From IMG/VR virus record IMGVR_UViG_3300031953_000001: 64,000 nt of DNA; one strand, 5' to 3'. This DNA is from a virus (lineage: Duplodnaviria; Caudoviricetes). The notes beneath the pieces are model-generated. The model ran no database searches. It was not told the origin of the DNA and was given only the letters and a program-made list of their open reading frames with translations. How positions within the stretch are numbered: position 1 is the stretch's first letter; every line of letters begins with the position of its first letter. A program made the translations under genes and the position numbers. This document shows, in pieces, positions 1 to 64,000 of this stretch.

Positions 1-2
1 GG

Positions 3-389
3 GTGGATAGGGGCGTGATCGCCGGCCGGCTAAACGGTTTGGTGGAAGCTGCGATGAGTATGAATATAGACATACTGGTGGTGTCTCCCCCGGAGTCATA
101 TCGAGGATTGCTTGAACTGAAGCTGACCAAAGCCGGACTTGTCGTCGCCTACGAAGATTATGCAATCTTAAGCGACGGGTCGCTGTACAAAGTCGGCTAT
201 CGACTGGCAGCCACTGTCCCTGCTGCGCCTCACACCACCAACGCCCATGTCTGTTATGATCGTTGGGTAGCCACACAACTGGACTCCGTAAAAGAGTCCG
301 AACTCTGGAAGGTCGTAGACCCATGGACCACATACCTACAACACGAACTACGGACTCACTATCAGAGCGAGCGGGAAACCTCGCATTAA
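3..389 (+). CDS. hypothetical protein, 5'-partial
   Basis: Open frame from the window edge; no recognisable motif. Confidence 0.5.
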   Translation: MDRGVIAGRLNGLVEAAMSMNIDILVVSPPESYRGLLELKLTKAGLVVAYEDYAILSDGSLYKVGYRLAATVPAAPHTTNAHVCYDRWVATQLDSVKESELWKVVDPWTTYLQHELRTHYQSERETSH

Positions 390-715
390 CCCCCACCCTG
401 ATCAATGGCATCACCTACATCCCCGCGGCCTTTGGCTTAGGAGTGATTGTAGATGGAGTCACCATCAGACGAACCCACATCAAAGTGTCTGCCCGCACCG
501 GGGAGGGGCTCTTAGCAGACGCCTCAGTGATTAAGGACGAGTTGGTCTATCTCATCAATGCGACTTTAGGGCATTACGCTTGGGATGCAGTTCAGATCTT
601 AGGCGCCGATGGTGGGTTGGTGAAAACCGTTGACAACCCACAGAAGCTACCCTCCGATTGCCGCCACCCACCGTTAAACCGACGCCATCTGGTGTATTTA
701 GATCCTGCCCCTTAA
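263..715 (+). CDS. hypothetical protein (true start probably downstream of 263)
   Basis: ORF ends just before a terminator hairpin; overlaps the previous ORF. Confidence 0.45.
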   Translation: MGSHTTGLRKRVRTLEGRRPMDHIPTTRTTDSLSERAGNLALTPTLINGITYIPAAFGLGVIVDGVTIRRTHIKVSARTGEGLLADASVIKDELVYLINATLGHYAWDAVQILGADGGLVKTVDNPQKLPSDCRHPPLNRRHLVYLDPAP

Positions 716-724
716 GTGACTCAC

Positions 725-765
725 ACGGCATACGAGGAGGGCGCGTGCCCTCCTCTATATTTTTT
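725..765. terminator. bidirectional terminator-like hairpin
   Basis: GAGGAGGGC-gcgt-GCCCTCCTC (734-755) between convergent genes; T-tract on +, TATGCCG on -. Confidence 0.8.
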
Positions 766-768
766 GTC

Positions 769-1599
769 TTAGTTGTACACAAAGATCAACCGCCCCGCGT
801 ATTTTGTAGACTGAGCGGATAACTCAATCACGCACACGTAAGCATAGGTGTGATCGCCTGTGAAGTACACGCCATCGTTGGCGCCGTTGTACACCACCAC
901 AGACCCGGCCACGTTGTTCTCTCCAGGCGTCGTAAGGTCTACGTACCAATACGGCCGTGCCCCCAAGCCTGGCATCAAGATGCCTTCTATGCCATTAGCC
1001 CCAAGCACGTCTCCTACGGAGAACTCACTGAGTATCTCCTTAACGTCCGTGGCTGCCATGGCGCCCAGTCGTATCTCAGCGACTTGACGCGTGGTGTCCA
1101 GACTGGCCGGATAGACCAGATCGGCGTAAGTGCCTTGTACAATCACGGTGTTCAGCTCCGTTGGAGGCGCTGCGATCTCCAGAGTGAATCGACCGACCCA
1201 CATCAAGGACGCTGAGCGCATGGTGATTAAAATGGGCCCTAAGTACCCAATCGAGAAAGGTTCATCGTAGACGTCGTCCTCGGTCAACGCCAGGTGATAC
1301 TTTTTGTTGATCAATGGCAGCACTTCATGCACCGACGCCATCAACGGGGCTGCCACACGCAGCTCAATACCCGCCAACAGCAAACCAATATCTTGTCGCC
1401 TAACCCGAACGTTGGTTTGACCGGTGAATCGTTCACGGTCGTTGGATTGCACCGTGACTAAGATGTCGTTACTGCCGGCGATGGCCTCGACCGGTCCAAA
1501 GATCAAATCCTTTGGCGCAAAGGTCAAATTCAACTGACGGTTGATCTGACGCGTCAGGTAGGCCCGCGCGTCTTGTTGGTGCGGAAACGAGTTAGACAT
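769..1599 (-). CDS. putative virion structural (baseplate-associated) protein, phiKZ-like
   Basis: 276 aa; overlaps the 695-aa gene; resembles recalled jumbo-phage structural proteins beside the portal. Confidence 0.55.
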   Translation of the reverse strand: MSNSFPHQQDARAYLTRQINRQLNLTFAPKDLIFGPVEAIAGSNDILVTVQSNDRERFTGQTNVRVRRQDIGLLLAGIELRVAAPLMASVHEVLPLINKKYHLALTEDDVYDEPFSIGYLGPILITMRSASLMWVGRFTLEIAAPPTELNTVIVQGTYADLVYPASLDTTRQVAEIRLGAMAATDVKEILSEFSVGDVLGANGIEGILMPGLGARPYWYVDLTTPGENNVAGSVVVYNGANDGVYFTGDHTYAYVCVIELSAQSTKYAGRLIFVYN

Positions 1600-3679
1600 T
1601 GCTGCTATCCTGATTCAACAGACTGACTCCTTCAAGCGAAACCCGGTAGCGAGCCACAGCGTTGTCGGTGATGTTGAACATCATAGACAAGTCGACGTTG
1701 ACACTACCTTCTCCGAGAGAATTGTTCAGTCGTATAGGCCGCACGCCAGCTTGGCGACGCAGTGTTTTATGGGAAGTGCTCAACCCAAGGGTGAGCGGCT
1801 CGATGCGGTGTATGTCAATGGGTTCCGCGGTGTGGTACACCGACGCTATGTCCGAGAACCTGGGCATTAAAGTATCCAAGATCCGATACGAGGTGCTGTT
1901 GATGGTAGTGAGGTATTGCACACTGTAGCTGGACAGTCGTCCCATCAATTGCATCATGGCGTCTTGTAACTGGGCTAAGGCACTGGCTGACCCGATTTCT
2001 TGACCGGTCACTGTGGTGATCACGTTGTTGGCCAACAAATCTAAGTCCAGCGCCCCCAGTTGAGCAAAGTCCAACCCCCGTTCTGCAAACCACTCGGTGT
2101 AGGCTTGACCCACCCCCAGATCGCAAGGCATGTCTCGATAACAGTAAGCCGCCGCGGCTTCCATCATTCCTCGGTTGAGGTGATACTCTGGAATGGCGTA
2201 GACTCCCCGTTGGTAGTTCTGAGCAAACTGCACCTGTTGACAAAATTCCCGATAAGCTGCGAGTGACACGTACACACCCATAGGCGGCTGATGTTCCAGC
2301 AACACAGCAAGCTGAGCCTCAGTAATCCGATTGGGGTCTACTAAGGCAAGCATCTGAGCGGTCGTCGGCAACGTCGGTTTACGCACTCGATTGGCGTAGA
2401 CTTTCGGGATGGTGTCTAAGACTACCCCACGAGCGCCGTTAAAGGCGTATAGGAAGACGATGAAGGCCTCTTTGGCCGTTAGAGCTACAGAGACCCCCGT
2501 AGTGGGGTCAGGTACGTTCACGATCGCCTCAAAGCGGTTGCTGGAGGCCAAGTAAAGCCAATGGTTAAGAAAGACTTCTTCCCGAGCAAAAGGCACGCTG
2601 TCGGTGGTGTCCAACAACGCCGATTCCAACACTTTGGTGGGCAGCCGGTTGCTGCGTGAGTGCACCATGGTGTTCACCACATCGTCCAAGACCTCATAGT
2701 GACGGTCTGAGTTAGAACGAGCGGCGGGGTACTGTTTGCTCATGACGTCGTCGACGGTGCGGCGGTTGGTGCTGCCGTCGCCTGGATGATCGTTGAGCGC
2801 TTGCCGGAACATTTCAATCTTTGGTCGTAACGCGTCGGTCTGATCGGTCTCGTCGTGACGCATCTCATAGCGCGCCAAAGGCAAATTGCGATCGCTGACG
2901 ATGTTTTGGATTAACGTTTTAAACGTCGACTGCTTACCGGCGTTGCGTTGCAGGTAATTAACGTTGCGATACAAAAACAGAGCCTGCTTAACCGTCATCT
3001 GAGGCAAGAAGGCGTCTAAGCCTGCGTGGCTGGCCAGGTACTCTCGAATGTGGAAGGTGTGGGCCTCTTCTGTTCGACAGGCCTCCAGGCGAAGGTTAAG
3101 CAGCTCAAGCGGCAGGTTGGCAAACAACACACCCAGTTGTCCCGCCGGATAATACTCGTCCGTAAACCCGTACCCAGGCACGGTCCACCGAGACATAAAC
3201 GCGTGTATCCACCGTTGCAGTTGGGGGATCAACGTAACTTCTTGAGATTCAACCAAAGTCGTATCGTAGTACAGGATGTCGCCATCTTGTGCACCGAGGG
3301 CTTTGTTGATATCAATGGGGTTTAAAATCCCCAGGATTAAGGTTTCCTGAGTCGGATAGCGCGCCACCAAGTCGCGATAGTATCGAGAACCGTACGCATA
3401 CGCCGACGCCGTAGCCCGAAAGATTTTCAGGTTATCGCGGGTAAACTCAATCTCCTCCAGCGTGTCCATGGACGTTACTGTCATGACCGTATCGGTTGGA
3501 TGATACAGACCTGCCAGATTCATATAGTACTTCCAGGTGTGAGGGTCGCTACTTAACGATTCACCGAAGCTTTGCAGCTCACGGTTGATGGTTTCAGCAG
3601 CGACCTCCGATTTCACCACCATTGTTTTAGCCAAGGTCATAACCTGGCTTACAAAGATGCGATAATACGCGCTAGACAT
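1592..3679 (-). CDS. putative baseplate wedge / virion structural protein (phiKZ gp128-like)
   Basis: 695 aa; motifs WKYYMNLAGLYH, HTFHIREYLASH, YLQRNAGKQST; divergent from the portal-like gene. Confidence 0.65.
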   Translation of the reverse strand: MSSAYYRIFVSQVMTLAKTMVVKSEVAAETINRELQSFGESLSSDPHTWKYYMNLAGLYHPTDTVMTVTSMDTLEEIEFTRDNLKIFRATASAYAYGSRYYRDLVARYPTQETLILGILNPIDINKALGAQDGDILYYDTTLVESQEVTLIPQLQRWIHAFMSRWTVPGYGFTDEYYPAGQLGVLFANLPLELLNLRLEACRTEEAHTFHIREYLASHAGLDAFLPQMTVKQALFLYRNVNYLQRNAGKQSTFKTLIQNIVSDRNLPLARYEMRHDETDQTDALRPKIEMFRQALNDHPGDGSTNRRTVDDVMSKQYPAARSNSDRHYEVLDDVVNTMVHSRSNRLPTKVLESALLDTTDSVPFAREEVFLNHWLYLASSNRFEAIVNVPDPTTGVSVALTAKEAFIVFLYAFNGARGVVLDTIPKVYANRVRKPTLPTTAQMLALVDPNRITEAQLAVLLEHQPPMGVYVSLAAYREFCQQVQFAQNYQRGVYAIPEYHLNRGMMEAAAAYCYRDMPCDLGVGQAYTEWFAERGLDFAQLGALDLDLLANNVITTVTGQEIGSASALAQLQDAMMQLMGRLSSYSVQYLTTINSTSYRILDTLMPRFSDIASVYHTAEPIDIHRIEPLTLGLSTSHKTLRRQAGVRPIRLNNSLGEGSVNVDLSMMFNITDNAVARYRVSLEGVSLLNQDSSNV

Positions 3680-3705
3680 AGCACACTCTCCGGAGGATGG
3701 GTTTT

Positions 3706-6372
3706 ATGGAGAACAAAGGTAAGCAACGACGAGTCGATTTTGACTCACGCGCCAAACTACAACACGCGGTGGTGACCAAACTGGTACCGGATCATCAGCG
3801 GGCGAGAGCCTACGATAATACCGGTAACCGCAAAGCCACTACCCCCCCAACGTCTGTGCTGAACGCCGTCTCAGATAAGACCGCCAGCGTCACCCGCGAC
3901 ATAGAGTCGATGGAGCAACTGCTGCCGGACATTGAGTTGGCTGCGCAGATCATGGTCAGCAGTATATTGTCGCCTAAGGACATGGGGGCAGCGGATCTGA
4001 ATTTCACCTACAACGCCTCTTTCTCCAATGTAGAATTGGGGGGTAAACTGCTGAAAATTGTGGCAGATTACTTCACTAATGACTATAGGATTAACGAGGA
4101 GCTGTCGGAAATCTTACACGACATGCTGTTTCGTAAAGGCGCTTACGCCCGCATGATCATTCCTGAGTCCAGTCTCGATCAGATCATCAACGATCGAGGT
4201 CGGGTGTCTATGGAATCCATTCGGCCCTTGGTGAATCATCAGAACATGACGGTCTCACCCATGGGCATCTTGGGCGACGTGATCAAAGACGAAAAGACCA
4301 AGAACAACCGATCCAAGCCTGAAACGACTATGTCTTTGGAGAGTTTGTTCAGCCCGTCCCCGACACCTGGGCGCACGGCCTCCTACAGTGGGATTGGCAC
4401 GTACGTCACCGTCACCGACAACCCCGACGCTGTTAAGATGCCGAAGTTGTTCCGTCGGCTGAACACCGATCGCACGTCTACCGCCATGGCGTCTCGGTTT
4501 GCCACTTTGGAAGCCCGTAAAGACAAAGAGCGGGCTAAGAAGAAACTGAAGGATAAAGAACAACCCAAGATCGACTACGGCAGCAGCGATCGCGACATCG
4601 AGCGCAGCATCGATAAGAACCGCAAGCATGGGATTGAATCGGTGGTGGAGGTCAAGACCAAACACGCCGCCGACCGTGAAATGTTTGGCCATCCGATGGT
4701 GACGCAGTTGTCGGTGGAGGCGGTTATCCCAGCCCACGTGCCGTCCAACCCAAAAGAACACATCGGGTACTTTGTGTTGTTGGATCAGTTTGGCAACCCG
4801 ATCAGTGCCGCTACGGCCACGGATCACTTCCGCGATCTGCAGAACTCGTTTCAAAGCAGCGGTGCGGAGAATCAAGTCTCTACCGTGTTGAAGGAGTTGC
4901 GCGGTGCCGGTAACATGGGTGAGGCCGATGGTGATCGGGTACAATCGGTGCACGAGGCCACATCAGCGTACGCCGATGTGATTGAGCGTAACTTACTGGA
5001 ACGGATGCGCAAAGGCATGGGTCACGAGTCGATCGAGTTGGCCAGACCCAACGACGTCTATCAGATCATGCTGGGCCGCACCTTAAAGAAGAAGCACACC
5101 CAGCTACTCTACGTGCCGGCAGAACTGATGTCGTACATGGCCTTTTACTACAACAACCAAGGCATCGGTAAGTCGCTGTTGGAAGAGAGTCGGATCTTAG
5201 GCAGCATTCGAGTGATGTTGATGTTCGCCAACACCATGGCGTCCATTCGTAACTCCACGTCTCGGACGGAACTGGGCATTCAGCTAGACCCCAACGACAC
5301 CGATCCGATGAGCACCATCGACCAGGTACGAGATGCGTTCATGCGCTCGCGTTCTGAGTTGTACCCTTTGGGGGAAGGCGATCCGGCGGCGGTAGTGAAG
5401 TACTTGCAACAAGCCGGGGTGGATGTGGTCTACTCTGGGCACCCAGGGTTGCCGGAGATGCGGGTGGAAACCAACGACCGCGCCCCGGGTAAGGTGTTGA
5501 TGGATCGGGATCTGGAAGAAACCCTGAGGCACCAACACATCATGTCTTTGGGGATGTCGCCTGAGACGGTCGACGCCAGTTCCGGTATCGACTTTGCCAC
5601 CACTCTGGTCAACTCCAGTCTCCTGCTGTCCAAACGTGTGGCTCTGTACCAACGCAAGTTTGAGGAGCAAGAGAACGAGTTCATTCGAAAGTACACCTCC
5701 AACTCAGAGACCCTCTTGACCAAAATGATCAAAGTGGTGGAAGACCACGGTCAGGCTCAGGATAAAGAGAGCCCTATGGAAGCCGTGGAGGCGTTCATCG
5801 CGTGTGTGGAAGTGGAGTTGCCCAAACCGGACTCCGCTACGCTAGAGACGCAGATGGAGTCTTTCCGCATGTACAGCGACAGTCTTGAGATGGCGTTGGA
5901 TGCGTGGATCAGCGATGAGTTTGCCTTACTCGACGCGGAAGGCGATGTGGCTGGCAACTTGCGTGAGATGCGCTCAGCGGTCAAAGCGCACTTTCTCCGT
6001 CGATGGTTGCGCGAGAACAACGTGTTCCCTGAGCTTGAAGAGATCACGGAAGTCAATGAGAAAGGCGACTCGGCGTTCAACTTCGCGGAGATTCAGGGCA
6101 AGCACATGGATGCGGTCTTGGGCTTCGTGGCCGATTACCTTAAGAAGGCTCGAGAGTCTTCGGCTAAACGGGATAAGAAGTTGGCGGAACAAGCCGATAA
6201 ATTGGGCGAAGAGACGGACGGCGTGGCTGAGTTTGGTGAAGACAACGCGTCCTCCACCGATACCGGCTTTGACGAGCCTACCGACGTAGTAGACGACCCA
6301 CCGCTTGAGGACGAAACGCCCCCAACCGATGAGGGCGATGCGTTTGGTGAGGACGACTTTGAATTGCCCTAG
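3706..6372 (+). CDS. putative portal protein (phiKZ gp129-like)
   Basis: About 890 aa; LLPDIELAAQIMVSSILSPKDM and GHPMV..LSVEAVIP.HVP motifs recalled from jumbo-phage portals; acidic C-terminus; GGAGG suits ATG 3706. Confidence 0.7.
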   Translation: MENKGKQRRVDFDSRAKLQHAVVTKLVPDHQRARAYDNTGNRKATTPPTSVLNAVSDKTASVTRDIESMEQLLPDIELAAQIMVSSILSPKDMGAADLNFTYNASFSNVELGGKLLKIVADYFTNDYRINEELSEILHDMLFRKGAYARMIIPESSLDQIINDRGRVSMESIRPLVNHQNMTVSPMGILGDVIKDEKTKNNRSKPETTMSLESLFSPSPTPGRTASYSGIGTYVTVTDNPDAVKMPKLFRRLNTDRTSTAMASRFATLEARKDKERAKKKLKDKEQPKIDYGSSDRDIERSIDKNRKHGIESVVEVKTKHAADREMFGHPMVTQLSVEAVIPAHVPSNPKEHIGYFVLLDQFGNPISAATATDHFRDLQNSFQSSGAENQVSTVLKELRGAGNMGEADGDRVQSVHEATSAYADVIERNLLERMRKGMGHESIELARPNDVYQIMLGRTLKKKHTQLLYVPAELMSYMAFYYNNQGIGKSLLEESRILGSIRVMLMFANTMASIRNSTSRTELGIQLDPNDTDPMSTIDQVRDAFMRSRSELYPLGEGDPAAVVKYLQQAGVDVVYSGHPGLPEMRVETNDRAPGKVLMDRDLEETLRHQHIMSLGMSPETVDASSGIDFATTLVNSSLLLSKRVALYQRKFEEQENEFIRKYTSNSETLLTKMIKVVEDHGQAQDKESPMEAVEAFIACVEVELPKPDSATLETQMESFRMYSDSLEMALDAWISDEFALLDAEGDVAGNLREMRSAVKAHFLRRWLRENNVFPELEEITEVNEKGDSAFNFAEIQGKHMDAVLGFVADYLKKARESSAKRDKKLAEQADKLGEETDGVAEFGEDNASSTDTGFDEPTDVVDDPPLEDETPPTDEGDAFGEDDFELP

Positions 6373-6448
6373 AATGTAAACTGGAAAGGCGGGGTCGAAT
6401 GGTATGATCCTGCCTTTCATTCTTTTATTCAGTAAGGAACGCACACTT

Positions 6449-7300
6449 ATGTCTATCGTGACACGCACTGTGTATGGCGCTGGTATGCAGTCGGCCATAT
6501 ACATGGGCAAGCCCCATCGAGTTCAGGAAAACAGCACCCTGAATGAAAAGTTCGGCATTCAAGCCAACGTATTGCCCAGCGCCGCCGAGCGTCACGCGGT
6601 ACGGTATTACTGCATTGGCAGTGGTGGGCACCGCGCAGTTGCGGGTGCCGATGGCATCCCTTACATCACCCCCAACCGACACGAAGCCACAGACGCGGCT
6701 TGCTTTCGTCATCTGCCGTTTGTGTTGCGGGAAGTCACCGACGATCTGAGCGTTGAGCAGCGGGCCAAATACGCTTTACGTCGCCGAGAGACTCACGACG
6801 GTCGTGAGTTTGTTGCTTACTACGCCAAGCGGTTGGATCTGAACACCGCCGAGGTGAATCTACAACGCACTCGGGTCGATGGCAACAACCAGACGTCTGA
6901 GCCGTTCATCCCGACCACCGCCAACCTTAATCCCCAACCGCTGGTCAGTGGCGACGACGACAACGTCATTGAAGCTTCTGGCGAGTACGTCTCTGGCAGC
7001 ATCGTGGTGACCATTGGGTTCAATGAAGCCGATGCGCAAGAGTTGCGCAACGTAGCTCAGGTCATCTACGGCGATGAGAAGTACGCGGTGATTTCTGAGT
7101 TGGCGCTCTTAGGTGGCATTGACCGTGTGGTCACAGGACCTGGAGTGGGCAACAACGAGATCAACTACGAAGAAGTCATTGCGTCTCAGGTGACCACCTT
7201 CATCTCGGCGTATTACCAACTGAACGTCCAGAACAACGGCTTCTCCTTCACTGCGGATTTGGGCATCACCGAGCCCTTGTACGCCGCTGCGGTGTCTTAA
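6449..7300 (+). CDS. putative virion structural protein, phiKZ-like
   Basis: RTVYGA..Q, TLNEKF, YYCIG.GGH motifs; AAGGA RBS before ATG 6449. Confidence 0.6.
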   Translation: MSIVTRTVYGAGMQSAIYMGKPHRVQENSTLNEKFGIQANVLPSAAERHAVRYYCIGSGGHRAVAGADGIPYITPNRHEATDAACFRHLPFVLREVTDDLSVEQRAKYALRRRETHDGREFVAYYAKRLDLNTAEVNLQRTRVDGNNQTSEPFIPTTANLNPQPLVSGDDDNVIEASGEYVSGSIVVTIGFNEADAQELRNVAQVIYGDEKYAVISELALLGGIDRVVTGPGVGNNEINYEEVIASQVTTFISAYYQLNVQNNGFSFTADLGITEPLYAAAVS

Positions 7301-7302
7301 CC

Positions 7303-7902
7303 GTGTTGCTCGTACCGGACGGCGACGAGCGTTTACGCATAGTGGCTATCGATCCAGGGACGGACACGATGGGCACCGCGGTGGTGGAGCTGCACACGCG
7401 TACCTTAGTCGTTCGCGTGTTGGACGCTCAAACGTTTGTGGCTAGACGGTCCATGCGATACTTCGGGGGGTATCAGATGATTGAGGAAATGCACGGCGAC
7501 CGCCATGCACGGCTGATGACGCACGCGGATGCGATCAGCCGACACCTCCAACACTGGTACCCGCACTCGGTCGCCTGTGAGTCGCCGTTCATGGGCAATC
7601 GCCCTCAAGCGTTTGAAGCCCTCACCGAATGCGTAAACGTCATACGTCTGGCCGTGTTCAACCACGACCCGACTCTGGCCTTCGTTTCAATCACACCGCC
7701 TCAAGCTAAGAAGACGGTAGGCGCTTCATTTAAGGGAGCTGATAAAAACGACGTTAGAGTAGGCGTCGCAGCGTTGATTCAGCAAGGCGCCATCAGTTAC
7801 GAAGCCAATGTTCCGTTCGATCGCATCGATGAGCACAGCGTGGACGCTTTGGCTGTTGGACTGTGTCACTGTCAACAATGGGTAGAACATCTCACTCACT
7901 GA
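7303..7902 (+). CDS. ruvC: RuvC-like Holliday junction resolvase
   Basis: IVAIDPGT (catalytic Asp), VACESPF (Glu), EHSVDALAVG (Asp pair): RNase H-fold RuvC pattern. Confidence 0.85.
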   Translation: MLLVPDGDERLRIVAIDPGTDTMGTAVVELHTRTLVVRVLDAQTFVARRSMRYFGGYQMIEEMHGDRHARLMTHADAISRHLQHWYPHSVACESPFMGNRPQAFEALTECVNVIRLAVFNHDPTLAFVSITPPQAKKTVGASFKGADKNDVRVGVAALIQQGAISYEANVPFDRIDEHSVDALAVGLCHCQQWVEHLTH

Positions 7903-7919
7903 CGCACAAGGAGGGCCCG

Positions 7920-8561
7920 ATGGCCTTATCCATTGGATCGATTGTATCGAAGCTGGTACCCACCACTTTAAAGAGTAGAATCTTCGTGGTGGGGGGCGTG
8001 GTCCTATTGGTGTTCATCATCTGGGCTGGTATGAAGTGGGATGCTCTGAAGATCTTGGGGTTGGAGAAAGACAACCAGCGCCTTGAGATTGAACGAGACA
8101 CCGCGCAGGAGTCGGCCGAACAAGCCGATGCCCTGCGCACCATTGAGGAAGACGTCGTGCGCAGTACCTTGGATCGGATTGACGCGATCGATCGAGACAC
8201 CGAGGTAGCACGAGAACGGGGACGCAACGATGTGCGCAAGATACAACGAGAATTGGAAACCCTTGAAGATGAGCGTCAAGCACGATTGGCGGAGTTGTCT
8301 GAGGTGGAACACCGGCAACAAGAAGCCATGGCGGCTTTGGCAAAAAGCACCCACCCTGAAGAAGTCCAAAGAGCCGTCTCTAAGGCACCTCAGCCGGCTT
8401 TACTTCCAGTGGCCGACCCTTTACCGACTGTTGCTCCTCGCATCGCTGAGCGCATCGTTGGTGGGTTGTGGGACGACTACTGTGGTGAAGTTTCGAACGA
8501 TCGCCGTTGTACCGCCCGACACCTTACTGAGAAAGACGCCGCTGGCTCCACCGCCCAATGA
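7920..8561 (+). CDS. putative inner-membrane spanin (Rz-like)
   Basis: N-terminal TM segment (IFVVGGVVLLVFIIWAG) then long coiled coil; overlaps a lipoprotein ORF. Confidence 0.7.
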   Translation: MALSIGSIVSKLVPTTLKSRIFVVGGVVLLVFIIWAGMKWDALKILGLEKDNQRLEIERDTAQESAEQADALRTIEEDVVRSTLDRIDAIDRDTEVARERGRNDVRKIQRELETLEDERQARLAELSEVEHRQQEAMAALAKSTHPEEVQRAVSKAPQPALLPVADPLPTVAPRIAERIVGGLWDDYCGEVSNDRRCTARHLTEKDAAGSTAQ

Positions 8562-8757
8562 GGTTGAGTTTGTGGCCGCCGATGGGATTGAGCGTTTGTT
8601 GTTGCTGGCGGACGCATGGCGGGAACAGACTGCGGTGGTGCGCACCGAGCACACTCAAACCGATGGACTGTTGGAATGGAAAGCCCGGGTATTAAAGTAC
8701 TATCAGAATCTAGAGGACACCGAGATCCGTGAAGACGTTCCCTTTGCACCGAGGTAG
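8230..8757 (+). CDS. putative outer-membrane lipoprotein spanin (Rz1-like); start uncertain
   Basis: Hydrophobic stretch + lipobox LVG-C (Cys codon 8467-8469), Pro-rich mature part, +1 frame overlap with the Rz-like gene. Confidence 0.65.
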   Translation: MCARYNENWKPLKMSVKHDWRSCLRWNTGNKKPWRLWQKAPTLKKSKEPSLRHLSRLYFQWPTLYRLLLLASLSASLVGCGTTTVVKFRTIAVVPPDTLLRKTPLAPPPNEVEFVAADGIERLLLLADAWREQTAVVRTEHTQTDGLLEWKARVLKYYQNLEDTEIREDVPFAPR

Positions 8758-8780
8758 GCGTATGCCTACCTCTTATTCCG
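8751..8780 (+). terminator. hairpin + TATTCCG element
   Basis: GAGGTAGGC-gtat-GCCTACCTC followed by TTATTCCG at the end of the spanin genes. Confidence 0.65.
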
Positions 8781-8889
8781 CGCGATGAAGAAGATTTGAA
8801 TCATATATCATCCACGTGTCTTACCCTTGTGTAAACCAACACGACCTCGATGATGGTATGCATTAACACCCACCATACACAACTCCCCA

Positions 8890-9606
8890 TTGGAGACCCT
8901 AGGAATGTGCCCTATTTATCACGAGGACTTTACGCCTGCCACATCACAGCGTCCGAAGGTGCGTGAGAAACGTTTCCTCAACCGGATCGTGAAAGGTCAA
9001 GTCCTGTCTATGAACCACGCTTTGTTTCTGCCTCACACCTTGGAACAGATTCGGTCAATCGTACACGACAAAACTCAACGTCCGTACTTAGAAATGGATC
9101 TTAAGCTACTCACTGGAAATCTGGATAGCAATATACCACACCACATCGATCGACTGTTGGAGCTGTATAGCTACACTCCTTTCTCTATGATTGATCAAAT
9201 CAACGAAGTTGAGCTACACCAAGGCATTGCTCGGCTGGGGTGTGGGTTCTCATCGACCATGGCATCGCAAGCACTCTGGGGTATGGAGATCGCGCTATCC
9301 GATGACGATCTGCCGTTTGATCAATTGTCTTGGGGCTTGAACTATCTCCAGAAGCAGGATTACCTTCCCACTGTAGACTCAAGTACACTGGTAGGGTCTG
9401 ACAACGGTGAGCGTGCCTTAGTGGTTCAGTTAATTGTTGCTCTGGCAGACCGGCTATTGATCAATCAAAACGGCAGTCACCACCAAGCGCGTCTACATCA
9501 ACTCACACGTTGGCCAGGGATTGAGCACACAGTTCTTGAACAAGACGCTTTTGGACCGCTTCTTTGCGGTTTGATCACTAACAAAGGAATCATCCGTTAT
9601 GGGTAA
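8890..9606 (+). CDS. hypothetical protein (start uncertain, possibly 9010)
   Basis: 238-aa ORF following a TATATCA promoter-like motif. Confidence 0.6.
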   Translation: METLGMCPIYHEDFTPATSQRPKVREKRFLNRIVKGQVLSMNHALFLPHTLEQIRSIVHDKTQRPYLEMDLKLLTGNLDSNIPHHIDRLLELYSYTPFSMIDQINEVELHQGIARLGCGFSSTMASQALWGMEIALSDDDLPFDQLSWGLNYLQKQDYLPTVDSSTLVGSDNGERALVVQLIVALADRLLINQNGSHHQARLHQLTRWPGIEHTVLEQDAFGPLLCGLITNKGIIRYG

Positions 9607-9964
9607 GAAAACAATCGCAAGCGCTGGGTGGTCCGTACACGGCGATGGAATGAAGCATCTGATCGCCAACCCGACGGCCGATGACATCGCTACATTGAGA
9701 GACACCCCACCGTCGGAGGTTCGCCTATACATAATCGATGCCGTTGTCGATGGGGCGTATTGCTCTGACGTCATTGCGGTGGGTACTATGATCATCCCCG
9801 ACTTAGCTTCGTTTGACGGTCAGGAGCCGTTACACCCGGTTCTACGCTTGACCCTCAGTCCGTACTACCCCACGTTCATTAGCTACATAGTGGACTACTA
9901 CGTCCGAGCTTATAAGGTCAAAGCCTATCTAGTCAACCTACAGCAAGTGCGTGCTTTGAATTAA
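9599..9964 (+). CDS. hypothetical protein
   Basis: Overlaps upstream stop; followed by a hairpin. Confidence 0.6.
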   Translation: MGKKTIASAGWSVHGDGMKHLIANPTADDIATLRDTPPSEVRLYIIDAVVDGAYCSDVIAVGTMIIPDLASFDGQEPLHPVLRLTLSPYYPTFISYIVDYYVRAYKVKAYLVNLQQVRALN

Positions 9965-9968
9965 ACCT

Positions 9969-10000
9969 AAAGGGGAGGCCACGGCCTTCCTTTATGCCGT
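9969..10000 (+). terminator. hairpin + TATGCCG element
   Basis: AAAGGGGAGGCC / GGCCTTCCTTT stem followed by TATGCCGT. Confidence 0.6.
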
Positions 10001-10075
10001 TTGTGTTATTTAGGAAGGTTCTGACTCATCGAATAGGAGTCAGTGTCTGTGTTTGTTTTTACAGAGGAATACCGT

Positions 10076-10405
10076 ATGACTTTGTCCACTCACATGCAGT
10101 TTGGTCGCGAATCCGAGATTGCGGCCAACGACGTGGGACAACCTAAGTTCCGTCTGATCGACGCTCAGAACGCCGAGGAGCTTTACGTACTGCTAGGGTC
10201 TTTGCACATACCGATCGAATCGGATGGATTAATCGCAGAGGCAGAACACTACGTTAATCGCTCGGAACTAAGACCCGTACTGCTGCGGACTTTGGCGCGA
10301 ATCAGTGACCGGACAATACCGGAACACGCTGAATTCGAGTACGTCCGCCGCCACTTAGAATACACGCACACGACCCCCACTACACGAAGGATCGCCCAAC
10401 AATGA
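10076..10405 (+). CDS. hypothetical protein
   Basis: GAGGA RBS before ATG 10076. Confidence 0.6.
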   Translation: MTLSTHMQFGRESEIAANDVGQPKFRLIDAQNAEELYVLLGSLHIPIESDGLIAEAEHYVNRSELRPVLLRTLARISDRTIPEHAEFEYVRRHLEYTHTTPTTRRIAQQ

Positions 10406-10800
10406 CCCACGAACTCATGTTGCACCAGATGACCGTGAAGAAACTCACCTTACGGTTGAATCTTACCCCACGTGACGTCGAGATGCTCTTGTTGCTACAC
10501 ACCAGCCGCTCACTCAGCACCCCCAGTATCTACCGCTTGACCGGCACCCGCAAAAGTGAGATCAACAAGATCGTCGGTCCTAAGTTGGAAGCCGCGGGTT
10601 GGGTGCGACGAGAATCGGTGGTTCACAGTCAGAAACCCGGACTGCCCACCAACCGCTGGTCGCTGATCACAGAGAGCATTCATCCCCTGGAACAACTGAT
10701 TCTTGATATACGTCGAGAAACGTTGATGAGCCTGGGACTGGTGTTCAGCGCCGATGAGGTATGGTCCACCCCTTCGCCTTGCTCAATGGAGGGTTTGTAA
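10402..10800 (+). CDS. winged helix-turn-helix (MarR-like) protein
   Basis: LNLTPRDVEMLLLL...STPSIYRLTG...LEAAGWVRR pattern. Confidence 0.6.
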   Translation: MTHELMLHQMTVKKLTLRLNLTPRDVEMLLLLHTSRSLSTPSIYRLTGTRKSEINKIVGPKLEAAGWVRRESVVHSQKPGLPTNRWSLITESIHPLEQLILDIRRETLMSLGLVFSADEVWSTPSPCSMEGL

Positions 10801-10801
10801 T

Positions 10802-11200
10802 GTGGCCACACCTATAACCACGGTCGCTCGAGTCATTGAGCGTCTGAGTATCGAGTTGCAAGTCACTCCTCGACAAGTAGAGTTGCTGTTGACCATTTAT
10901 GAATTGAAGTCCATCGGCTTGACCGATTTAGCAGAGCTGTACGACATCCGCTCAAACACCGCTGAAACCCACGTTTTAAAGTTAGTGGAAAAAGGATGGG
11001 TTGAGCGCAAGAGCTATTCAGAGGACGACCGTTTCTCGGTCATCGCTGATCGTCGTAAGGATCTGACTCAACTGCTATCGTACCACGTTCGTACCTTAAG
11101 GTACTTAGGGGGACTCTTAACCCGCAAACACAGCAGCCGCGCCAAAACAAAAGAGGTAGAGGTTGGGGTGAGTCCACCCATACTGAGGCATCCGCTGTAG
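10802..11200 (+). CDS. winged helix-turn-helix (MarR-like) protein, paralog of the upstream gene
   Basis: LQVTPRQVELLLTI...LTDLAELY...LVEKGWVER; GTG start directly after the upstream stop. Confidence 0.6.
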   Translation: MATPITTVARVIERLSIELQVTPRQVELLLTIYELKSIGLTDLAELYDIRSNTAETHVLKLVEKGWVERKSYSEDDRFSVIADRRKDLTQLLSYHVRTLRYLGGLLTRKHSSRAKTKEVEVGVSPPILRHPL

Positions 11201-11229
11201 TTTTTGATCTAGACGCTTGGTTTATAGAA

Positions 11230-11260
11230 GGCTCTGTCGTACGTTCAGAGCCCTATTCCG
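11230..11260 (+). terminator. hairpin + TATTCCG element
   Basis: GGCTCTG / CAGAGCC stem followed by CTATTCCG. Confidence 0.55.
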
Positions 11261-11392
11261 TGTACCCACCACGTATGCACGACCTGTTCCTTTAACGTTG
11301 TCTGTAGAGCGTCTTAGGCGAGCTGAGAGGGTGCGGGGCAAACCGCGCTTCCTGGTGGTTGATTTATAGCCAATAATGGCGTAGGAGATTGT

Positions 11393-11935
11393 ATGACCGA
11401 AGCAACTGACCCTGGTATCACCGACTCAGAGATCCGCGACATCGCGGTGTCGTCTGGGTTCACTGTTCGAGAACAACCCGATGGAGACACAGACTTAAAC
11501 CCATACGTGTACGAATTCGCCAGAACCTTAATCAAACGCGCCCGAGGCGTGTTACATCACCCCGTTCGAAACAGCAAATTCGTGTTGGTGGTGAAAGTAG
11601 ATAGACGCACCGGCGCTACAGTTGCATACGACGCCGCTGTCAGCGTCGTTGAGGCAGTAAATCGGTGGCAAGCTGAGATGGGGTTGGCCTCTGGTATGGA
11701 CTTGCTGGAGGAGATCACAGAAGCTCCAGTGATGTGGGGTAAAGTCCTGGCGAACAACCTAGACGATGCCCACAGCTATCTGATGGTTAGAGGTAACGAG
11801 CTATCGGACATGGGTGCCACCATCAATGCCTTGATCCATAAGCGCTGGCCCAGCGAGACATCAATAACCAACCCACTGACCCGCGACGACATAGCTCAAC
11901 TGGCAGATACGTTAGACGAACCTCTTCGTAGCTAA
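11393..11935 (+). CDS. hypothetical protein
   Basis: AGGAG RBS, 180 aa. Confidence 0.65.
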   Translation: MTEATDPGITDSEIRDIAVSSGFTVREQPDGDTDLNPYVYEFARTLIKRARGVLHHPVRNSKFVLVVKVDRRTGATVAYDAAVSVVEAVNRWQAEMGLASGMDLLEEITEAPVMWGKVLANNLDDAHSYLMVRGNELSDMGATINALIHKRWPSETSITNPLTRDDIAQLADTLDEPLRS

Positions 11936-11956
11936 GAAAGACTTTAGGAGGAAGGT

Positions 11957-12370
11957 ATGGACTTTTTTATAGCGTTAGGGGTGGTGTTAGGGACAGTGAT
12001 GATCATCCCTGTAGGCGGAGGGTTACGAAAGATCTATTGCATACGTCGCCAGCGAAAGTTGTTGGAGAAATACATTGGTGTCCGGTCTAACATGGGGGAG
12101 CTGGTCAGTCTGCTGTGCACCCTCGATGAGAATGAAACGCCCGCAGCCACCGAGCGGAGGCGTCAACTGGAAGCGCGCACCGGAGAGTTAACGCACACCC
12201 TGGTCTTCCCACAGGGGCGTAAAGACCCTGAGGTGATCCGCCAGCTAAGACACATGGGCTTTCCCTTGGAGTACAGCCCTAAACACGCGTACAAGTACGT
12301 GTTATCAACCACCGTCGTCATGGTGGACATGAACGTCCCCGTCCCAACCACAGAAGCGTATCGGATTTAA
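11957..12370 (+). CDS. hypothetical membrane-anchored protein
   Basis: AGGAGG RBS; N-terminal hydrophobic helix. Confidence 0.65.
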   Translation: MDFFIALGVVLGTVMIIPVGGGLRKIYCIRRQRKLLEKYIGVRSNMGELVSLLCTLDENETPAATERRRQLEARTGELTHTLVFPQGRKDPEVIRQLRHMGFPLEYSPKHAYKYVLSTTVVMVDMNVPVPTTEAYRI

Positions 12371-12516
12371 AAGAAACCCGAGTTAATTCAGCCCCTTAAG
12401 GAGATCCTTGTGTTCAACAATTAACACCATCACCACGGTTTAATTACCGTAATACTAAGCTATCGATTGAAATACCGCGAACGCGGTTAAATCGACAGTC
12501 GGTCAGGAGAGATCCC

Positions 12517-12981
12517 ATGGACAAAACCGTACATACCGTTTTTGATTTGCGCAGCGTATTGACCCGATCCCCCGGCAGTTATCAGGTACTTCTACGCACC
12601 CCCGACCGAGGCCTGCAAATGGTCCACATGGTCGAAGTTAATCGCGGAGGCTACCCCTCCATCGTACTGGAAGCAGTGGGTACCCCTGACAATCTGGTGC
12701 CCTTGTCGACTCTCATCAAACACGACCGGTTTTACTTTCAAGAACACGACGACGAGGAGTTCGAGGTCATCGCGGTTGATTGTGAGCCGAGTCACGAGTT
12801 GGTTATGGAGATTCGAAGTCTCAAAGCCGGCTGGCGAGGACGCATCGGCTTAATGACCGGAGCCGCCGATTGGGCCCGAGGTCAGTATTACAACACCTTG
12901 GTCACCCCTAATCGACGTGGGGAAGATCGAGGGATACCGCCTGCCACAGGTCCCATCCCAGAACGCAGACGAGATCGGTAA
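12517..12981 (+). CDS. hypothetical protein
   Basis: AGGAGA RBS, 154 aa. Confidence 0.6.
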   Translation: MDKTVHTVFDLRSVLTRSPGSYQVLLRTPDRGLQMVHMVEVNRGGYPSIVLEAVGTPDNLVPLSTLIKHDRFYFQEHDDEEFEVIAVDCEPSHELVMEIRSLKAGWRGRIGLMTGAADWARGQYYNTLVTPNRRGEDRGIPPATGPIPERRRDR

Positions 12982-13046
12982 CATAACGGGGGGCCATGCG
13001 CCCCCTAAGTACGTTGTTCGTTTAACCAACAATAAAGGACGTAGAA

Positions 13047-13493
13047 ATGCCTGAAGAAGCTACACACAGTCCCCACATACGCGCCAGTGCTCCGGAGAGC
13101 TCTGTTCGCAAGCCAATACTGGCCGTAGACTTCGATGGAACGCTGCACGCCTACACCAGTGGTTGGAAAGGCGCCGATATAGTGTCTGACCCCCCCATCA
13201 GCGGTGCCATGCGATTTCTGACCGACGCGTCAGAGAAGTTTGAAGTACACATCTATTCTTCCCGTTCCAACCAACCCGGCGGCATAATGGCGATGTACGA
13301 TTGGTTAAGTGAGGAACTGGCGCGGTATTGGATCGATCAACCCGACTTCGGGGCTAAGGTACTCAGCCGCATCAAGTTTCCTAAAGACAAACCTCAAGCT
13401 GAAGTCATACTCGATGACCGAGCGGTGACCTTTAATGGCATTTACCCAGACATAGATGCGCTGTTGGCGTTTAAACCCTGGAATAAGAAGTAA
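13047..13493 (+). CDS. HAD-superfamily phosphatase
   Basis: Motif I AVDFDGT, motif II YSSR, motif III/IV KP...ILDDR. Confidence 0.85.
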   Translation: MPEEATHSPHIRASAPESSVRKPILAVDFDGTLHAYTSGWKGADIVSDPPISGAMRFLTDASEKFEVHIYSSRSNQPGGIMAMYDWLSEELARYWIDQPDFGAKVLSRIKFPKDKPQAEVILDDRAVTFNGIYPDIDALLAFKPWNKK

Positions 13494-13545
13494 CGTCACG
13501 ATACTAGGAAGGCAATGCCTTCCCTTATGCCCAAAGGTCAGAGTT

Positions 13546-13899
13546 ATGATTGATTCTGAGTTTCAAAACTACAGCTTAAGAGTGGATTTGCAAGTGCTGC
13601 TCCGATATGAGGCCCTAGGCGCTTCAGTGGCGCAAGTCGTTCGTAGGTTAACTTACACCCACGCTTACCCCACGGTGGTGCACGTACACTTTGACGAGCC
13701 GGTGGAGCGTACTGGAACAACCCCGCCGGAATCCGCAGTGTATGACATGCCGGTAATCATGGGGGTGTTCGATAAACCTCGATCGCGCAACGTTTTGTTC
13801 AATGTAAAGTTAGCAGAGACACACATCACCGATTGTTTCAATCAACCGTTACGTCGATTGGACATCCACTACAACGAAGTCGATCAACCCACACATTAG
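13546..13899 (+). CDS. hypothetical protein
   Basis: In-frame ATG 13546 downstream of a hairpin. Confidence 0.55.
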   Translation: MIDSEFQNYSLRVDLQVLLRYEALGASVAQVVRRLTYTHAYPTVVHVHFDEPVERTGTTPPESAVYDMPVIMGVFDKPRSRNVLFNVKLAETHITDCFNQPLRRLDIHYNEVDQPTH

Positions 13900-13911
13900 G
13901 AGAACACCGAT

Positions 13912-14025
13912 ATGAGCGATCAAGTACAATGCGGTTCATGCTGCGAAGTCAAAGACAAAAAAGAAGTTCAAGACAACGGCCACCGGTGTCCTGAATGTGG
14001 CGGTAAAGAGTTTCGTCCAACTTAA
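13912..14025 (+). CDS. 37-aa zinc-ribbon microprotein (absent from ORF track)
   Basis: AGGAGA RBS; MSDQVQCGSCCEVKDKKEVQDNGHRCPECGGKEFRPT with two CxxC pairs. Confidence 0.7.
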   Translation: MSDQVQCGSCCEVKDKKEVQDNGHRCPECGGKEFRPT

Positions 14026-14035
14026 GGAATCGCAC

Positions 14036-14449
14036 ATGTCCGACCGTATCTTAGATTACAACTACGCTCGCAACCACTCGGCTAAAACGGAGCTGGAGTA
14101 TGTGCTCACTCACCCTCCCGCAAAGACGTCGTCAAAAGACATCATCGTCGAAACCCACGTCATGGGTCTGGATGGGAAGACTTACATTAAGTACGCCACG
14201 GTCAGTTTGAACGAACTGGCTAAACGTTCGTACCTTATACACTGGGGTTCTCAACACCCCTCGATCCTGTACACCGACGTGGCATATCTACCCAACGACA
14301 TCCGAGTGTATAAGAGTGTTCACAACACCTTACCCATCCACCGTCTGACGGCAATGGAACAGGCGATGATGAAGAGGAACTTTAAGATGTACTTGGCGCA
14401 GAGTCTTAGCCACTGGGGTAAAGTGGACACGGTTAAGTCTAAGGGTTAA
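14036..14449 (+). CDS. hypothetical protein
   Basis: AAGGA RBS before ATG 14036. Confidence 0.6.
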   Translation: MSDRILDYNYARNHSAKTELEYVLTHPPAKTSSKDIIVETHVMGLDGKTYIKYATVSLNELAKRSYLIHWGSQHPSILYTDVAYLPNDIRVYKSVHNTLPIHRLTAMEQAMMKRNFKMYLAQSLSHWGKVDTVKSKG

Positions 14450-14494
14450 CCTACCCTCACGAAATGGTGTTTATTTTGTCATTCCATTGAAATA

Positions 14495-14513
14495 CAAACC
14501 TATATCACACAGG
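14495..14513 (+). promoter_or_regulatory. putative early phage promoter motif
   Basis: CAAACCTATATCACACAGG, repeated exactly at 61360-61378; resembles the phiKZ early motif TATATTAC. Confidence 0.6.
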
Positions 14514-14570
14514 GGAGTATGCACCTACTTAACCGATGCTAATCTAACCTCTACGAATAAGGAATTTGAT

Positions 14571-15110
14571 ATGACCAAGTCTACTCTTGAAACCAACGTG
14601 TTTATGGAAATCGCCGAGGAACTGATTGCCTCCGACGTTCCTGTTCAGGACATGATCAATAAGACTGCACTATCGCCTGCGCAGTTTTATCGGGACTTCC
14701 GAGAATACTTCGATTGTACTCCTACCGAATACCGGGTAGCCGGACGGCAAGCGCAGCAAGCGCGTGAAGAGAAAGTCAAGACCGAAGAGGTGTTCAATTT
14801 CACCGTGAATATGCAGCAGGCGGGACTCTACCCCCAAGGCATGGCTCACACCGGACATGGTCCAATGAATGCTGAGTTCGTTATACCTTTGGTGGTGAAC
14901 GGCCAGTATGGGTTTACCGCGTACGTTGTCCCCATCTCAGGAAGTTGCCCCACCCGCGACCCAGTCAATTTTCTCCGCAGTGAATACAGAGACTACTTCA
15001 ACGCCCAGGTGGTAGATACTCTTATACCCTATTTCCATGGGCAGCTCGACATTGCGTATCTTCAGACCCTTAGTTTAGCTCAAACCGCACGCCGAGGCGC
15101 AGCTTGGTAG
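14571..15110 (+). CDS. protein with N-terminal AraC-type helix-turn-helix
   Basis: VQDMINKTALSPAQFYRDFREYFDCTPTEYR matches the AraC second-HTH consensus. Confidence 0.7.
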   Translation: MTKSTLETNVFMEIAEELIASDVPVQDMINKTALSPAQFYRDFREYFDCTPTEYRVAGRQAQQAREEKVKTEEVFNFTVNMQQAGLYPQGMAHTGHGPMNAEFVIPLVVNGQYGFTAYVVPISGSCPTRDPVNFLRSEYRDYFNAQVVDTLIPYFHGQLDIAYLQTLSLAQTARRGAAW

Positions 15111-15159
15111 TAAGAAAACAATCTACACAAACACCCCACAACCTTTAGGAGAAGTCCCC

Positions 15160-15303
15160 ATGAATGTCCTCATGTACACCGTCTTGATTGTAGTTATCTT
15201 CACAACCGTCGATTACGCTATTGTTAAATGGAACGACAAACGCAAAAGGCGCGCAGAGATCAAAGCGTCATTTGCAAACAGAAAACCCACAATCATTTAT
15301 TAA
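15160..15303 (+). CDS. 47-aa single-TM microprotein (absent from ORF track)
   Basis: AGGAGA RBS; MNVLMYTVLIVVIFTTVDYAIVKWNDKRKRR... Confidence 0.6.
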   Translation: MNVLMYTVLIVVIFTTVDYAIVKWNDKRKRRAEIKASFANRKPTIIY

Positions 15304-15334
15304 CCCCCCCCCCCTAAGTAACAAGGACACCAGC

Positions 15335-15754
15335 ATGTATCAAGTTTATGGATTTGCCATCTCGTCGTACATCGATAAGAACGGCCTACCCCACGTCCCT
15401 ATGATTGTGGTCGATCCTGATCTGGGGGTTATACTGCAAAAAGCCGTAGCTCCATTAACCGAGTTACTCGAACAAATTACTGGAAATGAGACCTCTGAGA
15501 CAATCGTCGCCGGCACCCTTGTGCGCTACTTGCATGAGATAGACTCTGAGTCGGTGGTGAAGTTGCTTGAGTTACTGTACCTTGGCGATTTGGACGAGCA
15601 ATACGACCAGGCCCCCCAGGTATATCTGGCCATCGACACCGACGAAGACGATCTGGAAGATAAGCTGATTGCCTTGGTGGGCGACGTTGAAGACGACGAC
15701 GAACTCGATGAAGACTACCTCGACGAACTCGAAGAGCTTGAAGACGAGAACTGA
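15335..15754 (+). CDS. acidic hypothetical protein
   Basis: AAGGA RBS; C-terminus DVEDDDELDEDYLDELEELEDEN. Confidence 0.65.
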   Translation: MYQVYGFAISSYIDKNGLPHVPMIVVDPDLGVILQKAVAPLTELLEQITGNETSETIVAGTLVRYLHEIDSESVVKLLELLYLGDLDEQYDQAPQVYLAIDTDEDDLEDKLIALVGDVEDDDELDEDYLDELEELEDEN

Positions 15755-15762
15755 TTAACTGA

Positions 15763-15791
15763 GGTCGGGGTAAATCCCCGGCCCTATTCCG
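15763..15791 (+). terminator. hairpin + TATTCCG element
   Basis: GGTCGGGG-taaat-CCCCGGCC then CTATTCCG. Confidence 0.55.
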
Positions 15792-15836
15792 CAAGATCCT
15801 TCTATTTTCTAAAAACTTCACATAGAGAACACTAAA

Positions 15837-16535
15837 ATGAACAACACTAACGATCGCGTATACAGCCAAAAACCCCGCCGTTCGATTCTCAGCGGCGGGT
15901 CAACACCCGAAGAGACAACCGACACCACTGGAACCCACCTGAAGCGTCACACTGGAAACTTGCACGCCGCTTCTTTGTTGGCCTCGTCTGGGGTTGATCG
16001 ATCTGCCGTCTTACCCGCCTTGTTCGTAGGGGGCACTTTGGTGGTGGTGTCTAAGGACATCCACGAAGACGATGAGATCAACGAGCTCCGCCCGGAGTGG
16101 TTTTGGTCCGAACGCGAGCAATGCAGCGACTACACCCGAGTGTCGATCTCATACGCCATGGCGGTTGCGTGTCAGGACGACCTGATCTCAACGGCTAATG
16201 CATTTATCGGCGTTCGTGTCTATACCGCCGTGGTGGATGATGTGACGTACCGTTTGCCTATCTCATACACCGACGATCTGGTGCTGTTGTGTTTACTGGA
16301 CCCCAGTGTGTGGTCGAAGCCTGAGTTGATGTACCCGTCGTGGATTGAGGCTTGGGTAACCACCCACAGCTCCACCGATCGGGTTCTTACCGAAGGGGTG
16401 AGGGCAGCGTTGCTGCTGCAAGCGGATGCGCTGCGCCAAAGAGTCGATGTCGCCACTGACGTGAAATCATCAGACGCATCTACGCCCCGCGCCCCAAAGA
16501 AACCCCGAGCTAAACCCATCGTACGTAAGTCGTGA
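15837..16535 (+). CDS. hypothetical protein
   Basis: 232-aa ORF. Confidence 0.6.
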   Translation: MNNTNDRVYSQKPRRSILSGGSTPEETTDTTGTHLKRHTGNLHAASLLASSGVDRSAVLPALFVGGTLVVVSKDIHEDDEINELRPEWFWSEREQCSDYTRVSISYAMAVACQDDLISTANAFIGVRVYTAVVDDVTYRLPISYTDDLVLLCLLDPSVWSKPELMYPSWIEAWVTTHSSTDRVLTEGVRAALLLQADALRQRVDVATDVKSSDASTPRAPKKPRAKPIVRKS

Positions 16536-16608
16536 CTTAAAGCGGGTCTGTTATTTTGTACAGGCCCGCTACATCTATCGACCCTAACCGGGCTTGGACG
16601 TGAGTCCA

Positions 16609-16645
16609 CAGTGGGACTTCCGCGCCCACTGCAGATATGCCGTTT
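16609..16645 (+). terminator. hairpin + TATGCCG element
   Basis: CAGTGGG / CCCACTG stem then ATATGCCGTTT and a T-run. Confidence 0.5.
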
Positions 16646-16685
16646 ATTCTTTTTTTGACATCACAGCCTCTATGGAGACACAGTT

Positions 16686-17183
16686 ATGACTATTTCAACC
16701 GACGAAGCCAAAGCGTTAGTAACCACCCAGTTGTACACCACCCAGTTGGAGTGTGAGACGTCGATCCTCTTGGAATACACTGACATCCTGGACCGAGTAA
16801 TTGAAGCCTTAGCCCTCAAAGACCCTCGGTACGTGTACCGCCACGGCGAGGCGGTGTTCGTTGATGAGGCCATCGTGGAAGGGTATCTTCAGATCGAGTT
16901 GATTGACTTTAACCTCGACGACGAATCCCATCCAGAACACCACTGGATAGTGGATGGCGATGAGTTGGACACCACCAAATGGCGACTCGACGACATCACC
17001 CTGGGGTTTAAACTGTCGGGCGTCGAGGTCAACCCCCTGCCCGCGTACATTGAGGTAGAGCAGGTGGACTATGTCACTGACACCGATCAGCCTGACCGTG
17101 AGGATTTCAAATTCAAACGCACGTATCTGGTGAACATTCGTTTGTTAGAGCGTCCCGCGTTTATTCGCCCCGCAGCGGAGTGA
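16686..17183 (+). CDS. hypothetical protein (paralog of the next gene)
   Basis: LEY...IEALALKDPRYV...LQIELIDF. Confidence 0.6.
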   Translation: MTISTDEAKALVTTQLYTTQLECETSILLEYTDILDRVIEALALKDPRYVYRHGEAVFVDEAIVEGYLQIELIDFNLDDESHPEHHWIVDGDELDTTKWRLDDITLGFKLSGVEVNPLPAYIEVEQVDYVTDTDQPDREDFKFKRTYLVNIRLLERPAFIRPAAE

Positions 17184-17190
17184 TCTCTTT

Positions 17191-17649
17191 ATGATGAATC
17201 CCGAGTACGCCAACGCCATTGTAGACAACATGGCCGTCACCATGATCCGGTTGTACGGCATCGTGTTGTCCGAATACCCCAACGCCCTCAAGCAAGCCGT
17301 AGAGACCTTAGCGCATGAAGACGTGCGTTACGTACAACACGGCAACCGTAAGATCTGGATTGGCCATGCGGCTATTGCAACCGAGTTGCAAATAGACGTG
17401 ATGGAGTTTGACGTGGCCCAGGAAGTGGAGCCTGAGCAACCAGTACGCCCTAACGGCACGCACCTAGGGCAACGCCGGTTTGAGGTAAAGAACGTGCCCC
17501 TTACGGTGCAAGATGCGCGCAAGCAAGTCGCGTGTACGGTCGTGGTGATCATTGACGACTACCTCCCGCCTTCTGAGGCTGTCTTGGAAGACACCGCTGA
17601 CTTAAAATACGAACGCTCGATTCAAGTGGCGTTCTACATCAATTCGTGA
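17191..17649 (+). CDS. hypothetical protein (paralog of the previous gene)
   Basis: LSEY...VETLAHEDVRYV...LQIDVMEF. Confidence 0.6.
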   Translation: MMNPEYANAIVDNMAVTMIRLYGIVLSEYPNALKQAVETLAHEDVRYVQHGNRKIWIGHAAIATELQIDVMEFDVAQEVEPEQPVRPNGTHLGQRRFEVKNVPLTVQDARKQVACTVVVIIDDYLPPSEAVLEDTADLKYERSIQVAFYINS

Positions 17650-17659
17650 GGATATCTAG

Positions 17660-17968
17660 ATGCACGATCAAAACGGCGACCGGAATGACGTGAGAAAAGG
17701 GGTAACCGAGCCGCGTCTCTCGGAGGCGTTTGTTAAAGACTTGGTTAAGCGACACAATTGCCCAATCACCACCCGGGCCGTCAACGCCCTAACCGCAGGG
17801 GGAGTTGACACCGAGGAGAAGTTACTTAAGCTTACTGAGTACGACTTACGCAGAGCGCCTAATGTGGGTCCCCACACAGCGCAAAGCATCGTGGAACTTC
17901 AACGTCGAGTGACCGGTGATGTTAACTTAAGAAACCACCTGCTTCAGGGATTAAACGACAAAAATTGA
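17660..17968 (+). CDS. RNA polymerase alpha-subunit C-terminal-domain-like protein
   Basis: ITTRAVNALTAGGVDTEEKLLKLTEYDLRRAPNVGPHTAQSI aligns by eye with the alpha-CTD consensus LSVRAYNCLKRAGINTVGDL...NFGKKS. Confidence 0.7.
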   Translation: MHDQNGDRNDVRKGVTEPRLSEAFVKDLVKRHNCPITTRAVNALTAGGVDTEEKLLKLTEYDLRRAPNVGPHTAQSIVELQRRVTGDVNLRNHLLQGLNDKN

Positions 17969-17978
17969 GGAAAGAATC

Positions 17979-19232
17979 ATGGACCTGAAAACACACGCTT
18001 TTTTCGTTGAAGTCGCCGCTGGTGCCACTATGTATCGTCGTCCTCTGGTTATTAACGATGGCGTGGTAACCATCGCCGAAGAGCATGGTGGCGCCGTCGA
18101 AGTCCCCGAGGCAAAGAACGGGAAGCGGATGGTAATGCATTTGGTCGCCGAACGATCTACACCAGACGGGCAGAGGTACATTCAGGTATTAACCGGTTAC
18201 ACCGATCGCGGTGTTGAAAAATCGCACGTCCTGGACCCAGAAACAAAGATTTACTTCAACCGGTTGGTGTCTGCCAGCGGAATAGGTCAAGCGCTGAGCG
18301 CGCGTTGGACCGGGCAGATATTCACACCTAATTCTCCTATGGGCTCTGGAATGCCAATGCGAAGATTGGCCCCAGAAGACATCGTAGGAGAATTGGCATT
18401 TCAAAGAGAGTTCCACTTCGAAAGTGGGATTGAGGATGCGAGATCGTACATTTACGGACTTAAACTGACCGACGCTGCCTTTCTAGAACCGACGACGTAT
18501 CTGTCCAAAATACAGGAGACATACACCCGCACACTGTCTGAGTGGGAGGAGAGCTCTCTATTTGATGACAACGATGACCGGCCCCTCGACGTGTGTTTGA
18601 ATCGACTGAAGTCTATGCCAATGGCTTGCAGTCCGATCTTGGCGAGAATACGGATGATGAATGACCATCTACTCAACAACTACATCACGTACGAGCAATT
18701 TAATCAATTAGTTGACGACAAAGACGTGGTGGTGGTTTTGCAGTCCGATACCGAGAAAAACAATCCTGCACCATCACATGACTGGAACAACAACGACCTG
18801 GAAACATTGGTCTGCGCCCGGCTGGAAGCAGAGCTGCCGACGGTGATGATTAACCGGGGAGTCGTCCAATGGGGGTTTAGCATTGTGTTTGATGGAGTAG
18901 GCTCTAGCGTCAAGTTCTACGCTTTAGATACGGAATTGACAACGGAACACCCACCCACCCTGATATCCGAACTCGAACGGCGAGTGATCGACATACTGAC
19001 ACCGTATATGGATGAGTTGAGTACCCTCGAGGTTACCGGCGCCAATATCCATAACAGTCGATATGTCATCACGTCAAATACGGGGAAACCTCGCACCTAC
19101 ATCGCACCTACGTATATGAATTCCATGTACAGTAGCTACTTGTCATCAGACTCAAAACACTTTGTGAAACTCGCCAAGACGGTGGAGGACTCCTTGGTGA
19201 ATCTTGGATTGGATGTCGTCACTAAGCACTGA
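17979..19232 (+). CDS. conserved jumbo-phage protein, putatively phiKZ gp69 (PicA/Imp1)-like
   Basis: Co-linear motifs TGYTD..LDP..YFN, L.PEDIV, PT.YLS.I, W..ND.ET, TY.AP.Y match a recalled Chimalliviridae family; family name from memory, unverified. Confidence 0.45.
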   Translation: MDLKTHAFFVEVAAGATMYRRPLVINDGVVTIAEEHGGAVEVPEAKNGKRMVMHLVAERSTPDGQRYIQVLTGYTDRGVEKSHVLDPETKIYFNRLVSASGIGQALSARWTGQIFTPNSPMGSGMPMRRLAPEDIVGELAFQREFHFESGIEDARSYIYGLKLTDAAFLEPTTYLSKIQETYTRTLSEWEESSLFDDNDDRPLDVCLNRLKSMPMACSPILARIRMMNDHLLNNYITYEQFNQLVDDKDVVVVLQSDTEKNNPAPSHDWNNNDLETLVCARLEAELPTVMINRGVVQWGFSIVFDGVGSSVKFYALDTELTTEHPPTLISELERRVIDILTPYMDELSTLEVTGANIHNSRYVITSNTGKPRTYIAPTYMNSMYSSYLSSDSKHFVKLAKTVEDSLVNLGLDVVTKH

Positions 19233-19296
19233 CGCATACAGTCAACCGTCCAAATCCAAGATATCCTTTTAATAGTCAGGTGTAAGTCCATTGCAA

Positions 19297-19334
19297 AATA
19301 AGAGGAGGGCGCTTGCCCTCCTCTTATTTTTTGT
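19297..19334. terminator. bidirectional terminator
   Basis: AATAAGAGGAGGGC-gctt-GCCCTCCTCTTATT + T-run between convergent units; nearly identical to 734-755. Confidence 0.85.
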
Positions 19335-19565
19335 CTAAAGGGTAGGATCGATGCGCACGTCGTACGCGGCACCGCGTTTGAGAGGCACCGCCTCACCCGA
19401 GTAAACCACCCCACACCACAAAGGTCCAGAGAAATAAAGAATACTGGGTACCGACTTAGGGTCCATGTTCGCTAACCCACACAGGGCCGCGTACGCCATC
19501 TCTCGACGGTTGTCAACCACGACGTCTGTGCCGTTCACGGTAATAGCAACGGTATTTTTTGTCAC
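19335..19565 (-). CDS. ubiquitin-like (multi-ubiquitin/beta-grasp) domain protein
   Basis: VAITVNG...MAYAALCGLA...SILY..G...GVVYSGEAVPLKRGAAYDV resembles the bacterial Multi_ubiq pattern; GTG start 3 bp after the endolysin stop. Confidence 0.55.
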   Translation of the reverse strand: MTKNTVAITVNGTDVVVDNRREMAYAALCGLANMDPKSVPSILYFSGPLWCGVVYSGEAVPLKRGAAYDVRIDPTL

Positions 19566-19568
19566 AAG

Positions 19569-20372
19569 TTAGACCGTCGTCTGACGCGCGTACGCTTCAG
19601 CCATTTTTTCATCGTACTTGTTCTTTTTGTAAGACGGTCCGTTGTAGATGCGTGCAAACGTTGCCCAGTCTTTTTGTTCTAACGCGCGGTGTAGCCGTGG
19701 GTCCGCGGCGATAAACCGTACAAAGGCATACAGTTGATGGGCTTCGTCGATGCACATCTTCGACATAAAGTCGTCCACTGAAGCGTAGTTGAGATACTTC
19801 CAGTGAAAACCCATGATCTGATATCGTCCGTACGATGCACTTTCTTTGGCAGCTGGGGTGTTCAACTCCATAGCTTTGCGCAGACGAGTCCATTCGTGCT
19901 TGCCCCCACGGTAACCGCCCCAACCGGTGTTGACCAAATCAGGACGTGCCGCTCGACCCAACTCCGCTGCCAGAGGTAACTTGGCCTCAAGCAGACGACG
20001 GTTCATGATGTGGCGCTCAAACAAGATTTTCGGCAGACCCGCTTCTAAGAAACCACCGCCTTGACTTTCCACCTCAGACACCGCCTTGATGGCCGCTACC
20101 TCTACACTCAACATTTCCGCAGCCCGCATCACGTCTTTCTCGGTCAACTGCCAATCGTCGACGCGGTTGTCGTTCAACTCTTCCCAGGTTCGCTTACCGG
20201 CTACGCCGTCGGCCAACAGTCCCGCTTTTGTTTGAAACGCCACTAAGGCCCGGTGGGTACCTGGCCCAAAGGCCCCGTCATCGGGTGGATTAAGGTGACC
20301 TTTATCGATCAACAGGCGCTGCAGCTGTGCCACTGCCTGGCCCCGAGAACCCAACTTTATCAATTTACTCAT
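19569..20372 (-). CDS. modular endolysin: peptidoglycan-binding domain + DUF3380 N-acetylmuramidase
   Basis: IKLGSRGQAVAQLQ...DGAFGPGT...DGVAG..TW; AVSEVES, ILFERH, SYGRYQIMGF, FAR.YNGP.Y. Confidence 0.92.
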   Translation of the reverse strand: MSKLIKLGSRGQAVAQLQRLLIDKGHLNPPDDGAFGPGTHRALVAFQTKAGLLADGVAGKRTWEELNDNRVDDWQLTEKDVMRAAEMLSVEVAAIKAVSEVESQGGGFLEAGLPKILFERHIMNRRLLEAKLPLAAELGRAARPDLVNTGWGGYRGGKHEWTRLRKAMELNTPAAKESASYGRYQIMGFHWKYLNYASVDDFMSKMCIDEAHQLYAFVRFIAADPRLHRALEQKDWATFARIYNGPSYKKNKYDEKMAEAYARQTTV

Positions 20373-20391
20373 GTTGTGCACCTTTTATTAA

Positions 20392-21429
20392 TTAATCGGC
20401 CGCTGTGCAACCCGTTGGAACCGTAATGAGCATATCAGTATCGCCAATGATGCTGGCGGTACTTACAATGTCCACGTCAGAGAGGACAGTTCCTTTTACT
20501 CGCGAGACGTCCAAGGTAATAACACCTGCCTGACTGCGCGCGTTGTTGCCAATCGACGTATTGATCGCGTTAATCGCACCGGCGGCGCTACTGATGACGC
20601 TGCCCTTAACCAATACCCCGTTCAAGGTAGTGACGCCACCACTGATGATGTCCTTACCAACCGTGCTGCCAGTGCCAATGTTGATCGCACCGCTGCCGGT
20701 GGAAACTGAGCCTCCCACAGTAACGTTGTTGGTCAGACCTACAACGCCCGCGCCGGTACTGACAACGCTACCACACAACCAACTTCGGTCGCCTATGGTG
20801 ATGCCGCCAGCGGTGGTGGCGATACCGCCGCCAAGGACGACGTCCGTTAATAAGGTAACCACCCCATCGGTGGATGACACCTCACCGTCCACCGTGCTTC
20901 TCACCCCTAAATTAATCCCGCCGGCTTGGGTGCTGACATCCCCCCCGACTCGACTTTTATACTCCAAGGTTATTACACCGGTAGAGGCACTGGTGCTGAT
21001 GTTCCCAGACAGTCTACTTTCACTGGCTAAATTAACGGTCCCCACCCCGACTACGTTGGCGTTCATTATTGAATTTGCACCCAACACAAACGCCGCGTTG
21101 GTAATCAACGTAAGGTCCTCGGACGGTTTTCCAGCGTTGATCAGATTGCCCGTCCCGGTGGTGAAGGTTCCGGAAAAGGTAATCGTAACCGGAGTCACAC
21201 CGCCCAGAGCGATGGTGTCGCCTGCAACCAACTCCAACGCACTGCATCCGTAGGAGCGCGCCCCGGCATCGATGAGACTACAGCCTATGGGTAGCGTGTC
21301 TCCATTGGAAGAAAACGTGTAATTAGTGGCGGCTTGAACAAGATTGCTTAACAGCAACCCTACCACCAGCAGCGTCTGACACAAGAGTTGTATCGGCGTA
21401 TACCGACGGTGGGGGCTTTGGTGTTTCAT
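20392..21429 (-). CDS. secreted Gly/Thr-rich beta-helix repeat protein
   Basis: Signal peptide ending VQA-A; roughly 25-aa repeats G.I.T..G.I.LG...TV.G. Confidence 0.65.
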   Translation of the reverse strand: MKHQSPHRRYTPIQLLCQTLLVVGLLLSNLVQAATNYTFSSNGDTLPIGCSLIDAGARSYGCSALELVAGDTIALGGVTPVTITFSGTFTTGTGNLINAGKPSEDLTLITNAAFVLGANSIMNANVVGVGTVNLASESRLSGNISTSASTGVITLEYKSRVGGDVSTQAGGINLGVRSTVDGEVSSTDGVVTLLTDVVLGGGIATTAGGITIGDRSWLCGSVVSTGAGVVGLTNNVTVGGSVSTGSGAINIGTGSTVGKDIISGGVTTLNGVLVKGSVISSAAGAINAINTSIGNNARSQAGVITLDVSRVKGTVLSDVDIVSTASIIGDTDMLITVPTGCTAAD

Positions 21430-21467
21430 TGTGGTGTTTCCTGGTGATGGGTTAATAGCTTAGTGCA

Positions 21468-22682
21468 TTAAAAGTTAGGTAAATAGTTGGTTTGGATGTT
21501 GCTGTCGAAACTGAAACCGCCAAAGAGAGTTACTTGACTCACAGTCCAACCGCTGAGGTCCTGATTGAAGGCCCCCGCAAAACTGAACATGGAACTCATG
21601 TTGGTCACCTTACTCACATCCCACTGACTCAAAGGTCGGTTGAAGGCGCCAGCTCGATAGAACATAGAACCCATGTCCACCACGTTGCCTACCCCCCAAT
21701 CGTTCAAAGGAAGGTTAAACGCCGTCGCTCTAAAGAACATGGCGTTCATGTTGGTGACGCTGCTGACATCCCAGCTGTTGAGCGGTTGATTAAATGATTC
21801 GGCCCCAGAGAACATCTGCATTGTGGTCTCAACACCGCTGACATCCCAAGCCTCCAGCGGCTGGTTGTAGCTTACGGCTCGGTTAAACATGGCCGTCATA
21901 TCCACCACACCGCTGACGTTCCATTGGTTAAGCGGTAGATTAAAGGCCGCGGCCTCTCGGAACATGTGTGAGGTGTCGATCACATTACTCATGTCCCAGT
22001 GGCTAATATTGCTGTTGAAGTCAGCTGCCCCGTAAAACATATACCGACACGACGTCCCAGGGAGAAAGGCCGGACTGTCAGCGTCGTTGATCACAAACCC
22101 GGTCCGGTTTTGGAACATACGTTCGCCTGAGGCAAACGTAGTTAGTCCCCACCGCCATATATTTTTCCACTGTTTCTGATGTTCTGGTAACGGTGCGGTA
22201 AACCCGGCGATGGCGCCTAACACATGAACGTCGTATATCCCAGGGACCGCGTAAGTGTGACTGATGCCCCGGGTGGTTGTTACATACCCAGAGCCATCGC
22301 CCCAGTCGATGGTGACGTCACTGCCGGCGGCAAAGGGTAAGGCCACGTCGGCGGCGCCTGCCGTGTCACCTTCGGTGTCGATCAATATATGCGTACCGTC
22401 CCGGATCGGATGTCCCCGCATTAAGATAACGGCGATCTCATCGCGAACCGACTCACCCATAAACAGAGGTTGGCTGAACAGCTGATCGATGTCGGTGATT
22501 GTAGGGTCGTCTCGTTTGACTTGAAAGACCAGTCTTGCGTACTCATCGCCTTTGATTTGAGCCGTGGATTTGGCGCTGAGGAGATCCCATGGAGTGACCT
22601 CTGATAACACCGCTTGCCGGTAAGCTTCGGTGGCGTTGTACAGCTCATTGCGTTTGGCATAAAGATCGTCGAGGATAGCCAT
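21468..22682 (-). CDS. BspA/DUF285 repeat surface protein with N-terminal phage module and PKD-like domain
   Basis: About six repeats of FNxPLxxWDVSxVxxMxxMFxxAxx; TIDWGDG...HTY. Confidence 0.9.
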   Translation of the reverse strand: MAILDDLYAKRNELYNATEAYRQAVLSEVTPWDLLSAKSTAQIKGDEYARLVFQVKRDDPTITDIDQLFSQPLFMGESVRDEIAVILMRGHPIRDGTHILIDTEGDTAGAADVALPFAAGSDVTIDWGDGSGYVTTTRGISHTYAVPGIYDVHVLGAIAGFTAPLPEHQKQWKNIWRWGLTTFASGERMFQNRTGFVINDADSPAFLPGTSCRYMFYGAADFNSNISHWDMSNVIDTSHMFREAAAFNLPLNQWNVSGVVDMTAMFNRAVSYNQPLEAWDVSGVETTMQMFSGAESFNQPLNSWDVSSVTNMNAMFFRATAFNLPLNDWGVGNVVDMGSMFYRAGAFNRPLSQWDVSKVTNMSSMFSFAGAFNQDLSGWTVSQVTLFGGFSFDSNIQTNYLPNF

Positions 22683-22734
22683 ATCTGAGTCTCAAGGAAA
22701 GGCGAACGTACGGTACAACGACCCACCCCGATCG

Positions 22735-23487
22735 TTATTTACGAAACAACGTCTCACCTAACCATCCAATGGGGTCTATGCGGTGGAAACGTACTTGATT
22801 TGGGTGTCGATGATGTTCTTCGTGCCAGCAGTCACCGAGAATAAAGGGAAACATCCATAAACTGCTGTGGGCGCGGTCGTGATCGTTGCCCCAACCGTGG
22901 CCCCAGGTGTTGGCTAACGATTGCAGTTGCCACACCAGAGCCGGTGGCGCCCAGACTAGAGCCAAGGCCCAGTCCAACGGCAGCAGCCAGAGACTGCCTA
23001 ACAACACCGATCCGTAGATCTTCCAGTAGTGTCTGTGAAACCCCACATGCCAGGTATCTCGCAACAAACGCCCGGCATGCCGGCCGCTGACCTCTCGAAA
23101 GGTGTACCCTAACAGCTGAATGGCCAGCCAATGACTCTGAGCTGGACTATGAGGGTCCTTAGGGGTCCCCTGGTGCTTGTGATGGGCATTGTGAGTGGCA
23201 ACCCACCCCAACGTACTGCCTTGAAGTGAAAGCCCTCCCAGAAGAGTTAGAATCACCTCTACGGATCGGGGTACAGTTACGGTCTTGTGCGTCAGCACTC
23301 GATGGTACATAAAACTGATCCCCAGTTGTGAGATCAGGTACGCCATCCCTAGGGCCAGTAACAGAGCGCCACCGGCACCAGAAAAGACCAATGTCAAAAC
23401 GACAGCGTGTGACGCGATGATCACGCTGTAATGCAAGACTCGGTTCAGAGGTACGATTTCTACATTGATCGCGCGCAGTCGGTCCAT
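22735..23487 (-). CDS. membrane fatty acid desaturase family protein (#5, most divergent)
   Basis: His boxes HRVLTH, HNAHH, HEEHH; TM segments. Confidence 0.9.
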   Translation of the reverse strand: MDRLRAINVEIVPLNRVLHYSVIIASHAVVLTLVFSGAGGALLLALGMAYLISQLGISFMYHRVLTHKTVTVPRSVEVILTLLGGLSLQGSTLGWVATHNAHHKHQGTPKDPHSPAQSHWLAIQLLGYTFREVSGRHAGRLLRDTWHVGFHRHYWKIYGSVLLGSLWLLPLDWALALVWAPPALVWQLQSLANTWGHGWGNDHDRAHSSLWMFPFILGDCWHEEHHRHPNQVRFHRIDPIGWLGETLFRK

Positions 23488-23516
23488 GGTACTTCCTTTT
23501 AAGTCAATAAGAACGT

Positions 23517-24416
23517 TCAAAGCGTCTCTATGTCAAAGGCATTGAAGAAGGCTTCATCCAAGTGACCATACCGATCGTTCCAGCGTCGGGTGTTTTCTTT
23601 TACCGCTTGGTAGAAGGGGTCGCTCAAATGAGACTTCACCTCAAACGCCCTGTTCAGGTAACGGCGAAACGGGATTTGCAAGAACACTCGGTCGGTGGTG
23701 AGGTTTGGGGTCCATGGGTAGATGGGACCTGCAAAGTTGGCGACAGCGGCTTCTCTTAATCGGACATGATGTCTAAGGCACATCGAGTAGGTCAAACGAT
23801 CCACCACGCTGACTTCGGGTTTGATCACAAAATTGCCTGGCAATAACCCTTTCTTTAGCGGGGCGGCTAACCGATTAATGAAGTGTTTGTAATGCCCTCG
23901 GTCTGGGTTGTCTTGGGCTAAGTAACGTGCGTCCAGATCAGCCCAGTCTGGGTTTGATCGTAATCGGGCCAAGTTGAACACCGCCAGTCCCAACGTGAAA
24001 TAACTCTTAGATCGCACCAGACGATCGGGGTGATGTGGATCGAATCTCACATACAGGTCGTTCATTGAGGACAACTCAAACGGACGGTCGGGTCGAACAA
24101 CCACGTCTTGACCGCTCAGATCGGCGTGACTCACCTCAGCGATGGGTCGGTTACACACACTGTGACTGCTCACCAAACACACCCGGTCTTCGGTGCTGTG
24201 CTCAAGTAACGTAGACAGAACCGCCACCGGGTCAGCACGGTGGATCTGAACGTACTCAAGGGTGTCGGCAAATGCCGCTTCCAATCGCCTGAGAGCCAAT
24301 ACATCGTCGCTGTAGACTCGGCACCGCCAAGTCGGGTTCTTCAGTTTAAAACTGTGAATCGCCACTATGGCCTGATCGACTTTTTCCCATGGCACCACAA
24401 AAGCAGCAAAGGCCAT
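23517..24416 (-). CDS. GT8-like glycosyltransferase with degenerate catalytic motifs
   Basis: DRVCLVSSH (in place of D+VLYLDxD), YFTLGLAVFNL (YFNSGV..+NL), NFAGPIYPW (HF.G..KPW). Confidence 0.6.
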   Translation of the reverse strand: MAFAAFVVPWEKVDQAIVAIHSFKLKNPTWRCRVYSDDVLALRRLEAAFADTLEYVQIHRADPVAVLSTLLEHSTEDRVCLVSSHSVCNRPIAEVSHADLSGQDVVVRPDRPFELSSMNDLYVRFDPHHPDRLVRSKSYFTLGLAVFNLARLRSNPDWADLDARYLAQDNPDRGHYKHFINRLAAPLKKGLLPGNFVIKPEVSVVDRLTYSMCLRHHVRLREAAVANFAGPIYPWTPNLTTDRVFLQIPFRRYLNRAFEVKSHLSDPFYQAVKENTRRWNDRYGHLDEAFFNAFDIETL

Positions 24417-24426
24417 GACGGTCTCC

Positions 24427-24951
24427 TTATGCGTTTAAGAAATCGATTTCCAAGGCCGCCATGACCCCGCCATTGGGACCTGCGGTGACCGTAATCTCAC
24501 TGCCTGATAGTCGAACGATCTGCATGTCGTTCACGGGCGTGTCATTAAGAGACACTTCCCCCAACACCGGCGCCAGGTACCCAGGAAAGCCTACCGACAT
24601 CGTCTCATTAGGTCCTAAGACCAAACGGTGGGGTTTGATCACCCGGTGGTTTGGGTTGGTGGTGTTCAGACAGATGCCGATGGTCTCTTCCAGCGCAGTG
24701 ACCTTAGTCCAATACGGATTGCCTTTCTGTGCAATGTCGTCGTGGGCGGTCAGTTGGTATTCGTTGAACGTGTTTTGACTTAAGGTACTGCCTTTGACCA
24801 AGAACCGACTTTCCACCACCGGTATAAAATCGTCGGTGTACTTTTCTTCCCAGTGGGGTTTCTTCCCCAGAATGAAAGACTCGTCTTTGTCAACGTAGAA
24901 CTTAGCCACCGCCACACCTTCGTGACGCAAGCGATTAACCCGTGTGCGCAT
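24427..24951 (-). CDS. hypothetical protein, possibly cupin/beta-barrel
   Basis: 174 aa, beta-strand-like pattern; co-directional in the cassette. Confidence 0.55.
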   Translation of the reverse strand: MRTRVNRLRHEGVAVAKFYVDKDESFILGKKPHWEEKYTDDFIPVVESRFLVKGSTLSQNTFNEYQLTAHDDIAQKGNPYWTKVTALEETIGICLNTTNPNHRVIKPHRLVLGPNETMSVGFPGYLAPVLGEVSLNDTPVNDMQIVRLSGSEITVTAGPNGGVMAALEIDFLNA

Positions 24952-24953
24952 GA

Positions 24954-25247
24954 TTAAAACTCCAGAGGTTGGTCTTGGGTGTGGACATCGCCGTCATCGT
25001 AATGCACGTACAGGGCGTCTGGGGTCGATCCGACCCGCTGTTCAATAAGTTCGCGGAGTTGTGAAGATAATGCCAACTCAGCAGGCAACTCAGGCCGCAG
25101 CTCTTCGATCAACTCTCGCATACGAATGAGAGGCAAGTTAGGGTCGTCAACTATGGCTTGAGGCAACGGGTGGCTATGCACCACCCACCCCCAATCGACT
25201 AACGCAGTCTTATCGACCAGATCAATGGCTTTGACTACAAAGGACAT
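24954..25247 (-). CDS. hypothetical protein
   Basis: GGAG RBS before ATG 25247. Confidence 0.55.
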   Translation of the reverse strand: MSFVVKAIDLVDKTALVDWGWVVHSHPLPQAIVDDPNLPLIRMRELIEELRPELPAELALSSQLRELIEQRVGSTPDALYVHYDDGDVHTQDQPLEF

Positions 25248-25258
25248 CACGTTCTCCA

Positions 25259-26116
25259 TCAGAGTTGTTTGGGGTAGGTACGTTGGTGCTCTAACGCGAT
25301 GAGGGACAGCGTCTTCTCCATCCGCTCTGAACTGTCGTCTACCCAACAAACCCCACTGTAAGGGCTGGCTAGGAAACGCCTCAGCGCGATGTGTGGGTTG
25401 GTCTGTGAAAACACCGCCTTGTATATTTGTCGGTAGATGTTTCGGGCACAGGTGGGGTCCGTGCTGTCTACTAACTTCACGACCTTACCCAACAGTAACC
25501 CCAACAACCCCATTTCGGAGGCAGAGGTGGTGTATACGGTCTCAGCCCGACGTAAGTAATCGAACCCACTCAAAGTGGCAGGTAACACCGCCCCTGGAAA
25601 ACTGTCGTTCAACTTTTTCAACCAAGCCCCGTTAGTGATGGGATGGGGTTTGATCTTACTGCCCCGCCGATACAGCTGGAACACCCTGACCCAATCGACG
25701 TTGTGTTCCAACAAGTTGGTGCCCGGTAGAAACACCACCGATGGGATGGTGGTTTTGTCCAACTGACGAGTGAGTCGATACTTATCCAACCGCATCCCCA
25801 ACAGACGTTGTTCCACATCGATAGGTTCAGCATCGGTGTCGCTGACCGCCGAGATTGCCATACCGTACCGAAGTCTATCGTCGCAGGGGGTGATCATGAT
25901 GGCTCGGGTAAAGAGTTCGGTGTAATGTAAGGATTTGAATTCAGGATCGGGGGTGTAATAAATGTCGTACAACACTTCTTTGGTTGTCAGCGACTCTAAC
26001 CGTTGTCCTAAGACGTCCAATTGACTCAAAGCCGCCACTCGACCTAAAGGGCCGGATTTGAAGACCTGAGTCACCGCTGAGTCTATACGGTCCTCAGTAA
26101 ACGACCGTCGGGTCAT
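25259..26116 (-). CDS. capsule-biosynthesis (KpsS/KpsC-like) GT-B glycosyltransferase-like protein
   Basis: VVFLPG, IKPHP, AETVYTTSASEMGLLGLLLGKVV match the Capsule_synth-type pattern. Confidence 0.65.
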   Translation of the reverse strand: MTRRSFTEDRIDSAVTQVFKSGPLGRVAALSQLDVLGQRLESLTTKEVLYDIYYTPDPEFKSLHYTELFTRAIMITPCDDRLRYGMAISAVSDTDAEPIDVEQRLLGMRLDKYRLTRQLDKTTIPSVVFLPGTNLLEHNVDWVRVFQLYRRGSKIKPHPITNGAWLKKLNDSFPGAVLPATLSGFDYLRRAETVYTTSASEMGLLGLLLGKVVKLVDSTDPTCARNIYRQIYKAVFSQTNPHIALRRFLASPYSGVCWVDDSSERMEKTLSLIALEHQRTYPKQL

Positions 26117-26343
26117 ACGGCGCCGTCCAACCGTTTGGCCAAGATCTCGTCTACTCGGGACTGCACCCGATCGTCAACCACGGCGTTGATGTTGGTTTCA
26201 AACTCGTCCATAATCGCCGCTACCCGATCGTCAAACCGAGTGATGTGTTCCAATAACGCCTCGGCTAAGGTCTCAATGCGCAGGCGCGCAGCGTCCAGTT
26301 CGGCTAAGGTGACGGCTTTATCGGCTACGGTTGCTTCAGTCAT
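26113..26343 (-). CDS. small coiled-coil protein
   Basis: 76 aa heptad-like; stop overlaps the next start. Confidence 0.6.
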   Translation of the reverse strand: MTEATVADKAVTLAELDAARLRIETLAEALLEHITRFDDRVAAIMDEFETNINAVVDDRVQSRVDEILAKRLDGAV

Positions 26344-26357
26344 AAAATATTCCTTGC

Positions 26358-26870
26358 TCAGTATAGCTGTAGTGCGATGATGGCGGTGTTGGCTGAGGTG
26401 GTGTACTCAGTGGTTCGACTGCCGGCCAAGGTGGTGGTGTTTCGGGTTAAGGTGGTGTTTCTTGCTGTGACGTGCGATGTGGTGCGGGACGCAAAGACGG
26501 CGGTGGTGACCGAAGTACTCAATGTCTTCCCGCCGGTGTCTGGTATCTCCGTAATGCGCGAGGTGGTGCGAGACCCAGACTGATACGTAGTTGCGTACGA
26601 GGTGTTGAAACTCGTTGACGCTATCCAGGACGTTAAGGTCGTGGTGGAGGCGTCTGTGGTACGAGTGGCCGTGGCTGTGGTCACTCGGGTGGTGGACACC
26701 GACCGCGAGTAAGTCACGTTTAACATGTCGCTCAGACGAAACGGTGGCGTGAGCGGCATGCTTGGAAAGCCTCGACCCAGCAGGTTGGACATGCGATTGT
26801 CGGGGAGCGTGTTTTGAAATTCGGTGATCACGTCCGAGAATCGTAGCGGTGGACTGCCTTGTAATGCCAT
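26358..26870 (-). CDS. Ser/Thr-rich putative virion/fibre-associated protein
   Basis: N-terminus MALQGSPPLRFSDVITEF resembles phage fibre-tip accessory proteins; C-terminal two thirds dominated by T/S with SRTT repeats. Confidence 0.7.
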   Translation of the reverse strand: MALQGSPPLRFSDVITEFQNTLPDNRMSNLLGRGFPSMPLTPPFRLSDMLNVTYSRSVSTTRVTTATATRTTDASTTTLTSWIASTSFNTSYATTYQSGSRTTSRITEIPDTGGKTLSTSVTTAVFASRTTSHVTARNTTLTRNTTTLAGSRTTEYTTSANTAIIALQLY

Positions 26871-26873
26871 AGG

Positions 26874-27620
26874 TTACTCCTTTTTAATCAGACGAATAAA
26901 CCAGGCGGCAAAGTCCCATTCCCACCAGCGTTCTTGGGTGTTCCAATGTCCCGGGTGGGCGTGATGGTTGTTGTGCCATCCATCCCCAGCGGTTAATACG
27001 TTCATCAGCCAACTGTTACGACTGCGGTCGGGCGTCTCGTGGTTGCGGTAACCCCAACCATGGCCGAGGGTGTTGAACACTCCTTTCAGATGAAACAACA
27101 GAGCCGTAGGAAGACACCAGCCGTAGACCAGCAGTTTCCAGTCGATCAAACTCAACCCCAAGGCGTAAATCAGCAGAATGAGAACGTAGTAGTCGTGTGT
27201 GATCTGATAGAACCGTTGTTTACGTTCGGTTCGAATGGCGCGATGGTCCAAGACCCAAGGTCGATCCAGCCAATCTCCAAACCAAGCGTCGATAAGGCCG
27301 TGTTGGTGTTGGCTGTGTGGGTCTCTGGGGCGATCTGAAAAGCCGTGATGGGTTCGGTGTACCAATGCGTTTGTCAATGGCGAGCCTAATGCAGTCAAGA
27401 TCCCCACGCCCGTGAGTGCAAGCTCAATGGGTTTATAGGTTTCAAACGACCTGTGCGCCAACAATCGATGATACCCCACGGTGATGCCAAAGAACCCATA
27501 GGCGTAATAGATAGCTAATGTAAACCCAAGCCAGCCCCACCAGCCGAGATAGATCGCCAGAGGCAGAAACACACACAACACCAGTTGGTTGCAGATTTGA
27601 AGGTGTTTTAGATACGTCAT
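26874..27620 (-). CDS. membrane fatty acid desaturase (#4)
   Basis: HRLLAH, HRTHH, GDGWHNNHH. Confidence 0.92.
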   Translation of the reverse strand: MTYLKHLQICNQLVLCVFLPLAIYLGWWGWLGFTLAIYYAYGFFGITVGYHRLLAHRSFETYKPIELALTGVGILTALGSPLTNALVHRTHHGFSDRPRDPHSQHQHGLIDAWFGDWLDRPWVLDHRAIRTERKQRFYQITHDYYVLILLIYALGLSLIDWKLLVYGWCLPTALLFHLKGVFNTLGHGWGYRNHETPDRSRNSWLMNVLTAGDGWHNNHHAHPGHWNTQERWWEWDFAAWFIRLIKKE

Positions 27621-27700
27621 GGTTTACTCGCTCAATCGGAGTGGGTTCACTCTATTAGAGATCGCTGTCAAAGAACAGACATCCATGTCCTAATGAAACC

Positions 27701-29923
27701 TCAACGGCGATTAAGTCGGTCCGACAACTTGACGGTCAGCTCTTGAACGGTGACCTCCAGCCAAGCGACGCGGCGGTTGCTGATGTCCAACTCTCTCGCC
27801 ATCTGTTTGATGGAGTGTTGCGCCAGGGCGTGAAAGTCGTTGTACGACAACCCCTCGTAACCGTCGTCTTTCTGTCTTACCAAGTCAGGGAAGAACGCTT
27901 TAACGTCTGTGGTCAGAAACCCGTAGTGGGTTTGATTTGAGACGTCTTCAGTTAGGCGATACGAGTAGGGTCTCAGTTCCAGATAGTTATACAACGCGTT
28001 ATCCAGAGCTTTCACGTCTTCCTTCAATCGAGGATCGGAGGTGTAGACCACATCGCCGGCGTACAGATCGCCGGTGACCGTAAGATCGCCGGTGACCGTA
28101 TCGCCACCCGCTTTACCGACGTACCGAGCGTCGTGATCGCCCGACACGCGGTGATCGTTCATACCCTTGGCTTGCAATACCGTGTCCGTGTCGACGGACG
28201 TTCGCAGCGCGGTGGTGGGCAAGTTCGGCTCTGCGTTGGCGGCAACGGTGTCGAGTTTGACGACGTTGGCCGACGCCATCAATCCGGCTGCTGAAACGCT
28301 GGCCAGAGGGAAGGCGACGCCATCTCCCGTAGACGACACCAAGGTAGGGGCTTCTGCCGTGCCGCCCACACTGAGGTCCGTGGCTACGTTGACCTGCGCT
28401 CCCGATTGAACGCTGGCCAGTTTACTGTGGTCGTTGATGCTCATGAACCCGGCAGCCGTATCCGTTGCCACAGGAATGGCCACGTTGTTGCCCGTGCTGC
28501 TTACCAAGGTTCGAGTGTCGCCCGCACCGGTCAAGGTCAGATCCGTACCCACATTGACTTGAGCACCGGAACTCACCCCATCCAACTTCACTTTATCGCT
28601 GGCGGACATGACGCCGGCGTTGGTGACACTTACCCCAGGAATGGCGACATTGTTGCCGTAGCTGTTGGTGATCGTGATACTGGTGGCGGTTTGCGTGAGC
28701 GCCAAGTTACTGGGTACATTGACCTGGGCGCCTGTCTCTACCCCCCCGAGTTTGGTGAACTGCGCCATGGACATCAACCCGGCCGTGCTGGCTGAGGCTG
28801 TCGGTAAGACCACGTTACTACCGGTGGACGAGGTGACACCGCGAGCATCGCCGGTCCCACTCAACCCGAGGTTGGTGCCCACGTTGACTTGTGCGCCAAT
28901 CGCCACACCGGCCAATTTGGTTTTCTCAGTCGAACTGTAATCTTCGCTCGATAGCCCTTTGCCAGCGACGGTGTTCACTTTGGTGAGCAGCGCCGTGTCC
29001 ACTTGAAGTTGAGTGTAATAACGCCCGTCGTGGTCGTCGGACGCGACGTGATCTACCATTCCTTTGGCCGTCAGCACCGTACCTGTCTCATTCAACGTTC
29101 GTGACGAGGTGGTGGGCAAGTTCACTTCCGCCGCGGTTTGGATGTTGGCCAATTTGGTAAACTGACTTGGCGCCATCAACCCAACCTTGGACGCATCGGC
29201 CACCACCAAATCAACTCCGGTACCACCACTGTTCTCTATGCGGTAGGTTGTACCCCCACGAGTGAACGTCAAGTTCACCGCAACGTTCTGCTCAGCGCCG
29301 GCTTCAATGCCGGTTAATTTACTCAACCAGGCATCGGTGAAGTCATTTGCACTTAAGGCTTTGCCCGTGACTTTATCGACTTTGGTACCCAAGGCTGACT
29401 GCAACCCGGCGATCGAATCGATGCTCAAGTTCTCCAACGAGTCTCGATTGAGCTTGATGTAATCCACAATCTCTTGGATCTGATCCAGAGTGGTGTCGTC
29501 GCTGCCAATCAAGGCGTTGATGGCGTCCACCGCGTCTTTCAGTACCTTACCTTGCGCCGCACTCAACACCTCACTGGGGGCGTTGCTGGTCAGCGTATCG
29601 GCGATGTTGGCGATGTCAATTTTCAACGCCAAGGCCGCATCCATTTCCGTTTCGGTGTAGTAACGCCCGTCGTGGTCGTCGGACGCGACGTGATCTACCA
29701 TCCCTTTGGCGGTTAACAAGACCCCGGTGCTATTGACCGTGCGTTCGATGGTGATGGCGTTCGGAATCTGGTCCAACCCGACCTGTACTTTGGTCACTGA
29801 GTGGGGATTATCGTCTCGTGCAATGTGCGTGTCCGTGTTCTCAAAGAGAATGTCGATCTTTCCCTTGAGGGTTTCGAACATACGCTTGACCGCTGCGGTT
29901 AGCTGGTCGGTTGGTTTGGTCAT
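27701..29923 (-). CDS. tail fibre with C-terminal peptidase S74 intramolecular chaperone
   Basis: YTSDPRLKEDV...GFLTTDV..FPDLV...GLSYNDF + coiled coil; internal repeats of about 50-55 aa (QVNV.T.L...SSTG..V..P.A....AG.M). Confidence 0.88.
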   Translation of the reverse strand: MTKPTDQLTAAVKRMFETLKGKIDILFENTDTHIARDDNPHSVTKVQVGLDQIPNAITIERTVNSTGVLLTAKGMVDHVASDDHDGRYYTETEMDAALALKIDIANIADTLTSNAPSEVLSAAQGKVLKDAVDAINALIGSDDTTLDQIQEIVDYIKLNRDSLENLSIDSIAGLQSALGTKVDKVTGKALSANDFTDAWLSKLTGIEAGAEQNVAVNLTFTRGGTTYRIENSGGTGVDLVVADASKVGLMAPSQFTKLANIQTAAEVNLPTTSSRTLNETGTVLTAKGMVDHVASDDHDGRYYTQLQVDTALLTKVNTVAGKGLSSEDYSSTEKTKLAGVAIGAQVNVGTNLGLSGTGDARGVTSSTGSNVVLPTASASTAGLMSMAQFTKLGGVETGAQVNVPSNLALTQTATSITITNSYGNNVAIPGVSVTNAGVMSASDKVKLDGVSSGAQVNVGTDLTLTGAGDTRTLVSSTGNNVAIPVATDTAAGFMSINDHSKLASVQSGAQVNVATDLSVGGTAEAPTLVSSTGDGVAFPLASVSAAGLMASANVVKLDTVAANAEPNLPTTALRTSVDTDTVLQAKGMNDHRVSGDHDARYVGKAGGDTVTGDLTVTGDLYAGDVVYTSDPRLKEDVKALDNALYNYLELRPYSYRLTEDVSNQTHYGFLTTDVKAFFPDLVRQKDDGYEGLSYNDFHALAQHSIKQMARELDISNRRVAWLEVTVQELTVKLSDRLNRR
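29019..29059. repeat. 41-bp perfect direct repeat, copy 1
   Basis: TAACGCCCGTCGTGGTCGTCGGACGCGACGTGATCTACCAT, identical at 29661-29701. Confidence 0.9.
29661..29701. repeat. 41-bp perfect direct repeat, copy 2
   Basis: Identical to 29019-29059; encodes MVDHVASDDHDGRY. Confidence 0.9.
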
Positions 29924-30002
29924 ACCGGATTCCCCGTACTAGGCAAAATAAGACGAAGGCGTCCTCGCAAAAGGCGCCCTCGTCGATGATTCGGTTAGGA
30001 TC

Positions 30003-30461
30003 TTACGATGACGTGGAGCTGATCGTTAACAGTGGCATGCACAACCACAAGCGACTGGGAGACATGGGCAGATCGGGCCAGGACAAAGTAGACCCCCCTA
30101 TCGTAAGCGCGGTGGCCACAAAGGTTGCCGGGTTCCAGCCCTCTAAAGTGCGTGGGGTACCGATGGGCATCCATTGAGGTTTGTCGTACGCAGGTTTGGT
30201 TATCTGCGTTCTTACGAATCGGGACATGGCCTCAGAATCGGTCACCCGCACCACCACCAAACTTCGGTCTGGGTACCGGTCTTCGAACGTTGTCTTAGTT
30301 CTAAACACCACCCCCGAGTCGACGTCTACCTCAGCGATGTAGGAGTTCAACTCCAACGCCACGTGATCCCAATAGGTTTGGGTAACAAGACGACGCACCG
30401 AGGCCGTCTTGCCAGGTCTGCGAGCAAACCAGACCTTTACCCATTTATTTTTTGGTCGCAT
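30003..30461 (-). CDS. permuted papain-like (YiiX/NlpC-P60) fold protein lacking the expected catalytic Cys
   Basis: WDHVAL, Q..KPAYD, then WNPATFVATAL where W.CSELVA.AL is expected. Confidence 0.5.
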   Translation of the reverse strand: MRPKNKWVKVWFARRPGKTASVRRLVTQTYWDHVALELNSYIAEVDVDSGVVFRTKTTFEDRYPDRSLVVVRVTDSEAMSRFVRTQITKPAYDKPQWMPIGTPRTLEGWNPATFVATALTIGGSTLSWPDLPMSPSRLWLCMPLLTISSTSS

Positions 30462-30714
30462 CGATGACTTTCACCACATCGCTCAGAGACAAGCCCGTCC
30501 ACTGACCGTAGACTTGAGTCAACGTCTCTACGTCCTTGGTGTTGTACAGCGCGCTTTCAATCAACTTAACCAGAAGATCGTCGATGGAGTTGTCGGTCTT
30601 CTTAGACAGCAAGACCAACTTGGTGATGATGATGCGTTTGACGGCGTCGGTACCCAGCAGACTGAGTAGAATCTCACCGAGTTTGCTCAGCATCAAAGTC
30701 ATAGTGGTTTTCAT
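30445..30714 (-). CDS. small hypothetical phage protein
   Basis: GGAGA RBS; KKTDNSIDDLLVKL motif typical of small phage proteins. Confidence 0.6.
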   Translation of the reverse strand: MKTTMTLMLSKLGEILLSLLGTDAVKRIIITKLVLLSKKTDNSIDDLLVKLIESALYNTKDVETLTQVYGQWTGLSLSDVVKVIDATKK

Positions 30715-30783
30715 AGGTCTTCTCCTAACGGTTAAACTAAGTGTGGTCATACCATTTCAAGAAGATGAGCCCGATCCTTAAAG

Positions 30784-30815
30784 CGGAATAAGAGGAGACC
30801 TGTTGGTCTCCTCTT
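30784..30815 (-). terminator. hairpin + TATTCCG element closing the radical SAM/desaturase unit
   Basis: AAGAGGAGACC-tgtt-GGTCTCCTCTT with TATTCCG downstream on the minus strand. Confidence 0.75.
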
Positions 30816-30833
30816 TGTTTTATGCTCACATTG

Positions 30834-31115
30834 TCAACGGGTACGTATAATAGCGGCTACATCATCCCGCCGAAGAGACGACATTAAGTCTGGGTTGCTG
30901 AACAAAACGTCGTCTATTAAAGTGGGGTTGTCTTTCTTCACCCGCCCCATTAACTTTGCGTATTCAACGACGGTCACTCGCGCAGCTTTACGAGAAGCGG
31001 TAACCTCAAACTGTGTGGTGCGTTTGTGGTTAAACTCCTCAACCGTGCGTTTGTAATCATCGATCGCCGCATTTAACTCCGCGCGCTTTACGTTTAAATC
31101 TGTAACTGTAACCAT
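30834..31115 (-). CDS. stand-alone copy of the N-terminal module of the two BspA proteins
   Basis: DL.VKRAELN.AIDDYK...EYAKL...VK.D.PT...LFS.P..M....RDD+A.I.RT shared with 21468-22682 and 54807-55961. Confidence 0.8.
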   Translation of the reverse strand: MVTVTDLNVKRAELNAAIDDYKRTVEEFNHKRTTQFEVTASRKAARVTVVEYAKLMGRVKKDNPTLIDDVLFSNPDLMSSLRRDDVAAIIRTR

Positions 31116-31124
31116 GACTGTGTC

Positions 31125-31973
31125 TCATATAGAGTCGAGGGAGGGATATCCTTCTCTCTTATCGACGTGTCGCATCAAATGGTGAGTCGATGGGTTTATC
31201 GGCGATGGGTGAGCGCCTTCGTTTGAGCGTTTACGAATGATCCGAATGATCCACGCGGGTAAGTCGAACTCCCACCATCGGACCTGGTTATTCCAATGTT
31301 GCGGATTGTGATGGTGGTTGTTGTGCCAGCCTTCCCCTAAGAACAACCAAGCCACCATCGGTGAATTGCGACTGTCGTCGTCGGTGTTGTAATTACGGTA
31401 ACCGACCGTGTGGGTCCAAGCCAAAGCGAACTTGAACACATACAGAATGATCGTGGCCGGCATGGCAAACGCAAAGACCACCAACCGCCAATCGATCGCC
31501 AGTAAGACCAAACACCAAACTCCCAAGATCGTGAAGTAGTGATTGTGACAAAACACGATGTCTTTCTGACGCAGCAGGTCTTTAGCTATTCTAGGCGACA
31601 GCTTTACCTCCGGCCAGTGCCCAAACCACACCCTAAAGAACCCCTGCACTTTGGGGCTGTGTGGGTCGGATGTGGTGTCTGCCTTGGCGTGATGGGTACG
31701 GTGCACGATCGTCCAGTTGATCGGAGAACCAAACCCCATCAACATCCCGACAAAGAGCAAAACGTAACGAATGGGGGTGTAGGTCTCAAATGACCTGTGG
31801 GCAACGTATCGGTGGTACCCCAAGGAGTTACCGAACAGACTGAGGACGTAGTACATCCCCAAGGCCACCAACAACCACTCGTATTGTTCGCTGTACATCA
31901 CGTATCCTAACCCCACCGCGGTTAACAGGTGATTGCCGCGGTTTAACCACAGTAGTTTGTGGTTATGGCTCAT
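31125..31973 (-). CDS. membrane fatty acid desaturase (#3)
   Basis: HRYVAH, HRTHH, GEGWHNNHH. Confidence 0.93.
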   Translation of the reverse strand: MSHNHKLLWLNRGNHLLTAVGLGYVMYSEQYEWLLVALGMYYVLSLFGNSLGYHRYVAHRSFETYTPIRYVLLFVGMLMGFGSPINWTIVHRTHHAKADTTSDPHSPKVQGFFRVWFGHWPEVKLSPRIAKDLLRQKDIVFCHNHYFTILGVWCLVLLAIDWRLVVFAFAMPATIILYVFKFALAWTHTVGYRNYNTDDDSRNSPMVAWLFLGEGWHNNHHHNPQHWNNQVRWWEFDLPAWIIRIIRKRSNEGAHPSPINPSTHHLMRHVDKREGYPSLDSI

Positions 31974-32770
31974 AACGTCCTCCGGTATTTAGGCAAAGGT
32001 GTATCGCGCCGGTGGATCAGTTTGATGATCTGTGCGGGGATGTCCCATTCCCACCAGCGTTCTTGGGTGGTCCACCGCGAAGGATGGGCGTGGTGGTTGT
32101 TGTGCCAGCCCTCACCCATGGTGACCAAGTTGGCGATCCAGCTGTTGCGACTGGTGTCACCCTTAAGGTCGTGGTTACGATAACCGTGCAGGTGAGGGAT
32201 AACGATGATGCCGCAGGCGCTGTGCAACGACAAGATTGCGGGTACGGCGTAGACAAAGACCACGCCTTGCCACCCCAGCGTTATGTACAGCAGCAAACAC
32301 CAAAGGATCAGGATCTCAAAGTAGTTGGCGTGCATCCATCGGTGCAACGGGTCTTTACGAAGCCCTTTGGAGACTCGACCCGCTTGGGTAAACCCCGAGG
32401 TGTTCCAGACCCCGAACCAAGCTCTGAATACCCCGATGTTTTGTGGGCTGTGTGGGTCGTGCTCTTGATCGGTGTGTATATGGTGGATGCGGTGTACGAT
32501 GGTCCAAGCCAAAGGGCTACCCACCGTGGTTAAAACCCCACAAAACAGTAAGAACGCTTCTATGGGCTTGTACGTCTTAAACGCACCATGAGCCGCCATG
32601 CGATGAAAGCCGACGTTGATGCCCAAGATGCCAATGAACCAGTAGGTTAACCACGACACCATAAGCCAGCCCCACCAGCCTTGTACGACCGCCCAGATCA
32701 CCAAGGGTAAGGCGATGATGTGGGTGGCGATTTGCAGTAAGCGTACGCCTTGGTTGTGTGTAAGTTTCAT
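31970..32770 (-). CDS. membrane fatty acid desaturase (#2)
   Basis: HRMAAH, HRIHH, GEGWHNNHH. Confidence 0.93.
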   Translation of the reverse strand: MKLTHNQGVRLLQIATHIIALPLVIWAVVQGWWGWLMVSWLTYWFIGILGINVGFHRMAAHGAFKTYKPIEAFLLFCGVLTTVGSPLAWTIVHRIHHIHTDQEHDPHSPQNIGVFRAWFGVWNTSGFTQAGRVSKGLRKDPLHRWMHANYFEILILWCLLLYITLGWQGVVFVYAVPAILSLHSACGIIVIPHLHGYRNHDLKGDTSRNSWIANLVTMGEGWHNNHHAHPSRWTTQERWWEWDIPAQIIKLIHRRDTPLPKYRRTL

Positions 32771-32773
32771 GCC

Positions 32774-33532
32774 TTATCCTCGTTTTTTAATGAGCCAAAT
32801 GAACATCGCTGGGGGATCGATCTCCCACCAACGGACTTGAAAGTTGTATCGCCCAGGGTGCGCGTGGTGGTTGTTGTGCCAGCCGTCGCCCATGGTCAAA
32901 AAATGACACAGCCAACTGTTCTTGCTGTTGTCCTTGATGTCGAAGTTACGGTATCCCCACTGATGCGCTAAGATGGCCAAGGCGTAACTGACAAAGAAGG
33001 TTGACAAAGCCGCGGGGATCAGATAGACCGCGATCACAATCTCAACCCCCCAAACCAACCACAGCGCCGCAACGATTGCCAGGTGCAGATGAAAATAATA
33101 GCGGTGTATCCACATGAACGATGGGGTATCGAGGATGTCTCGCATCGCCACTCGCCGGTCCTCGGTTTCAACGTAGTGCAAACACCATAAGGATTTCCAA
33201 TACCCCATGTGCCTATGACAATGGGGGTCTTTGGGTGTTTCGGTGTATCGGTGATGTACCCGATGTATCCACGCCCAACTGTGGGGAGTGCCTACCGTAC
33301 AAGGCACACTCAGAAGACCCAAGGCCCACTCTATCGGCCCGTACGTCTTAAAGGATCGATGCGATACGTACCGATGTAAATACGCGTTGAACCCGATGCC
33401 CTGAATGACGCCGTAAGCCAGCACACTGACCCACAACAACCCAGGGTCGGTCATCGCCAGATACACCACCCCAGGAATAAAACAAGCAAACAACATTAAC
33501 CGCCACCAGTTTAACCGTTGGGTGGTAAACAT
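32774..33532 (-). CDS. membrane fatty acid desaturase (#1)
   Basis: HRYVSH, HRVHH, GDGWHNNHH; AGGAG RBS before ATG 33532. Confidence 0.93.
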   Translation of the reverse strand: MFTTQRLNWWRLMLFACFIPGVVYLAMTDPGLLWVSVLAYGVIQGIGFNAYLHRYVSHRSFKTYGPIEWALGLLSVPCTVGTPHSWAWIHRVHHRYTETPKDPHCHRHMGYWKSLWCLHYVETEDRRVAMRDILDTPSFMWIHRYYFHLHLAIVAALWLVWGVEIVIAVYLIPAALSTFFVSYALAILAHQWGYRNFDIKDNSKNSWLCHFLTMGDGWHNNHHAHPGRYNFQVRWWEIDPPAMFIWLIKKRG

Positions 33533-33542
33533 AACACGTCTC

Positions 33543-34748
33543 CTAATGATGTTTCTGCAAAGCAAGGACTGAGTTTAGACCCCCAAACCCAAACGCAGTC
33601 TTAACCACCACGTTTATATCCACGTTGTCTTGACGTTGAGCCAATTGAATGGGGGCCAAGTCGGGATCGAGTGTACTCACTGGGTTGCCCACCAAAAACC
33701 GATGGTTCATCATCAGCACACTGTACCATATCTCAAGACTGCCTGAGGCGGTAACGCTGTGGCCGGTTAACCGTTTAAACGCAGTGACCGGAACGCTATC
33801 GCCATAGACGTCGTAAATCGCTTGAGCTTCGGCCACGTCGCCGTTGGGGGTTGACGTTGCATGGGCTGAGATGACGTCGGGGTATATCCCCTGAAGGTCC
33901 AGTTGCGCTTGCACTGAGGCCATGCAGCGCCGGGCTCCTTCCCCGGTGGGGTTGGTCAAGTCGCCGCCGTCGGAGTAATCCGCGTAAGCCACGCAGCGGG
34001 CGTAAGCGAACGTTCCTTGACGAGCAACCCAATGTTCATAAGACTCTACGATCAAACAGCCACCGCCTTCAGAAATGGTAAACCCCGCTCGATCTTTAGA
34101 GAAGGGTGCCGACGCATGAGTGGGATTATTGCCTCGGTACAACGCCCGCATGGCGTCAAAGCCGGCCAAGGTCTCCCCCAGAATCTTCTCAGCGCTCACA
34201 CAGACCACCACATCGGCTTTGCCCAACTCGATCAAGTCCATGGCCTGGGTAACCGTACGGACCCCAGAGGCGCAGGCGTGTTGAACCGTGTGCACAGGTC
34301 CTCGAATATTGAACAAGGCCGTTAGAGGTCCTGTGACAGCCGTGGGGATAGACTTAAGCAGCGCAAACGGGGAGGTGCGCTTTTCTCGATACCCCAACAG
34401 CGAATGCAATCCGTCGATTCCTGTGGCCCCCATCGCTGAGACCAACGCGGTGCGCTCACTGGCGAAGACCTCAAGACCCAACCCGGCGTCCGCCAAGGCC
34501 CGTAGAATAGACACGTAGCTGATGGCCAGAGTGTCGTTGTACACGCTCTTAGGTAAGTCGCGGGCAGGACTGTCCTCTTTAAGGTTGAACACGCAAGGGC
34601 TCCAAAAACTGGCTTTGAGGTTCTTGCTGAGTATCGCCATGGGACTGATGTTGGACGTCTCTGCTTTGAGGTTATCCACCAGTTCTTGCTGTGTCTGCCC
34701 CATGGGGGTGATTCCACCGGCGCCGGTGATGAGGGTATGAACGGACAT
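33543..34748 (-). CDS. beta-ketoacyl-ACP synthase (FabB/FabF type)
   Basis: Cys-His-His triad: HACASG, HATSTPNGD, KRLTGH; terminal FGFGGLNS. Confidence 0.93.
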   Translation of the reverse strand: MSVHTLITGAGGITPMGQTQQELVDNLKAETSNISPMAILSKNLKASFWSPCVFNLKEDSPARDLPKSVYNDTLAISYVSILRALADAGLGLEVFASERTALVSAMGATGIDGLHSLLGYREKRTSPFALLKSIPTAVTGPLTALFNIRGPVHTVQHACASGVRTVTQAMDLIELGKADVVVCVSAEKILGETLAGFDAMRALYRGNNPTHASAPFSKDRAGFTISEGGGCLIVESYEHWVARQGTFAYARCVAYADYSDGGDLTNPTGEGARRCMASVQAQLDLQGIYPDVISAHATSTPNGDVAEAQAIYDVYGDSVPVTAFKRLTGHSVTASGSLEIWYSVLMMNHRFLVGNPVSTLDPDLAPIQLAQRQDNVDINVVVKTAFGFGGLNSVLALQKHH

Positions 34749-34756
34749 GGCGTGGT

Positions 34757-35311
34757 TTACTCTTTTAGATAGACATCAATGGGGATGGCCAATCGTAACC
34801 CTTTGGCGTGTTCTTGCACGTAATGCTGCAAGTACGATGGGAAGATCAGCAACCCCCCCGTTTGGGGTTGGTGTTTGTACGGTTGAAAGTGGTTGTTGAT
34901 CACATCCCAAGGGTAACCGCGCGAAGCCAGACCGCGTGGGTCGCACACGGTTAAGTACCCCTCGCACGCTTCTAGATAATAAATGGCTGACACATGCGCC
35001 CCGGTGTGGTGGTGCAAGGGCGTACCGTGACCATCACTGCTGTTGCGCACCCACGCCTGCCAACTGTCGATCAGAGGCTCGTACGCAAACTGTTCGCACG
35101 CGTATTGCATGATCAACGGGATCAGCTGATCTTCCACAAACGCTTTGAGTCGTGGGTACTCTGGTAGATGGAGGTTTTTGGTCTCATCGATGGGGCGATC
35201 GTCGTAGGATCGACCAGGCATCAAGGCTTCTTCCACCAAGGCGTCCAGATTGGGGGCTGGAACCGTTTCTTCACGCAGTACAATCTTCCACGGTTGAATG
35301 TCGGTGGCCAT
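34757..35311 (-). CDS. 2OG-Fe(II) oxygenase (TIGR02466/2OG-FeII_Oxy_5-like)
   Basis: LHHH...SAIYY, DPRG, LLIFPSYLQHYV, R. Confidence 0.85.
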   Translation of the reverse strand: MATDIQPWKIVLREETVPAPNLDALVEEALMPGRSYDDRPIDETKNLHLPEYPRLKAFVEDQLIPLIMQYACEQFAYEPLIDSWQAWVRNSSDGHGTPLHHHTGAHVSAIYYLEACEGYLTVCDPRGLASRGYPWDVINNHFQPYKHQPQTGGLLIFPSYLQHYVQEHAKGLRLAIPIDVYLKE

Positions 35312-35321
35312 AGTTGAGTCC

Positions 35322-35885
35322 TTACTGGGGTTCTTTTAAATACAGATCGGTGGGCAGAGATACCCGCAACCCCTGACCGTGACCGTCAACGTAATGCTGC
35401 AAGTACGATGGGAAGATCAGCAAGAGTCCCGCTTGGGGGTTCTCACTGAACAGGTTAAAATGGCGGTTCCTCACGTCAGTAGGATAACCGCGACACGCCG
35501 ATCCCCTAGGGTCAACTAAGTTGATGCTGCCCTCACTGGCGCAGGGGTAATAGATGGATGACAAGAGTGCCCCACTGTGCTCGTGCAGCTTCATGCCTTC
35601 GCCCCCTACTGTCACGCGCAACCAGGCGGTGTAACTGTCCACAAACTGCCGTACCCCGAACTGCTGAGTCAGGTAGTCTTGCAAACGAGGCACTATCTCA
35701 TCGTACACCAAGCGATGGGCTTGAGGGAAATCGCGTTCTGACACCGTGTTGTCATCCAACTCCAACCCATCGAAGTTGCGATTGGTGGACCGCATCAAGG
35801 CTTCTGTGATCAACGCCTCGTTGTCCACTCCTTCAAGAATCTCCCGTCGTACCACACAGCGCCAGGGTTCTAGGTCTTGAAACAT
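35322..35885 (-). CDS. 2OG-Fe(II) oxygenase, tandem paralog
   Basis: LHEH...SSIYY, DPRG, LLIFPSYLQHYV, R. Confidence 0.85.
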   Translation of the reverse strand: MFQDLEPWRCVVRREILEGVDNEALITEALMRSTNRNFDGLELDDNTVSERDFPQAHRLVYDEIVPRLQDYLTQQFGVRQFVDSYTAWLRVTVGGEGMKLHEHSGALLSSIYYPCASEGSINLVDPRGSACRGYPTDVRNRHFNLFSENPQAGLLLIFPSYLQHYVDGHGQGLRVSLPTDLYLKEPQ

Positions 35886-36292
35886 GCAGCCTCCGCTAGA
35901 CACTCGTCTTTAAAGTAACGCACCGTAAAATCCACCCAGAGCCCGGTTAAAGGAATGTGGTCTATCCCCCCCAGCCCTTCAAGGATTTTGTCGTAGTCCG
36001 TTTTGTTCTCACTGTAAGGCACAAAGTACGGGTCGTTGCCAAACAACAAGTCAGGGTCATCCAATACCTCGTAGAAGTCTTCGTCAAAGTGATCGCGCAA
36101 CAGTCTGGCATAGATAACCGCAATGGCGTACGATTTCCCTGGATAAACAGACGCGGCTATAGGAGCACGAAAGTACCGTAAAGCCTCACCCACAACGTCA
36201 GGATCGGAGATGGTGGTGAAGTTGCGGGTATCGTCGCTGTGCTCTTCCGTCAGTCGGTGGTACAGAAGTTGATTGACTTTCCATTCTTTCAT
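35870..36292 (-). CDS. hypothetical protein of the radical SAM unit
   Basis: ATGA overlap with upstream gene; VYPGKSYAIAVIYA...DPYFVPY. Confidence 0.7.
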   Translation of the reverse strand: MKEWKVNQLLYHRLTEEHSDDTRNFTTISDPDVVGEALRYFRAPIAASVYPGKSYAIAVIYARLLRDHFDEDFYEVLDDPDLLFGNDPYFVPYSENKTDYDKILEGLGGIDHIPLTGLWVDFTVRYFKDECLAEAACFKT

Positions 36293-37377
36293 GCGATTCG
36301 CCTTTCCCAGTTGAATTCGTCTCGCATCGCTTGGGCGGTGGAGATGCAACGGTCAGCATTGGTGATGGCCATGACTTTCTGTACCCCTCGCTCGGCACAC
36401 TTAGCCACAAACTCACAGCCGCCGCAGATGCCGTTGGATTGGGCTAAACTCAAACACTCGAACATCCCCGCCTCTTCTTGCGCAAAGATGCTCTCAAAGG
36501 TCCAGGGACCGTCAACGCGATGCTCGGGTTCAAAGGACGAGAAGGCCTCCACAATGAACGGCGGCACGAACAACTCGCCGTTGCGATAGACCACGTCCCA
36601 GTCCTCGCCCTCACTCAATTGCAACTCGACGATGTCGAAATGTTCCCCACGCTCGGTTGCAGCCAAACGCGCGTCGATCAGCAGTCGGTTTAGATGGTGA
36701 AGACTGGTCAAGAACCGAGTCTGGTTCTCGGGGTCTCTCAAACTGTCTCGACCGTGGGGAAGAATGAAGTCGTTGTGTGACGTTGGGTGCAGTTCGGTGT
36801 GGTACATCCGGGTCAACAGGTCTTTGGTCAAGGTGAATTTACGCTTGACGTCGTTGGCGATCGATTCTTCAAAATTGATCACGGTGTAGACTCGGGTGAT
36901 GGTCACGGTCTTAAGGCAACTCTCAAAGTAAGCCACCTTCTGACGAATGCCATCCACGTACGCTGGGTTGTCCAAATGCCGCACTTCAAACGGCACCGTG
37001 AACTTCAACAGCCCGTTAGGGATCAGCGCTTCGACTTGTTCGGCTAAGCGCTCGTAGATCCGCGGGTTGGGGTCTATGAACGCACAGTTTAAGGTGGTCT
37101 TTAAGAACCGTTTGGCTATAGCTTTGATGCGGGGGTGTTCCAAGATCGCGTCTTTGTTCTCAGAGCTCAAAATGTCGGTGGGGCCTAGGATGAAATTGAG
37201 CATCTCCAACTCGGCCGTTTCAAACGACGTCAACATCCGGTCGATGCGATCGAACTCCTCCTCGGTTGGAAGTCGGTTGTTGTCTTTCTCCACCATACAC
37301 CCAGAACAGTGGTGACGGCACCCAGAGGCGATCTCCATGGTGAAGTCGATCAATTTGTTAACTTGAGATACGTGCAT
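36289..37377 (-). CDS. radical SAM-like protein (degenerate motif) with C-terminal Cys cluster
   Basis: CRHHCSGC; CGGCEFVAKC...C. Confidence 0.7.
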   Translation of the reverse strand: MHVSQVNKLIDFTMEIASGCRHHCSGCMVEKDNNRLPTEEEFDRIDRMLTSFETAELEMLNFILGPTDILSSENKDAILEHPRIKAIAKRFLKTTLNCAFIDPNPRIYERLAEQVEALIPNGLLKFTVPFEVRHLDNPAYVDGIRQKVAYFESCLKTVTITRVYTVINFEESIANDVKRKFTLTKDLLTRMYHTELHPTSHNDFILPHGRDSLRDPENQTRFLTSLHHLNRLLIDARLAATERGEHFDIVELQLSEGEDWDVVYRNGELFVPPFIVEAFSSFEPEHRVDGPWTFESIFAQEEAGMFECLSLAQSNGICGGCEFVAKCAERGVQKVMAITNADRCISTAQAMRDEFNWERRIA

Positions 37378-37381
37378 GTTC

Positions 37382-38437
37382 TCACCAATCGCATTTGTGG
37401 GGAAGATGTCCCAAAATAGAAAGACACTGGTCGGTCTCTAACAGCCGTTGCAGTCGATGCACCCCACGCGTCGCGCATTTGCTAACAAAGTGACACCCAG
37501 AACATGAGGTGAGGGTGGTGGCGTGTTCAACCGATTTAAAGTAGGTCTGTTGATCCGACCGTTGAATGGAATCCAGCGTCCACGGTTTATCGAATTTAAA
37601 GTCGGGGTGGAACACGGCGATGGGGCTGTTGATCAACGGAGCAATGTACAACTCACCGTCGCGGTACGATAAATGGTAATCTGAGCCGACGTGCGAATCC
37701 AAGTCGTCAATTTTAAACTCATACCCTTTATCGAGTTGATTGGCAAACACCGCGTTTTGCTTGAGAATGGTTCTGACGAATTCTTCCCGATTGCTCTTAA
37801 CGGTTAAGTCACGACGCCCATTGTGCAAGACGAAGGTGGTGGTGTCCGATCGTTTAAACAGCTGGATGTGGCGGGTTTCGTACAACACCTCTTCGGTGAT
37901 CAAGCCACTGTCAAGCATTGTCTCGGTCAGGTTCACTATAGTGGTCACACTGGCCAGACGAATGCTGGTTAAGTGCTGCTCAAACCAGGCAATACGCCCC
38001 CGCAGTTTCTCGATGTAGCCCAGGTTTCGATGGTGCTTCAATTCGAAAGGCACTAAGAACTCAACATCAAGGCCCGGCATGAACGCTTCCAGCTCTTTAG
38101 CAAACTGGACGTAGGCATCGGGATTGGGGTTCAAAAATGAGCAGTTGAACACCACCGATTTAAACCCCTTAACCATGTCTTTGATGGCTGGGTGGGTGAA
38201 TACGTCACGTCGGTTGCTGGCCGCCATGACATCCGTCGGGGCAAACTCCATCCACGACATCTCCCAGCCTCGTTGACGTACCTCTTCCACCACCTGAGTT
38301 AAGGCGTAAAGATCGTCTTCCGTGTACGGTGTAACGTCTTGGGTGTTGACACTGCAACCCGAACAGCTGTAGTCGCAGTCTTTCAACAACTCCAACGCAA
38401 GATTGCCAATGTTGTCTTCTCGGATCAGGAGGGTCAT
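37382..38437 (-). CDS. radical SAM-like protein (degenerate motif), paralog of 36289-37377
   Basis: CDYSCSGC; CSGCHFVSKC...C; ATGA overlap at 38434-38437. Confidence 0.7.
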   Translation of the reverse strand: MTLLIREDNIGNLALELLKDCDYSCSGCSVNTQDVTPYTEDDLYALTQVVEEVRQRGWEMSWMEFAPTDVMAASNRRDVFTHPAIKDMVKGFKSVVFNCSFLNPNPDAYVQFAKELEAFMPGLDVEFLVPFELKHHRNLGYIEKLRGRIAWFEQHLTSIRLASVTTIVNLTETMLDSGLITEEVLYETRHIQLFKRSDTTTFVLHNGRRDLTVKSNREEFVRTILKQNAVFANQLDKGYEFKIDDLDSHVGSDYHLSYRDGELYIAPLINSPIAVFHPDFKFDKPWTLDSIQRSDQQTYFKSVEHATTLTSCSGCHFVSKCATRGVHRLQRLLETDQCLSILGHLPHKCDW

Positions 38438-39381
38438 TGTTGCTCTGCCCATTGGATCAGGTGAATAAACCCGTTGCACGAGTACTCCGTGCTTTGGACG
38501 TCTCTTAAATGTTCCGACAGACAACGCCCTAAGTAGCGACACCCACTGCACCCAGAGTTTTGTACGCGCTCTTTCTCGGTCACGCACCATGCGAAATACT
38601 CATCGATGGAGTCTAACTCTAAGAAGAACTCGTTGTCTTGGGCGTCAAACTCCAACACCCCAAATTTCCCAGTGGGTGTCACATAGACGTGGTCGTCTGA
38701 AAAAGCGTTGCCCCGTCCGGCGATCACTTCATCCAACTGCTGTGCATTGACAAAGTCGAACTTCATCTCGTCACGGCGGGCGTGCAGTACTTTGATGAAC
38801 GCCTCGTACTCCGGATAACTGACCGGCAGTTGGTTGGCTTGATTGGGGCTGTAAGGCTTGATCTCCACCGAACTGAGGTTGGCCAGCAAGTTCAAGGTGC
38901 CAATGATCTCATCCGGGTTCTTTGCCAAAAGCGCGGGTGAGGCCAACATCAAGATGCAGAACTCCCGTTCCATCTTCAGCATTTGCTGAAAGACAAGGTC
39001 GCTTTTCTCTCGGGCGTCGAAATCGTAGCTGACCGACAGGTACCAATCGGGATCGTGCACCACCGGGTTGTTCATCGACAGGTTGGTGATGATGTTCAGA
39101 TCGTCAATGCCGCGAAGATGCAGTCCGGCTTTGAGTTCCGTCAAGTACTCCACAGGCAGCAGCAGAGGCTCGCCGCCGTACAGATCCACCATCCCGACCT
39201 CAGCCACGGCTAAGACCTCATCCACCCGCTCAAAGAGCCGTGAGAGCTTAAGACGTTGCTTGTCTCCAAGTTGCTCATCCGTCAAGTAACAAAACGAGCA
39301 ACGAAAGTTGCAATAGTAGCTAGGATTCAGGCTGAGGTTCAGAGTCGGCTTAACCGACGGCGATGATGTTGCTGGGTACAT
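38434..39381 (-). CDS. radical SAM protein
   Basis: CNFRCSFC, YGGEPLL, C-terminal CSGCRYLGRC...C. Confidence 0.9.
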   Translation of the reverse strand: MYPATSSPSVKPTLNLSLNPSYYCNFRCSFCYLTDEQLGDKQRLKLSRLFERVDEVLAVAEVGMVDLYGGEPLLLPVEYLTELKAGLHLRGIDDLNIITNLSMNNPVVHDPDWYLSVSYDFDAREKSDLVFQQMLKMEREFCILMLASPALLAKNPDEIIGTLNLLANLSSVEIKPYSPNQANQLPVSYPEYEAFIKVLHARRDEMKFDFVNAQQLDEVIAGRGNAFSDDHVYVTPTGKFGVLEFDAQDNEFFLELDSIDEYFAWCVTEKERVQNSGCSGCRYLGRCLSEHLRDVQSTEYSCNGFIHLIQWAEQQ

Positions 39382-40450
39382 CGATGGCCTCATTGACGTA
39401 GTCGGTAGGGATCAGTTGTCCGGTTAACCCATTGGCGTCGATGATCTGAGGGGCCAGAGCTTTCATCTTCACGCAGTGTTCTTCCACCCGCCCGGTTTTC
39501 TTTGCGTCGCGGATGCTTTTCTTGCACCCGTTGCAGATTGAAAACATAGGACAGAAGTAACAACTCTGTTTCAGGCTGGCCAACTCAACCACCTGCAAGG
39601 GCCGTTGTTTTGCCCCCGCCATCTCAACTTCAAAGTCAATGGGGTATTCTCCATCGTCACCAAAGGAGCCGCAGGAGTAATAACCGCCGTTGGGTTGCAT
39701 GTTGCGAATGCCCGAGTCACAATCCCGAGCCAAAGGACAGGTGGTTGCTCCCCCGGCTAAGACGGTCATCATCTGTTGAGTGCTGTGTTCCCACTGAGCC
39801 AGCCCTGCGGCGTAGATCTCAAGGTACACCTCGTACATGTCGGCCACCACAAAGTGCTGACCTTCGTTGCCCATGGTGCCTTTTCGAGTCTGGATCACCG
39901 GTCCTGAGGCGTTGGCGTAGTTCAGTTTGCACACCACGCCCATGGCCTTGGCCAACTCCACCGTTTTTACCGCTGTGTCGCGGTTGCTTTCGTCGATGAC
40001 CGCAATGAACCCAGGACGATAACCCACGTGTTCCAGCATGGCGTCTGAGACGCCCCAGAACTCCTCTTCGGTGAAAGGGGTATAATCACCCTTTAAACGT
40101 TTGTCACCGTACTGGAAACTGGTGTGGACCCCAATGCGAGGATGATTGAACAGCTCAGACCACATCGAGGGTTTCTTGTAGAAAGGCCAGAGGTTAGTGG
40201 TCAAAGATAAGACCGTCTCCTCCATCTCCAACTCGTCCAAGACCGCAATTATGTCCCAGTAATACTGCACTGGCATCATCAGAGGATCACCGCCGTTGAC
40301 GATGATGGTCTGGGTTTCTGGGTAACGCACTAAGAACCGCCGGATGTCCGCCACAGACACTATGTCGTCTTTGTCGTCAGCGATGTTGGTGCTGGAGCAA
40401 AAGGTGCATTTAAAATTGCATTTCTCAGTCGGTTTTATGATCAAGTCGAT
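39350..40450 (-). CDS. radical SAM/SPASM protein (start ATC 40450 or TTG 40444)
   Basis: IKPTEKCNFKCTFC, NGGDPL, CPLARDC...SCG...CYFCPMFSICNGC...C. Confidence 0.92.
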   Translation of the reverse strand: MDLIIKPTEKCNFKCTFCSSTNIADDKDDIVSVADIRRFLVRYPETQTIIVNGGDPLMMPVQYYWDIIAVLDELEMEETVLSLTTNLWPFYKKPSMWSELFNHPRIGVHTSFQYGDKRLKGDYTPFTEEEFWGVSDAMLEHVGYRPGFIAVIDESNRDTAVKTVELAKAMGVVCKLNYANASGPVIQTRKGTMGNEGQHFVVADMYEVYLEIYAAGLAQWEHSTQQMMTVLAGGATTCPLARDCDSGIRNMQPNGGYYSCGSFGDDGEYPIDFEVEMAGAKQRPLQVVELASLKQSCYFCPMFSICNGCKKSIRDAKKTGRVEEHCVKMKALAPQIIDANGLTGQLIPTDYVNEAIDVPSNIIAVG

Positions 40451-40481
40451 GTTACTACCCTCCTACTCAGACCTACTCCAA

Positions 40482-41540
40482 TCATACCGCTACAATTGGA
40501 ATCAGACCCAAGGCAGTGTTGTGCAAGACGTCGATGTATCGGTGGGTGGCTTTATACACACACTCGTCCATCTCGTCGCGAAAGCGGTAATTGTGTTGCA
40601 TGAAACAGCCCAACTCACACCGATGAAAATACTCACAGGTGGTGCAGCCGTACTTCTCCATGAACGCTTCTTCTATACCGCTGTTGTCTTTGGCTTCAAT
40701 GGGGGTGGTGTAAATATCTTTGGCCACCTCCGGGTCGATCAGATTCCCGCAGCCGCAAATCGTGCCATCTTCCAACACCAACTTACTGGACCGACACGAC
40801 AGACTCGACGACTGACGTTTCAACCAACCGGCGATCGGCTCACACCGAGGGTAGCGATCGATCAGAAACTTGAACATACGAAACAGGTCGGTGTCGCTGG
40901 GGGCGGCGTCGGTGCGCTCATCCGGCATCAGGTAATCAAAGTACATCTTGAACCCGGCCTGATACGCCCACTGAAAGAACTCGTCGGTGTCTTTTACAAA
41001 GTGGTCGATGTTTTGTTTGGTCATCAACAAACTGATGCTGGTCACTGTCTCAGGGCCGTAGTATTCCAGGTTGGCACGGAACTGTTTGAACTGCTTCCGA
41101 TTGAACCGTCCTTTAGGATCGTAAGAGACGGTCACGGTGGTCTTGACGTCCACCGTTTGTACTCGCTCCAAAAAAGACGTCAGCTGAGTGGTGTCCGGAG
41201 TCACCAGGTTGGTGACCCAGTTCAAGGTTACCTCTAGGTTCAGCTCGCGACACATCTCAGCGATCGCTTGACTGAAGTAGAGGTACGTGTCCGCCAGAAG
41301 TGGGGTAAAGATCTCAGGAGCAAAGACCTCACCGCCCATGATGTTAAACACCACCTGCGATTTGGTCTCTTGTTCCAACAGCGACCGAACAATAGGGAGC
41401 TTGTCCAGTACGTCATCTACCCCCACCAGTGAATCGTGATCCTGCCAACAGAAACTGCACGACAGATTGCAATAGGTAAACAGGTGCAACGTGTACTCCT
41501 GTTCCTTATCGCGTTTGTTCTGTAAAAAGAGGTCGGTCAT
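40482..41540 (-). CDS. radical SAM/SPASM protein
   Basis: CNLSCSFC, MGGE, C...CGC...CTTCEYFHRCELGC...C. Confidence 0.92.
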   Translation of the reverse strand: MTDLFLQNKRDKEQEYTLHLFTYCNLSCSFCWQDHDSLVGVDDVLDKLPIVRSLLEQETKSQVVFNIMGGEVFAPEIFTPLLADTYLYFSQAIAEMCRELNLEVTLNWVTNLVTPDTTQLTSFLERVQTVDVKTTVTVSYDPKGRFNRKQFKQFRANLEYYGPETVTSISLLMTKQNIDHFVKDTDEFFQWAYQAGFKMYFDYLMPDERTDAAPSDTDLFRMFKFLIDRYPRCEPIAGWLKRQSSSLSCRSSKLVLEDGTICGCGNLIDPEVAKDIYTTPIEAKDNSGIEEAFMEKYGCTTCEYFHRCELGCFMQHNYRFRDEMDECVYKATHRYIDVLHNTALGLIPIVAV

Positions 41541-42550
41541 AGTTCAAAGCCTTTGCACGCCTCCGGACTCAGACTCACGGCCCAATGGATTAAGTGCACG
41601 TTGAGTTTGTCCAGATCCGCCCAGTCCAGGTAATCGGTGTGCTCGTTGCTGGCACGGAGCATGTCGATGAACAGATCGGTGACTTGGTTGTTGCCCATGG
41701 GTACGCTGGTGTTAACGATCTTCAACTTAGCCCGCTCGGCGCTGACTTGAGTTTTCTCAATCGCCTCCGACTGCTCCAGATACAACGCGTAGTCACTCAC
41801 CACCGCCTCGATGGCCGCTGGCTTAAGTCGAGTAATGCCGGCTCTCAACTTAGGGTTGTTGATCATGGTGAGCCTAGGAATCTTCGACAACAAATCAACT
41901 TCTCCTAAGTGGTCTTTTGCCGTGTACCCGTATTTCTCTTGCATGTAATCTGAGAAGAACAGAAGCGTCAGATTGCGTTGAGTCTCATCGAGGGTGTTGA
42001 GTACGCCGCGCAGGGCAAACACTCGGATCGACTCGGCGATGCTGGCGCGTTTGTTCCCAGATAGATGATCCAGTAACTTATACTCCAACGACACCCGCTG
42101 AGTCAGGTCTTGGGTCAATGTTCTTAACTTGTCTTCCCTTGGGGTACGACTCAAGTTCTCGATCCACGTCTTTAAAGTCGTCGGGTCAGGCAAGCCGACG
42201 CCTTGAGCGTGCAGGGTCAGCATCTCCAAGTTAAGGAGTGTCTTTATCTGATCGTCCTGAGCGTTAGGGAAGATGGCTTTCAACCACATAGCCACCAAGG
42301 CCCCATACGTCTCCAAACTGACATAGATCACCAGCTTAGCATCGCCGGCTTCTACAAACTTGGCCAGCAGCTCGACAAACCCCTCGTCGATAAAGGCCGC
42401 CTCATCCTGAGTCTTACCCACCATCACAGGACCCACGCCCAAACGTTCGTCGTAGTTCTCAGCCAGCTGAGCCGACGCCAGATAGAAGGTGTGCTTATCC
42501 GACTTGAGTGAATCTACTTCGAGGTAAACCCGACTGAATAAATGATACAT
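41537..42550 (-). CDS. hypothetical protein of the radical SAM unit
   Basis: 337 aa, coupled on both sides; no catalytic motif recognised. Confidence 0.75.
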   Translation of the reverse strand: MYHLFSRVYLEVDSLKSDKHTFYLASAQLAENYDERLGVGPVMVGKTQDEAAFIDEGFVELLAKFVEAGDAKLVIYVSLETYGALVAMWLKAIFPNAQDDQIKTLLNLEMLTLHAQGVGLPDPTTLKTWIENLSRTPREDKLRTLTQDLTQRVSLEYKLLDHLSGNKRASIAESIRVFALRGVLNTLDETQRNLTLLFFSDYMQEKYGYTAKDHLGEVDLLSKIPRLTMINNPKLRAGITRLKPAAIEAVVSDYALYLEQSEAIEKTQVSAERAKLKIVNTSVPMGNNQVTDLFIDMLRASNEHTDYLDWADLDKLNVHLIHWAVSLSPEACKGFEL

Positions 42551-43275
42551 TACGCGTCCTCGATGGCTTCGTGGTTGTGCTTTAAGGTAGACATCAGTCC
42601 GTCAAACTCGGTGTCTGTGACCACCTCGGCGTCGCTGAAGGTCAACGACATCAGGTACACGTCGTTCTCCGGGATTGCCCAGAAGTGAAACAGGTTCTTA
42701 CTTTTGAACATGTAGTCGTTGAAATACTTGGTGTAGTTCTTCACCAACCCCTCGTTAACTGCCCCTAAGGCAATTGGAAACAACGGGTTATCAAACAAAT
42801 GAACAAAGTTAATGCCTTTGGTATCCGACGTGTCGTCTGTGGGATAAACGTCCACCACGCTTTGGAGCTTCTCGTCCTGAAACGTGGTCATCACGTACAG
42901 ACTCATCGAGTCAATCAACGACAGCCACTTGCCCAAGATCTCAAGGTGCTCTTTGATCCACTGATCGGTGACCCAGCTGCACTCGGCAAGTCCTTTGATG
43001 TGCAAGACGACTTCCAACACCAAGGTTTCCAGTTGAGGGCACTTTAACAAGGTCGGCAGATTGAGGTACGCGTCCACCACCTCCAGGACGTCTTCACCCA
43101 AGAACGTAACGTCCACCGGCAACTCCAAGTTGCTCAGATAGATCAACGCTTGTAAGGGCGCTACTTTATCTTTGGAGGCACTCAGGTCCACGTCCAGGAT
43201 CACGTCAGGGTCGCCGATCACGGCTCTGAGGGTGGTTACGGGTATGGGTACGTTGGTTTTAATGACGGTACTCAT
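42550..43275 (-). CDS. hypothetical protein of the radical SAM unit
   Basis: TGATG overlap with the CHxx-tail gene gives start 43275. Confidence 0.75.
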   Translation of the reverse strand: MSTVIKTNVPIPVTTLRAVIGDPDVILDVDLSASKDKVAPLQALIYLSNLELPVDVTFLGEDVLEVVDAYLNLPTLLKCPQLETLVLEVVLHIKGLAECSWVTDQWIKEHLEILGKWLSLIDSMSLYVMTTFQDEKLQSVVDVYPTDDTSDTKGINFVHLFDNPLFPIALGAVNEGLVKNYTKYFNDYMFKSKNLFHFWAIPENDVYLMSLTFSDAEVVTDTEFDGLMSTLKHNHEAIEDA

Positions 43276-43829
43276 CAACGGCGTCCTCGGGAGTTGTGGC
43301 AGTTGCTGTGACATTGCGTATGACACACTTGTCGTGAGAAAGTTCTAAGCGTATTAACTCGGGCGCTCTGAGCGTAGAGGTTGCGCACCCGTTCAATGTA
43401 GTCGTATGTTTGAGACTGATCCACCGGCAATCCGTTGACCAACCCACCGGCGGCAGGACTCGCCAGAGGCACGTAATCGCCCGCCGGTAAATGCGCAATG
43501 GCGATCGCGTTGTAGATCACCGTGGCGGTGTTGTTGGAGTACCCGGACTTACTGCGGGTGATGTAGATTTGGGTACGACGAATCCGTGAGTACACGTTAA
43601 CGTAACTCATAAAGACATCACGTAAGGTTTTGGCGGTTAACTCGTCTGAGGGCACTTGCAGTTGCGCCAACGAGGGCACGCCTAGATCGCCTGAGGTGGT
43701 GCCACCGAACCAACTCACCAGCGAGTTAGCTGGATAGATGTTGGTACCCCAAGAGATACCCGATCGGGTGTATCCAACCACCCGTCCTACGAACTGATTG
43801 TACACGTCTAATGATTTAACGTCAGCCAT
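43275..43829 (-). CDS. putative structural protein with C-terminal (CHxx)3-SRGRR tail; candidate radical SAM substrate
   Basis: 184 aa ending VCHTQCHSNCHNSRGRR; these are its only Cys; flanked by radical SAM genes. Confidence 0.75.
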   Translation of the reverse strand: MADVKSLDVYNQFVGRVVGYTRSGISWGTNIYPANSLVSWFGGTTSGDLGVPSLAQLQVPSDELTAKTLRDVFMSYVNVYSRIRRTQIYITRSKSGYSNNTATVIYNAIAIAHLPAGDYVPLASPAAGGLVNGLPVDQSQTYDYIERVRNLYAQSARVNTLRTFSRQVCHTQCHSNCHNSRGRR

Positions 43830-43873
43830 GATCGCTTCCTATTGATTAAATTCCCATACGATCTGACGACCGC

Positions 43874-44923
43874 TTATCCGACGTTGAGTGCCGGAATTAG
43901 TTCAGGCGCGCCGTATTTAAAGTGCGAGAGCAACAACATCAACCCCGGACACGAATCGCCCTGCCACACCAAGCGGTGACAATCGCCTCCACACACGTCC
44001 AACAGATGGCAACTCACGCAGTTGGGGTTGAGGTCCAACTCGGTGGTGATGCGCTCCATCCGTCCTTCACTGACCAGAAACTCATCAATGGGGTCGTTCA
44101 AGGTACCGTTGGATTCTGCCTTAGCCCCGTTGGCACAACCGCCGATGTTGCCAGCTCCATCAATAGTGAACAGATTCTGTTCACAGTCACGACAGTTGGT
44201 GTCTACTTTGAACTGATTGGTTTCAAACTTGGTTTCAATGGCGTCCAAGGTGTTGATGTGGTAGTTGGGCTTTAGTCGCTTGTACGCAAAGTACAGGTCG
44301 TAGTAAAACCGATCCACCGCTCGATTGTCTGGAAACATGTGGGGGTTGTCCACCGCGTTGCCATCGGACGTCAAGCGCTCCACCGCAATCTCCGTTACCC
44401 CAAATTCTCCCCACAAGTGAATCAACTCGTCGATGTCGTACGTCAGTAACTGATCGGTCACCGTGACGAACATCTTGATGGTGATGCCTTGAGCTCGCAG
44501 CATGGTCAAGTTGTTGCGCCACTGCGTGTACATGCGTTCGGTCTTAAACCGATAAACCGGGTCCCAACTGGTGCCCACGTGACTGCTCATCATCGTCTTA
44601 AAGAATTCGACGTGGCGATCGGTTAGCTTGTAGATCAGATTGGTGGTGGCGCCAATGGAGATATCTTCCCAACGTTCGACACTGACCCGCGACCGCACCG
44701 CGTTAGCAAACTGCCAGTGCTCGTCAATCGGGCGTAAGAAAGGCTCACCCCCGTGCAATTCTAGATGTAGATGTTCCTCGGGAAATCGCTGACCTAATTC
44801 ACTGGCCCACTGTGCTACTTTATCGATGTCCCAGACGGTTTTAGCGCCCTTAGACCCGGAGGTGAAACAGTGATCGCAATCGAGGTTGCAGGTGTCCGTG
44901 GGTTTTATGTAAACAACTTTCAT
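43874..44923 (-). CDS. radical SAM/SPASM protein
   Basis: IKPTDTCNLDCDHC, HGGEPF, CRDC...GC...CVSCHLLDVCGGDC...C. Confidence 0.92.
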   Translation of the reverse strand: MKVVYIKPTDTCNLDCDHCFTSGSKGAKTVWDIDKVAQWASELGQRFPEEHLHLELHGGEPFLRPIDEHWQFANAVRSRVSVERWEDISIGATTNLIYKLTDRHVEFFKTMMSSHVGTSWDPVYRFKTERMYTQWRNNLTMLRAQGITIKMFVTVTDQLLTYDIDELIHLWGEFGVTEIAVERLTSDGNAVDNPHMFPDNRAVDRFYYDLYFAYKRLKPNYHINTLDAIETKFETNQFKVDTNCRDCEQNLFTIDGAGNIGGCANGAKAESNGTLNDPIDEFLVSEGRMERITTELDLNPNCVSCHLLDVCGGDCHRLVWQGDSCPGLMLLLSHFKYGAPELIPALNVG

Positions 44924-45402
44924 AACTTCCACCGGTCTTCAATAAAACGTTCATTGCCAAAACTGATCATGATCGACTCCTCGTGATTCAACGCGCGGTG
45001 AGGCACACCGGCGAGAACCCAGACACCGGGGTTGTCTGCGTTTAACGTTACCAGCTCCCCTGCAATCTCAAGGGTCTTAGTGCCCCAGATCCACTTTAAG
45101 TAAATGTCATAGGGGTCTTGATGAAGAGGGAAACTGGGAGCCCCGGCACAGGCCCAAAACAAATGAGCGTTGCAAGGTCCCTCGTGTCCGCTTTCTTCTT
45201 TGATACGACACGTTTCTAAGTAGACCTCTTTAAAGACTTTCTCCAACTCTTCTACCTTTACAGTTTTTAAACTGTCGTCAAACACCTCGGCTGCCGATTG
45301 AGCTGGGCGTATCTGTTGGTCAGCATCAATGCGCGAGACCATACCTTCTTCGTACAAATCGGGTAGGGTGAGCAGCAGCTCAAGTCGGTCTTTAAAGTCC
45401 AT
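44920..45402 (-). CDS. minimal JmjC/cupin_4-like 2OG oxygenase
   Basis: SFPLHQDPYD (HxD), GTK, distal His in GVPHRA; GAGGAG RBS before ATG 45402. Confidence 0.75.
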   Translation of the reverse strand: MDFKDRLELLLTLPDLYEEGMVSRIDADQQIRPAQSAAEVFDDSLKTVKVEELEKVFKEVYLETCRIKEESGHEGPCNAHLFWACAGAPSFPLHQDPYDIYLKWIWGTKTLEIAGELVTLNADNPGVWVLAGVPHRALNHEESIMISFGNERFIEDRWKL

Positions 45403-45459
45403 CGCGTGTCTCCTCGTTAATCTCATAAGGTGTATGATTAACGTACGGCTTTATATAAA

Positions 45460-45489
45460 AGGGAAAAAAGAGAGGACCGAAGTCCTCTC
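45460..45489 (-). terminator. intrinsic terminator separating the fibre gene from the radical SAM unit
   Basis: Minus strand GAGAGGAC-TTCG-GTCCTCTC-TTTTTT. Confidence 0.85.
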
Positions 45490-45503
45490 GTGTGGGGTGT
45501 GCG

Positions 45504-46961
45504 TTACTGCCACTGAGGCGGCCAAACCTGACGCCAAGTACCGGCCACATACGCTTGCAACGTGCCCGCGGATTCACGCAGCGACAAAGACTCATTGACG
45601 TTCTTCTGAACGTATCTCGCTAGAGTGCCTGTGAGGGTCTCTGTTACATAACTACTGACCAACGCAGGGGTCATGTACCGGTCAGACGCCGTACCCGTAA
45701 GCGCTTCCAGAGAACTGGCTACAGGGAAATTGCTAACCGACCCCAAACCCACTTGCGCCTTAGTGACTTGGTGGGGGTTGCTGGTGTTGCTCACGTGAGC
45801 AGTCAACGGCAGTCCAGCCTGGAACGCAATGGCTTCTTTTACGCGCTGCGGTGTCATGTACCGATCGTTGCGAGTACCTTCCTGAGCATCCAACAAAGAC
45901 CCCAGAGGGTGATTCGCCACCGAACCCAAGCCCACTTGGGTCTTGGTCACCAGATGCGGGTTGTCTTTATTGGCGTCGTGTGCCGCCACCGCGTCTCCAG
46001 CCAACTGATCAATCGCCGCCACCAAACTCGGAGGCGTGATGTACCGATCGGAACGTACCCCTTCAATTGCCTCAGCCGGGGTGGCGTCCAAGTTGTTACT
46101 GAGGTTTCCTAAGCCCACTTGAGCTTTGGTCACCAAATGCGGGTTGTCTGACCGAGCTGTGTGTGCACTCAGATCCACCCCAACCTGACTGGCGATGGCT
46201 TGACGTACCCGATTGGGCGTCATGAACCGAGAGTTGTTCAGACCCTCTTCCGCTTCGAGTTGGGTGGCGTCTCGGTAGTTGGACACCTGAGACAAACCCA
46301 CTTGAGTTTGAGTGACCTGATGTGGGTTGTCGGTGCGGTCGGAGTGAGACTCCAATTGGGTGCGCACTTCTTCAGCCCGGGTCAACGCTAACTGGTATCG
46401 GTCTTCGATCTGTATCCGTATCTCATCGTGCGAGGCCACATCGCCGTACAGAATCGCTTGACGGATCTGATCCAGCTGCTGCACCACGTACTCAAAACCG
46501 TAAATGTCGCCTAAGTCGTGCAGGTGAGGTGAGGGTGGAAACGCGTCTGGCCGTCCCAGCAAATCGCCCCATATGACTTCACGGTCATCGAGGTTCAGGT
46601 TATCAATCAGATCGATAATGACCTGAGTGATGTTGGCGTAGTCGCCTCCCACCACCTGATAGTCAAGAGTGACCTCATCGGATACCGATCCGTCGGTGAC
46701 GATCACCGCCGTGCAAATTTCCTTACCCGAGCGCTCGCTGGGTTCGGCGTAGTACATGATCGGAATGTACTGATCGTTCGGAACCAGCAACGCACCACTG
46801 ATGCCGTCGCGGACCACCAAGGACTCGGTGTAAAAGGCACCGTATCTGGGTACCGCCGCGCGGTTGAGGCCTGGGTGCAACGTGTGCGGTTCCCCAAGAA
46901 GCAAGTTCTCAGGCGAGGTACCCGTTAAGTCTAATGGGTACTTGTTGACGATATCATTCAT
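45504..46961 (-). CDS. tail fibre-like virion protein with NPHxVTxxQVGL repeats
   Basis: Four repeats; N-terminus YPLDLTG.S..NL...E.H homologous to 50718-53399. Confidence 0.8.
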   Translation of the reverse strand: MNDIVNKYPLDLTGTSPENLLLGEPHTLHPGLNRAAVPRYGAFYTESLVVRDGISGALLVPNDQYIPIMYYAEPSERSGKEICTAVIVTDGSVSDEVTLDYQVVGGDYANITQVIIDLIDNLNLDDREVIWGDLLGRPDAFPPSPHLHDLGDIYGFEYVVQQLDQIRQAILYGDVASHDEIRIQIEDRYQLALTRAEEVRTQLESHSDRTDNPHQVTQTQVGLSQVSNYRDATQLEAEEGLNNSRFMTPNRVRQAIASQVGVDLSAHTARSDNPHLVTKAQVGLGNLSNNLDATPAEAIEGVRSDRYITPPSLVAAIDQLAGDAVAAHDANKDNPHLVTKTQVGLGSVANHPLGSLLDAQEGTRNDRYMTPQRVKEAIAFQAGLPLTAHVSNTSNPHQVTKAQVGLGSVSNFPVASSLEALTGTASDRYMTPALVSSYVTETLTGTLARYVQKNVNESLSLRESAGTLQAYVAGTWRQVWPPQWQ

Positions 46962-46987
46962 GGTGACAACCCTTTATCGTTCGAGGA

Positions 46988-47425
46988 TCAAGAAGCATTG
47001 GGGTTAAGTACATCGGCGTCTCCCGAATAATCGGCCAAGTACCTTTGCATACGAGCGCTGTATTCAATGCTGCGGCGTTTATTAAAGCGCCGCCACCCGA
47101 AAGCTCGCACCGCCAAATACATTCCTTTAGCGTACCTATAAGGCACGCCTTCTTCCAACATACACTTATAAAACAGCGCATCCGCGACTCGACGGTCCAT
47201 CTCAGTGACGGAGTACAAAAAGTCGTGGAGCAAGGCGGACCAGCGGGCCCACCCTTTAATCAATGCAAAGAGACCTGGGATGTGTGGCACGGTGTCCAGG
47301 TCGCTTACAAACCCTCTCGGGATCACATACCCACAACACGTCCAGTCCTCATTAACCACCCAGTAGTGGCGCTGAGGCAGAGGACTCATTGACGGTAATT
47401 GTAAGTAGTTTTTGACTTCGGACAT
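46988..47425 (-). CDS. DUF1353 family protein
   Basis: IPRGFVSD...VP, ALLHDFLY, ADALF...M..GV....MYLAVRAFG. Confidence 0.8.
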   Translation of the reverse strand: MSEVKNYLQLPSMSPLPQRHYWVVNEDWTCCGYVIPRGFVSDLDTVPHIPGLFALIKGWARWSALLHDFLYSVTEMDRRVADALFYKCMLEEGVPYRYAKGMYLAVRAFGWRRFNKRRSIEYSARMQRYLADYSGDADVLNPNAS

Positions 47426-47520
47426 ACCCCGTCCCTTCTTACTGTTTGGATAAAGTGTCGGTGTTACTCATAAAGATATCGCCGATCCCAAGTCCGTAGC
47501 TTTAAGCCAAGACATCGACT

Positions 47521-48120
47521 TTACCCGGGTGCTGAGACCAAACGCATATTTTCCAACTCAGCTACGGCCTGGTTGTATACAAGACGTACTTCCTCGTAAG
47601 GCACAAGCATCAGGTCTCGTTTGGCCTTCAATCGAATGCGGCGGATGGAGCTGATGGCCTGGCGATACATGTTGATCGCCGATTTGATGTCGTTGGTGGT
47701 CCACACCAAATCCTTCCCCGTCACTTCTTGCCAAATAGCAACGTCGGGCGGAACGTCGTCGGTGGGTTTGCCTTTCTTTTCCCATTTATCCAATTCGGTT
47801 TCAACTTGAAGGTACTCTATGTCGATGGTGGCAAACCCGACCTCCATGTGGGAGCGACGGATCTGATCGGCCAACAGATCGATTTTCATCTGGAACTCGG
47901 ATCTTTGTGTGGCCCAAACGCCGTTGGTGAGTTCGGCTTTCCATCCCCCTCGGGCTTTGATCTTAACCAACTCCACTTCTTCCGGAACCAACTCAACCAT
48001 GTCCACATCGAGGCTCTCAACCGCCGAGTAAGCGATCTCGACGCCGTCGCCGTTTCTCACCACCAAAGTCACGTTGCCGCGATAGTCTTTTGCGTCCTGC
48101 ATTGGGTATTTAACAAACAC
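47521..48120 (-). CDS. putative tail fibre assembly/accessory protein
   Basis: ID..ADQIR...EY...VP..V..W....IRRIRL.AK pattern seen beside phage fibres. Confidence 0.5.
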   Translation of the reverse strand: MFVKYPMQDAKDYRGNVTLVVRNGDGVEIAYSAVESLDVDMVELVPEEVELVKIKARGGWKAELTNGVWATQRSEFQMKIDLLADQIRRSHMEVGFATIDIEYLQVETELDKWEKKGKPTDDVPPDVAIWQEVTGKDLVWTTNDIKSAINMYRQAISSIRRIRLKAKRDLMLVPYEEVRLVYNQAVAELENMRLVSAPG

Positions 48121-48130
48121 AATCGATACC

Positions 48131-48619
48131 TCACGGTTGAGTAGGTTTCAAGTATTTTAAAGCCACTATGCCGTAGTAGTCGGATCGATCCGATTGCGTG
48201 TGCATAATGATCTCGGTGTTAGATAAGTAGATCGCTACTTGACTGCCGACTATTTTCCCGCCTTGGAAGTCAAGTTCGCTGGTGTGGGGCAATGACCCTG
48301 TATCGCCGTTGGTGGGGTTGTAAAAGAATGAGTTACCGCTGTCGATCCAACGTTCCCCCACGGTGCCCCAATGATTTAAAATGGTCTGACCGAGCAAATA
48401 CACTTTGGTACTTTGATTGGGCAGAACGCCAAAGTTAACAACGACTGCCCAAACATCGTTTCCATCGATGCTATGTCCTGTAAAAAAAGGAACGTTGTAA
48501 TCGATAGAATTGGCACTTAACAGATCGGCGGAGGTGAGGAAGTTTTGCTTCAAACCGCTTGTAAAACTTTGAATGCTGGTTTGTAATGCGGTGAGTTCAT
48601 TAAGGTACGGACTTGCCAT
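48131..48619 (-). CDS. hypothetical (fibre-associated) protein
   Basis: GGAGG RBS, 162 aa. Confidence 0.6.
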   Translation of the reverse strand: MASPYLNELTALQTSIQSFTSGLKQNFLTSADLLSANSIDYNVPFFTGHSIDGNDVWAVVVNFGVLPNQSTKVYLLGQTILNHWGTVGERWIDSGNSFFYNPTNGDTGSLPHTSELDFQGGKIVGSQVAIYLSNTEIIMHTQSDRSDYYGIVALKYLKPTQP

Positions 48620-48634
48620 GGTTGCCTCCCTTGG

Positions 48635-48664
48635 CCGAATAAGGGAGGGGATTCCCCTCCCTTA
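48635..48664 (-). terminator. hairpin + TATTCGG element
   Basis: TAAGGGAGGGG-att-CCCCTCCCTTA. Confidence 0.7.
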
Positions 48665-48698
48665 CGGTCTTATGGTCCCATAGGACCGGTTACATCAC

Positions 48699-49853
48699 TT
48701 AGGCAGCGTTCAGGCTGGCCAATGCGTCGTTAAACGCAGTTTCCAGAGACGTCAGCGCCAAAGCAGTGTCGGCTTCCATTACATCACGGACGCCTTTAAC
48801 ACCAGCTGGTGTCACGAACAGGTTGGTTGCAGTGCCAGTAACGGTTTCAGCAACAGTCGCGCTGGCAAAGTTATCAACCAGATCCAGACCAACGTCTGAT
48901 TTGGTCAGTGCCGCTACAGCCGCGTCGATGTCGGCTTGAGTTGCCTTGGCATCGATGTTGGACTGAAGGCCTTGAGCCACAGCGTCGGTGTGTGCTTTAA
49001 CCAGAGCAGGCGTTACGTACTTGTCGGTAACCAGACCGGCAACCGCTTCAGGAGCTGTTGCAATGCCGAAGTTCTCAACCAGACCCAGACCGATGTCTGC
49101 TTTTGTCAATGCCGCGATGCTGGCATCGATGTCCGCTTGATCGGCTTTAGCGGCGATCATGTTGGTCAGGTTGTCGATGATGTCTGGGTTGTTTTCCAGA
49201 GCAGCGGCCAGTTCAGCGATGGTGTCCAGAGTGCCTGGAGCGCCGCCGACTTTCTGTGCCCAGAATACGTCCAGTACGTTCCACAGTACGGTCGGGGTCA
49301 AGAAACGGTCGGTAGTAACCGCACGGATACTAACGATGTCGTTCAGCAGCGCGCCGTTCACCAGAGTGATGGTGTCGTTCGGTACGTCTACGGTGTAGTC
49401 AGACTCAGCAACGCGGTTGCCGTTGATTTCAACGTAAACCACCGCAGTGTCTTGCAGCTCAAGTACGGCAGTCGCATCGTCAGCACCGGTAAACACGGTT
49501 TGATCAGCGGTGGCGGTGTACGTAAAGCCGGCACCCGAAGCTTCCACATCGGAGGCGGTGGCAAAGTTATCAACCAGACCCAGACCGATTTGCTCAGCGG
49601 TAACCATATGCGGGTTATCGCGACGGGCAATGAAATCATCCAGTGACGTTTGAACGTCTTGAATGGTCAGGCCAGTAGTACCAGCGATCAGCTCAACCAC
49701 TTCGTTCAGCGTTAGGCCTTCAAGTTTACCGGAGTTCTCTGCGTACGTAGCGCTGTCGGCATTCGCAGCGGTGGCATCCAGTTTGGTTTTCAGTTCAGCA
49801 GCAAATGCTAGGATCGCATTACGTACTGCAGTGTTTTGAGTATCGTACGACAT
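48699..49853 (-). CDS. fibre-like virion protein
   Basis: NPHMVTAEQIGL, GAPGTLDTIAELAAAL, repeated LTK.D+GL..V.N; YTATADQT.F...NG...DYT module. Confidence 0.75.
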   Translation of the reverse strand: MSYDTQNTAVRNAILAFAAELKTKLDATAANADSATYAENSGKLEGLTLNEVVELIAGTTGLTIQDVQTSLDDFIARRDNPHMVTAEQIGLGLVDNFATASDVEASGAGFTYTATADQTVFTGADDATAVLELQDTAVVYVEINGNRVAESDYTVDVPNDTITLVNGALLNDIVSIRAVTTDRFLTPTVLWNVLDVFWAQKVGGAPGTLDTIAELAAALENNPDIIDNLTNMIAAKADQADIDASIAALTKADIGLGLVENFGIATAPEAVAGLVTDKYVTPALVKAHTDAVAQGLQSNIDAKATQADIDAAVAALTKSDVGLDLVDNFASATVAETVTGTATNLFVTPAGVKGVRDVMEADTALALTSLETAFNDALASLNAA

Positions 49854-49976
49854 AGAGGATCATCCTTCAATTGGTTAACGTAGAAGTTACTACTTACGAA
49901 GCGCTTCGATGCGATGTTGATGGTGAAGTCTTGATTTTCACTTCTCCATACCATCGGTAATAAATTACAGCAATTA

Positions 49977-50654
49977 TTACTTAGTCAAAGAGGCGATGAC
50001 GTGGGCCTGTACTTCGAGCTGACTAAAATGCTCAACCGCAGACGATATCAAAGCAGAACCTGAGGTGTAGTTGTGGTCACAACTGATGTACCGATCTTGA
50101 TAATCCAAGTCGTGTTCAGAGATACCCCGGTTGTCAGTGATCTCACCTTGATACCGAACCGCCGCCCGACGTTCGCTATGATTACCGCTGGCGTCCACCT
50201 CAATGTGTCTAAGGTGATGGACCTTACTCACTTGAAGCAGCGTGGTCTCATTCATTATGTATCGGCGGGTAGCGGTGTTCTCACGCATCAATCGAGAAAA
50301 GCTCAACTCACGCCCAACCCCAGACTCACCTTTCAACACAGACGCATAGAAATGCCGCCGAATCTGATTCATGAGATCGTCGATATCGATCTTAAGTGTG
50401 CCGATCAGATAACTGAATGATCGAGCTCCACTGTAAGGCGATTGATAGTCCTTGGCTTCAGCCCAGGCCTCAGACGTTTGCGGTTGCACAATGCCTTCGA
50501 TGAATTGCATTTGATACGTCACGACCCTATACCGCACCGGCGGTGGGGCAGAATAGATTCGAACGTTGACCGGTTTACAGAACGCCTGCGTGGCGGTTGA
50601 TCGACGGGCATTAAAGCCAGAGCATAAGAATGCCCCCGACATGCTATCGCTCAT
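49977..50654 (-). CDS. hypothetical jumbo-phage (probably virion) protein
   Basis: AGGAG RBS before ATG 50654; within the structural block. Confidence 0.6.
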   Translation of the reverse strand: MSDSMSGAFLCSGFNARRSTATQAFCKPVNVRIYSAPPPVRYRVVTYQMQFIEGIVQPQTSEAWAEAKDYQSPYSGARSFSYLIGTLKIDIDDLMNQIRRHFYASVLKGESGVGRELSFSRLMRENTATRRYIMNETTLLQVSKVHHLRHIEVDASGNHSERRAAVRYQGEITDNRGISEHDLDYQDRYISCDHNYTSGSALISSAVEHFSQLEVQAHVIASLTK

Positions 50655-50717
50655 GTGCGCTCTCCTAAAATACAAGGATAAACACGGGTGGGAACCTCCA
50701 CCCGCGCGTTGTGCAGT

Positions 50718-53399
50718 TTAATCAATTGACAGATACAAGACACCTTCTGGTCCTGCGGTCTGCCAACCTAGCTGAGACGCACCCAGAGCACTCAAGATGA
50801 CGTTTTCGGGCGTGGTGGGAACTGTGTTCCAGAACCGACCGCCGTCGATGCTACGAATGACGGTGTTGGCTTCGGTTAAGGCGCCCCACAACCCAAATTC
50901 GTCAATCACCAAATCCTTCAACTGAGCGGTGTGTGCCAAGAGTTGCCAACCGTTGTTGACCGGACTGTATCGGTGATGCGCTCCCCCGACATCCACCGCC
51001 ACTACGTGACCCTCAGCGTCCGACCCTACGTGGGCGTAAGCTTCAGTGGCTGGCACTTCTGGAACCATAACCCCACCCAGAACATCGCTCCAACTAAAGA
51101 TCCCCGCTACTGTGGCCATGTAATAACTGCCAGCCGCTACCAAGGTGGCATCGGTGACGTCAGGAAACGCACTCAGATCAACTCCAGCGTTAAAGGTTAG
51201 ACCGCCGTCGGTTGATTCTCGAAGGGTTTGAACACCCACCAAAGTAACGACTTGATTGTGATCGGTGACCATAGCGACCACTGGAAACAGAGGCTCGCTG
51301 CTGAGGTCGACTTCAGACCAGGACGCCCCGGCATCGATGGATCGCCACAGACGACCTGAGACGGTCGTCAATAGATAGACATCGCCAGTGAGGTACTTGA
51401 TCTCAGAGACGGTTTCAGTGATGCCCACGTTGACCTGAGACCACCCCAGACCATTGTTGGTGCTACGTGCAATCAGTCCGTTGGTGCCACCCACTACCCA
51501 GCGGCTGCTGCTATCCCCGTCAATGCTTTGAACCACGTCCGTAGGTTGAGTAAAGACCCCCGACAAATCCCCAGACTCAAAGCGGATCACGTGCTTCCCA
51601 CTCAGGTCCCACATGCTGTCTTCGAACGCAGTGGTAAGATTCTGGTTAAGGATGACGATCTCTTCGTTGGTCACGTAGATCTGTTCGATGTCCAACGTGA
51701 TGGAATCCAAAAGATCCGGTAAGGTGAGTCCCGCAAACAACGCGCTGTTGGCCGCGGTGTCGTTGATGCTCAGTTTACCCAACAGCAAGGTGTCGATATC
51801 GCTTGCCGCATAACCGCCCACTTGATCGATGGTAACCTGATGTGGGTTGTTCAGATCCGATACGTGTTCGGTCAGAGTCGTCCCATTGTTGGTTTGAGTG
51901 GTTTCCAACTCGTTCAGTCGATTGCCCAGGTTCCCGTAGGAACTGCTGACGTAGGAATCGATTGCTGACCTCACCGTCTGTGGGGTCATAAACCGATCGC
52001 CCCTCAGTCCATCATTAGCTTCCACGGCTGTGGCGGTGGCGTAGTTGCTCACCAGACCCAAACCGACTTGCGCCTTGGTGACGTTGTGGGGATTGGCGTC
52101 ACTGTTGATGTGACTTCCCGCCACGTCGCCAACCAACTCGTTGATGCTCAACCGCACCAAATACGGCGTCATAAACCGATCGATGGCGGTGGCGTCTCGG
52201 GCTTCGACTTCACTGGCGGTGATGAAATTATCCACACCACCCAAACCCACTTGCGCCTTAGTCACCTGATGAGGATTGGTGTAGTCGCTTATGTGCTCGC
52301 CTAATGGCCCTGAGGCCATGTCCTCAACCAACATCTTGGTATGGTACGGCGACATAAAGTAACTGGGTGAGTTCCCCGCTACGGCAATCGCGTTGCTGGC
52401 CATGGGGTAATTGGGTACCGACCCCAAACCCACTTGTGCGGCGGTGGTGCTGTGGGGGTTGTCTTGACTGTTGACGTGGTCCCCAACTCCCGTGCCTATC
52501 TTCTCATTCATCAATACCGTGACGCTTGCAGGCGTCATGTAATGCGCCTCAGAGACGCCGTCGCGAGCAGTCACATCATCCGCAGGCGGATAGTTGACTA
52601 CATTGGACAAACCGATCTGAGCCTTAGTGACTTGGTGAGGATTCTCCAGGTCGTCGGCGTGCGCGCCGTACGCATCGGCCACTTGATCGGCGATCGCGGT
52701 TTTAACCGCGCTGGGCGTCATGTACCGATCGTTACGATCGCCCTCACGGGCTTCGTTGATACTGGCTATGGGGTAATTGGACACCAGCGCCAGACCGACT
52801 TGCGCTTTAGTGACGTTGTGAGGATTGGTGTAATCGGTGAGGTGATCGCCGACCACGTTCTCACCGCTGCCGGCGGTTTCAATCGCTGCGCGAATAGCGT
52901 CCAACGAATCGTTGACTTCAGCCATGCCCACCAGATCGGTGAGGTTCCACTCGTGATCGATCACCGGGAAAGTGGCTGGTTGTTCGACCACTTGCTCCCA
53001 GGTGGTGACCCGAGGGTTGCTCATGGCGTTGGCCAACATCTCAGCCGCGGCTTCTTCGTTGATGGTCCAAGGACCGCCCAAGGTCTGATAGGTGACTTCC
53101 ACCACGCCGGTTAAGTCTCGATCGTACAGTGAGATGGCCCCATAGATCGGCTTAGCCGTTGCTCGGGAGGCACTCAGGAACTGATAACCCAGAACGTAAT
53201 CGACGCCATCAACCAACTGCTGTCCGCTAGGCCAGTGGGTGATGATTAGGTTTTCTTTAAAGAACGGACCAGCCAGAGGCACAACGAAATAATAGTCGTT
53301 GTAGTCTGGGGGATTGATAACGTGACGTTCATTTTGAATCAGGTTACCGCTCGCCTGACCTGTAGGATCAAACGGATAAGCGTACTGTTGTTCACTCAT
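50718..53399 (-). CDS. tail fibre-like protein with six NPH repeats and a C-terminal BNR/beta-propeller domain
   Basis: NPHxxTxxQ(V/I)G x6; RSTNNGLGW, RSIDAGASW, ESTDGG, RSIDGGRFW Asp-box motifs. Confidence 0.82.
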   Translation of the reverse strand: MSEQQYAYPFDPTGQASGNLIQNERHVINPPDYNDYYFVVPLAGPFFKENLIITHWPSGQQLVDGVDYVLGYQFLSASRATAKPIYGAISLYDRDLTGVVEVTYQTLGGPWTINEEAAAEMLANAMSNPRVTTWEQVVEQPATFPVIDHEWNLTDLVGMAEVNDSLDAIRAAIETAGSGENVVGDHLTDYTNPHNVTKAQVGLALVSNYPIASINEAREGDRNDRYMTPSAVKTAIADQVADAYGAHADDLENPHQVTKAQIGLSNVVNYPPADDVTARDGVSEAHYMTPASVTVLMNEKIGTGVGDHVNSQDNPHSTTAAQVGLGSVPNYPMASNAIAVAGNSPSYFMSPYHTKMLVEDMASGPLGEHISDYTNPHQVTKAQVGLGGVDNFITASEVEARDATAIDRFMTPYLVRLSINELVGDVAGSHINSDANPHNVTKAQVGLGLVSNYATATAVEANDGLRGDRFMTPQTVRSAIDSYVSSSYGNLGNRLNELETTQTNNGTTLTEHVSDLNNPHQVTIDQVGGYAASDIDTLLLGKLSINDTAANSALFAGLTLPDLLDSITLDIEQIYVTNEEIVILNQNLTTAFEDSMWDLSGKHVIRFESGDLSGVFTQPTDVVQSIDGDSSSRWVVGGTNGLIARSTNNGLGWSQVNVGITETVSEIKYLTGDVYLLTTVSGRLWRSIDAGASWSEVDLSSEPLFPVVAMVTDHNQVVTLVGVQTLRESTDGGLTFNAGVDLSAFPDVTDATLVAAGSYYMATVAGIFSWSDVLGGVMVPEVPATEAYAHVGSDAEGHVVAVDVGGAHHRYSPVNNGWQLLAHTAQLKDLVIDEFGLWGALTEANTVIRSIDGGRFWNTVPTTPENVILSALGASQLGWQTAGPEGVLYLSID

Positions 53400-53516
53400 G
53401 TGACGATCCTTTAGAGTAAAAGGAGTGAAATCCTATAGAGAAGCTTCTATATTTGCCATATCATTTAACCGATGCTCCGCAGCCTCTGTGGGGTCAGACC
53501 ATCAAGGAGACGCTGC

Positions 53517-54755
53517 ATGTCCTATAGCTACGTGAAAGCTATCGTAAAATCGAAAGGTCGCGGAGAGCGCTGGCGTGAGGAAGACGTGCGCGGCATGACG
53601 TTGGCTTCCCTGTTAAACAACCACGTAAACGGCCGCATAGAACTGACCCACCCCGTCTTAACCGAGCCGCAAACCTTAACCCTAGACACCATGCGCCCTT
53701 TGGTGGGCGCGTTGAATGTTACGGTCGAGGAGTGGCTGGTGAGCTTAGGCGATCGGAGTCTTCCAACCACGACGGGTTCGGTGGCCTTGAACACCAAAAC
53801 GGCGACCAACATCGATGCCTGGATGGCTGGGTTTGATGTGGAGCCTGCACGAATGGGTTCTCACCCCGACAACGTTTGGGGAAAAGAGCAGATGGTGGAC
53901 CTGTTACTGACCCGCGATGCAACCGACTACGACGACCTCTATCGTCATTGTCTGGTCACCGTCAACGGCTTGGTACATCGCACCTCCGCCTCAGAGGCCG
54001 GACTCTACGTGGTAAAAGGCGCCCGCTCGCAAGTGGACAGCAACCAAACCAACGTGGCTTTGACCTCCTTTGCCGACATAGCGCCGTTGCAGTTCGTCGA
54101 TCTGAATCGAGATATGCTGTACCGTCCCAACCCAGAGGTCAAAAGTTATCAGCAAGCGTATTTGAACTTAGGAGTACCTACAGAGAACCGATCGGTGCTG
54201 TTGGTGATTGGTGGGTACCTTCATTTGTTGGACGATGTTTATCAATCGATTGGGGATGGATTACTGAAGATCGACTTTAACGCTTACCCGATGGTCCAGC
54301 GGTATTACGAGTCACGCACGTTGATCGATCTGAGCACATTGCCGCTGTCGACCTTTGATCAGAACGAAAGCCAACGCGACGTCAACGAGTTGATTCGCTC
54401 AGAGGCCACCATCGAAGCGCTGTTGGATCTGGATGAGACTTTCGCCGTGGTGGTGGCAAGCGACAGTCTGTACGTGGTTAAGCATCAAGTGGAGAAGTCG
54501 GGGTTGGTGGGTACCTTCATCAGTCAAACTCGTCCCCTGTGGCCGCTGCGGACGCAACGCGGAAAGCTTAAAGAGTATTGGGCGTACGAAGACGACGGGT
54601 GTTGGGTGATCAACTGTCAAAGCAACCTGTTGCCTAACTACCAGTTCGAACACACGCACTATGAGACCTTAGCCTCCATTACGGACGCACGTATCCCCAG
54701 TGCCCCTCGCTATCAAGATCGCGGGTTCTTACTGGAAATTGGTAAAGACCTTTAA
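53517..54755 (+). CDS. putative virion structural protein, phiKZ-like
   Basis: CLVTVNGLVH, VLLVIGGYLH, GKLKEYW motifs recalled from jumbo phages; AAGGAG RBS. Confidence 0.6.
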   Translation: MSYSYVKAIVKSKGRGERWREEDVRGMTLASLLNNHVNGRIELTHPVLTEPQTLTLDTMRPLVGALNVTVEEWLVSLGDRSLPTTTGSVALNTKTATNIDAWMAGFDVEPARMGSHPDNVWGKEQMVDLLLTRDATDYDDLYRHCLVTVNGLVHRTSASEAGLYVVKGARSQVDSNQTNVALTSFADIAPLQFVDLNRDMLYRPNPEVKSYQQAYLNLGVPTENRSVLLVIGGYLHLLDDVYQSIGDGLLKIDFNAYPMVQRYYESRTLIDLSTLPLSTFDQNESQRDVNELIRSEATIEALLDLDETFAVVVASDSLYVVKHQVEKSGLVGTFISQTRPLWPLRTQRGKLKEYWAYEDDGCWVINCQSNLLPNYQFEHTHYETLASITDARIPSAPRYQDRGFLLEIGKDL

Positions 54756-54762
54756 TCGACAG

Positions 54763-54806
54763 AACGGCATAAACAGAGGAGGCCCAAAAGGCCTCCTCTT
54801 ATTCGG
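54763..54806. terminator. bidirectional hairpin with TAT(G/T)C(C/G)G on both sides
   Basis: AGAGGAGGCC / GGCCTCCTCT; TATTCGG on +, TATGCCG on -. Confidence 0.75.
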
Positions 54807-55961
54807 TTAAGTGAAATTTGGGGCGTTGGTGGACAGCAGTGAACTGTAATCTGCAAAGCTAGCGTATGAGGTAACGTTACTCACATCCCAGCCTTTGATG
54901 TACTGATTGAACGCGGAGGCGAAGTTGAACATTTGCCTCATGTTCGTTACGCTACCGACGTTCCAGTTGTTCAGGGGTTGGTTGAAGACACTGGCTCGGT
55001 TGAACATGCCCTCCATGTTAATAACCTGACTGACGTTCCAACCGCCGATGGCGCCATTAAACGCACCCGCTTGTCTAAACGTATCCGTCATAGTTAATAC
55101 GCTACTCACGTCCCAACCACTGATGTCTTGGTTAAAGACGTTAGTTGACTTGAACATGTACGCTATACTCACCACACCACTGACATCCCAAGCGGCCAAC
55201 GGCTGGTTGAACGCATAAGCAAGTAAGAACATCGACGTCATGTCCACTACGTTGCTCGTGTCCCAGTGATTGATGTTGCTGTTAAAGTTAGTGGCGCTGT
55301 AGAACATCTGAGCGCAGCTTGCGCCTGGTAAAAAGGTCGGGCCATCGCTGGCGCTGATCACAAACCCAGTTCGCCGAGCAAACATCGCCTGAGCCGAAGC
55401 GAACTCCACCTCACCCCATTGCATCACGTCTTTGAGTTGCTGTTGCGATTCGACTAATGGGTTAGTGAAACCATTGATCGTACCGTGAACTTCTACGGTG
55501 TATTGGCCGGGTGTCGAGTAGTCGTGTGAGGCAGCTCCAGTGAACGCCTGAATTTCTGACCCATCGCCCCAGTCGATGGTGACGTCACTGCCTGTGGCAA
55601 AGGACAGAATCACGTTGGTCGCACCGCCGGCCGTACCCTCGGTGTCCACCAGTAATTTCATACCGTCACCGAACAGACGTCCGGTGCGGAGGATGGTGGC
55701 GATGTCGTCGCGAACCAACGCGTTCATGGCCGCAGGGCGGCTGAACAGTTGGTCGTCATTGGTAACCGTAGGGTCGTCTTGTTTGACCTGAGAAATCAGC
55801 TTAGCGTACTCATCTCCTGTGGCTATGGCCAACGCTTTAGCGTCATCGAGTGCCTGTTGTGTGATGGTGCTGGTGCTGAAATCCAACACGGCTTGCTTGT
55901 AATCGTCGATTGCGGTATTGAGTTCGGCTCGTTTTACATCCAGGTCGTTCAGGGTCGCCAT
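54807..55961 (-). CDS. BspA/DUF285 repeat surface protein, paralog of 21468-22682
   Basis: FNxxIxxWDVSxVxxMxxMF repeats; identical GSDVTIDWGDG motif; shared N-terminal module. Confidence 0.9.
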   Translation of the reverse strand: MATLNDLDVKRAELNTAIDDYKQAVLDFSTSTITQQALDDAKALAIATGDEYAKLISQVKQDDPTVTNDDQLFSRPAAMNALVRDDIATILRTGRLFGDGMKLLVDTEGTAGGATNVILSFATGSDVTIDWGDGSEIQAFTGAASHDYSTPGQYTVEVHGTINGFTNPLVESQQQLKDVMQWGEVEFASAQAMFARRTGFVISASDGPTFLPGASCAQMFYSATNFNSNINHWDTSNVVDMTSMFLLAYAFNQPLAAWDVSGVVSIAYMFKSTNVFNQDISGWDVSSVLTMTDTFRQAGAFNGAIGGWNVSQVINMEGMFNRASVFNQPLNNWNVGSVTNMRQMFNFASAFNQYIKGWDVSNVTSYASFADYSSLLSTNAPNFT

Positions 55962-56012
55962 ATCAAATTCCAGTGTGGTGTCATTAGGGGGTGATCATAG
56001 AATGTTGGATTA

Positions 56013-56759
56013 TCAACCGGGAGGTTTGGGGGGGATAGAGACACTGGAACCAAAGTGTGTGATGAACCATTTCCAACTCAAATCCACGAAGATCGCCTCC
56101 CAGGTTTCCACGGGCGTAGGACTTGTCCCATTCGGGTCGATGTTTTGAAACATAGCGTTGATGGCCACGTCAGAGATGGCGTCCGAGTATTGAGTCAACA
56201 ACACATTTACCTTAGCGGCGTCCAGTGGCCAAGCTACGTCGAGGATGTCAGGTTCAGCTTCCAATCGAGGCGAGCTGGCGGGTGTCGGTTCAGGCGTGGC
56301 AAGCGGGTCGGCGACTATGAAGTCGTCGTAATAACTCAAAGGTCGACTGAGGGTGGTTTCAATAAACCCACCCATAACGAAAATGGCTTTGGCGTTGCTG
56401 TTGACCAAGGTGCTGGCATCGCCTGCCCCGTGACCGTAATGTACCGACAAGAACCCAAACAATCCGGAAATGACGTTCTTCACCGTCTGAGCAGGCAAGG
56501 GGGCGTGATTGACATACCCCATCAACGCTGTATTAAAGACGAGCCAGTAAGGTGCGTACTCCACACTGCCCGCTTGGCGATCGGATCGATCGTAGGTGTA
56601 GGCCTCCATGGCCAGTAATTTGTGATAAAACGGAAGGTCGTACTCACCAATGCGGGCATCGATCTTTGATTCAAGGTGCGGTATGACCAATCCCAACGAC
56701 TGCAACTGAGTGCGCAGCGCCTCGTCGGCGATGTCGGCGTACGGAATGGTGGCGGGCAT
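56013..56759 (-). CDS. hypothetical protein
   Basis: AGGAG RBS; 248 aa; follows the PAAR-like gene. Confidence 0.65.
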   Translation of the reverse strand: MPATIPYADIADEALRTQLQSLGLVIPHLESKIDARIGEYDLPFYHKLLAMEAYTYDRSDRQAGSVEYAPYWLVFNTALMGYVNHAPLPAQTVKNVISGLFGFLSVHYGHGAGDASTLVNSNAKAIFVMGGFIETTLSRPLSYYDDFIVADPLATPEPTPASSPRLEAEPDILDVAWPLDAAKVNVLLTQYSDAISDVAINAMFQNIDPNGTSPTPVETWEAIFVDLSWKWFITHFGSSVSIPPKPPG

Positions 56760-56760
56760 G

Positions 56761-57066
56761 TTAATCTCCTGTGGTAGAATCGGGGGAGCCGGTGGTCAGT
56801 ATGTAGGTGCCGCCCGGCAATAAACCAAGATCGCCAATGCGATGCACGCCTTGGCCTTCGGCTCGGGTGGTCTGTGAGCTGCCAGAGACGATGCTCACGT
56901 GACCGCACGTCGATAACCCTAGGCTGAGTCGGGTCGTCACTGGGATGCCGTTAGCGCCAACCGTAGCCGCCCCTGTGACCATGGTGGTGATTATGCCGAT
57001 GGTGCCAGGATGGGGAGAACAGGTCCCTATCCCAATGTCTCCGATACGTCCAGGGGGTTTGCTCAT
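56761..57066 (-). CDS. PAAR-like baseplate spike tip protein
   Basis: RIGD..G.C..H, V.ANG.PV, CGH, EG.GVHRIGD; directly after the spike gene. Confidence 0.75.
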   Translation of the reverse strand: MSKPPGRIGDIGIGTCSPHPGTIGIITTMVTGAATVGANGIPVTTRLSLGLSTCGHVSIVSGSSQTTRAEGQGVHRIGDLGLLPGGTYILTTGSPDSTTGD

Positions 57067-57077
57067 GGGGTGCCTCA

Positions 57078-58739
57078 CTAAGCGTAGTAGTTTGTAAGAC
57101 CGGGTGTGTATTTGCCGTTCAACATGGTTAGCAGTTGCCCGCGCTGATGGGTTTTGATGGGGTCAAAGCTGATGTGCAACCAAATAGAGTTGCCGTGTTC
57201 AAAGATCAGCTGGTCGCACGGTAGGTTCTCAGCAATCCATTCGGCCACCTCCATGTACTTCTGAGACGACCACCCAGCCCCTTGAATGTCGGCGGCTTGA
57301 CCGCGGGTGTGTTGACTGGCGCCATTTCCCACGCGATAACCGGAGTTGACCGTGAAGTCCCCAAATTGATCGGCGGTGGGCTGCAGTATCTTTTCAGCCA
57401 AGTGTTCCAAGTTAGACACAAGGTCTTGAACGCTTAACCCCCCCTGCGCTCGGATAGAATGAGGGAAGACCGCTTGGGCTGACAACTCCCCGATGGTGAA
57501 CTGAGTTGACCCTAAGCGAAGACTGTAGTCTACCCGCACGCCGATCTCGGTGGTGCTGGTCAATTCCCCAGTGGGCTTTTCCGTTGACTGCTGGGTTGAG
57601 ACTACTTTAGCCTCACCGGTGTACCCGCTCGGTTTAGTGTCCGGCGGATAGAAGGATGGAATCGAGTCGATCTCCCCTTCCTCGTCCAAGACCGCAAACC
57701 GCCCTGCGCTTTGTCGAAGCGTGGCGGTGGCTTTGATGCCGTACTCTTTACTCAGAGGTACCGGGTCGGGACGGACAATCGCCACAGGCGTCGGCTCTGG
57801 TCCTTTGGTGCCGTCTTGAATAGCGCCTGTGTCCACCACAGGGGCCATGCCTGCTTGGAAGTTGACACCAACCCCATCCATGGCCACAGCCCCGTCAGAC
57901 AGCACTGTGTGGCCGCCTGCGTGATAGTGCCCAGCCTCGCCCAGCACCACTTCGGTCTTATTGCCGTTGCACAACACGTTCCAATCCCCGCCGACAAACT
58001 GGTTTAAATTGCCTTCAACGTAATGCAACATGTCGCCGCCTGAGGACGCTTGCATGACATCGTCACTGCGTACCCGCACTTTGTCTTTGGCGTAGCCGTA
58101 CATCCGAGTCTTTTCTAAGGTGACTTCGGTCATGTCCTTGTTGATGGCCTGAATCTTGGTCTTGGCCGAATCCAAGGTTACCGTGTTGCCCACCTGGTCG
58201 GTCAAAAAGAACTTACCCTTGGCCGTATCCAGCTGCATGGTGTATTCAAAAGGCTCGCCGTTGGCTTGGGTGGTGTGCAAGGTCAAATGTTTGCCGTGGG
58301 TGGAGATCTCCAAGGAGTACATGTTCTCTGGCAAACTCAATGATACCTTCTCATCGGAGGTGGCGCTCCAGGCGTAGATGACCGTCTCCAGGCGACGTAG
58401 GTCATCGTCTATGCCCATGGGACTCCAGTAGTACTGATCAACGTCGGCGTATTGCCAGATCAGCAGGTGCTCCCCGCGGCGAACGTCGGGAGAGCTGACT
58501 CGGTTGCTGCCCCAAGGTAACCATCGCGCTGTGAGCGTGCTGGAGGTGTTGAGTACCACCGAGTAATCCACTCCGTTTTTATCAACGCCACCCACTTCGG
58601 TTTGCGTTAACGCCTCAATCAAGTCGCCGTCTACCCCAGGCACCAATTCGATGGGGGTGATGGGCAACTCGTGACTGTCGAGCGCTTTGTTTTCTGCCGC
58701 GACTCCGATGGAGACCACGCGCAGTTTGGATTTGAACAT
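57078..58739 (-). CDS. baseplate hub/spike protein (gp5/VgrG-like) with C-terminal M15 zinc peptidase domain
   Basis: N-terminal A.WLP...NR.SSPDVRRGE OB-fold, beta-helix repeats, then SGYR...SQHTRGQAAD...WLHISF. Confidence 0.8.
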   Translation of the reverse strand: MFKSKLRVVSIGVAAENKALDSHELPITPIELVPGVDGDLIEALTQTEVGGVDKNGVDYSVVLNTSSTLTARWLPWGSNRVSSPDVRRGEHLLIWQYADVDQYYWSPMGIDDDLRRLETVIYAWSATSDEKVSLSLPENMYSLEISTHGKHLTLHTTQANGEPFEYTMQLDTAKGKFFLTDQVGNTVTLDSAKTKIQAINKDMTEVTLEKTRMYGYAKDKVRVRSDDVMQASSGGDMLHYVEGNLNQFVGGDWNVLCNGNKTEVVLGEAGHYHAGGHTVLSDGAVAMDGVGVNFQAGMAPVVDTGAIQDGTKGPEPTPVAIVRPDPVPLSKEYGIKATATLRQSAGRFAVLDEEGEIDSIPSFYPPDTKPSGYTGEAKVVSTQQSTEKPTGELTSTTEIGVRVDYSLRLGSTQFTIGELSAQAVFPHSIRAQGGLSVQDLVSNLEHLAEKILQPTADQFGDFTVNSGYRVGNGASQHTRGQAADIQGAGWSSQKYMEVAEWIAENLPCDQLIFEHGNSIWLHISFDPIKTHQRGQLLTMLNGKYTPGLTNYYA

Positions 58740-58819
58740 AATGCCGCTCCTAAAATGTTTCTTTCATTACATTAATGAGTCACAGTATAGATTGAGACAC
58801 CCGCCGCACCTACTTACAA

Positions 58820-61297
58820 GTGAGCGCTATGTACATTAAGAAAGTGATCCTCAACGGATACAAGCGTATTCTACTCAGCGACATCAGATCGCTGACCATC
58901 ACCATGGACAGTGTCTTTCAAGTGATCCTGGGCACCAATGGCAGCGGTAAGAGCTCGTTGCTGCAAGAGTTAACGCCTTTGCCTGGAGACCCTAAGGATT
59001 ACCTCAAAGGAGGCAGTAAAGAGATTCACATCCAGCACAACGGCCATGACTACGTGATGACGTCCGAGTACAACGGGGCCAAGCACCATCATTGCTTTTT
59101 GAAAGACACCGAAGAGAAGAACGACGGTCACACCATCACCGTGCAACGGGAGTTGGTGCGTCAAGAGTTTGGTATCACCGAAGAGATCCGCGACTTGCTG
59201 ACTGGGGGGTTGCGCTTTACTCAAATGTCCCCCACCAAACGACGTGAAGTCATCACCCAAATGTCCGACACCGATTTGACCTACGCCATGGGGATCTACA
59301 AGAAACTGGCCACCATAGCGCGCGACAACCAAGGTACGGTCAAACACATCCGTCAGCGCATTGCAAAAGAGACGGATCAGTTGCGTGCTTTGGGCACTCA
59401 AGACGACATAGAGTCGGACGTAAAGAAGCTGCAAGACGAGCTCACCACCTTAATGGAGCACCGTCGTGCCGATCTACCTCAGTCGAGAGACGTGGAACGT
59501 CGCTTAGAGGCCACGCTAAGCTCCGCAGATGCTATTGCTCATAAGATCCTGACCTATCCCTACCGGGAAGGTGAAGCCCAGTACGGGTCCTTAGAGACCC
59601 TCACAGAGGCTACTCGAGAAAGACGCTCTCAAATACAAAGTAAGCAAGAGCTGTTGAGTCATCAAACCAAAGAACACGACAAGCTGGCGTCCTTGGTCGG
59701 ATCGCTCGGTGAGAGCGGTGTGGGGGATTTAACGGAGTTGGCTAAGAAAGCCGAGACCTTAACGGCTCGCATCGCTGCAGAGGATGCTAAGTTGGGGGAG
59801 TTCCGCTTCACCGACGACGTGAGCGACCTAGTGCCTGTGGCGCAATCGATCAAGCTGCAACTAACCGAGATTCTCAACGAGCTACCGGACAACGCCGAGC
59901 GGCGGTTCTCACGGGCTCAGTTGGAGTCGGTGGAGCAGGCCTTAAAAGAGATGCGTTCAGTGGCGGACACCAATGCCTCCAAAGCGTCTCGATGCAGCAA
60001 AGAGATTGACCACATCTTAAGCACCAAAGAGAACACCTGTCCTAAGTGCACTTACGTGTGGCGCGATGGCGTCAGTGAGGGCGATGTGGTGGTGTTGCAG
60101 GCTCGGCGTAAAGAGTACGAGGCCGCGGCTGCAGACGCCGAGGCGGCGTTCAAGGCCCACTCCGAATACCGGGAAGCCATCCATCACTACGCACATCACT
60201 TTGGGCGCATTCGAACGTTGGCCCACGCTTACCCCAAAGCCAAGAACCTGTTCGACTGGTTAATGGAAGACGATCGCATCTATCACGCGCCAGCGCAATA
60301 CATCCCGACGATCGACCGATGGATGCGGGATCTGTACATCACCGGGGAATCTCAACAGCATCAGAAAGAACTGAAGATGGTGAACGAGACTTTGGCGAAA
60401 GCCCAGATGCTCAGCGACACCAACGTGGATCACATCGGCGATACTCTGCAGGACCTGCATCGTCAGATTCAAAGTACCAGTGAGGAGGTGCGTCAAGGTA
60501 AAGTAGAGCTTGGGGCTCTGGAGAAGCGTCAAACTCACGCAACGAGAGCCGAAGGGTGGGGGCAGCAGTTGACTGAGCTGTATCAGCAGATACAACAAGA
60601 CCACGGGGTGATGACCGAGTGTTTGAAATCGGAGACCTTGGCGCGGTTGATTCGAGGACATCAATCGGAACTGGCGATCAAGACGCAGAAACTTAACGAG
60701 AAAGAATCGGTGGTGGGGATCATCAAGGATCTGGAGAAGTCCTTGGCCGAGGTGGATCGTGCGCACGAGACGCACAAGTTGCTGTGTAAAGCCTTGTCAC
60801 CCACCGATGGGGTTATTGCTGAGCAGATGACGGCGTTCATCGCCTGTTTGACCGATCAACTCAACGACATCCTGGAGCAGATCTACACTTACCCGTTGAA
60901 GATCTACCCGTGCGGTTACGATTCCGGGGAATTGGATTATAAGTTTCCATTGGTCGCAGGCGATGATCAAGTCCATGCCCCGGACATCAACAAGGGGTCT
61001 GAGGGACAGCAAGAGATCGTTGACTTTGCGTTTAAACTGATCGCGTCTTTATACTTGGGGTTTAACAACTACCCTCTGTACTTGGATGAGGTCGGGCAGA
61101 ATCAAGACGAGACGCACCTGACCAACGTGATGAACTACGTTAAGATGTTGATCGACGCCGACCGTCACAGTCAATTGTTCATGATCAGCCATTACGCCCA
61201 GGGACACGGAAGCTTTACCCAAGCCGATTACCTGGTGCTGAACGGAGCAAACATCAGTACCCCGCAAAGACACAACGAACACGCCATACTGGCTTAA
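58820..61297 (+). CDS. sbcC: SbcC/Rad50-like SMC ATPase
   Basis: Walker A GTNGSGKS, coiled coils with central CPKC hook, signature GSEGQ, Walker B LYLDE, ISH. Confidence 0.92.
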   Translation: MSAMYIKKVILNGYKRILLSDIRSLTITMDSVFQVILGTNGSGKSSLLQELTPLPGDPKDYLKGGSKEIHIQHNGHDYVMTSEYNGAKHHHCFLKDTEEKNDGHTITVQRELVRQEFGITEEIRDLLTGGLRFTQMSPTKRREVITQMSDTDLTYAMGIYKKLATIARDNQGTVKHIRQRIAKETDQLRALGTQDDIESDVKKLQDELTTLMEHRRADLPQSRDVERRLEATLSSADAIAHKILTYPYREGEAQYGSLETLTEATRERRSQIQSKQELLSHQTKEHDKLASLVGSLGESGVGDLTELAKKAETLTARIAAEDAKLGEFRFTDDVSDLVPVAQSIKLQLTEILNELPDNAERRFSRAQLESVEQALKEMRSVADTNASKASRCSKEIDHILSTKENTCPKCTYVWRDGVSEGDVVVLQARRKEYEAAAADAEAAFKAHSEYREAIHHYAHHFGRIRTLAHAYPKAKNLFDWLMEDDRIYHAPAQYIPTIDRWMRDLYITGESQQHQKELKMVNETLAKAQMLSDTNVDHIGDTLQDLHRQIQSTSEEVRQGKVELGALEKRQTHATRAEGWGQQLTELYQQIQQDHGVMTECLKSETLARLIRGHQSELAIKTQKLNEKESVVGIIKDLEKSLAEVDRAHETHKLLCKALSPTDGVIAEQMTAFIACLTDQLNDILEQIYTYPLKIYPCGYDSGELDYKFPLVAGDDQVHAPDINKGSEGQQEIVDFAFKLIASLYLGFNNYPLYLDEVGQNQDETHLTNVMNYVKMLIDADRHSQLFMISHYAQGHGSFTQADYLVLNGANISTPQRHNEHAILA

Positions 61298-61301
61298 CCC
61301 A

Positions 61302-61334
61302 AGAGAGGGACCTAAGGTCCCTCTCTCTATGCCG
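61302..61334 (+). terminator. hairpin + TATGCCG element
   Basis: AGAGAGGGACC-taa-GGTCCCTCTCT then CTATGCCG. Confidence 0.75.
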
Positions 61335-61359
61335 TTTTGACTGTGATCCGAGCGAATCT

Positions 61360-61378
61360 CAAACCTATATCACACAGG
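61360..61378 (+). promoter_or_regulatory. putative early phage promoter motif (second exact copy)
   Basis: CAAACCTATATCACACAGG identical to 14495-14513. Confidence 0.6.
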
Positions 61379-61431
61379 TGAGTTGGTTCCACGAACCGCA
61401 TACCCCATACCCTATAGAAAGGAATTCCCTT

Positions 61432-61629
61432 ATGTTGAACAAAATCATCATCGTTATATTTCTCAGTGTGATCGCGTTTGGAATCGGCGATCTTCTAATT
61501 GCCAATCATCATCCACTGCTGGGTCTGTTCACTACCCTGGCCGCCGGTTTAGGACTGATCAACGGCTTAGTGTTGGTCGTGTTGATGGTTCTGTGTGGTG
61601 AGTTTCAATTGTCCAGTTTTACCGATTAA
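61432..61629 (+). CDS. small two-TM membrane protein
   Basis: AAGGA RBS; two hydrophobic helices. Confidence 0.6.
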   Translation: MLNKIIIVIFLSVIAFGIGDLLIANHHPLLGLFTTLAAGLGLINGLVLVVLMVLCGEFQLSSFTD

Positions 61630-61654
61630 TGCGATACCGGCTAGGAGAACGCCC

Positions 61655-61963
61655 ATGTCCACTAAAACCAATAACTATTCAGATGCTAAACGTACAGACC
61701 ACGGCGTTGATGTCGCAGCCCACGTCTTGTTGACTGCACGGGTTCGATACGTCACTAGCAAAGTTAAGCACCAAAGGCTGGATTACTTCAAGTTAGTTAC
61801 TCAACTCAATCTGGCGGGCAATGACGCCGATGCCGAGCGCGTTGCTCGACTAACCGAACAAGTCTCCGCTGCCTACGAAACTCTGAACCAAACCAGAGAC
61901 GCCCTAGGTAAACTCCAAGGTCTTCTTAACGAAGTGTCAGAACGGTTGGAGTCGAGTCAGTAA
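61655..61963 (+). CDS. hypothetical coiled-coil protein
   Basis: AGGAGA RBS before ATG 61655. Confidence 0.6.
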   Translation: MSTKTNNYSDAKRTDHGVDVAAHVLLTARVRYVTSKVKHQRLDYFKLVTQLNLAGNDADAERVARLTEQVSAAYETLNQTRDALGKLQGLLNEVSERLESSQ

Positions 61964-61975
61964 CAGTATGAGCGT

Positions 61976-62371
61976 TTGATCGGTTATCCCACAAACTTTA
62001 GGAGTGGTGTTATGATTGTTAATACAGCGTATCAAGCCAACGCGTTATTAGAAGACAAGAACCATCAACTGATAGCGCGAGCCATCACGTTCTATGTTCC
62101 CAGTGCGTTTTATTTGTCGAACCATCACCGGCGACTGAAACTGTTGTCAGCGGTTGAATCGCATTACCAGTTCCAGGGACGCGTGATGTCGTTGATGGTG
62201 GCGGAACAAACCGATATCGGTAAACAGATCGTCTCCATTCGCCGAGACCCTAACAGCTCAATTGGTGAACTCCAGGTCAATCGTTCGCCCACATTGGCCC
62301 CGGGTTTCCGTTTAGGCGGTGAGGTTATTGCCATCGCCGTTGACACGGTAGAGAATTCTATTCTTCACTAA
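61976..62371 (+). CDS. hypothetical protein (start probably about 62012)
   Basis: AGGAG upstream of the internal ATG. Confidence 0.55.
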   Translation: MIGYPTNFRSGVMIVNTAYQANALLEDKNHQLIARAITFYVPSAFYLSNHHRRLKLLSAVESHYQFQGRVMSLMVAEQTDIGKQIVSIRRDPNSSIGELQVNRSPTLAPGFRLGGEVIAIAVDTVENSILH

Positions 62372-62383
62372 GGGAAGGCCGGC

Positions 62384-62998
62384 ATGAACGCAATCGTTAA
62401 ATCGTACGACGGGGACGTCTTCAATCTGTTCAGTTACAACCCCGAAGACTTAGACCAGATCGCCCTGTATCGAAACTCTGTGGTGGGACGTCTGATTCAC
62501 CATCCTTACATAGAGCGGTTCGACGTGCTCGATCGCTATGTGAGCGATTGGACGTTTCAATGGGTCGCCACTTTGGGTAAAGAAAATCACGGGGTGTTGA
62601 TCTTAAAGCCCACTAATCGACGCACTAAGCAATTGGTGGTGGTTGGACGTGCTATCCGACTGATCCGAGAGTTTGGGGTGGATGCACACACGGCAGAACG
62701 CTTAACCCAAGCCATGTGGGGGGTACGTCATGCCTCTAATGAAGAAGTCCTGGGGTTGATCTGCGACAGCCTTACCCCTGGGATTTGGGACGACTTTGAC
62801 GCAAACCCAAGAGAGTGGGTGCGTCAACGTCTGTCGTCCACAGAGAACGGCTGGGACCGCATGCGCTCACTGCACGTCGATAAGATCGCCGCGGCCAAAG
62901 ACGTGGTGGTGGCGTATCATGAGTTGTGTTGCGGTGAACGCATCGGTCCGTCGTTTCCCCGCAGTCTGCTTACTGAGGCTCTCAGCGACCCGTCGTAG
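62384..62998 (+). CDS. hypothetical protein
   Basis: 204-aa ORF followed by a terminator. Confidence 0.65.
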   Translation: MNAIVKSYDGDVFNLFSYNPEDLDQIALYRNSVVGRLIHHPYIERFDVLDRYVSDWTFQWVATLGKENHGVLILKPTNRRTKQLVVVGRAIRLIREFGVDAHTAERLTQAMWGVRHASNEEVLGLICDSLTPGIWDDFDANPREWVRQRLSSTENGWDRMRSLHVDKIAAAKDVVVAYHELCCGERIGPSFPRSLLTEALSDPS

Positions 62999-63017
62999 CG
63001 AATGGGGCGCTAGTGTT

Positions 63018-63042
63018 GAGAGGCTTCGGCTTCTCATTTTTT
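63018..63042 (+). terminator. intrinsic terminator
   Basis: GAGAGGC-TTCG-GCTTCTC-ATTTTTT. Confidence 0.75.
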
Positions 63043-63086
63043 GTCAAGAGGGCCTTAAAGTATGAGACTATTTCGAGGAAATCCCC

Positions 63087-63710
63087 ATGTTACGTAGAAC
63101 TCCGATCGTTCGTCAGATGGCAGATGCACTTGCCATCGCGGCGTCCTATACGCAAGAAGATAAGAACGACGAGATTGAGCGGGTGTATTTCGTCAGGTTC
63201 AGTGACTTTACTCAACTCAGTTCAGCGCCACACGTCGAAGAGCACGAGCAGTGGGAATATCGGTTGTTTGAAAACGACAAACCGATAGGCACCCTACGCT
63301 CCCGCAGCATCGATCAAGGCGATTCTTACGAGTTGACCATCAAGACCTACCGCAAAGGCGACGTAGGTTCGATGGAGTGCAACTTGGCGGGCACTCAAGA
63401 CATGCACGAGACGGTAGCGGCTTTGGCTGACCGGGTACTGAGGAAGATCCGGTATGTGTATCGGGTACCGGTGACTCACAACGGAGTCGAGTTGGATCTT
63501 AAGTGGGAGATCGACGTCTTTAAGTTACCGGATGGCAGCTTCTATCCGTGGGTTAAGGTGGACTTGGAAGTGCCCGACCCGGCGGTACAAGCTCCTGCTT
63601 TTCCGTTTCAGTACGAAGAGATCATCGACGCCAGTTACGACCGCACACTCACCGCCGACGAGAAACGCACCATTGACGCGTTGTTCGTTGCCGTCAAAGC
63701 CGATCACTGA
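63087..63710 (+). CDS. CYTH/triphosphate tunnel metalloenzyme-like protein
   Basis: EIER (ExE), ELTIK, RKIRY, WEIDVF, VDLEV. Confidence 0.7.
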   Translation: MLRRTPIVRQMADALAIAASYTQEDKNDEIERVYFVRFSDFTQLSSAPHVEEHEQWEYRLFENDKPIGTLRSRSIDQGDSYELTIKTYRKGDVGSMECNLAGTQDMHETVAALADRVLRKIRYVYRVPVTHNGVELDLKWEIDVFKLPDGSFYPWVKVDLEVPDPAVQAPAFPFQYEEIIDASYDRTLTADEKRTIDALFVAVKADH

Positions 63711-63736
63711 CGGCAGTATCTATTTGGAGCAACACC

Positions 63737-64000
63737 ATGACCGTTCGACTGACTGCAGAGACCCTGACGCCAGAGAACCTTACTCACGCCGCGGTGCACC
63801 AGACCGGTCTCCTGGGACTTTATCAGCGCCACGAGTACGACGCCCTGATGGCTTCGGGGCTGGTAGACTGGGGCTTTGGTTGGCTACCGTCAACGCTGGA
63901 CCCCAATACAGGACGAGTGAAAATGCTTCCCTTAACCCAAGACGCCGTAAAGCTTCTGGATCGAGGGCGGGCGTTACGGATTCAAGACCGTGCCAAGGAC
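63737..64000 (+). CDS. hypothetical protein, 3'-partial
   Basis: GGAG RBS, open to the window end (MTVRLTAETL...). Confidence 0.55.
   Translation, partial: MTVRLTAETLTPENLTHAAVHQTGLLGLYQRHEYDALMASGLVDWGFGWLPSTLDPNTGRVKMLPLTQDAVKLLDRGRALRIQDRAKD

Follow-up and report, generated by a model that had tools for sequence, protein, structure and literature searches.

The prevailing interpretation of virus-encoded desaturases (vFADs) is that of single genes taken from the host which adjust membrane fluidity. Experiments on cyanophage vFADs have demonstrated delta-9 activity with C16 (Roitman et al. 2018, PMC5776448). For Arctic cryopeg brine, two papers (Zhong et al. 2020 mSystems, PMC7300359; Zhong et al. 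2023 Microbiome, PMC10405475) describe 10 vFADs in two viral populations, which form virus-only clades, are under purifying selection (PMC7300359) and are transcribed at low level (PMC10405475). The desaturases of vOTU43_CB18_222366 were reported as membrane-fluidity auxiliary genes in the earlier paper, and both papers treat the vFADs as host-derived fluidity AMGs. Neither paper uses the terms jumbo or phiKZ, and no mention of an adjacent ketosynthase, of one-to-one paralog orthology or of comparable arrays elsewhere was noticed in them. The five desaturases analyzed here are almost certainly the same genes as the published vFADs of vOTU43_CB18_222366 (PMC10405475), and a split of the 10 published genes into five per phage, which is our own reading, fits. 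The five genes are already in the literature and the locus alone is no discovery; what is added here is the link with a ketosynthase, the orthology of the paralogs and the comparable arrays in other uncultured viruses.

The IMG/VR record comprises 222,493 bp including an end repeat of 127 bp, leaving 222,366 bp of unique sequence, and the assembly is circularly closing. The desaturases sit on a bona fide phage genome, that of a giant phage of Arctic permafrost brine, which has phiKZ-like structural genes; tail fibres and an endolysin surround the desaturases. The window is the whole stretch of 64,000 nucleotides that was analyzed. A scan of the entire genome found exactly five desaturases and no further ones, located within 11 kb with three in tandem (Table 1). 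The initial annotation had described five reading frames with three histidine boxes, and these were confirmed, all on the minus strand and all passing Pfam PF00487 FA_desaturase (E 1e-10 to 1e-19, 42-72 bits against a gathering score of 29.7). The neighbours it named, a ketosynthase beside the tandem three, an S74 fibre by one single gene and a BspA-like gene by the other, were also found in place. A chance origin of five such PF00487 and histidine-box matches is impossible. With the NCBIfam DesA-family equivalog NF049918, the five proteins scored 29-86 bits, far under its cut-off of 400 bits.

Table 1. Features of the desaturase region in the window.
Feature	Coordinates	Strand	Length (aa)	Remarks
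DUF285/BspA-like gene	21468-22682			just downstream of desaturase 1
Desaturase 1	22735..23487	(-)	250	alternative upstream TTG start at 23520; PF00487 E 1.2e-10
Desaturase 2	26874..27620	(-)	248	directly downstream of S74 tail-fibre gene; PF00487 E 1.2e-15
S74 tail-fibre gene	27701-29923			just upstream of desaturase 2
Hairpin	30790..30815	.		perfect 11-bp stem; terminator-like
ORF, function unassigned	30834..31115	(-)	93	final gene ahead of hairpin
Desaturase 3	31125..31973	(-)	282	third of tandem set; PF00487 E 9.8e-16
Desaturase 4	31970..32770	(-)	266	second of tandem set; PF00487 E 2.4e-17
Desaturase 5	32774..33532	(-)	252	first of tandem set; alternative TTG start 33565; PF00487 E 1e-19
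FabB/FabF-like beta-ketoacyl-ACP synthase	33543-34748	(-)	401	PF00109 + PF02801; directly upstream of tandem three
Two tandem 2OG-Fe(II) oxygenase paralogs	34757..35903	(-)		PF13759; directly upstream of ketosynthase

All five desaturase frames are full length. Alignment of the five proteins showed box 1 as HRxxxH and boxes 2 and 3 as HxxHH along with a ninth histidine in every member, the nine histidines being invariant. Desaturases 2-5 follow the pattern HRxxxH / HRxHH / HNxHH while desaturase 1 possesses HNAHH and HEEHH with all nine histidines present. These diverged boxes had been noticed before under #5; they belong to 22735-23487, the gene which is fifth in transcription order but first in the list. 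The variant second box HNAHH is kept in the orthologs of two related phages and is therefore a subfamily signature of desaturase 1 rather than decay. The position aligned with Asn265 of SCD1 is asparagine in desaturases 1 and 2 only. The hydropathy profiles fit two N-terminal and two central membrane helices, the four separate helices not being resolved in every protein. By sequence and fold the five desaturases are members of the SCD1/DesC subfamily, the fold being compared for desaturase 4 only. The AlphaFold2 model of this protein (pLDDT 94.6) has long helices at 5-30, 33-60 and 150-194, and its best match among solved structures was SCD1 (4YMK, TM 0.78, E 1e-9). DesC (Q79F73) matched at 33% identity and TM 0.84.

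The ketosynthase is followed by desaturases 5, 4 and 3 and the 93-aa ORF in a co-directional run closed by the hairpin. The ATG of desaturase 5 lies about 10 nt past the ketosynthase stop, and the desaturase 4 stop and desaturase 3 start share 4 nt. The hairpin is the strongest terminator-like site within 19000-38000, a region in which the count of such sites is not above chance. The 93-aa ORF has no Pfam match and is not ACP-like; its similarity to a related phage (G001) is 39% over a local stretch of 92 residues in a much longer ORF, so that orthology is uncertain. The ketosynthase carries Cys159, His296, Lys325, His330 and a GFGG motif; its Cys-His-His triad is intact, and C159, H296 and H330 are invariant among ten viral homologs. 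It aligns in full length to the NCBIfam FabB and FabF models but stays below their equivalog cut-offs (239 against 630 bits and 228 against 494 bits, respectively). It belongs to a divergent viral group with 16-22% identity to most other viral copies, and its ortholog in G001 (51%) occupies the same position. The 2OG-Fe(II) oxygenase pair is kept beside the ketosynthase in G001 and missing there in the other related phage (L170), hence its membership of the cassette is uncertain.

The five paralogs are mutually 25-43% identical. Each falls into its own orthogroup at 99% support, together with a single gene per related phage (G001/L168 and L170); identity to G001 is 52-75%. For desaturases 1, 3, 4 and 5 the ortholog in G001 (G001/L168 for desaturase 1) shows 66%, 52%, 75% and 59% identity, respectively; desaturase 2 has G001 orthologs (55% and 50%) inside the tandem array of that phage. 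Desaturase 1 is also placed with copies from L006-L009 in an all-viral clade of 100% support. Deep divergence between the copies, each matched by a separate ortholog in both relatives, marks them as old and differentiated; they are not dosage duplicates. Similarly, the arrays of two unrelated contigs (L066 and L085) pair one-to-one across at least 8 desaturase subfamilies.

Two to 11 desaturase copies were found in 40 of 80 viral loci and a single copy in the other half, while all 80 cellular loci had one desaturase. Within these 80 viral and 80 cellular loci, clustered multi-copy desaturases are virus-specific. The expectation that phage desaturases usually occur singly holds for the cyanophages of PMC5776448 and fails for viral metagenomes. 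In the reciprocal test, a desaturase was located within 8 kb of the ketosynthase in 35 of 80 viral ketosynthase loci, and 18 loci have a same-strand desaturase no more than 18 nt away. The ketosynthase abuts a same-strand desaturase in the window, in G001 and L170, and in L169, L085, L058, L015 and L020. Counted from the desaturase side, it is present in 9 of 82 loci including the window, or 7 once near-duplicate contigs are removed, showing that in most viruses the family does work without a viral ketosynthase. Viral ACPs with a DSLD motif occur in or beside some arrays, as inside the 11-copy array of L085. A 2OG oxygenase of the Asp/Asn-hydroxylase family accompanies the desaturase in 50 of 82 viral loci, often immediately downstream; the Pfam name of this family refers to Asp/Asn beta-hydroxylation. 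Among 50,697 GenBank phage records only 3 had a desaturase match, even those weak and none phiKZ-like. This near absence, which includes phiKZ-like phages, makes the desaturases an accessory of this brine lineage and leaves the earlier suggestion of a role in the early-infection vesicle without support.

The reading favored here, with a probability of roughly 45%, is that the ketosynthase and the five desaturases form a cassette which would steer acyl synthesis to an unsaturation pattern that the host itself does not make. In this reading, the desaturases are compact four-helix di-iron membrane acyl desaturases of about 250 aa from the SCD1/DesC/ADS subfamily, probably long differentiated in function by position, chain length or carrier. 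We infer that they are active with differing specificities, that they are coupled to the ketosynthase, which would extend acyl-ACP on host ACP, that they would draw on O2 and host reductant, and that the products end up most likely in envelope lipids. The Pfam matches in all five, the invariant histidines, the fold match and the intact ketosynthase triad support this cassette, as do the one-to-one orthologs, the recurrence of the ketosynthase-desaturase pairing in unrelated viral contigs, the viral ACPs of some arrays and the restriction of multi-copy loci to viruses (40/80 against 0/80). In addition, Logan contigs of a brine metatranscriptome (RNA run labelled brine metagenome) cover all six genes at 100% identity; PMC10405475 reports low-level transcription, and the contigs themselves cannot prove it. 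Against it stand the few desaturase loci with a ketosynthase, the single desaturase in half of the viral loci, and the position of desaturases 1 and 2 outside the ketosynthase operon, where they are surrounded by the tail fibre, glycosyltransferase-like genes and the endolysin. Neither ferredoxin nor cytochrome b5 was found in this phage genome, and ACP was found neither by PF00550 in the genome nor by an iterative search with viral ACPs in the window, leaving all partners to be supplied by the host. Moreover, five oxygenases need O2, and the cryopeg brine has been cut off from the air for millennia.

The published view, which agrees with the membrane remodelling proposed in the initial annotation, is a rival to this cassette. 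Here, independent acyl-lipid delta-9-type desaturases would make host phospholipids more unsaturated and preserve membrane fluidity in brine of 112-140 ppt salt at -6 to -8 C, with the ketosynthase merely another auxiliary gene in the island. The habitat is cold and hypersaline, and the closest characterised relatives of desaturase 4 are acyl-lipid delta-9 enzymes, the best Swiss-Prot models being DesC and plant ADS acyl-lipid desaturases at 26-33% identity; this weighs against the cassette as well. FabB/F-type ketosynthases also promote unsaturated fatty-acid synthesis in proteobacteria, and such an enzyme fits a fluidity module equally. This is how both brine papers present the genes, for which purifying selection is reported (PMC7300359, PMC10405475), and the tested cyanophage vFADs are proven lipid desaturases of plain delta-9 type on C16 (PMC5776448). 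On the other hand, one enzyme suffices for delta-9, yet all five, at 25-43% mutual identity, persist across phages in orthogroups of their own. Contigs other than that of this brine phage also have arrays, with as many as 11 copies and with viral ACPs, and the sampled cellular genomes never cluster copies. Fluidity adjustment alone is thereby considered rather unlikely, while keeping a substantial claim.

Less probable by a good distance is a polyene or polyyne/alkyne metabolite, made by desaturases acting in series on one carrier-bound acyl chain as in JamABC, TtuABC and cay/pgn. The fold subfamily includes delta-5, delta-7 and delta-11 enzymes and acetylenases, among them the acyl-ACP acetylenases JamB and TtuB (TM 0.78-0.80), but these are more distant than DesC (25-26% against 33% identity). 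Three desaturases and a condensing enzyme in one operon resemble the desaturase triads of polyyne clusters, and ACPs lie within arrays of other viruses. No PF00501 match for an acyl-AMP ligase was found in the 222-kb genome at E <= 1, and without this ligase, ACP, ferredoxin or cytochrome b5 the genome does not match a polyyne cassette. No signature by which an acetylenase could be told from sequence is known to us, which was counted against this product, and a lytic phage has no clear gain from it. The proposal in the initial annotation of successive desaturation of one acyl substrate thus gains indirect backing from the old conserved paralogs, the translational linkage to a ketosynthase in many viral lineages and the shared fold of JamB/TtuB, and loses it with the missing ligase and dedicated ACP.

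A very improbable alternative is modification of the acyl chains in envelope glycolipids such as lipid A and capsule anchors, or the lipidation of a virion- or tail-fibre-associated protein, with which the phage would mask receptors, exclude superinfection or aid adsorption. The surroundings of desaturases 1 and 2 comprise the tail fibre, GT8-like and KpsS/Capsule_synth-like proteins (Atlas matches, which are leads only) and the endolysin, and viral loci often have hexapeptide or GNAT transferases and sugar-nucleotide enzymes nearby. The LpxO and OlsC acyl hydroxylases belong to the Asp/Asn-hydroxylase family, which is paired with desaturases in so many viral loci. However, this hydroxylase partner is absent from the present genome, lying within an accessory island carries little weight, and we know of no desaturase of this family that acts on lipid A or proteins. 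Redundant gene-dosage copies or partly inactive relics, as the multiplicity itself and the low transcription reported in PMC10405475 might hint, are hardly credible given nine histidines in five full-length frames, one-to-one orthologs shared with both relatives although the paralogs are deeply diverged, and the purifying selection reported in PMC7300359.

The ketosynthase link together with similar arrays in many uncultured viruses suggests a dedicated unsaturated-lipid pathway. In its widest form, which is possible but doubtful, large uncultured phages, this phiKZ-like one among them, would carry a virus-specific lipid cassette of a FabB/F-like ketosynthase and anciently diverged compact desaturases, with viral ACP, short-chain reductase and LpxO-family hydroxylase joining it in some lineages. 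During infection, the cassette would assemble on a carrier protein an acyl chain with multiple or unusual unsaturations. Such phages would then have a dedicated lipid pathway of their own rather than simply tuning host membrane fluidity. If such a pathway is real, phages encode true lipid-biosynthetic pathways, and this common class of auxiliary genes in viromes would need reinterpretation. These phages keep sets of old differentiated desaturase subtypes, tied here to a condensing enzyme and elsewhere to viral ACP. Their membrane desaturases, compact (~250 aa) and diversified by nature, also provide a panel in which the evolution of regiospecificity can be studied.

The vFADs of cyanophages are likewise virus-encoded and DesC-like with three histidine boxes, but the example contig combines one desaturase with a phage ferredoxin (PMC5776448), while the brine phage has no electron donor and carries five divergent copies and a ketosynthase. 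With DesC, ADS and SCD1 (4YMK, 4ZYO; Q79F73, Q55406) the phage desaturases share the box pattern, the ninth histidine and the four-helix fold (TM 0.78-0.85) at only 21-33% identity; SCD1 is 318-339 aa in the solved constructs, whereas the phage proteins of about 250 aa are without its N- and C-terminal extensions. The ketosynthase shares the triad, the lysine, GFGG and the thiolase-fold domains with FabB/FabF (KAS I/II), but is sub-equivalog and divergent. Polyyne/alkyne cassettes (JamABC, TtuABC, cay/pgn) have an acyl-AMP ligase and a dedicated ACP as hallmark partners, both of which this genome lacks; what they share with it is a cluster of at least two desaturases from the JamB/TtuB fold subfamily. 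As in the JamB/TtuB and cay/pgn clusters, several desaturases of the brine phage stand beside a thiotemplate-type enzyme, but here it is a ketosynthase that fills the adjacent slot.

All five desaturase ORFs of the window (Des1-Des5) passed the Pfam FA_desaturase profile (PF00487) with E values of 1e-10 to 1e-19, and a whole-genome scan found exactly these five desaturases in the complete record. Alignment of the translations revealed nine histidines invariant in all members, placed in HRxxxH, in HxxHH, as a lone histidine ahead of the last box and in the final HxxHH, which bears out the initial annotation of five ORFs with three His boxes. The diverged boxes HNAHH/HEEHH, which had been assigned to the fifth desaturase, actually belong to Des1. 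The other four proteins share 25-30% identity with Des1, and identity among Des2-Des5 reaches about 43%. As the HNAHH box is kept in the Des1 orthologs of two related phages, it was taken as a mark of the subfamily and not of decay. In a regular-expression check, the canonical third His box was not matched in the Des3 ortholog of one relative (L170:11529), where a variant box or a short ORF call is possible. The hydropathy profiles are consistent with four membrane helices, two near the N terminus and two in the central part. Des1-Des5 very probably all function as membrane acyl desaturases.

Features of the desaturase region (window coordinates)
Feature	Position	Strand	Remark
Endolysin	19569-20381		PG_binding_1 and N-acetylmuramidase
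Des1	22735-23487	minus	translated ORF
GT8-like protein	23517-24416	minus	299 aa
KpsS/Capsule_synth-like protein	25259-26116	minus	285 aa
170-aa ORF	26358-26870		no usable lead in Atlas search
Des2	26874-27620	minus	translated ORF
Small ORF	30003-30461
Small ORF	30445-30750
Hairpin	30790-30815		11-bp stem, at end of run after 93-aa ORF
Des3	31125-31973	minus	translated ORF
Des4	31970-32770	minus	translated ORF
Des5	32774-33532	minus	translated ORF
Ketosynthase	33543-34748	minus	401 aa

The window corresponds to positions 78133-142132 of the 222,493-bp IMG/VR virus record, read on the opposite strand. The ends of this record are a direct repeat of exactly 127 bp (G000:C1:1-127 and 222367-222493). 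This length is common for the k-mer overlaps that assemblers leave, and the repeat indicates a circularly closing assembly rather than a terminal repeat of biological origin. Without the repeat the length is 222,366 bp (222,493 - 127), and this length together with habitat and gene content strongly argues that the genome is vOTU43_CB18_222366. Zhong et al. 2023 (PMC10405475) describe this vOTU as a complete, circular genome recovered from Arctic cryopeg brine and as one of two FAD-encoding vOTUs, with Pseudomonas as predicted host; in metatranscriptomes they report the FAD genes as 'active at a low level'. Zhong et al. 2020 describe 12 viral fatty-acid desaturases (vFADs) in four viral populations; the ten from cryopeg brine formed virus-only clades under purifying selection and were read as membrane-fluidity genes against cold and salt (PMC7300359). 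Both the five genes and their proposed role in membrane fluidity are already in the literature. The terms jumbo and phiKZ are absent from PMC7300359 and PMC10405475, and the neighbouring ketosynthase is unmentioned in the available portions of both. The phage comes from brine sealed off from the atmosphere for millennia, yet it carries five O2-dependent desaturases and several 2OG-Fe(II) oxygenases.

PHROG matches and tblastn of a structural protein placed the phage with distant phiKZ-like jumbo phages, the structural protein being 32-35% identical to those of Xanthomonas LucasX, Burkholderia FLC9 and Pseudomonas PhiPA3. The stretch 20000-36000 had no megablast match among GenBank phages, and tblastn of Des4 against the same group gave three weak matches of 26-27% identity, none of them in phiKZ-like phages. 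The proposed tie to the vesicle described for early infection by nucleus-forming phages found no support, since the cultured relatives are without such desaturases.

Des5, Des4 and Des3 are the distal members of a run of co-directional genes, in which radical SAM genes and two 2OG oxygenases (PF13759) lie upstream of them. The FabB/FabF-like ketosynthase, a beta-ketoacyl-ACP synthase, stops about 10 nt ahead of the Des5 ATG. Among the terminator-like sites in 19000-38000 only the hairpin at the end of the run stands out, and sigma-70 promoter-like and terminator-like sites in this interval are no commoner than in shuffles. Des2 comes after the S74 tail fibre gene, while Des1 is flanked by a GT8-like gene and a DUF285/BspA-like gene, with the endolysin two genes downstream. 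The GT8-like protein, whose gene is the next one upstream of Des1, is similar to family-8 (LPS-type) glycosyltransferases (Atlas 0.96, TM about 0.7), and the KpsS-like protein gave a TM of 0.64; both are kept in the related contig G001, whose endolysin is 64-65% identical to that of the window. Together, the GT8-like, KpsS-like, fibre and BspA-like genes look like an envelope or glycan-modifying island.

Contigs of 100% identity from a brine metatranscriptome run span all of 21001-41000; being Logan contigs, they are without strand, ends or reliable level, and with DNA carry-over possible they are no proof of transcription, though they agree with the published low-level transcription. Their word depth, an unreliable measure of expression, was 28-45 at 29672-31005 compared to 2-13 across the surrounding 20 kb, and this stretch covers the two small ORFs just upstream of the S74 fibre. 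One contig links 35388 back to 34818 (571 nt), probably through an assembly artefact between the two tandem PF13759 paralogs.

The ketosynthase keeps the cysteine in ACASG, the two histidines, the lysine and GFGG. Its FabB and FabF NCBIfam scores are about equal and both under the equivalog cut-offs. Most of its GenBank 'phage' matches were left out, as these records lack annotation, are in many cases short fragments and are apparently host DNA. Profile searches of the phage genome for ACP (PF00550), AMP-binding proteins (PF00501), 2Fe-2S ferredoxin (PF00111) and cytochrome b5 (PF00173) were empty, the electron-donor search covering these last two families. As the genome is without ACP, 2Fe-2S ferredoxin, cytochrome b5 and acyl-AMP ligase, carrier and electron donor would come from the host.

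Two contigs of related phages were compared. G001 (73 kb, six desaturases) is syntenic with the window and has the order 2OG, 2OG, ketosynthase (51%), Des5 (59%), Des4 (75%), Des3 (52%) and two Des2-like genes (55%, 50%); downstream of these come the fibre, the genes for the KpsS-like and GT8-like proteins, Des1 (66%) and the endolysin. In L170 (81 kb) the order is fibre, ketosynthase, a block of four desaturases, a 176-aa ORF and one more desaturase, with the endolysin two genes beyond it and no radical SAM genes in between. In an IQ-TREE phylogeny of 94 sequences, each window paralog grouped with its counterpart or counterparts from G001 and L170 with 98-99% support, the Des2 group taking in both G001 Des2-like copies, and the arrays of two further viral loci (L066 and L085) paired one-to-one over at least eight subfamilies. 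All 17 cellular sequences, including cyanobacterial DesC-like ones, formed a single clade (98%) inside the viral diversity, and the same was observed with 221 sequences, the cellular sample being made up of the 80 best matches to the pattern, predominantly from Acidobacteriota.

Relatives of these desaturases occur on at least 488 IMG/VR contigs. Two or more copies were present in 40 of 80 fetched viral loci (10-kb flanks), with maxima of 11 (L085) and 8 (L066), and a single copy in each of 80 cellular loci (8-kb flanks); the median ORF is 315 aa in cellular and about 255 aa in viral loci. A homologous ketosynthase occurs in 9/82 viral desaturase loci, the window counted, and directly adjoins a desaturase on the same strand in the window, L085, L058/L063, L015, L020 and the 348-kb scaffold L169. 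In the reciprocal test, 35 of the 80 viral loci found by ketosynthase profile had a desaturase within 8 kb, and 18 of the 80 had a same-strand desaturase separated by no more than 18 nt, almost all of these being loci with at least two desaturases. ACP-like genes with a DSLD motif lie in or beside the arrays of L085, L166, L032, L038, L056, L234 and L237, and none in the window. The commonest neighbour (50/82 viral loci) is a 2OG oxygenase of the Asp/Asn-hydroxylase family (PF05118), for which the profile search found nothing in this genome. It is about 205-247 aa long (e.g. L076:10317-11057), often immediately downstream of a desaturase with overlapping stop and start codons, and belongs to the family that includes the LpxO/OlsC acyl hydroxylases. 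In L085 (IMGVR_UViG_3300013006_001903, 3731-19073), eleven desaturase ORFs, a ketosynthase and an ACP-like ORF (16444-16710) lie within 17 kb, along with a QueC-like PP-loop protein, an ATP-grasp protein and a rubrerythrin; the CheckV completeness of the 52-kb contig is given as 2%, a value suggestive of a very large virus.

Our preferred reading, tentatively held at a probability of roughly 45%, is reprogrammed acyl-chain synthesis, in which the ketosynthase and desaturase cassette would turn host synthesis towards an unsaturation pattern that the host does not make. It is favoured because the paralogs are conserved and differentiated and translational coupling to an elongating ketosynthase is recurrent. 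The published reading, independent delta-9 acyl-lipid desaturases for membrane fluidity, ranks second and is considered less likely; it fits the closest characterised homologs, the experimentally proven cyanophage vFADs and the habitat, and a viral ketosynthase is lacking for most viral desaturases. A polyyne or alkyne pathway is compatible with the fold but improbable, as ligase and ACP are missing from this genome. Modification of an envelope glycolipid or virion protein, to which the neighbourhood alone points, is very improbable. Redundant copies kept for dosage are the most unlikely, since one-to-one orthology across phages argues for a probable long-standing functional differentiation of the paralogs. 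Searches of the accessible literature found no description of the phage as phiKZ-like, of one-to-one orthology among ancient desaturase paralog subfamilies, of the recurrent ketosynthase-desaturase(-ACP) cassette or of the virus-specific multi-copy pattern, and nothing relevant on jumbo or huge phages with desaturases or on phage ketoacyl/ACP/desaturase combinations.

Among known systems, the phage desaturases are members of the SCD/DesC/ADS subfamily and score far under the NCBIfam DesA equivalog cut-off. Several regiospecificities occur in this subfamily, and its members between them use all three acyl carriers, so substrate and double-bond position are not readable from homology. The nearest solved structure is stearoyl-CoA desaturase 1 (SCD1, 4YMK, E 5e-17), on which the AlphaFold2 model of Des4 (pLDDT 94.6) superposes with a TM of 0.78. 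By Foldseek only, the model also matched the acyl-ACP acetylenases JamB and TtuB (25-26% identity, TM 0.78-0.80). Plant ADS/FAD5 and delta-5 acyl-CoA desaturases superpose better than SCD1, and cyanobacterial DesC (Q79F73) is likewise closer to the model than SCD1, with a TM of 0.84 and 33% identity.

Follow-up and report, generated by a model that had tools for sequence, protein, structure and literature searches.

In the HXS antiphage system the protein HxsA is matured by the radical-SAM enzymes HxsB and HxsC together with HxsD, and the HXS repeats form its modified and essential part, with a shift of +8 Da on SHRSS (Li et al., Nat Commun 2026, PMC13128918). Delta-9 desaturase activity is proven for the vFADs of cyanophages (Roitman et al. 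2018, PMC5776448), and viruses of Arctic cryopeg brines carry five FAD copies each, for which a role in membrane fluidity under cold and salt has been proposed (Zhong et al. 2020, PMC7300359). The host-recognition cluster of pelagimyophages and cyanomyophages is a variable tail-fibre island that gathers radical-SAM cassettes and metabolic genes; its freshwater members include fabF and a stearoyl-CoA desaturase (Zaragoza-Solas et al. 2020, PMC7029224).

Here we report on a 14.6-kb gene block of a brine jumbo phage. We favour, with moderate confidence, a reading in which the block combines two separate modules: a radical-SAM cassette that would mature a small protein, g03, for the virion, and a ketosynthase (KAS) with desaturases that would alter the lipids of the host.

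The block and its genomic context

The window, i.e. the whole 64,000-nt stretch of DNA analysed, belongs to a virus record of 222,493 bp with direct terminal repeats, a complete jumbo phage, and is found across 15 studies, mostly in brine-metagenome runs. The original prediction of 18 packed co-directional genes between a UUCG terminator and a hairpin, flanked by tail genes, is confirmed: all 18 minus-strand ORFs are present at 30834-45426 (Table 1), with junctions of -44 to +44 nt, the majority of which overlap or leave a gap of at most 10 nt. At the upstream edge the intrinsic terminator closes the transcript of the upstream tail genes, and the tail-gene contig in the RNA library stops nearby, at 45498. 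The hairpin at the downstream edge has no U-tract on the coding strand, and an RNA-library contig of higher depth begins close to it, at 30723. The flanking gene at 45504-46961 matches phrog_2163/13857 (tail/virion) and that at 27701-29923 is a tail fibre; the block is located in a variable, tail-fibre-adjacent part of the phage genome. A search for strong terminators inside the block, including the junction between the last cassette gene and the KAS, found none. RNA library depth is 2.6-12 over the block and 38-94 on the flanking tail genes, while DNA depth is flat (356-394); these depths argue for a genuine RNA signal and for modest expression of the block.

Most of the gene assignments withstand closer inspection. 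The predicted six radical-SAM proteins are all recovered: g02, g07 and g08 score above the Pfam cut-off for Radical_SAM, g06 and g10 match it weakly, and g09, for which Pfam gives no match, has the CX3CX2C motif, with g10 as its 30% paralogue. Genome-wide, the five PF04055 matches all fall inside the block, where g09 resides as well. Two of the three proposed 2OG oxygenases are the block's 2OG-FeII_Oxy_5 matches; the third, the first gene, had been described as JmjC-like and is better regarded as a cupin-fold putative Fe(II) oxygenase with an invariant HxD...H; a Pfam search yields no match, its profile matches cupins and the link to JmjC is weak (MINA53, E 5.5e-5). The FabB/F-like ketosynthase is borne out by the presence of both its N and C domains and by a Cys-His-His-Lys set that aligns with FabB 4XOX. 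Three desaturases do lie in the block, as three FA_desaturase matches, although the window holds five, two of them beyond the hairpin. The designation of the last gene, g18, as a virion-module protein finds no support, as the product matches nothing in any library.

Table 1. Features of the block and associated genes in the window. Locus counts refer to the best 80 of 332 viral cassette loci, picked through g07.
Feature	Coordinates	Strand	Remarks
Intrinsic terminator	45470..45489	-	8-bp stem, UUCG loop, U6 tract, z -3.2
g01, cupin-fold putative Fe(II) oxygenase	44920..45402	-	HxD...H invariant; phrog_8014; 62/80 loci
g02, radical SAM/SPASM enzyme	43874..44932	-	CX3CX2C; TIGR04085 above cut-off; 71/80 loci
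g03, 184-aa protein, probable cassette substrate	43275..43829	-	C-terminal CHTQ-CHSN-CHNS-RGRR; 67/80 loci
g04, conserved cassette protein, phrog_20767	42550..43275	-	Start overlaps g03 stop; 69/80 loci
g05, poorly conserved protein	41537..42550	-	17/80 loci
g06, radical SAM-like	40482..41540	-	CX3CX2C; Cys cluster at C terminus; Pfam score under cut-off; 75/80 loci
g07, radical SAM/SPASM-like enzyme	39350..40444	-	Most conserved cassette gene
g08, radical SAM enzyme	38434..39393	-	Partial C-terminal Cys motif; 79/80 loci
g09, radical SAM-like, g10 paralogue	37382..38437	-	CX3CX2C; ATGA overlap with g08
g10, radical SAM-like	36289..37377	-	Weak Pfam match, CX3CX2C
g11, conserved 140-aa cassette protein, phrog_20737	35870..36292	-	75/80 loci
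g12, 2OG-Fe(II) oxygenase	35322..35885	-	PF13759, TIGR02466-like
g13, 2OG-Fe(II) oxygenase	34757..35311	-	PF13759; final gene of cassette
g14, FabB-like elongating ketosynthase	33543..34748	-	Cys-His-His-Lys intact; opens lipid module, 8 nt after g13
g15, membrane desaturase	32774..33532	-	Orthologue group d1
g16, membrane desaturase	31970..32770	-	Orthologue group d2
g17, membrane desaturase	31125..31973	-	Orthologue group d4
g18, 93-aa protein	30834..31115	-	Present in nearest relative only
Hairpin	30790..30815		11 bp, GC-rich, z -5.7; downstream edge of block as predicted
Desaturase, group d3	26874..27620	-	Lipid module, outside block, behind tail-fibre gene
Desaturase, group d5 (most divergent)	22735..23487	-	Lipid module, outside block

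The radical-SAM cassette and its candidate substrate

Genes g01-g13 constitute one copy of a widespread, unstudied cassette of phages and Bdellovibrionota, in which g07 is 52-80% identical across phages and about 50% identical in Bdellovibrionota. The closest NCBIfam matches of the cassette radical-SAM proteins, all weak, are to maturases of peptides or proteins, namely DynA, AmcB, PapB, anSME, HxsB/C and the QHNDH maturase, and the scores lie far under all curated maturase models. A structural search for g04 returned no match.

The 184-aa protein g03, singled out by the original prediction as a candidate substrate, is well supported in this role. Its C-terminal CHxxCHxxCHxxRxRR tail is invariant in the homologues of five isolates and is kept in phages and Bdellovibrionota; within the family, invariance is confined to the Cys, His and Arg positions of the tail, the body being ~20-30% identical. 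Among the best 80 of 332 viral cassette loci, 67 contain an ORF with the Cys-His tail, and such ORFs occur in loci of Bdellovibrionota as well. The AF2 model (pLDDT 89.9) predicts a folded body, for which no matching known fold was found, and a disordered C-terminal tail. The homologue from phage Atu_ph07, gp170, was detected in virions with 8 peptides and reached its highest abundance in the uppermost band of the gel, and none of the cassette enzymes encoded next to it is listed among the virion proteins (PMC6102473 Table S5). With a mass of 31.89 kDa, gp170 runs anomalously high on SDS gels; SDS-resistant oligomers, instead of covalent links, could account for this position.

These observations suggest that g03 is probably the substrate of the cassette, and that the cassette probably modifies a small virion protein. 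The six radical-SAM enzymes, which are of the SPASM/twitch type, and the three Fe(II) oxygenases would target the tail, (Cys-His-x-x)x3-R-x-R-R, which is exposed and invariant. The likeliest chemistry would be the formation of cross-links or other side-chain modifications on Cys, His and residues close by, with hydroxylation as the next step; once matured, g03 would be assembled into the virion.

Members of the SPASM/twitch family can also use small molecules, and the cassette might conceivably make or tailor something other than g03, such as a small-molecule cofactor, a sugar decoration on the adjacent fibres or a different protein, leaving g03 as a structural or scaffold protein whose tail binds metal. 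This would agree with further weak NCBIfam matches to the small-molecule enzymes MoaA, NirJ and HpnH, with the resemblance of the CHxxCH repeats to metal ligands and with the lack of a recognisable RRE/PqqD domain in the cassette; in some relatives DHFR-like genes are inserted within the cassette, and at this locus other Ralstonia jumbo phages have another radical-SAM set. We nevertheless consider it unlikely, since g03 and its tail accompany the enzymes in 67 of 80 viral loci and in bacteria, the tail is the sole invariant part of a fast-evolving protein and is, according to the model, disordered and terminal like enzyme-accessible substrate tails, and in HXS, the best characterised analogue, the target of modification is an HxS-repeat protein.

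The ketosynthase, the desaturases and their independence from the cassette

The KAS belongs to a clade with 43-75% internal identity and at most 37% identity to bacterial FabB, and adjoins desaturases in 10 of the 10 loci of this clade. The desaturases match SCD1 by profile (4YMK/4ZYO, E 5e-37), retain all His boxes and fall into five anciently diverged orthologue groups that are common to other phages. Neither an ACP or PlsC-type acyltransferase nor an electron donor for the desaturases was found encoded in the phage genome. We propose that the KAS and the five distinct SCD/DesC-type desaturases would draw on acyl-ACP of the host and on its membrane or acyl-CoA lipids, and would raise or diversify fatty-acid unsaturation in the infected cell; probably they raise the unsaturation of host membrane lipids, which could plausibly be of advantage in brine that is cold and salty. 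Five conserved and distinct desaturases exceed what simple fluidisation appears to require.

Instead of bulk fluidity, the set might serve to make a specialised lipid, for example a PUFA, a fatty acid of another unusual kind or a compound resembling oxylipins or polyynes, that might act in lysis timing, signalling or the killing of competitors. Five anciently diverged, conserved orthologue groups imply five specificities, a dedicated divergent KAS always accompanies the desaturases, and tandem desaturases, 2-11 per locus, occur in 33 of 80 viral desaturase loci (best 80 of at least 574). Set against this, the thioesterase and acyl-AMP ligase typical of polyyne/PUFA clusters were not found, and neither were their ACP and acyltransferase; the five paralogues without exception belong to the SCD/DesA type, and in a brine habitat homeoviscous adaptation is the simpler explanation. 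We regard a specialised product as improbable.

The two halves of the block are distributed independently, an outcome that the original prediction had itself counted against a single integrated pathway. KAS/desaturase genes are present in 2 of 80 viral cassette loci (best 80 of 332), both from near relatives, and the cassette in 1 of 80 viral desaturase loci (best 80 of at least 574). PF00487 and PF00109 gave no match in four complete cassette isolate genomes (SURPRISE13, RSF1, pPa_SNUABM_DT01 and Atu_ph07); three complete cassette genomes are without desaturases, two complete genomes (364 and 355 kb) carry desaturase arrays without g07, and one 223-kb record carries both halves far apart, at about 29-51 kb and about 218-221 kb. 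Within the KAS clade the cassette lies directly ahead in 6 of the 10 loci and a tail-fibre gene in the other 4, where no cassette gene occurs within 10 kb of the KAS. On sequence grounds, the block is best read as two independent modules side by side, and a single pathway is not supported; this agrees with the alternative that the original prediction had offered, namely unrelated modules for protein maturation and membrane remodelling in one packed block.

Its main proposal, a single hybrid RiPP-lipid pathway in which an unusual unsaturated acyl chain made by the KAS and desaturases would be attached to the matured g03 tail or another virion protein, could draw on the KAS abutting the last 2OG oxygenase gene in six loci, on the lack of a strong terminator inside the block and on free tail Cys residues that are acylatable in principle, but is rendered highly improbable by several observations. 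The halves are independent in some 160 viral loci and in several complete genomes, the cassette is missing from the syntenic position at four KAS-desaturase loci, and the block does not include two of the five desaturases; neither an ACP nor a PlsC-type acyltransferase is present in the genome, and the tail motif is unchanged in phages without lipid genes. In the window and in its five nearest relatives, ~10-60 nt separate the KAS start from the final gene of the cassette and no terminator intervenes, so that the two modules may be co-transcribed and some lineage-specific functional coupling is possible.

Comparison with known systems

Judged by sequence, HXS is the closest characterised analogue of the cassette, and the cassette is not a member of it. 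Both place several radical-SAM enzymes beside a protein, as opposed to a short peptide, with basic-rich repeats of the His-x-Ser type, and g02 and g07 weakly match the HxsB and HxsC models. These matches are, however, far under the curated cut-offs (39.5 vs 370; 24.1 vs 267.9), a match to HxsD was not found in the cassette, and the peptidoglycan-binding domain is absent. The g03 tail is C-terminal with an invariant Cys before each His, and one of the three repeats in the g03 of this window is strictly HxS. The cassette comprises six radical-SAM proteins and three oxygenases, is phage-encoded, and its putative product is a virion protein and not a defence effector.

With the SPASM maturases (anSME, QhpD, the sacti/ranthipeptide enzymes and cyclophane synthases) the cassette proteins share CX3CX2C and a C-terminal auxiliary-cluster Cys motif, and g02 passes the SPASM domain model; in contrast, they come near no equivalog threshold, an RRE was not detected and the candidate substrate is a 184-aa folded protein. 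g14 aligns over its full length with bacterial FabB (KAS I; PDB 4XOX, 1FJ4) at about 35% identity with Cys-His-His and Lys conserved, but falls short of the equivalog cut-offs for FabB (239.5 vs 630) and FabF (228.2 vs 493.75); its clade is a separate one, metagenomic and phage-linked, and the phage encodes no ACP.

The desaturases resemble viral FADs in being phage-borne SCD/DesC-type membrane enzymes with three His boxes, in numbering five as in each brine virus and in falling into viral clades that have no close relatives among microbes. They differ in that the array is accompanied by a dedicated FabB-like ketosynthase, here and at nine other loci, and in that the five copies, whose activity is predicted, represent old orthologue groups and not recent duplicates. 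The host-recognition cluster belongs to a T4-like lineage and has no described Cys-His-tailed protein (PMC7029224), whereas the phage reported here is of the RSL2/RSF1-like jumbo type; in both, the genes in question are situated in a variable island among tail-fibre genes.

Architecture and expression of the gene block

The block is genuine and well bounded, yet it is not a single pathway: it consists of one copy of a widespread radical-SAM cassette, arranged around a Cys-His-tailed virion protein, and a lipid module of a ketosynthase (KAS) and five desaturases. The source record is a complete virus of 222,493 bp with direct terminal repeats, in which the region from 45.4 to 30.8 kb is occupied by 18 minus-strand ORFs (g01-g18). 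Neighbouring ORFs overlap by up to 44 nt or are separated by up to 44 nt, and at most junctions there is an ATGA/TGATG-type overlap or a gap of no more than 10 nt. Virion and tail fibre genes flank the block, with a baseplate protein and SbcC encoded further away. The co-directional genes, UUCG terminator and strong hairpin of the original prediction were all recovered (see table), and its boundaries agree with the RNA data, in which contigs end in adapter at both edges: position 45498 immediately precedes the terminator and 30723 immediately follows the hairpin. Nothing supports the virion role that had been assigned to the last gene of the block.

Features in and around the block
Feature	Coordinates	Strand	Remarks
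Neighbouring virion gene	45504-46961		Matches phrog_2163/13857
Intrinsic terminator, end of preceding tail-protein gene	45489-45470	-	GAGAGGAC-UUCG-GUCCUCUC then U6
KAS (g14)	33543-34748	-	
11-bp hairpin after last block gene	30790-30815		z -5.7; coding strand without U-tract
Neighbouring tail fibre	27701-29923		
Desaturase d3	26874-27620		
Desaturase d5	22735-23487		
DUF285/PKD surface-type protein	21468-22682		
PG_binding_1-muramidase endolysin	19569-20381		

Brine-metagenome runs dated 2019-2024 contain the stretch at full identity; aquatic metagenomes contain it at a slightly lower word share, and one metatranscriptome has it too. A megablast search with the whole block as query found no match among GenBank phages. 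In the RNA-library contigs the depth is 2.6-12 over the block as opposed to 38-94 over the flanking tail genes, whereas the depth of the DNA run across the same region is flat (356-394); the RNA signal is therefore not merely carried-over DNA, and the block is expressed below its neighbours. None of the RNA contigs listed bridges the junction between g13 and the KAS gene, and such contigs are unable to show one transcript or to rank genes. DNA contigs of a source-like run break at 34818-34852 and 35394-35418, and between 35388 and 34818 an RNA contig 'goes back 571'; assemblers appear to be misled by a short repeat common to the paralogous 2OG oxygenase genes g12 and g13.

Separate distributions of the two halves

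Relatives of g07, the most conserved cassette gene, were found in 332 viral contigs. Among the best 80 of these loci the cassette genes are present in 69-79 and KAS or desaturases in two, both from near relatives of the window phage. The reciprocal comparison gives the mirror image: this kind of desaturase occurs in at least 574 viral stretches, and of the best 80 loci 33 carry 2-11 tandem copies and one carries the cassette. No g07 is present in two 100%-complete viral genomes that have desaturase arrays, three complete cassette genomes are without desaturases, and neither a desaturase nor a ketosynthase was found in the four complete isolate cassette genomes inspected. Both modules are present in a further genome of 223 kb with terminal repeats (IMGVR_UViG_3300011906_000002), with the cassette at about 29-51 kb and three desaturases at 217843-220895, near the other end; the modules can therefore coexist unlinked. 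The KAS gene adjoins one to five desaturases in all ten inspectable loci. It follows the cassette in six and a tail-fibre gene homologous to 45504-46961 in the other four, where the place of the cassette is taken by three unrelated small genes or desaturases; at the KAS-desaturase loci L006-L008 absence of the cassette was judged from +/-10 kb together with conserved synteny.

Such independent distribution is the outcome that the original prediction had itself named as refuting a single integrated pathway, and it fits the alternative offered there, that of two unrelated modules. The accompanying idea that an acyl group is attached to a virion protein finds no support in the gene content either: neither an acyl carrier protein (ACP) nor a PlsC-type acyltransferase, by which the chain might be passed to a protein, was detected in the phage genome, a negative that does not prove their absence. 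It is highly improbable that in the window phage and its near relatives the halves have become coupled in a lineage-specific manner, with the KAS and five desaturases placing an unusual unsaturated acyl chain on a radical-SAM-matured Cys-His tail, and a lipidated, cross-linked virion protein aiding engagement or crossing of the host envelope in cold brine. Once divided into two modules, the vague 'hybrid pathway' becomes two separate questions, each open to testing. A lipid module of this kind is already known from brine viruses; what is new is the clean double dissociation of the halves, the tight KAS-desaturase linkage, the five old desaturase groups and the brine setting. The cassette is the more surprising half.

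The ketosynthase and the five desaturases

The KAS matches PF00109 and PF02801 at 91.2 and 70.2 bits, as expected of the KAS I/II (FabB/FabF) family, and aligns over its full length with FabB structures, with the Cys, two His and Lys in place (compared to 4XOX). Its scores against the equivalogs fall well short (239.5 vs 630 for NF005935 and 228.2 vs 493.75 for TIGR03150), and by its sequence it is a family member but an orthologue of neither FabB nor FabF. The clade to which it belongs is small and metagenomic, with 43-75% identity inside the clade and at most 37% to bacterial FabB. A single-sequence scan of viral contigs was empty, and an alignment-based search was needed to recover these relatives. 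The tblastn matches in isolate phage records, all at most 37% identical, have the appearance of host-type FabB/FabF or of contaminant contigs.

Three desaturase genes had been predicted, and three do lie in the block; the phage encodes five in total, two of them past the hairpin. All five exceed the PF00487 cut-off of 29.7 bits, which assigns them to the SCD/DesC-type membrane desaturases, and keep the HX4H, HX2HH and HX2HH boxes, the histidines of which are invariant in 16 sequences; the profile matches stearoyl-CoA desaturase 1 (SCD1) at E 5e-37. A maximum-likelihood tree and reciprocal similarities place the five in five groups, every one of which is represented by its own orthologue in each of two further phage contigs; the set is therefore old and each of its members has been maintained. 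In those two contigs, as in the nearest relative from IMG/VR, the genes follow one another in a single run, KAS-d1-d2-d3-d4-(175 aa)-d5. In the window, d4 is followed by an inserted tail fibre gene and others, which puts d3 and d5 outside the hairpin boundary. The small genes around the desaturases, in the window and at L006 and L007, have no Pfam match. Downstream of the last desaturase are encoded a surface-type protein and an endolysin, and the same endolysin comes after the desaturase array in L007, L008 and L222.

In bacterial type II fatty-acid synthesis, FabB and FabF control how much unsaturated fatty acid is made, and for this reason the simplest reading is that the KAS and the desaturases would constitute an unsaturation toolkit. 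Such a toolkit leaves the number of five distinct desaturases unexplained. A specialised lipid product is a live rival. The analogy with polyyne clusters, which combine desaturases with a thiolase-like gene, was set aside because the ligase, ACP and thioesterase of those clusters are missing.

Viral fatty-acid desaturase (FAD) genes in Arctic cryopeg brine all derive from two viruses with five copies each (Zhong et al. 2020, PMC7300359); they form clades without microbial relatives and have been proposed to raise membrane fluidity under cold and salt stress (PMC7300359). For cyanophage FADs, delta-9 desaturase activity has been demonstrated (PMC5776448), and freshwater pelagimyophages carry fabF together with a stearoyl-CoA desaturase (PMC7029224). 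Arrays of 11 desaturase genes in 20 kb at locus L154 (IMGVR_UViG_3300013006_001903) and of seven at L149 far exceed the five-copy set of the literature. If read as an unsaturation toolkit, the KAS and its five conserved desaturases would mean that brine phages hold a coherent set of lipid enzymes beyond stray desaturase copies, which sharpens the published cold- and salt-adaptation hypothesis.

The radical-SAM cassette and its Cys-His-tailed protein

Six radical-SAM genes had been predicted (g02, g06-g10), and each of their products has a CX3CX2C cluster motif close to the N-terminus. Taking this motif and a PF04055 score above 29.5 bits as the test of the superfamily, membership judged by sequence is firm for g02 (32.6 bits), g07 (36.6) and g08 (34.9) and probable for g06 (18.7), g10 (19.2) and g09, which lacks a PF04055 match and is 30% identical to its neighbour. 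The five PF04055 matches of the genome all fall inside the block, as does g09. A C-terminal SPASM/twitch domain, defined by an auxiliary Fe-S Cys motif and a TIGR04085 score of at least 27 bits, was found in g02 (28.9 bits); g06 and g07 score 17.2 bits each, and g08, g09 and g10 have partial CxxCxxxxxC motifs only, as judged by eye. The weak top matches of the radical-SAM proteins are peptide and protein maturases, all far below curated cut-offs, and PADLOC detected nothing in the block other than generic radical-SAM similarity to pVip N-termini. Both g12 (47.4 bits) and g13 (50.8) pass the 27-bit cut-off of the 2OG-Fe(II) oxygenase family PF13759. The first gene, g01, had been called JmjC-like: it does possess an HxD...H, invariant across 25 homologues, like the HxD/E...H facial triad that Fe(II) oxygenases of this kind have on a double-stranded beta-helix, but is probably a cupin (profile E 1e-7), with weak affinity to the JmjC protein MINA53 (E 5.5e-5) and no Pfam JmjC match.

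Homologues of the radical-SAM proteins with 50-62% identity are encoded by the isolated jumbo phages Ralstonia RSF1 and RSL2, Burkholderia SURPRISE13, FLC6, FLC8, Pseudomonas pPa_SNUABM_DT01, Agrobacterium Atu_ph07 and Sinorhizobium Phosso. The order cupin, radical SAM, small protein, g04, radical SAMs and g11 is kept after tail genes in all four isolate records inspected, and in three of them 2OG oxygenases complete the cassette. The cassette, together with an ORF ending in a CHxxCHxxCHxxRGRR tail, also occurs in Bdellovibrionota (Bacteriovoracaceae and Pseudobdellovibrio; loci L188-L212, e.g. L211 and L212), including contigs of 2.4-2.8 Mb; several of these loci have a weak tail-fibre-like match as well. 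Although hundreds of jumbo-phage contigs as well as predatory bacteria carry it, no function has been reported, and published genome papers list its genes only as accessory radical-SAM, cupin and 2OG proteins without an assigned role.

Both modules lie next to the tail fibres, in a region that gathers accessory genes in many large phages (PMC7029224). Two genes annotated as dihydrofolate reductase lie within the cassette in SURPRISE13 (L002:12852-14029) and RSF1 (L003:12861-13977), in the latter with an HNH endonuclease gene directly upstream of the pair; evidently the cassette accepts the insertion of unrelated genes, likewise the KAS/desaturase set in the window. At the equivalent place after SbcC and tail genes, Ralstonia RP12 and RP31 carry a different radical-SAM set, composed of a 537-aa radical-SAM protein and anSME-like, MoaA-like and MgoB-like proteins (PMC5468394 Table S2), and radical-SAM clusters in general seem to dock at this locus.

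The candidate substrate is g03, the C-terminus of which reads CHTQ-CHSN-CHNS-RGRR. Homologues from five isolates share 20-32% identity in the body, and in the tail none of the Cys and His residues varies, nor do three of the Arg. Of 80 loci picked via g07, 67 have, a few kb upstream and in the same orientation, an ORF that terminates in CHxxCHxxCHxxRxRR-stop, with mostly Ser or Asn at position four of the repeats; at L066:1890-3604, L073:2978-4491 and L075:2978-4491 two tandem paralogues of 247-309 aa replace the single copy. The AlphaFold model (49 homologues) has a confident body (pLDDT 89.9) and a low-confidence tail, and g03 is therefore predicted to be a folded domain whose terminus is flexible. 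Pfam and NCBIfam recognise no domain in it, and by Foldseek and VIA-align its fold matches only other phage proteins and no solved structure; the same searches with the g03 and g04 models gave no convincing solved fold (best Z 4.5 and 5.2). Conserved across cassettes, g04 and g11 have no detectable relatives outside them and no fold was found: ESM Atlas searches returned nothing usable and PDB profile searches spurious repeat matches only.

The g03 homologue of Atu_ph07, gp170, has a confirmed mass of 31.89 kDa and was found in the virion proteome with 8 peptides and 35% coverage, as the sole well-supported protein below 40 kDa to peak in the top gel band; the adjoining cassette enzymes (gp165-172) are all missing from the virion list (PMC6102473 Table S5). 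These data fit an SDS-resistant, possibly covalent, high-mass virion form that would be produced by enzymes not themselves part of the virion. Cultivable relatives with the cassette are RSF1, SURPRISE13, pPa_SNUABM_DT01 and Atu_ph07.

Two known systems invite comparison. RiPP pathways are defined by a short leader-core precursor peptide and an RRE (PqqD-like) domain within the maturase or next to it; in contrast, g03 is a confidently folded protein of 184 aa, retained in the Atu_ph07 virion as its homologue, and no cassette protein has an RRE/PqqD match. The cassette resembles RiPP systems in logic only. Of the characterised systems HXS comes nearest: there the HxS-repeat protein HxsA is matured by HxsB, HxsC and HxsD, with +8 Da on SHRSS (PMC13128918). 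Against the HXS families (TIGR03976-03979), g02 scores 39.5 bits to HxsB (cut-off 370) and g07 24.1 bits to HxsC (cut-off 267.9), and an HxsD partner was sought among g04, g05 and g11 with no NCBIfam match at E 0.1, a search that reaches close similarity only. Effectors of the HxsA type have five HxS repeats, a peptidoglycan-binding domain and N-terminal processing for export, whereas g03 has three CHxx repeats, strictly HxS in HNS only, no domain match and a homologue in the virion. The cassette lies outside the HXS system, the comparisons with HxsB, HxsC and the HxsA-type effector having gone against membership, and the two are alike in the outline of their working. If the cassette enzymes do rewrite the Cys-His tail of a virion protein, they would represent a new kind of enzymatic virion maturation and a phage-side counterpart of bacterial HXS defence chemistry.

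Follow-up and report, generated by a model that had tools for sequence, protein, structure and literature searches.

A phage protein family with a C-terminal Cys-His-x-Ser repeat and a conserved radical SAM cassette, a candidate for enzymatic modification of a virion component

The window studied here, a stretch of 64,000 nucleotides from a jumbo phage genome, encodes on its minus strand a small protein that ends in tandem Cys-His-x-Ser units (the CHxS protein). From sequence comparisons, we consider it fairly probable that this protein is a virion or host-contact protein and that its tail is modified by the neighbouring radical SAM (rSAM) enzymes. Maturation by rSAM enzymes is known for small peptides and for a few cellular proteins, and we know of no case in which the target belongs to a virus particle. 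Should the tail prove to be modified, rSAM chemistry would join proteolysis and the HK97-type isopeptide chainmail as a virion maturation of a new kind. This would also provide a function for the multi-rSAM clusters that stand unexplained in the annotation of RSL2, FLC6, SURPRISE13, DT01 and Atu_ph07. Our literature search retrieved no paper describing the CHxS family or its cassette; the papers on isolated phages go no further than calling the cassette products hypothetical, cupin or radical SAM proteins.

The CHxS protein and its terminal motif

The CHxS protein (43275..43829, minus strand) has 184 residues, a mass of 20.3 kDa and a pI of 9.6. Translation of the minus-strand ORF 43275-43829 terminates with ...RQVCHTQCHSNCHNSRGRR*. 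The protein contains exactly 3 cysteines, every one within the CHTQ-CHSN-CHNS repeat of its C-terminal VCHTQCHSNCHNSRGRR, and its last residues read ...SRQVCHTQCHSNCHNSRGRR. The ORF and the cysteine count agree with an earlier note on this DNA, which had placed all three cysteines of the 184-residue protein in a terminal four-residue repeat followed by RGRR. The complete motif, V-(CHTQ)(CHSN)(CHNS)-RGRR (43278..43328, minus strand), is the proposed modification or metal site. It occurs a single time across the 222,493-bp phage genome. The tryptic C-terminal peptide is QVCHTQCHSNCHNSR. Searches of Pfam, NCBIfam and PHROGs with the CHxS protein gave no match.

A word-seeded search with the CHxS protein identified seven relatives. 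An exhaustive profile search over 1.84 billion representatives extended the family to 537 clusters at E<=1e-3, 229 of them at E<=1e-10. Most of the 159 family sequences analysed stand for 50%-identity clusters obtained in this profile search. In 141 of the 159, the carboxyl end is [VI]CHxSCHx[SN]CHxSRxRR, with all Cys, His and Arg residues of the motif invariant. Serine or asparagine occupies the fourth position of units 1, 2 and 3 in 137, 137 and 134 of these 141 tails, respectively, and 89 of the motif-bearing sequences have no cysteine outside the tail. Such a pattern is far beyond chance. Because the family bodies are only 20-35% identical to that of the window protein while the tail is near-invariant, the tail must be much more strongly constrained than the fold. 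There are two CHxS units in P0027, three in typical members, four in P0079 and thirteen in P0125, where they are arranged in five blocks. In one subgroup, four units are followed by a Gly/Asp-rich end that replaces RxRR, and P0150 has a poly-proline spacer. A varying number of units is what would be expected of a modular site. The large family, the sharply defined motif and a C-terminal tryptic peptide suited to mass spectrometry make the proposal directly testable in cultured phage-host pairs.

The AF2 model of the CHxS protein was mediocre when built from eight sequences. With a 126-sequence alignment, it reached a pLDDT of 92.6 and a pTM of 0.85. In this model, residues 1-168 fold into a compact alpha/beta domain, and the tail begins straight after the last strand, with a pLDDT of about 57. 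A confident body followed by such a tail suggests an accessible, exposed C-terminal arm. Thus, the CHxS protein is predicted to be a folded domain with a flexible C-terminal arm, not a leader peptide. The earlier note had described it as a RiPP-like precursor with a possible leader-like body. This half of the proposal fits poorly: the body appears stably folded, there is no sign that a peptide is released, and the candidate maturase lacks an RRE and resembles the protein-modifying anSME. Searches for structural similarities of the body gave little. Foldseek against the PDB returned a best E value of only 0.4, the best Z score in a wide VIA-align search was 5.0, which is at noise level, and the ESM Atlas shape search gave TM values <= 0.33. 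The AFDB clusters contained just two uncharacterised family members, and BFVD contained family members and three larger uncharacterised phage proteins. A profile search against PDB sequences returned nothing credible.

The radical SAM cassette in phages and bacteria

The cassette is separated from a tail-fibre gene (45504-46961) by a strong intrinsic terminator, GAGAGGAC-TTCG-GTCCTCTC followed by a T-run (45470..45489, minus strand). Its first gene (44920..45426, minus strand) encodes a 168-residue candidate iron oxygenase of the cupin type (JmjC-like; phrog_8014, E 1.3e-10) and overlaps the start of rSAM-A (43874..44932, minus strand). rSAM-A is a radical SAM/SPASM enzyme of 352 residues (PF04055, TIGR04085, phrog_1802 with E 1e-52) and the candidate maturase. 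The gap between rSAM-A and the CHxS gene is 44 nt long and contains an AGGAAG ribosome-binding site; no convincing terminator signal was found in this interval. The TGA stop codon of the CHxS gene (43277-43275) shares its A with the ATG of the next gene (43275-43273). This gene encodes p241 (42550..43275, minus strand; phrog_20767), a conserved partner that probably starts with the ATG at 43275. Both the position of the CHxS gene directly behind an rSAM/SPASM gene and its TGATG coupling to the following gene had been pointed out in the earlier note, and are borne out by the domain matches and by the stop/start overlap read in the sequence. Further downstream on the same strand are p337 (41537..42550), a second conserved partner with the N-terminus M-x-H-L-F-x-[KR]-V-Y-L, and rSAM-B (40482..41540), a second radical SAM/SPASM-like enzyme and the sixth core gene. 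rSAM-B matches phrog_1802 (E 1.7e-44) and TIGR03906 (E 2e-4), and PF04055 weakly. Searches of NCBIfam, Pfam and PHROGs identified two paralogues behind it, rSAM-C (radical SAM/SPASM; 39350..40444, minus strand) and rSAM-D (radical SAM; 38434..39393, minus strand).

A scan of IMG/VR found 188 viral contigs with a CHxS relative. We fetched 80 of these loci and classified their ORFs with HMMs; 78 contain upstream sequence and are informative. In all 78, the orthologue of rSAM-A is the immediate upstream neighbour of the CHxS gene, and the median distance between the two genes is 1 nt. Homologues without rSAM neighbours, which the earlier note had named as the case that would speak against its proposal, were looked for and are absent from this set. 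The commonest order is cupin, rSAM-A, CHxS, p241, p337, rSAM, and the position of rSAM-B after p337 is conserved. The cupin gene is present in 70 of the 80 loci, and its orthologues either carry a Cupin_2 annotation or score as such. The slot of the iron oxygenase is sometimes taken by a 2OG enzyme, and one or more further rSAM genes lie behind p337. The same order was found in Pseudomonas phage pPa_SNUABM_DT01, in Agrobacterium phage Atu_ph07 and in divergent metagenome contigs. The phiKZ-related group of RSL2, FLC and SURPRISE13 keeps the order without p241, so that p337 directly follows the CHxS gene. The orthologous rSAM/SPASM gene was directly upstream of the CHxS gene in every isolate-phage and metagenome locus that we inspected.

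No peptidase gene belongs to the conserved six-gene core across the 80 loci. In the window phage and its close relatives, the core is followed by a large and variable set of enzymes, including 2OG oxygenases and a ketosynthase; the family as a whole does not share these accessory enzymes. For p241 and p337, searches with 36 members of each gave no Pfam match, profile searches identified no credible PDB relative, and the Atlas feature search returned nothing usable. The other conserved cassette genes could serve another substrate.

rSAM-A scores 28.9 bits against the SPASM family TIGR04085, for a cut-off of 27. Its orthologues share 38-79% identity, and the CxxxCxxC motif and the SPASM cysteines are invariant in 74 of them. 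CxxxCxxC begins at residue 15, which leaves no place for an N-terminal RRE. Against curated NCBIfam families, the rSAM enzymes give matches of a generic kind (20-48 bits, for cut-offs of 170-650), with DynA, AmcB, PapB, anSME and HxsB at the top. rSAM-A reaches 41.5 bits against 349.45 for the anSME family (TIGR03942) and 39.5 against 370 for HxsB (TIGR03978), and rSAM-C reaches 24.1 against 267.9 for TIGR03977. For the CXXX-repeat peptide system (TIGR04115), the maturase reaches 21.1 against 350 bits. With scores so far below every curated cut-off, the sequence gives no prediction of the chemistry. The sole full-length solved relative of rSAM-A is anSME (PDB 4K36; E 1.8e-9, residues 8-315 aligned with 8-333), and both rSAM-A and rSAM-C have TIGR03942 among their best NCBIfam matches. 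A complex of rSAM-A and the CHxS protein, predicted with three 4Fe-4S clusters and SAM, had a score of 0.01, which we read neither way.

The cassette is not restricted to phages. A scan of genome contigs yielded three MAG loci, and in the class that holds a Bdellovibrio-labelled MAG, a CHxS match is present in 9 of 301 genomes. On one 299-kb contig (G060:C4), the cassette is chromosomal: it is flanked by genes for a PilQ-type secretin, PilM, carbamoyl-phosphate synthase, aspartate carbamoyltransferase and a signal peptidase, and it adjoins the gene of a pilin-like protein bearing an S74 domain. This is the only MAG contig for which a chromosomal position is proven. Several rSAM genes, the CHxS protein, p337 and p241 are present there, in an order unlike that of phages. 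The rSAM-A orthologue is located ca 6 kb from the CHxS gene, on the opposite strand. The CHxS protein of this contig ends with PPPCHGSCHGSCHGSRGRR. Two of the three MAG loci, on contigs labelled Bdellovibrio (L095) and Rhodobacteraceae (L094), were not retained as bacterial copies because their flanks have no Pfam match, so that they may be mis-binned phage. The vicinity of type IV pilus genes hints at a function in envelope attack common to phages and Bdellovibrio-type bacteria.

Location of the protein and chemistry of its tail

The proteome of Agrobacterium phage Atu_ph07 particles was determined by ESI-MS/MS by Attai et al. (PMC6102473). By its molecular weight, the CHxS homologue AUZ94952.1 (296 residues, 31.89 kDa) corresponds to virion protein gp170 of this study (PMC6102473). 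The numbering is supported by gp176 (66.07 kDa) and gp177 (21.66 kDa), which match AUZ94958 and AUZ94959 exactly. gp170 was detected with 8 unique peptides at 35% coverage, in gel fragments 1-9, and was most abundant in fragment 1, the uppermost slice, in which the 75-140 kDa proteins have their maximum; the other 30-37 kDa proteins of the phage peak in fragments 6-8 (PMC6102473). A trimer of gp170 would have a mass of 95.7 kDa. As described, the gel loading buffer contained no reductant (PMC6102473). Thus, gp170 of high apparent mass could be disulfide-linked, thioether-linked or just SDS-stable, the first and the last of which would imply free thiols. The virion list, which was obtained from particles only purified with PEG and has obvious contaminants (PMC6102473), does not contain the neighbouring rSAM (40.9 kDa), p241-like (30.4 kDa) and p337-like (42.6 kDa) proteins. 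The Atu_ph07 homologue is a distant relative of the window protein; the two share 33% identity in an alignment that covers the C-terminal 41% of the query.

A second indication comes from the relative P0087. In this protein, a Peptidase_S74 chaperone domain (PF13884, E 1.5e-11) that opens with the SDERLK autocleavage motif is located straight behind four CHxS units. S74 domains are found as the C-terminal part of fibre and spike trimers. The S74 domain was found in this relative only, and the window CHxS protein has neither it nor any other Pfam domain. Another relative carries an N-terminal Gly_rich_2 domain. In ΦRP12 and ΦRP31, two phages with a virion proteome, no CHxS-like ORF was evident in the rSAM region inspected. 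Through the distant homologue gp170 and the one S74 fusion, the CHxS protein of the window phage can tentatively be assigned to the virion. The same two observations lend support to the other half of the earlier proposal, that of a fibre-tip or virion subunit.

We propose that the 184-residue protein would be a structural or host-contact protein, probably trimeric, at the periphery of the baseplate or of the fibres. Its flexible (Cys-His-x-Ser)x3-R-x-R-R tail would be the dedicated substrate of the surrounding cassette. rSAM-A, translated just ahead, and the downstream rSAM paralogues would modify each CHxS unit via 5'-deoxyadenosyl radicals, the iron oxygenase (cupin or 2OG) may add an O2-dependent step, and p241 and p337 may be non-virion helpers, acting as adaptor or chaperone. 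We favour a thioether between the Cys sulfur and a carbon atom, formed within a unit (from Cys to Ser/Asn at +3) or between the chains of the trimer, which would yield a covalently locked, reduction-proof tip. Oxidation of Cys to formylglycine, in the manner of anSME, would be the second choice. The data show the motif and how it is conserved, the constant synteny with rSAM-A, a folded body that bears a flexible tail, one homologue in virions and one relative fused to a fibre chaperone; we infer the modification of the tail, the enzyme responsible, the chemistry, the trimerisation and, for the window phage, the location in the virion. Several observations argue for the tail as substrate of the cassette: the obligate and translationally tight linkage with rSAM-A, the accessible terminal arm, the modular number of repeats, the conservation of non-ligand positions (Ser/Asn at +3 and RxRR) and an anSME-like maturase without RRE. 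The rSAM modification of the protein-sized HxsA and CrpA provides precedents.

A wider proposal is possible, though rather doubtful. rSAM-made cross-links, thioether or aldehyde-derived, would join the CHxS tails of trimeric virion proteins and lock the tip that contacts the host, and jumbo phages and predatory Bdellovibrio-type bacteria would have this machinery in common for attacking Gram-negative envelopes. Made by enzymes and compatible with the cytoplasm, such cross-links would take the place of disulfides.

The tail might instead be left unmodified and form a metal-binding trimer tip, in which Cys/His layers of the three chains coordinate Zn, Fe, Ni, Cu or Fe-S. We regard this as unlikely, but as a serious rival. 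The tail does have a classic metal-binding composition, Cys3His3, and T4 gp37 and P2 gpV-type spikes bind Fe through histidines on the three-fold axis. However, known iron tips have HxH, whereas the histidines of the CHxS tail are spaced i+4, and a number of units ranging from 2 to 13 is at odds with this reading. The trimeric C-terminal region implied by the S74 fusion would suit a metal tip, as would gp170 at the top of a non-reducing gel, where disulfides could have formed from free cysteines after metal loss (the buffer contained EDTA). The rSAM enzymes would then act elsewhere, for instance on the fibres or on a small molecule, which leaves unexplained the adjacency of rSAM-A in 78/78 loci and its retention in bacterial chromosomes. 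The near-invariant Ser/Asn at +3 and the RxRR end are not accounted for either.

It is less probable still that the tip carries formylglycine as its final chemistry. An anSME-like rSAM-A would oxidise the CHxS cysteines, at least that of the last unit (C-H-x-S-R), and the aldehydes would cross-link partners or the host surface. The sulfatase signature is C-[ST]-P-[STA]-R, and it is because the last unit echoes it, with Ser at +3 and Arg at +4, that this chemistry was ranked second. Val or Ile before the first unit and the anSME relationship of rSAM-A and rSAM-C described above are also in its favour. Nevertheless, units one and two have Cys, not Arg, at +4, and position +2 is Gly, Ser or Asn, never conserved as Pro or Ala. 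The score of rSAM-A (41.5 against a cut-off of 349 bits) and a body that is not a sulfatase (no Pfam match) also argue against this view.

Very improbably, the protein would be a carrier or scaffold and not virion cargo, a small molecule or cofactor being built on or from the tail, as on arms of the PqqA, MftA or LysW type. The flexible arm on a folded body and the large, variable enzyme set behind the core in the window phage and its close relatives would agree with such a role, but the accessory enzymes are not kept across the family, the core has no conserved peptidase, and the Atu_ph07 homologue was found in virions at 35% coverage while the cassette enzymes were absent. Finally, c-type heme attachment, suggested by overlapping CX3CH in the tail, was rejected since the protein is cytoplasmic; no signal peptide was found in bacterial or phage CHxS proteins.

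Comparison with known systems

The HxH iron sites of T4 gp37 and the apex of P2 gpV and phi92 gp138 are metal-binding fibre or spike tips. Like them, the CHxS protein has a short periodic His motif at its C-terminal end, and in one member S74 follows the motif. It differs from them by a period of 4 with Cys-His pairs, by a body without solved relative and by the enzyme cassette that accompanies the gene. The adjacent rSAM/SPASM maturase gene is reminiscent of sacti- and ranthipeptide systems; unlike the precursors of those systems, the CHxS protein is a folded body of 184 residues, with an RRE-less rSAM-A and no core peptidase.

Cysteine thioethers are made on a protein-sized substrate by SPASM rSAM enzymes in the QhpC/QhpD system of quinohemoprotein amine dehydrogenase. 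In methanogens, a SPASM rSAM enzyme of the CrpA/CrpC system forms thioethers on a protein-sized substrate with Cx2-3 acceptor motifs, and the donor-to-acceptor spacing in CrpA is 3-4 residues, as in CAVD, CAGM and CPLV (PMC13692751). Unlike rSAM-A, CrpC has an RRE. CrpA is rich in cysteine along its whole length and its acceptors are acidic or hydrophobic, whereas the CHxS protein has three cysteines only, each followed by His; no homology is shown beyond the rSAM superfamily.

With anSME (TIGR03942, PDB 4K36-4K39; ca 350-390 residues), rSAM-A shares the character of an RRE-less rSAM/SPASM enzyme, and like anSME it would act on a whole protein. A sulfatase and the putative CHxS substrate have in common a short Cys motif in which Ser stands at +3 and Arg at +4, in the CHxS protein in the third unit only. 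The differences are scores far below the cut-off, a motif that is triplicated and has no Pro/Ala at +2, and a substrate that is not a sulfatase.

The HXS antiphage system combines HxsA, the rSAM enzymes HxsB/HxsC and HxsD (TIGR03976-03979; Li et al., Nat Commun 2026, PMC13128918). The modification of HxsA, of +8 Da, maps inside a HxS unit, SHRSS (PMC13128918). HXS and the proposed CHxS system both have a protein-sized, basic-rich substrate with tandem His-x-Ser units, more than one radical SAM enzyme and small helper proteins; in the window CHxS protein, the three tandem H-x-S/N units each stand behind an invariant Cys. There is no sequence relationship between the two. TIGR03979 (HxsA) gave no match at E<=10 with six CHxS family members, including the isolated tail, and a lone chance match of 11.5 bits elsewhere in the whole phage genome. 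Unlike HxsA, the CHxS units open with an invariant Cys and their array lies at the very C-terminus, with RxRR as its end, and the CHxS protein has no detectable peptidoglycan-binding domain or N-terminal processing signal. HXS is an antiphage defence, whereas the CHxS system is carried by phages and one homologue is in a virion list. The CHxS system falls outside these families when compared with their models, yet it appears to work most like HXS and anSME or CrpC.

Gene boundaries around the CHxS gene in the phage genome

The cassette is immediately preceded by a gene for a tail-fibre or virion structural protein (45504-46961, minus strand; phrog_2163, E 1e-135), and a UUCG-loop terminator lies between the two. 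The encoded protein contains four internal repeats of the motif type NPH-x-VT-x-x-QVGLG-x-V-x-N. Downstream of the CHxS gene, mechanical ORF calling gives p241, a conserved partner protein, a length of 258 aa (42550-43326, minus strand) and a GTG start within the CHxS tail. The conserved p241 protein does not begin at this upstream GTG; its start codon is the ATG at position 43275, where it overlaps with the stop codon of the CHxS gene (TGATG).

Variants of the CHxS body and tail

The fold of the CHxS body is also found inside larger proteins of BFVD, namely A0A8S5USV2, A0A8S5USJ8 and A0A8S5USJ7 (TM 0.50-0.57 by query, E about 1e-4). These are paralogues of 504-660 aa from one uncultured phage, Myoviridae sp. 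ctijX18. In the family member P0087 (L044:6001-6948), the stretch GDSPGTGDGTD comes after four CHxS units and leads into a Peptidase_S74 intramolecular chaperone domain, whose first residues are SDERLK. Once autocleaved, P0087 would have an end similar to that of the 'CHGDGPGxGGG' subgroup (P0079, P0116, P0123 and P0133), which is devoid of RxRR.

Cassettes and CHxS genes in other genomes

In the phiKZ-related RSL2-like phages, represented by Ralstonia phage RSL2 (ORF066-069, L012) and Burkholderia phage SURPRISE13 (gp70-73, L013), the cassette lacks p241 and a p337-like gene directly follows the CHxS gene. In SURPRISE13, two genes annotated as dihydrofolate reductase are interspersed with the downstream radical SAM genes.

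A chromosomal copy (G060:C4:177000-216999, L110+L111) occurs in a genome from the class containing a Bdellovibrio-labelled MAG. It is flanked by a type IV pilus pilM...pilQ block on one side and by carAB/pyrB on the other. An adjoining gene encodes a protein of 348 aa that carries a pilin methylation motif at its N-terminus and a Peptidase_S74 domain at its C-terminus.

Six short CHxS-tailed paralogues (about 130-140 aa) are arranged as tandem pairs over contigs C48, C116 and C131 of G003, a MAG labelled Rhodobacteraceae (L094, L099-L104). The GC content of a contig from this MAG is only 37%. Mis-binning of phage DNA that carries an enlarged substrate set may account for these loci.

Comparison with HxsA

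Across the phage genome, the model of HxsA (TIGR03979), the His-Xaa-Ser repeat substrate of the HXS antiphage system, has a single match, at about 20205-20348 (G000:C1:121785-121928 in phage-genome numbering; 11.5 bits, E 0.026). This match probably reflects chance low-complexity similarity, unrelated to the CHxS gene.
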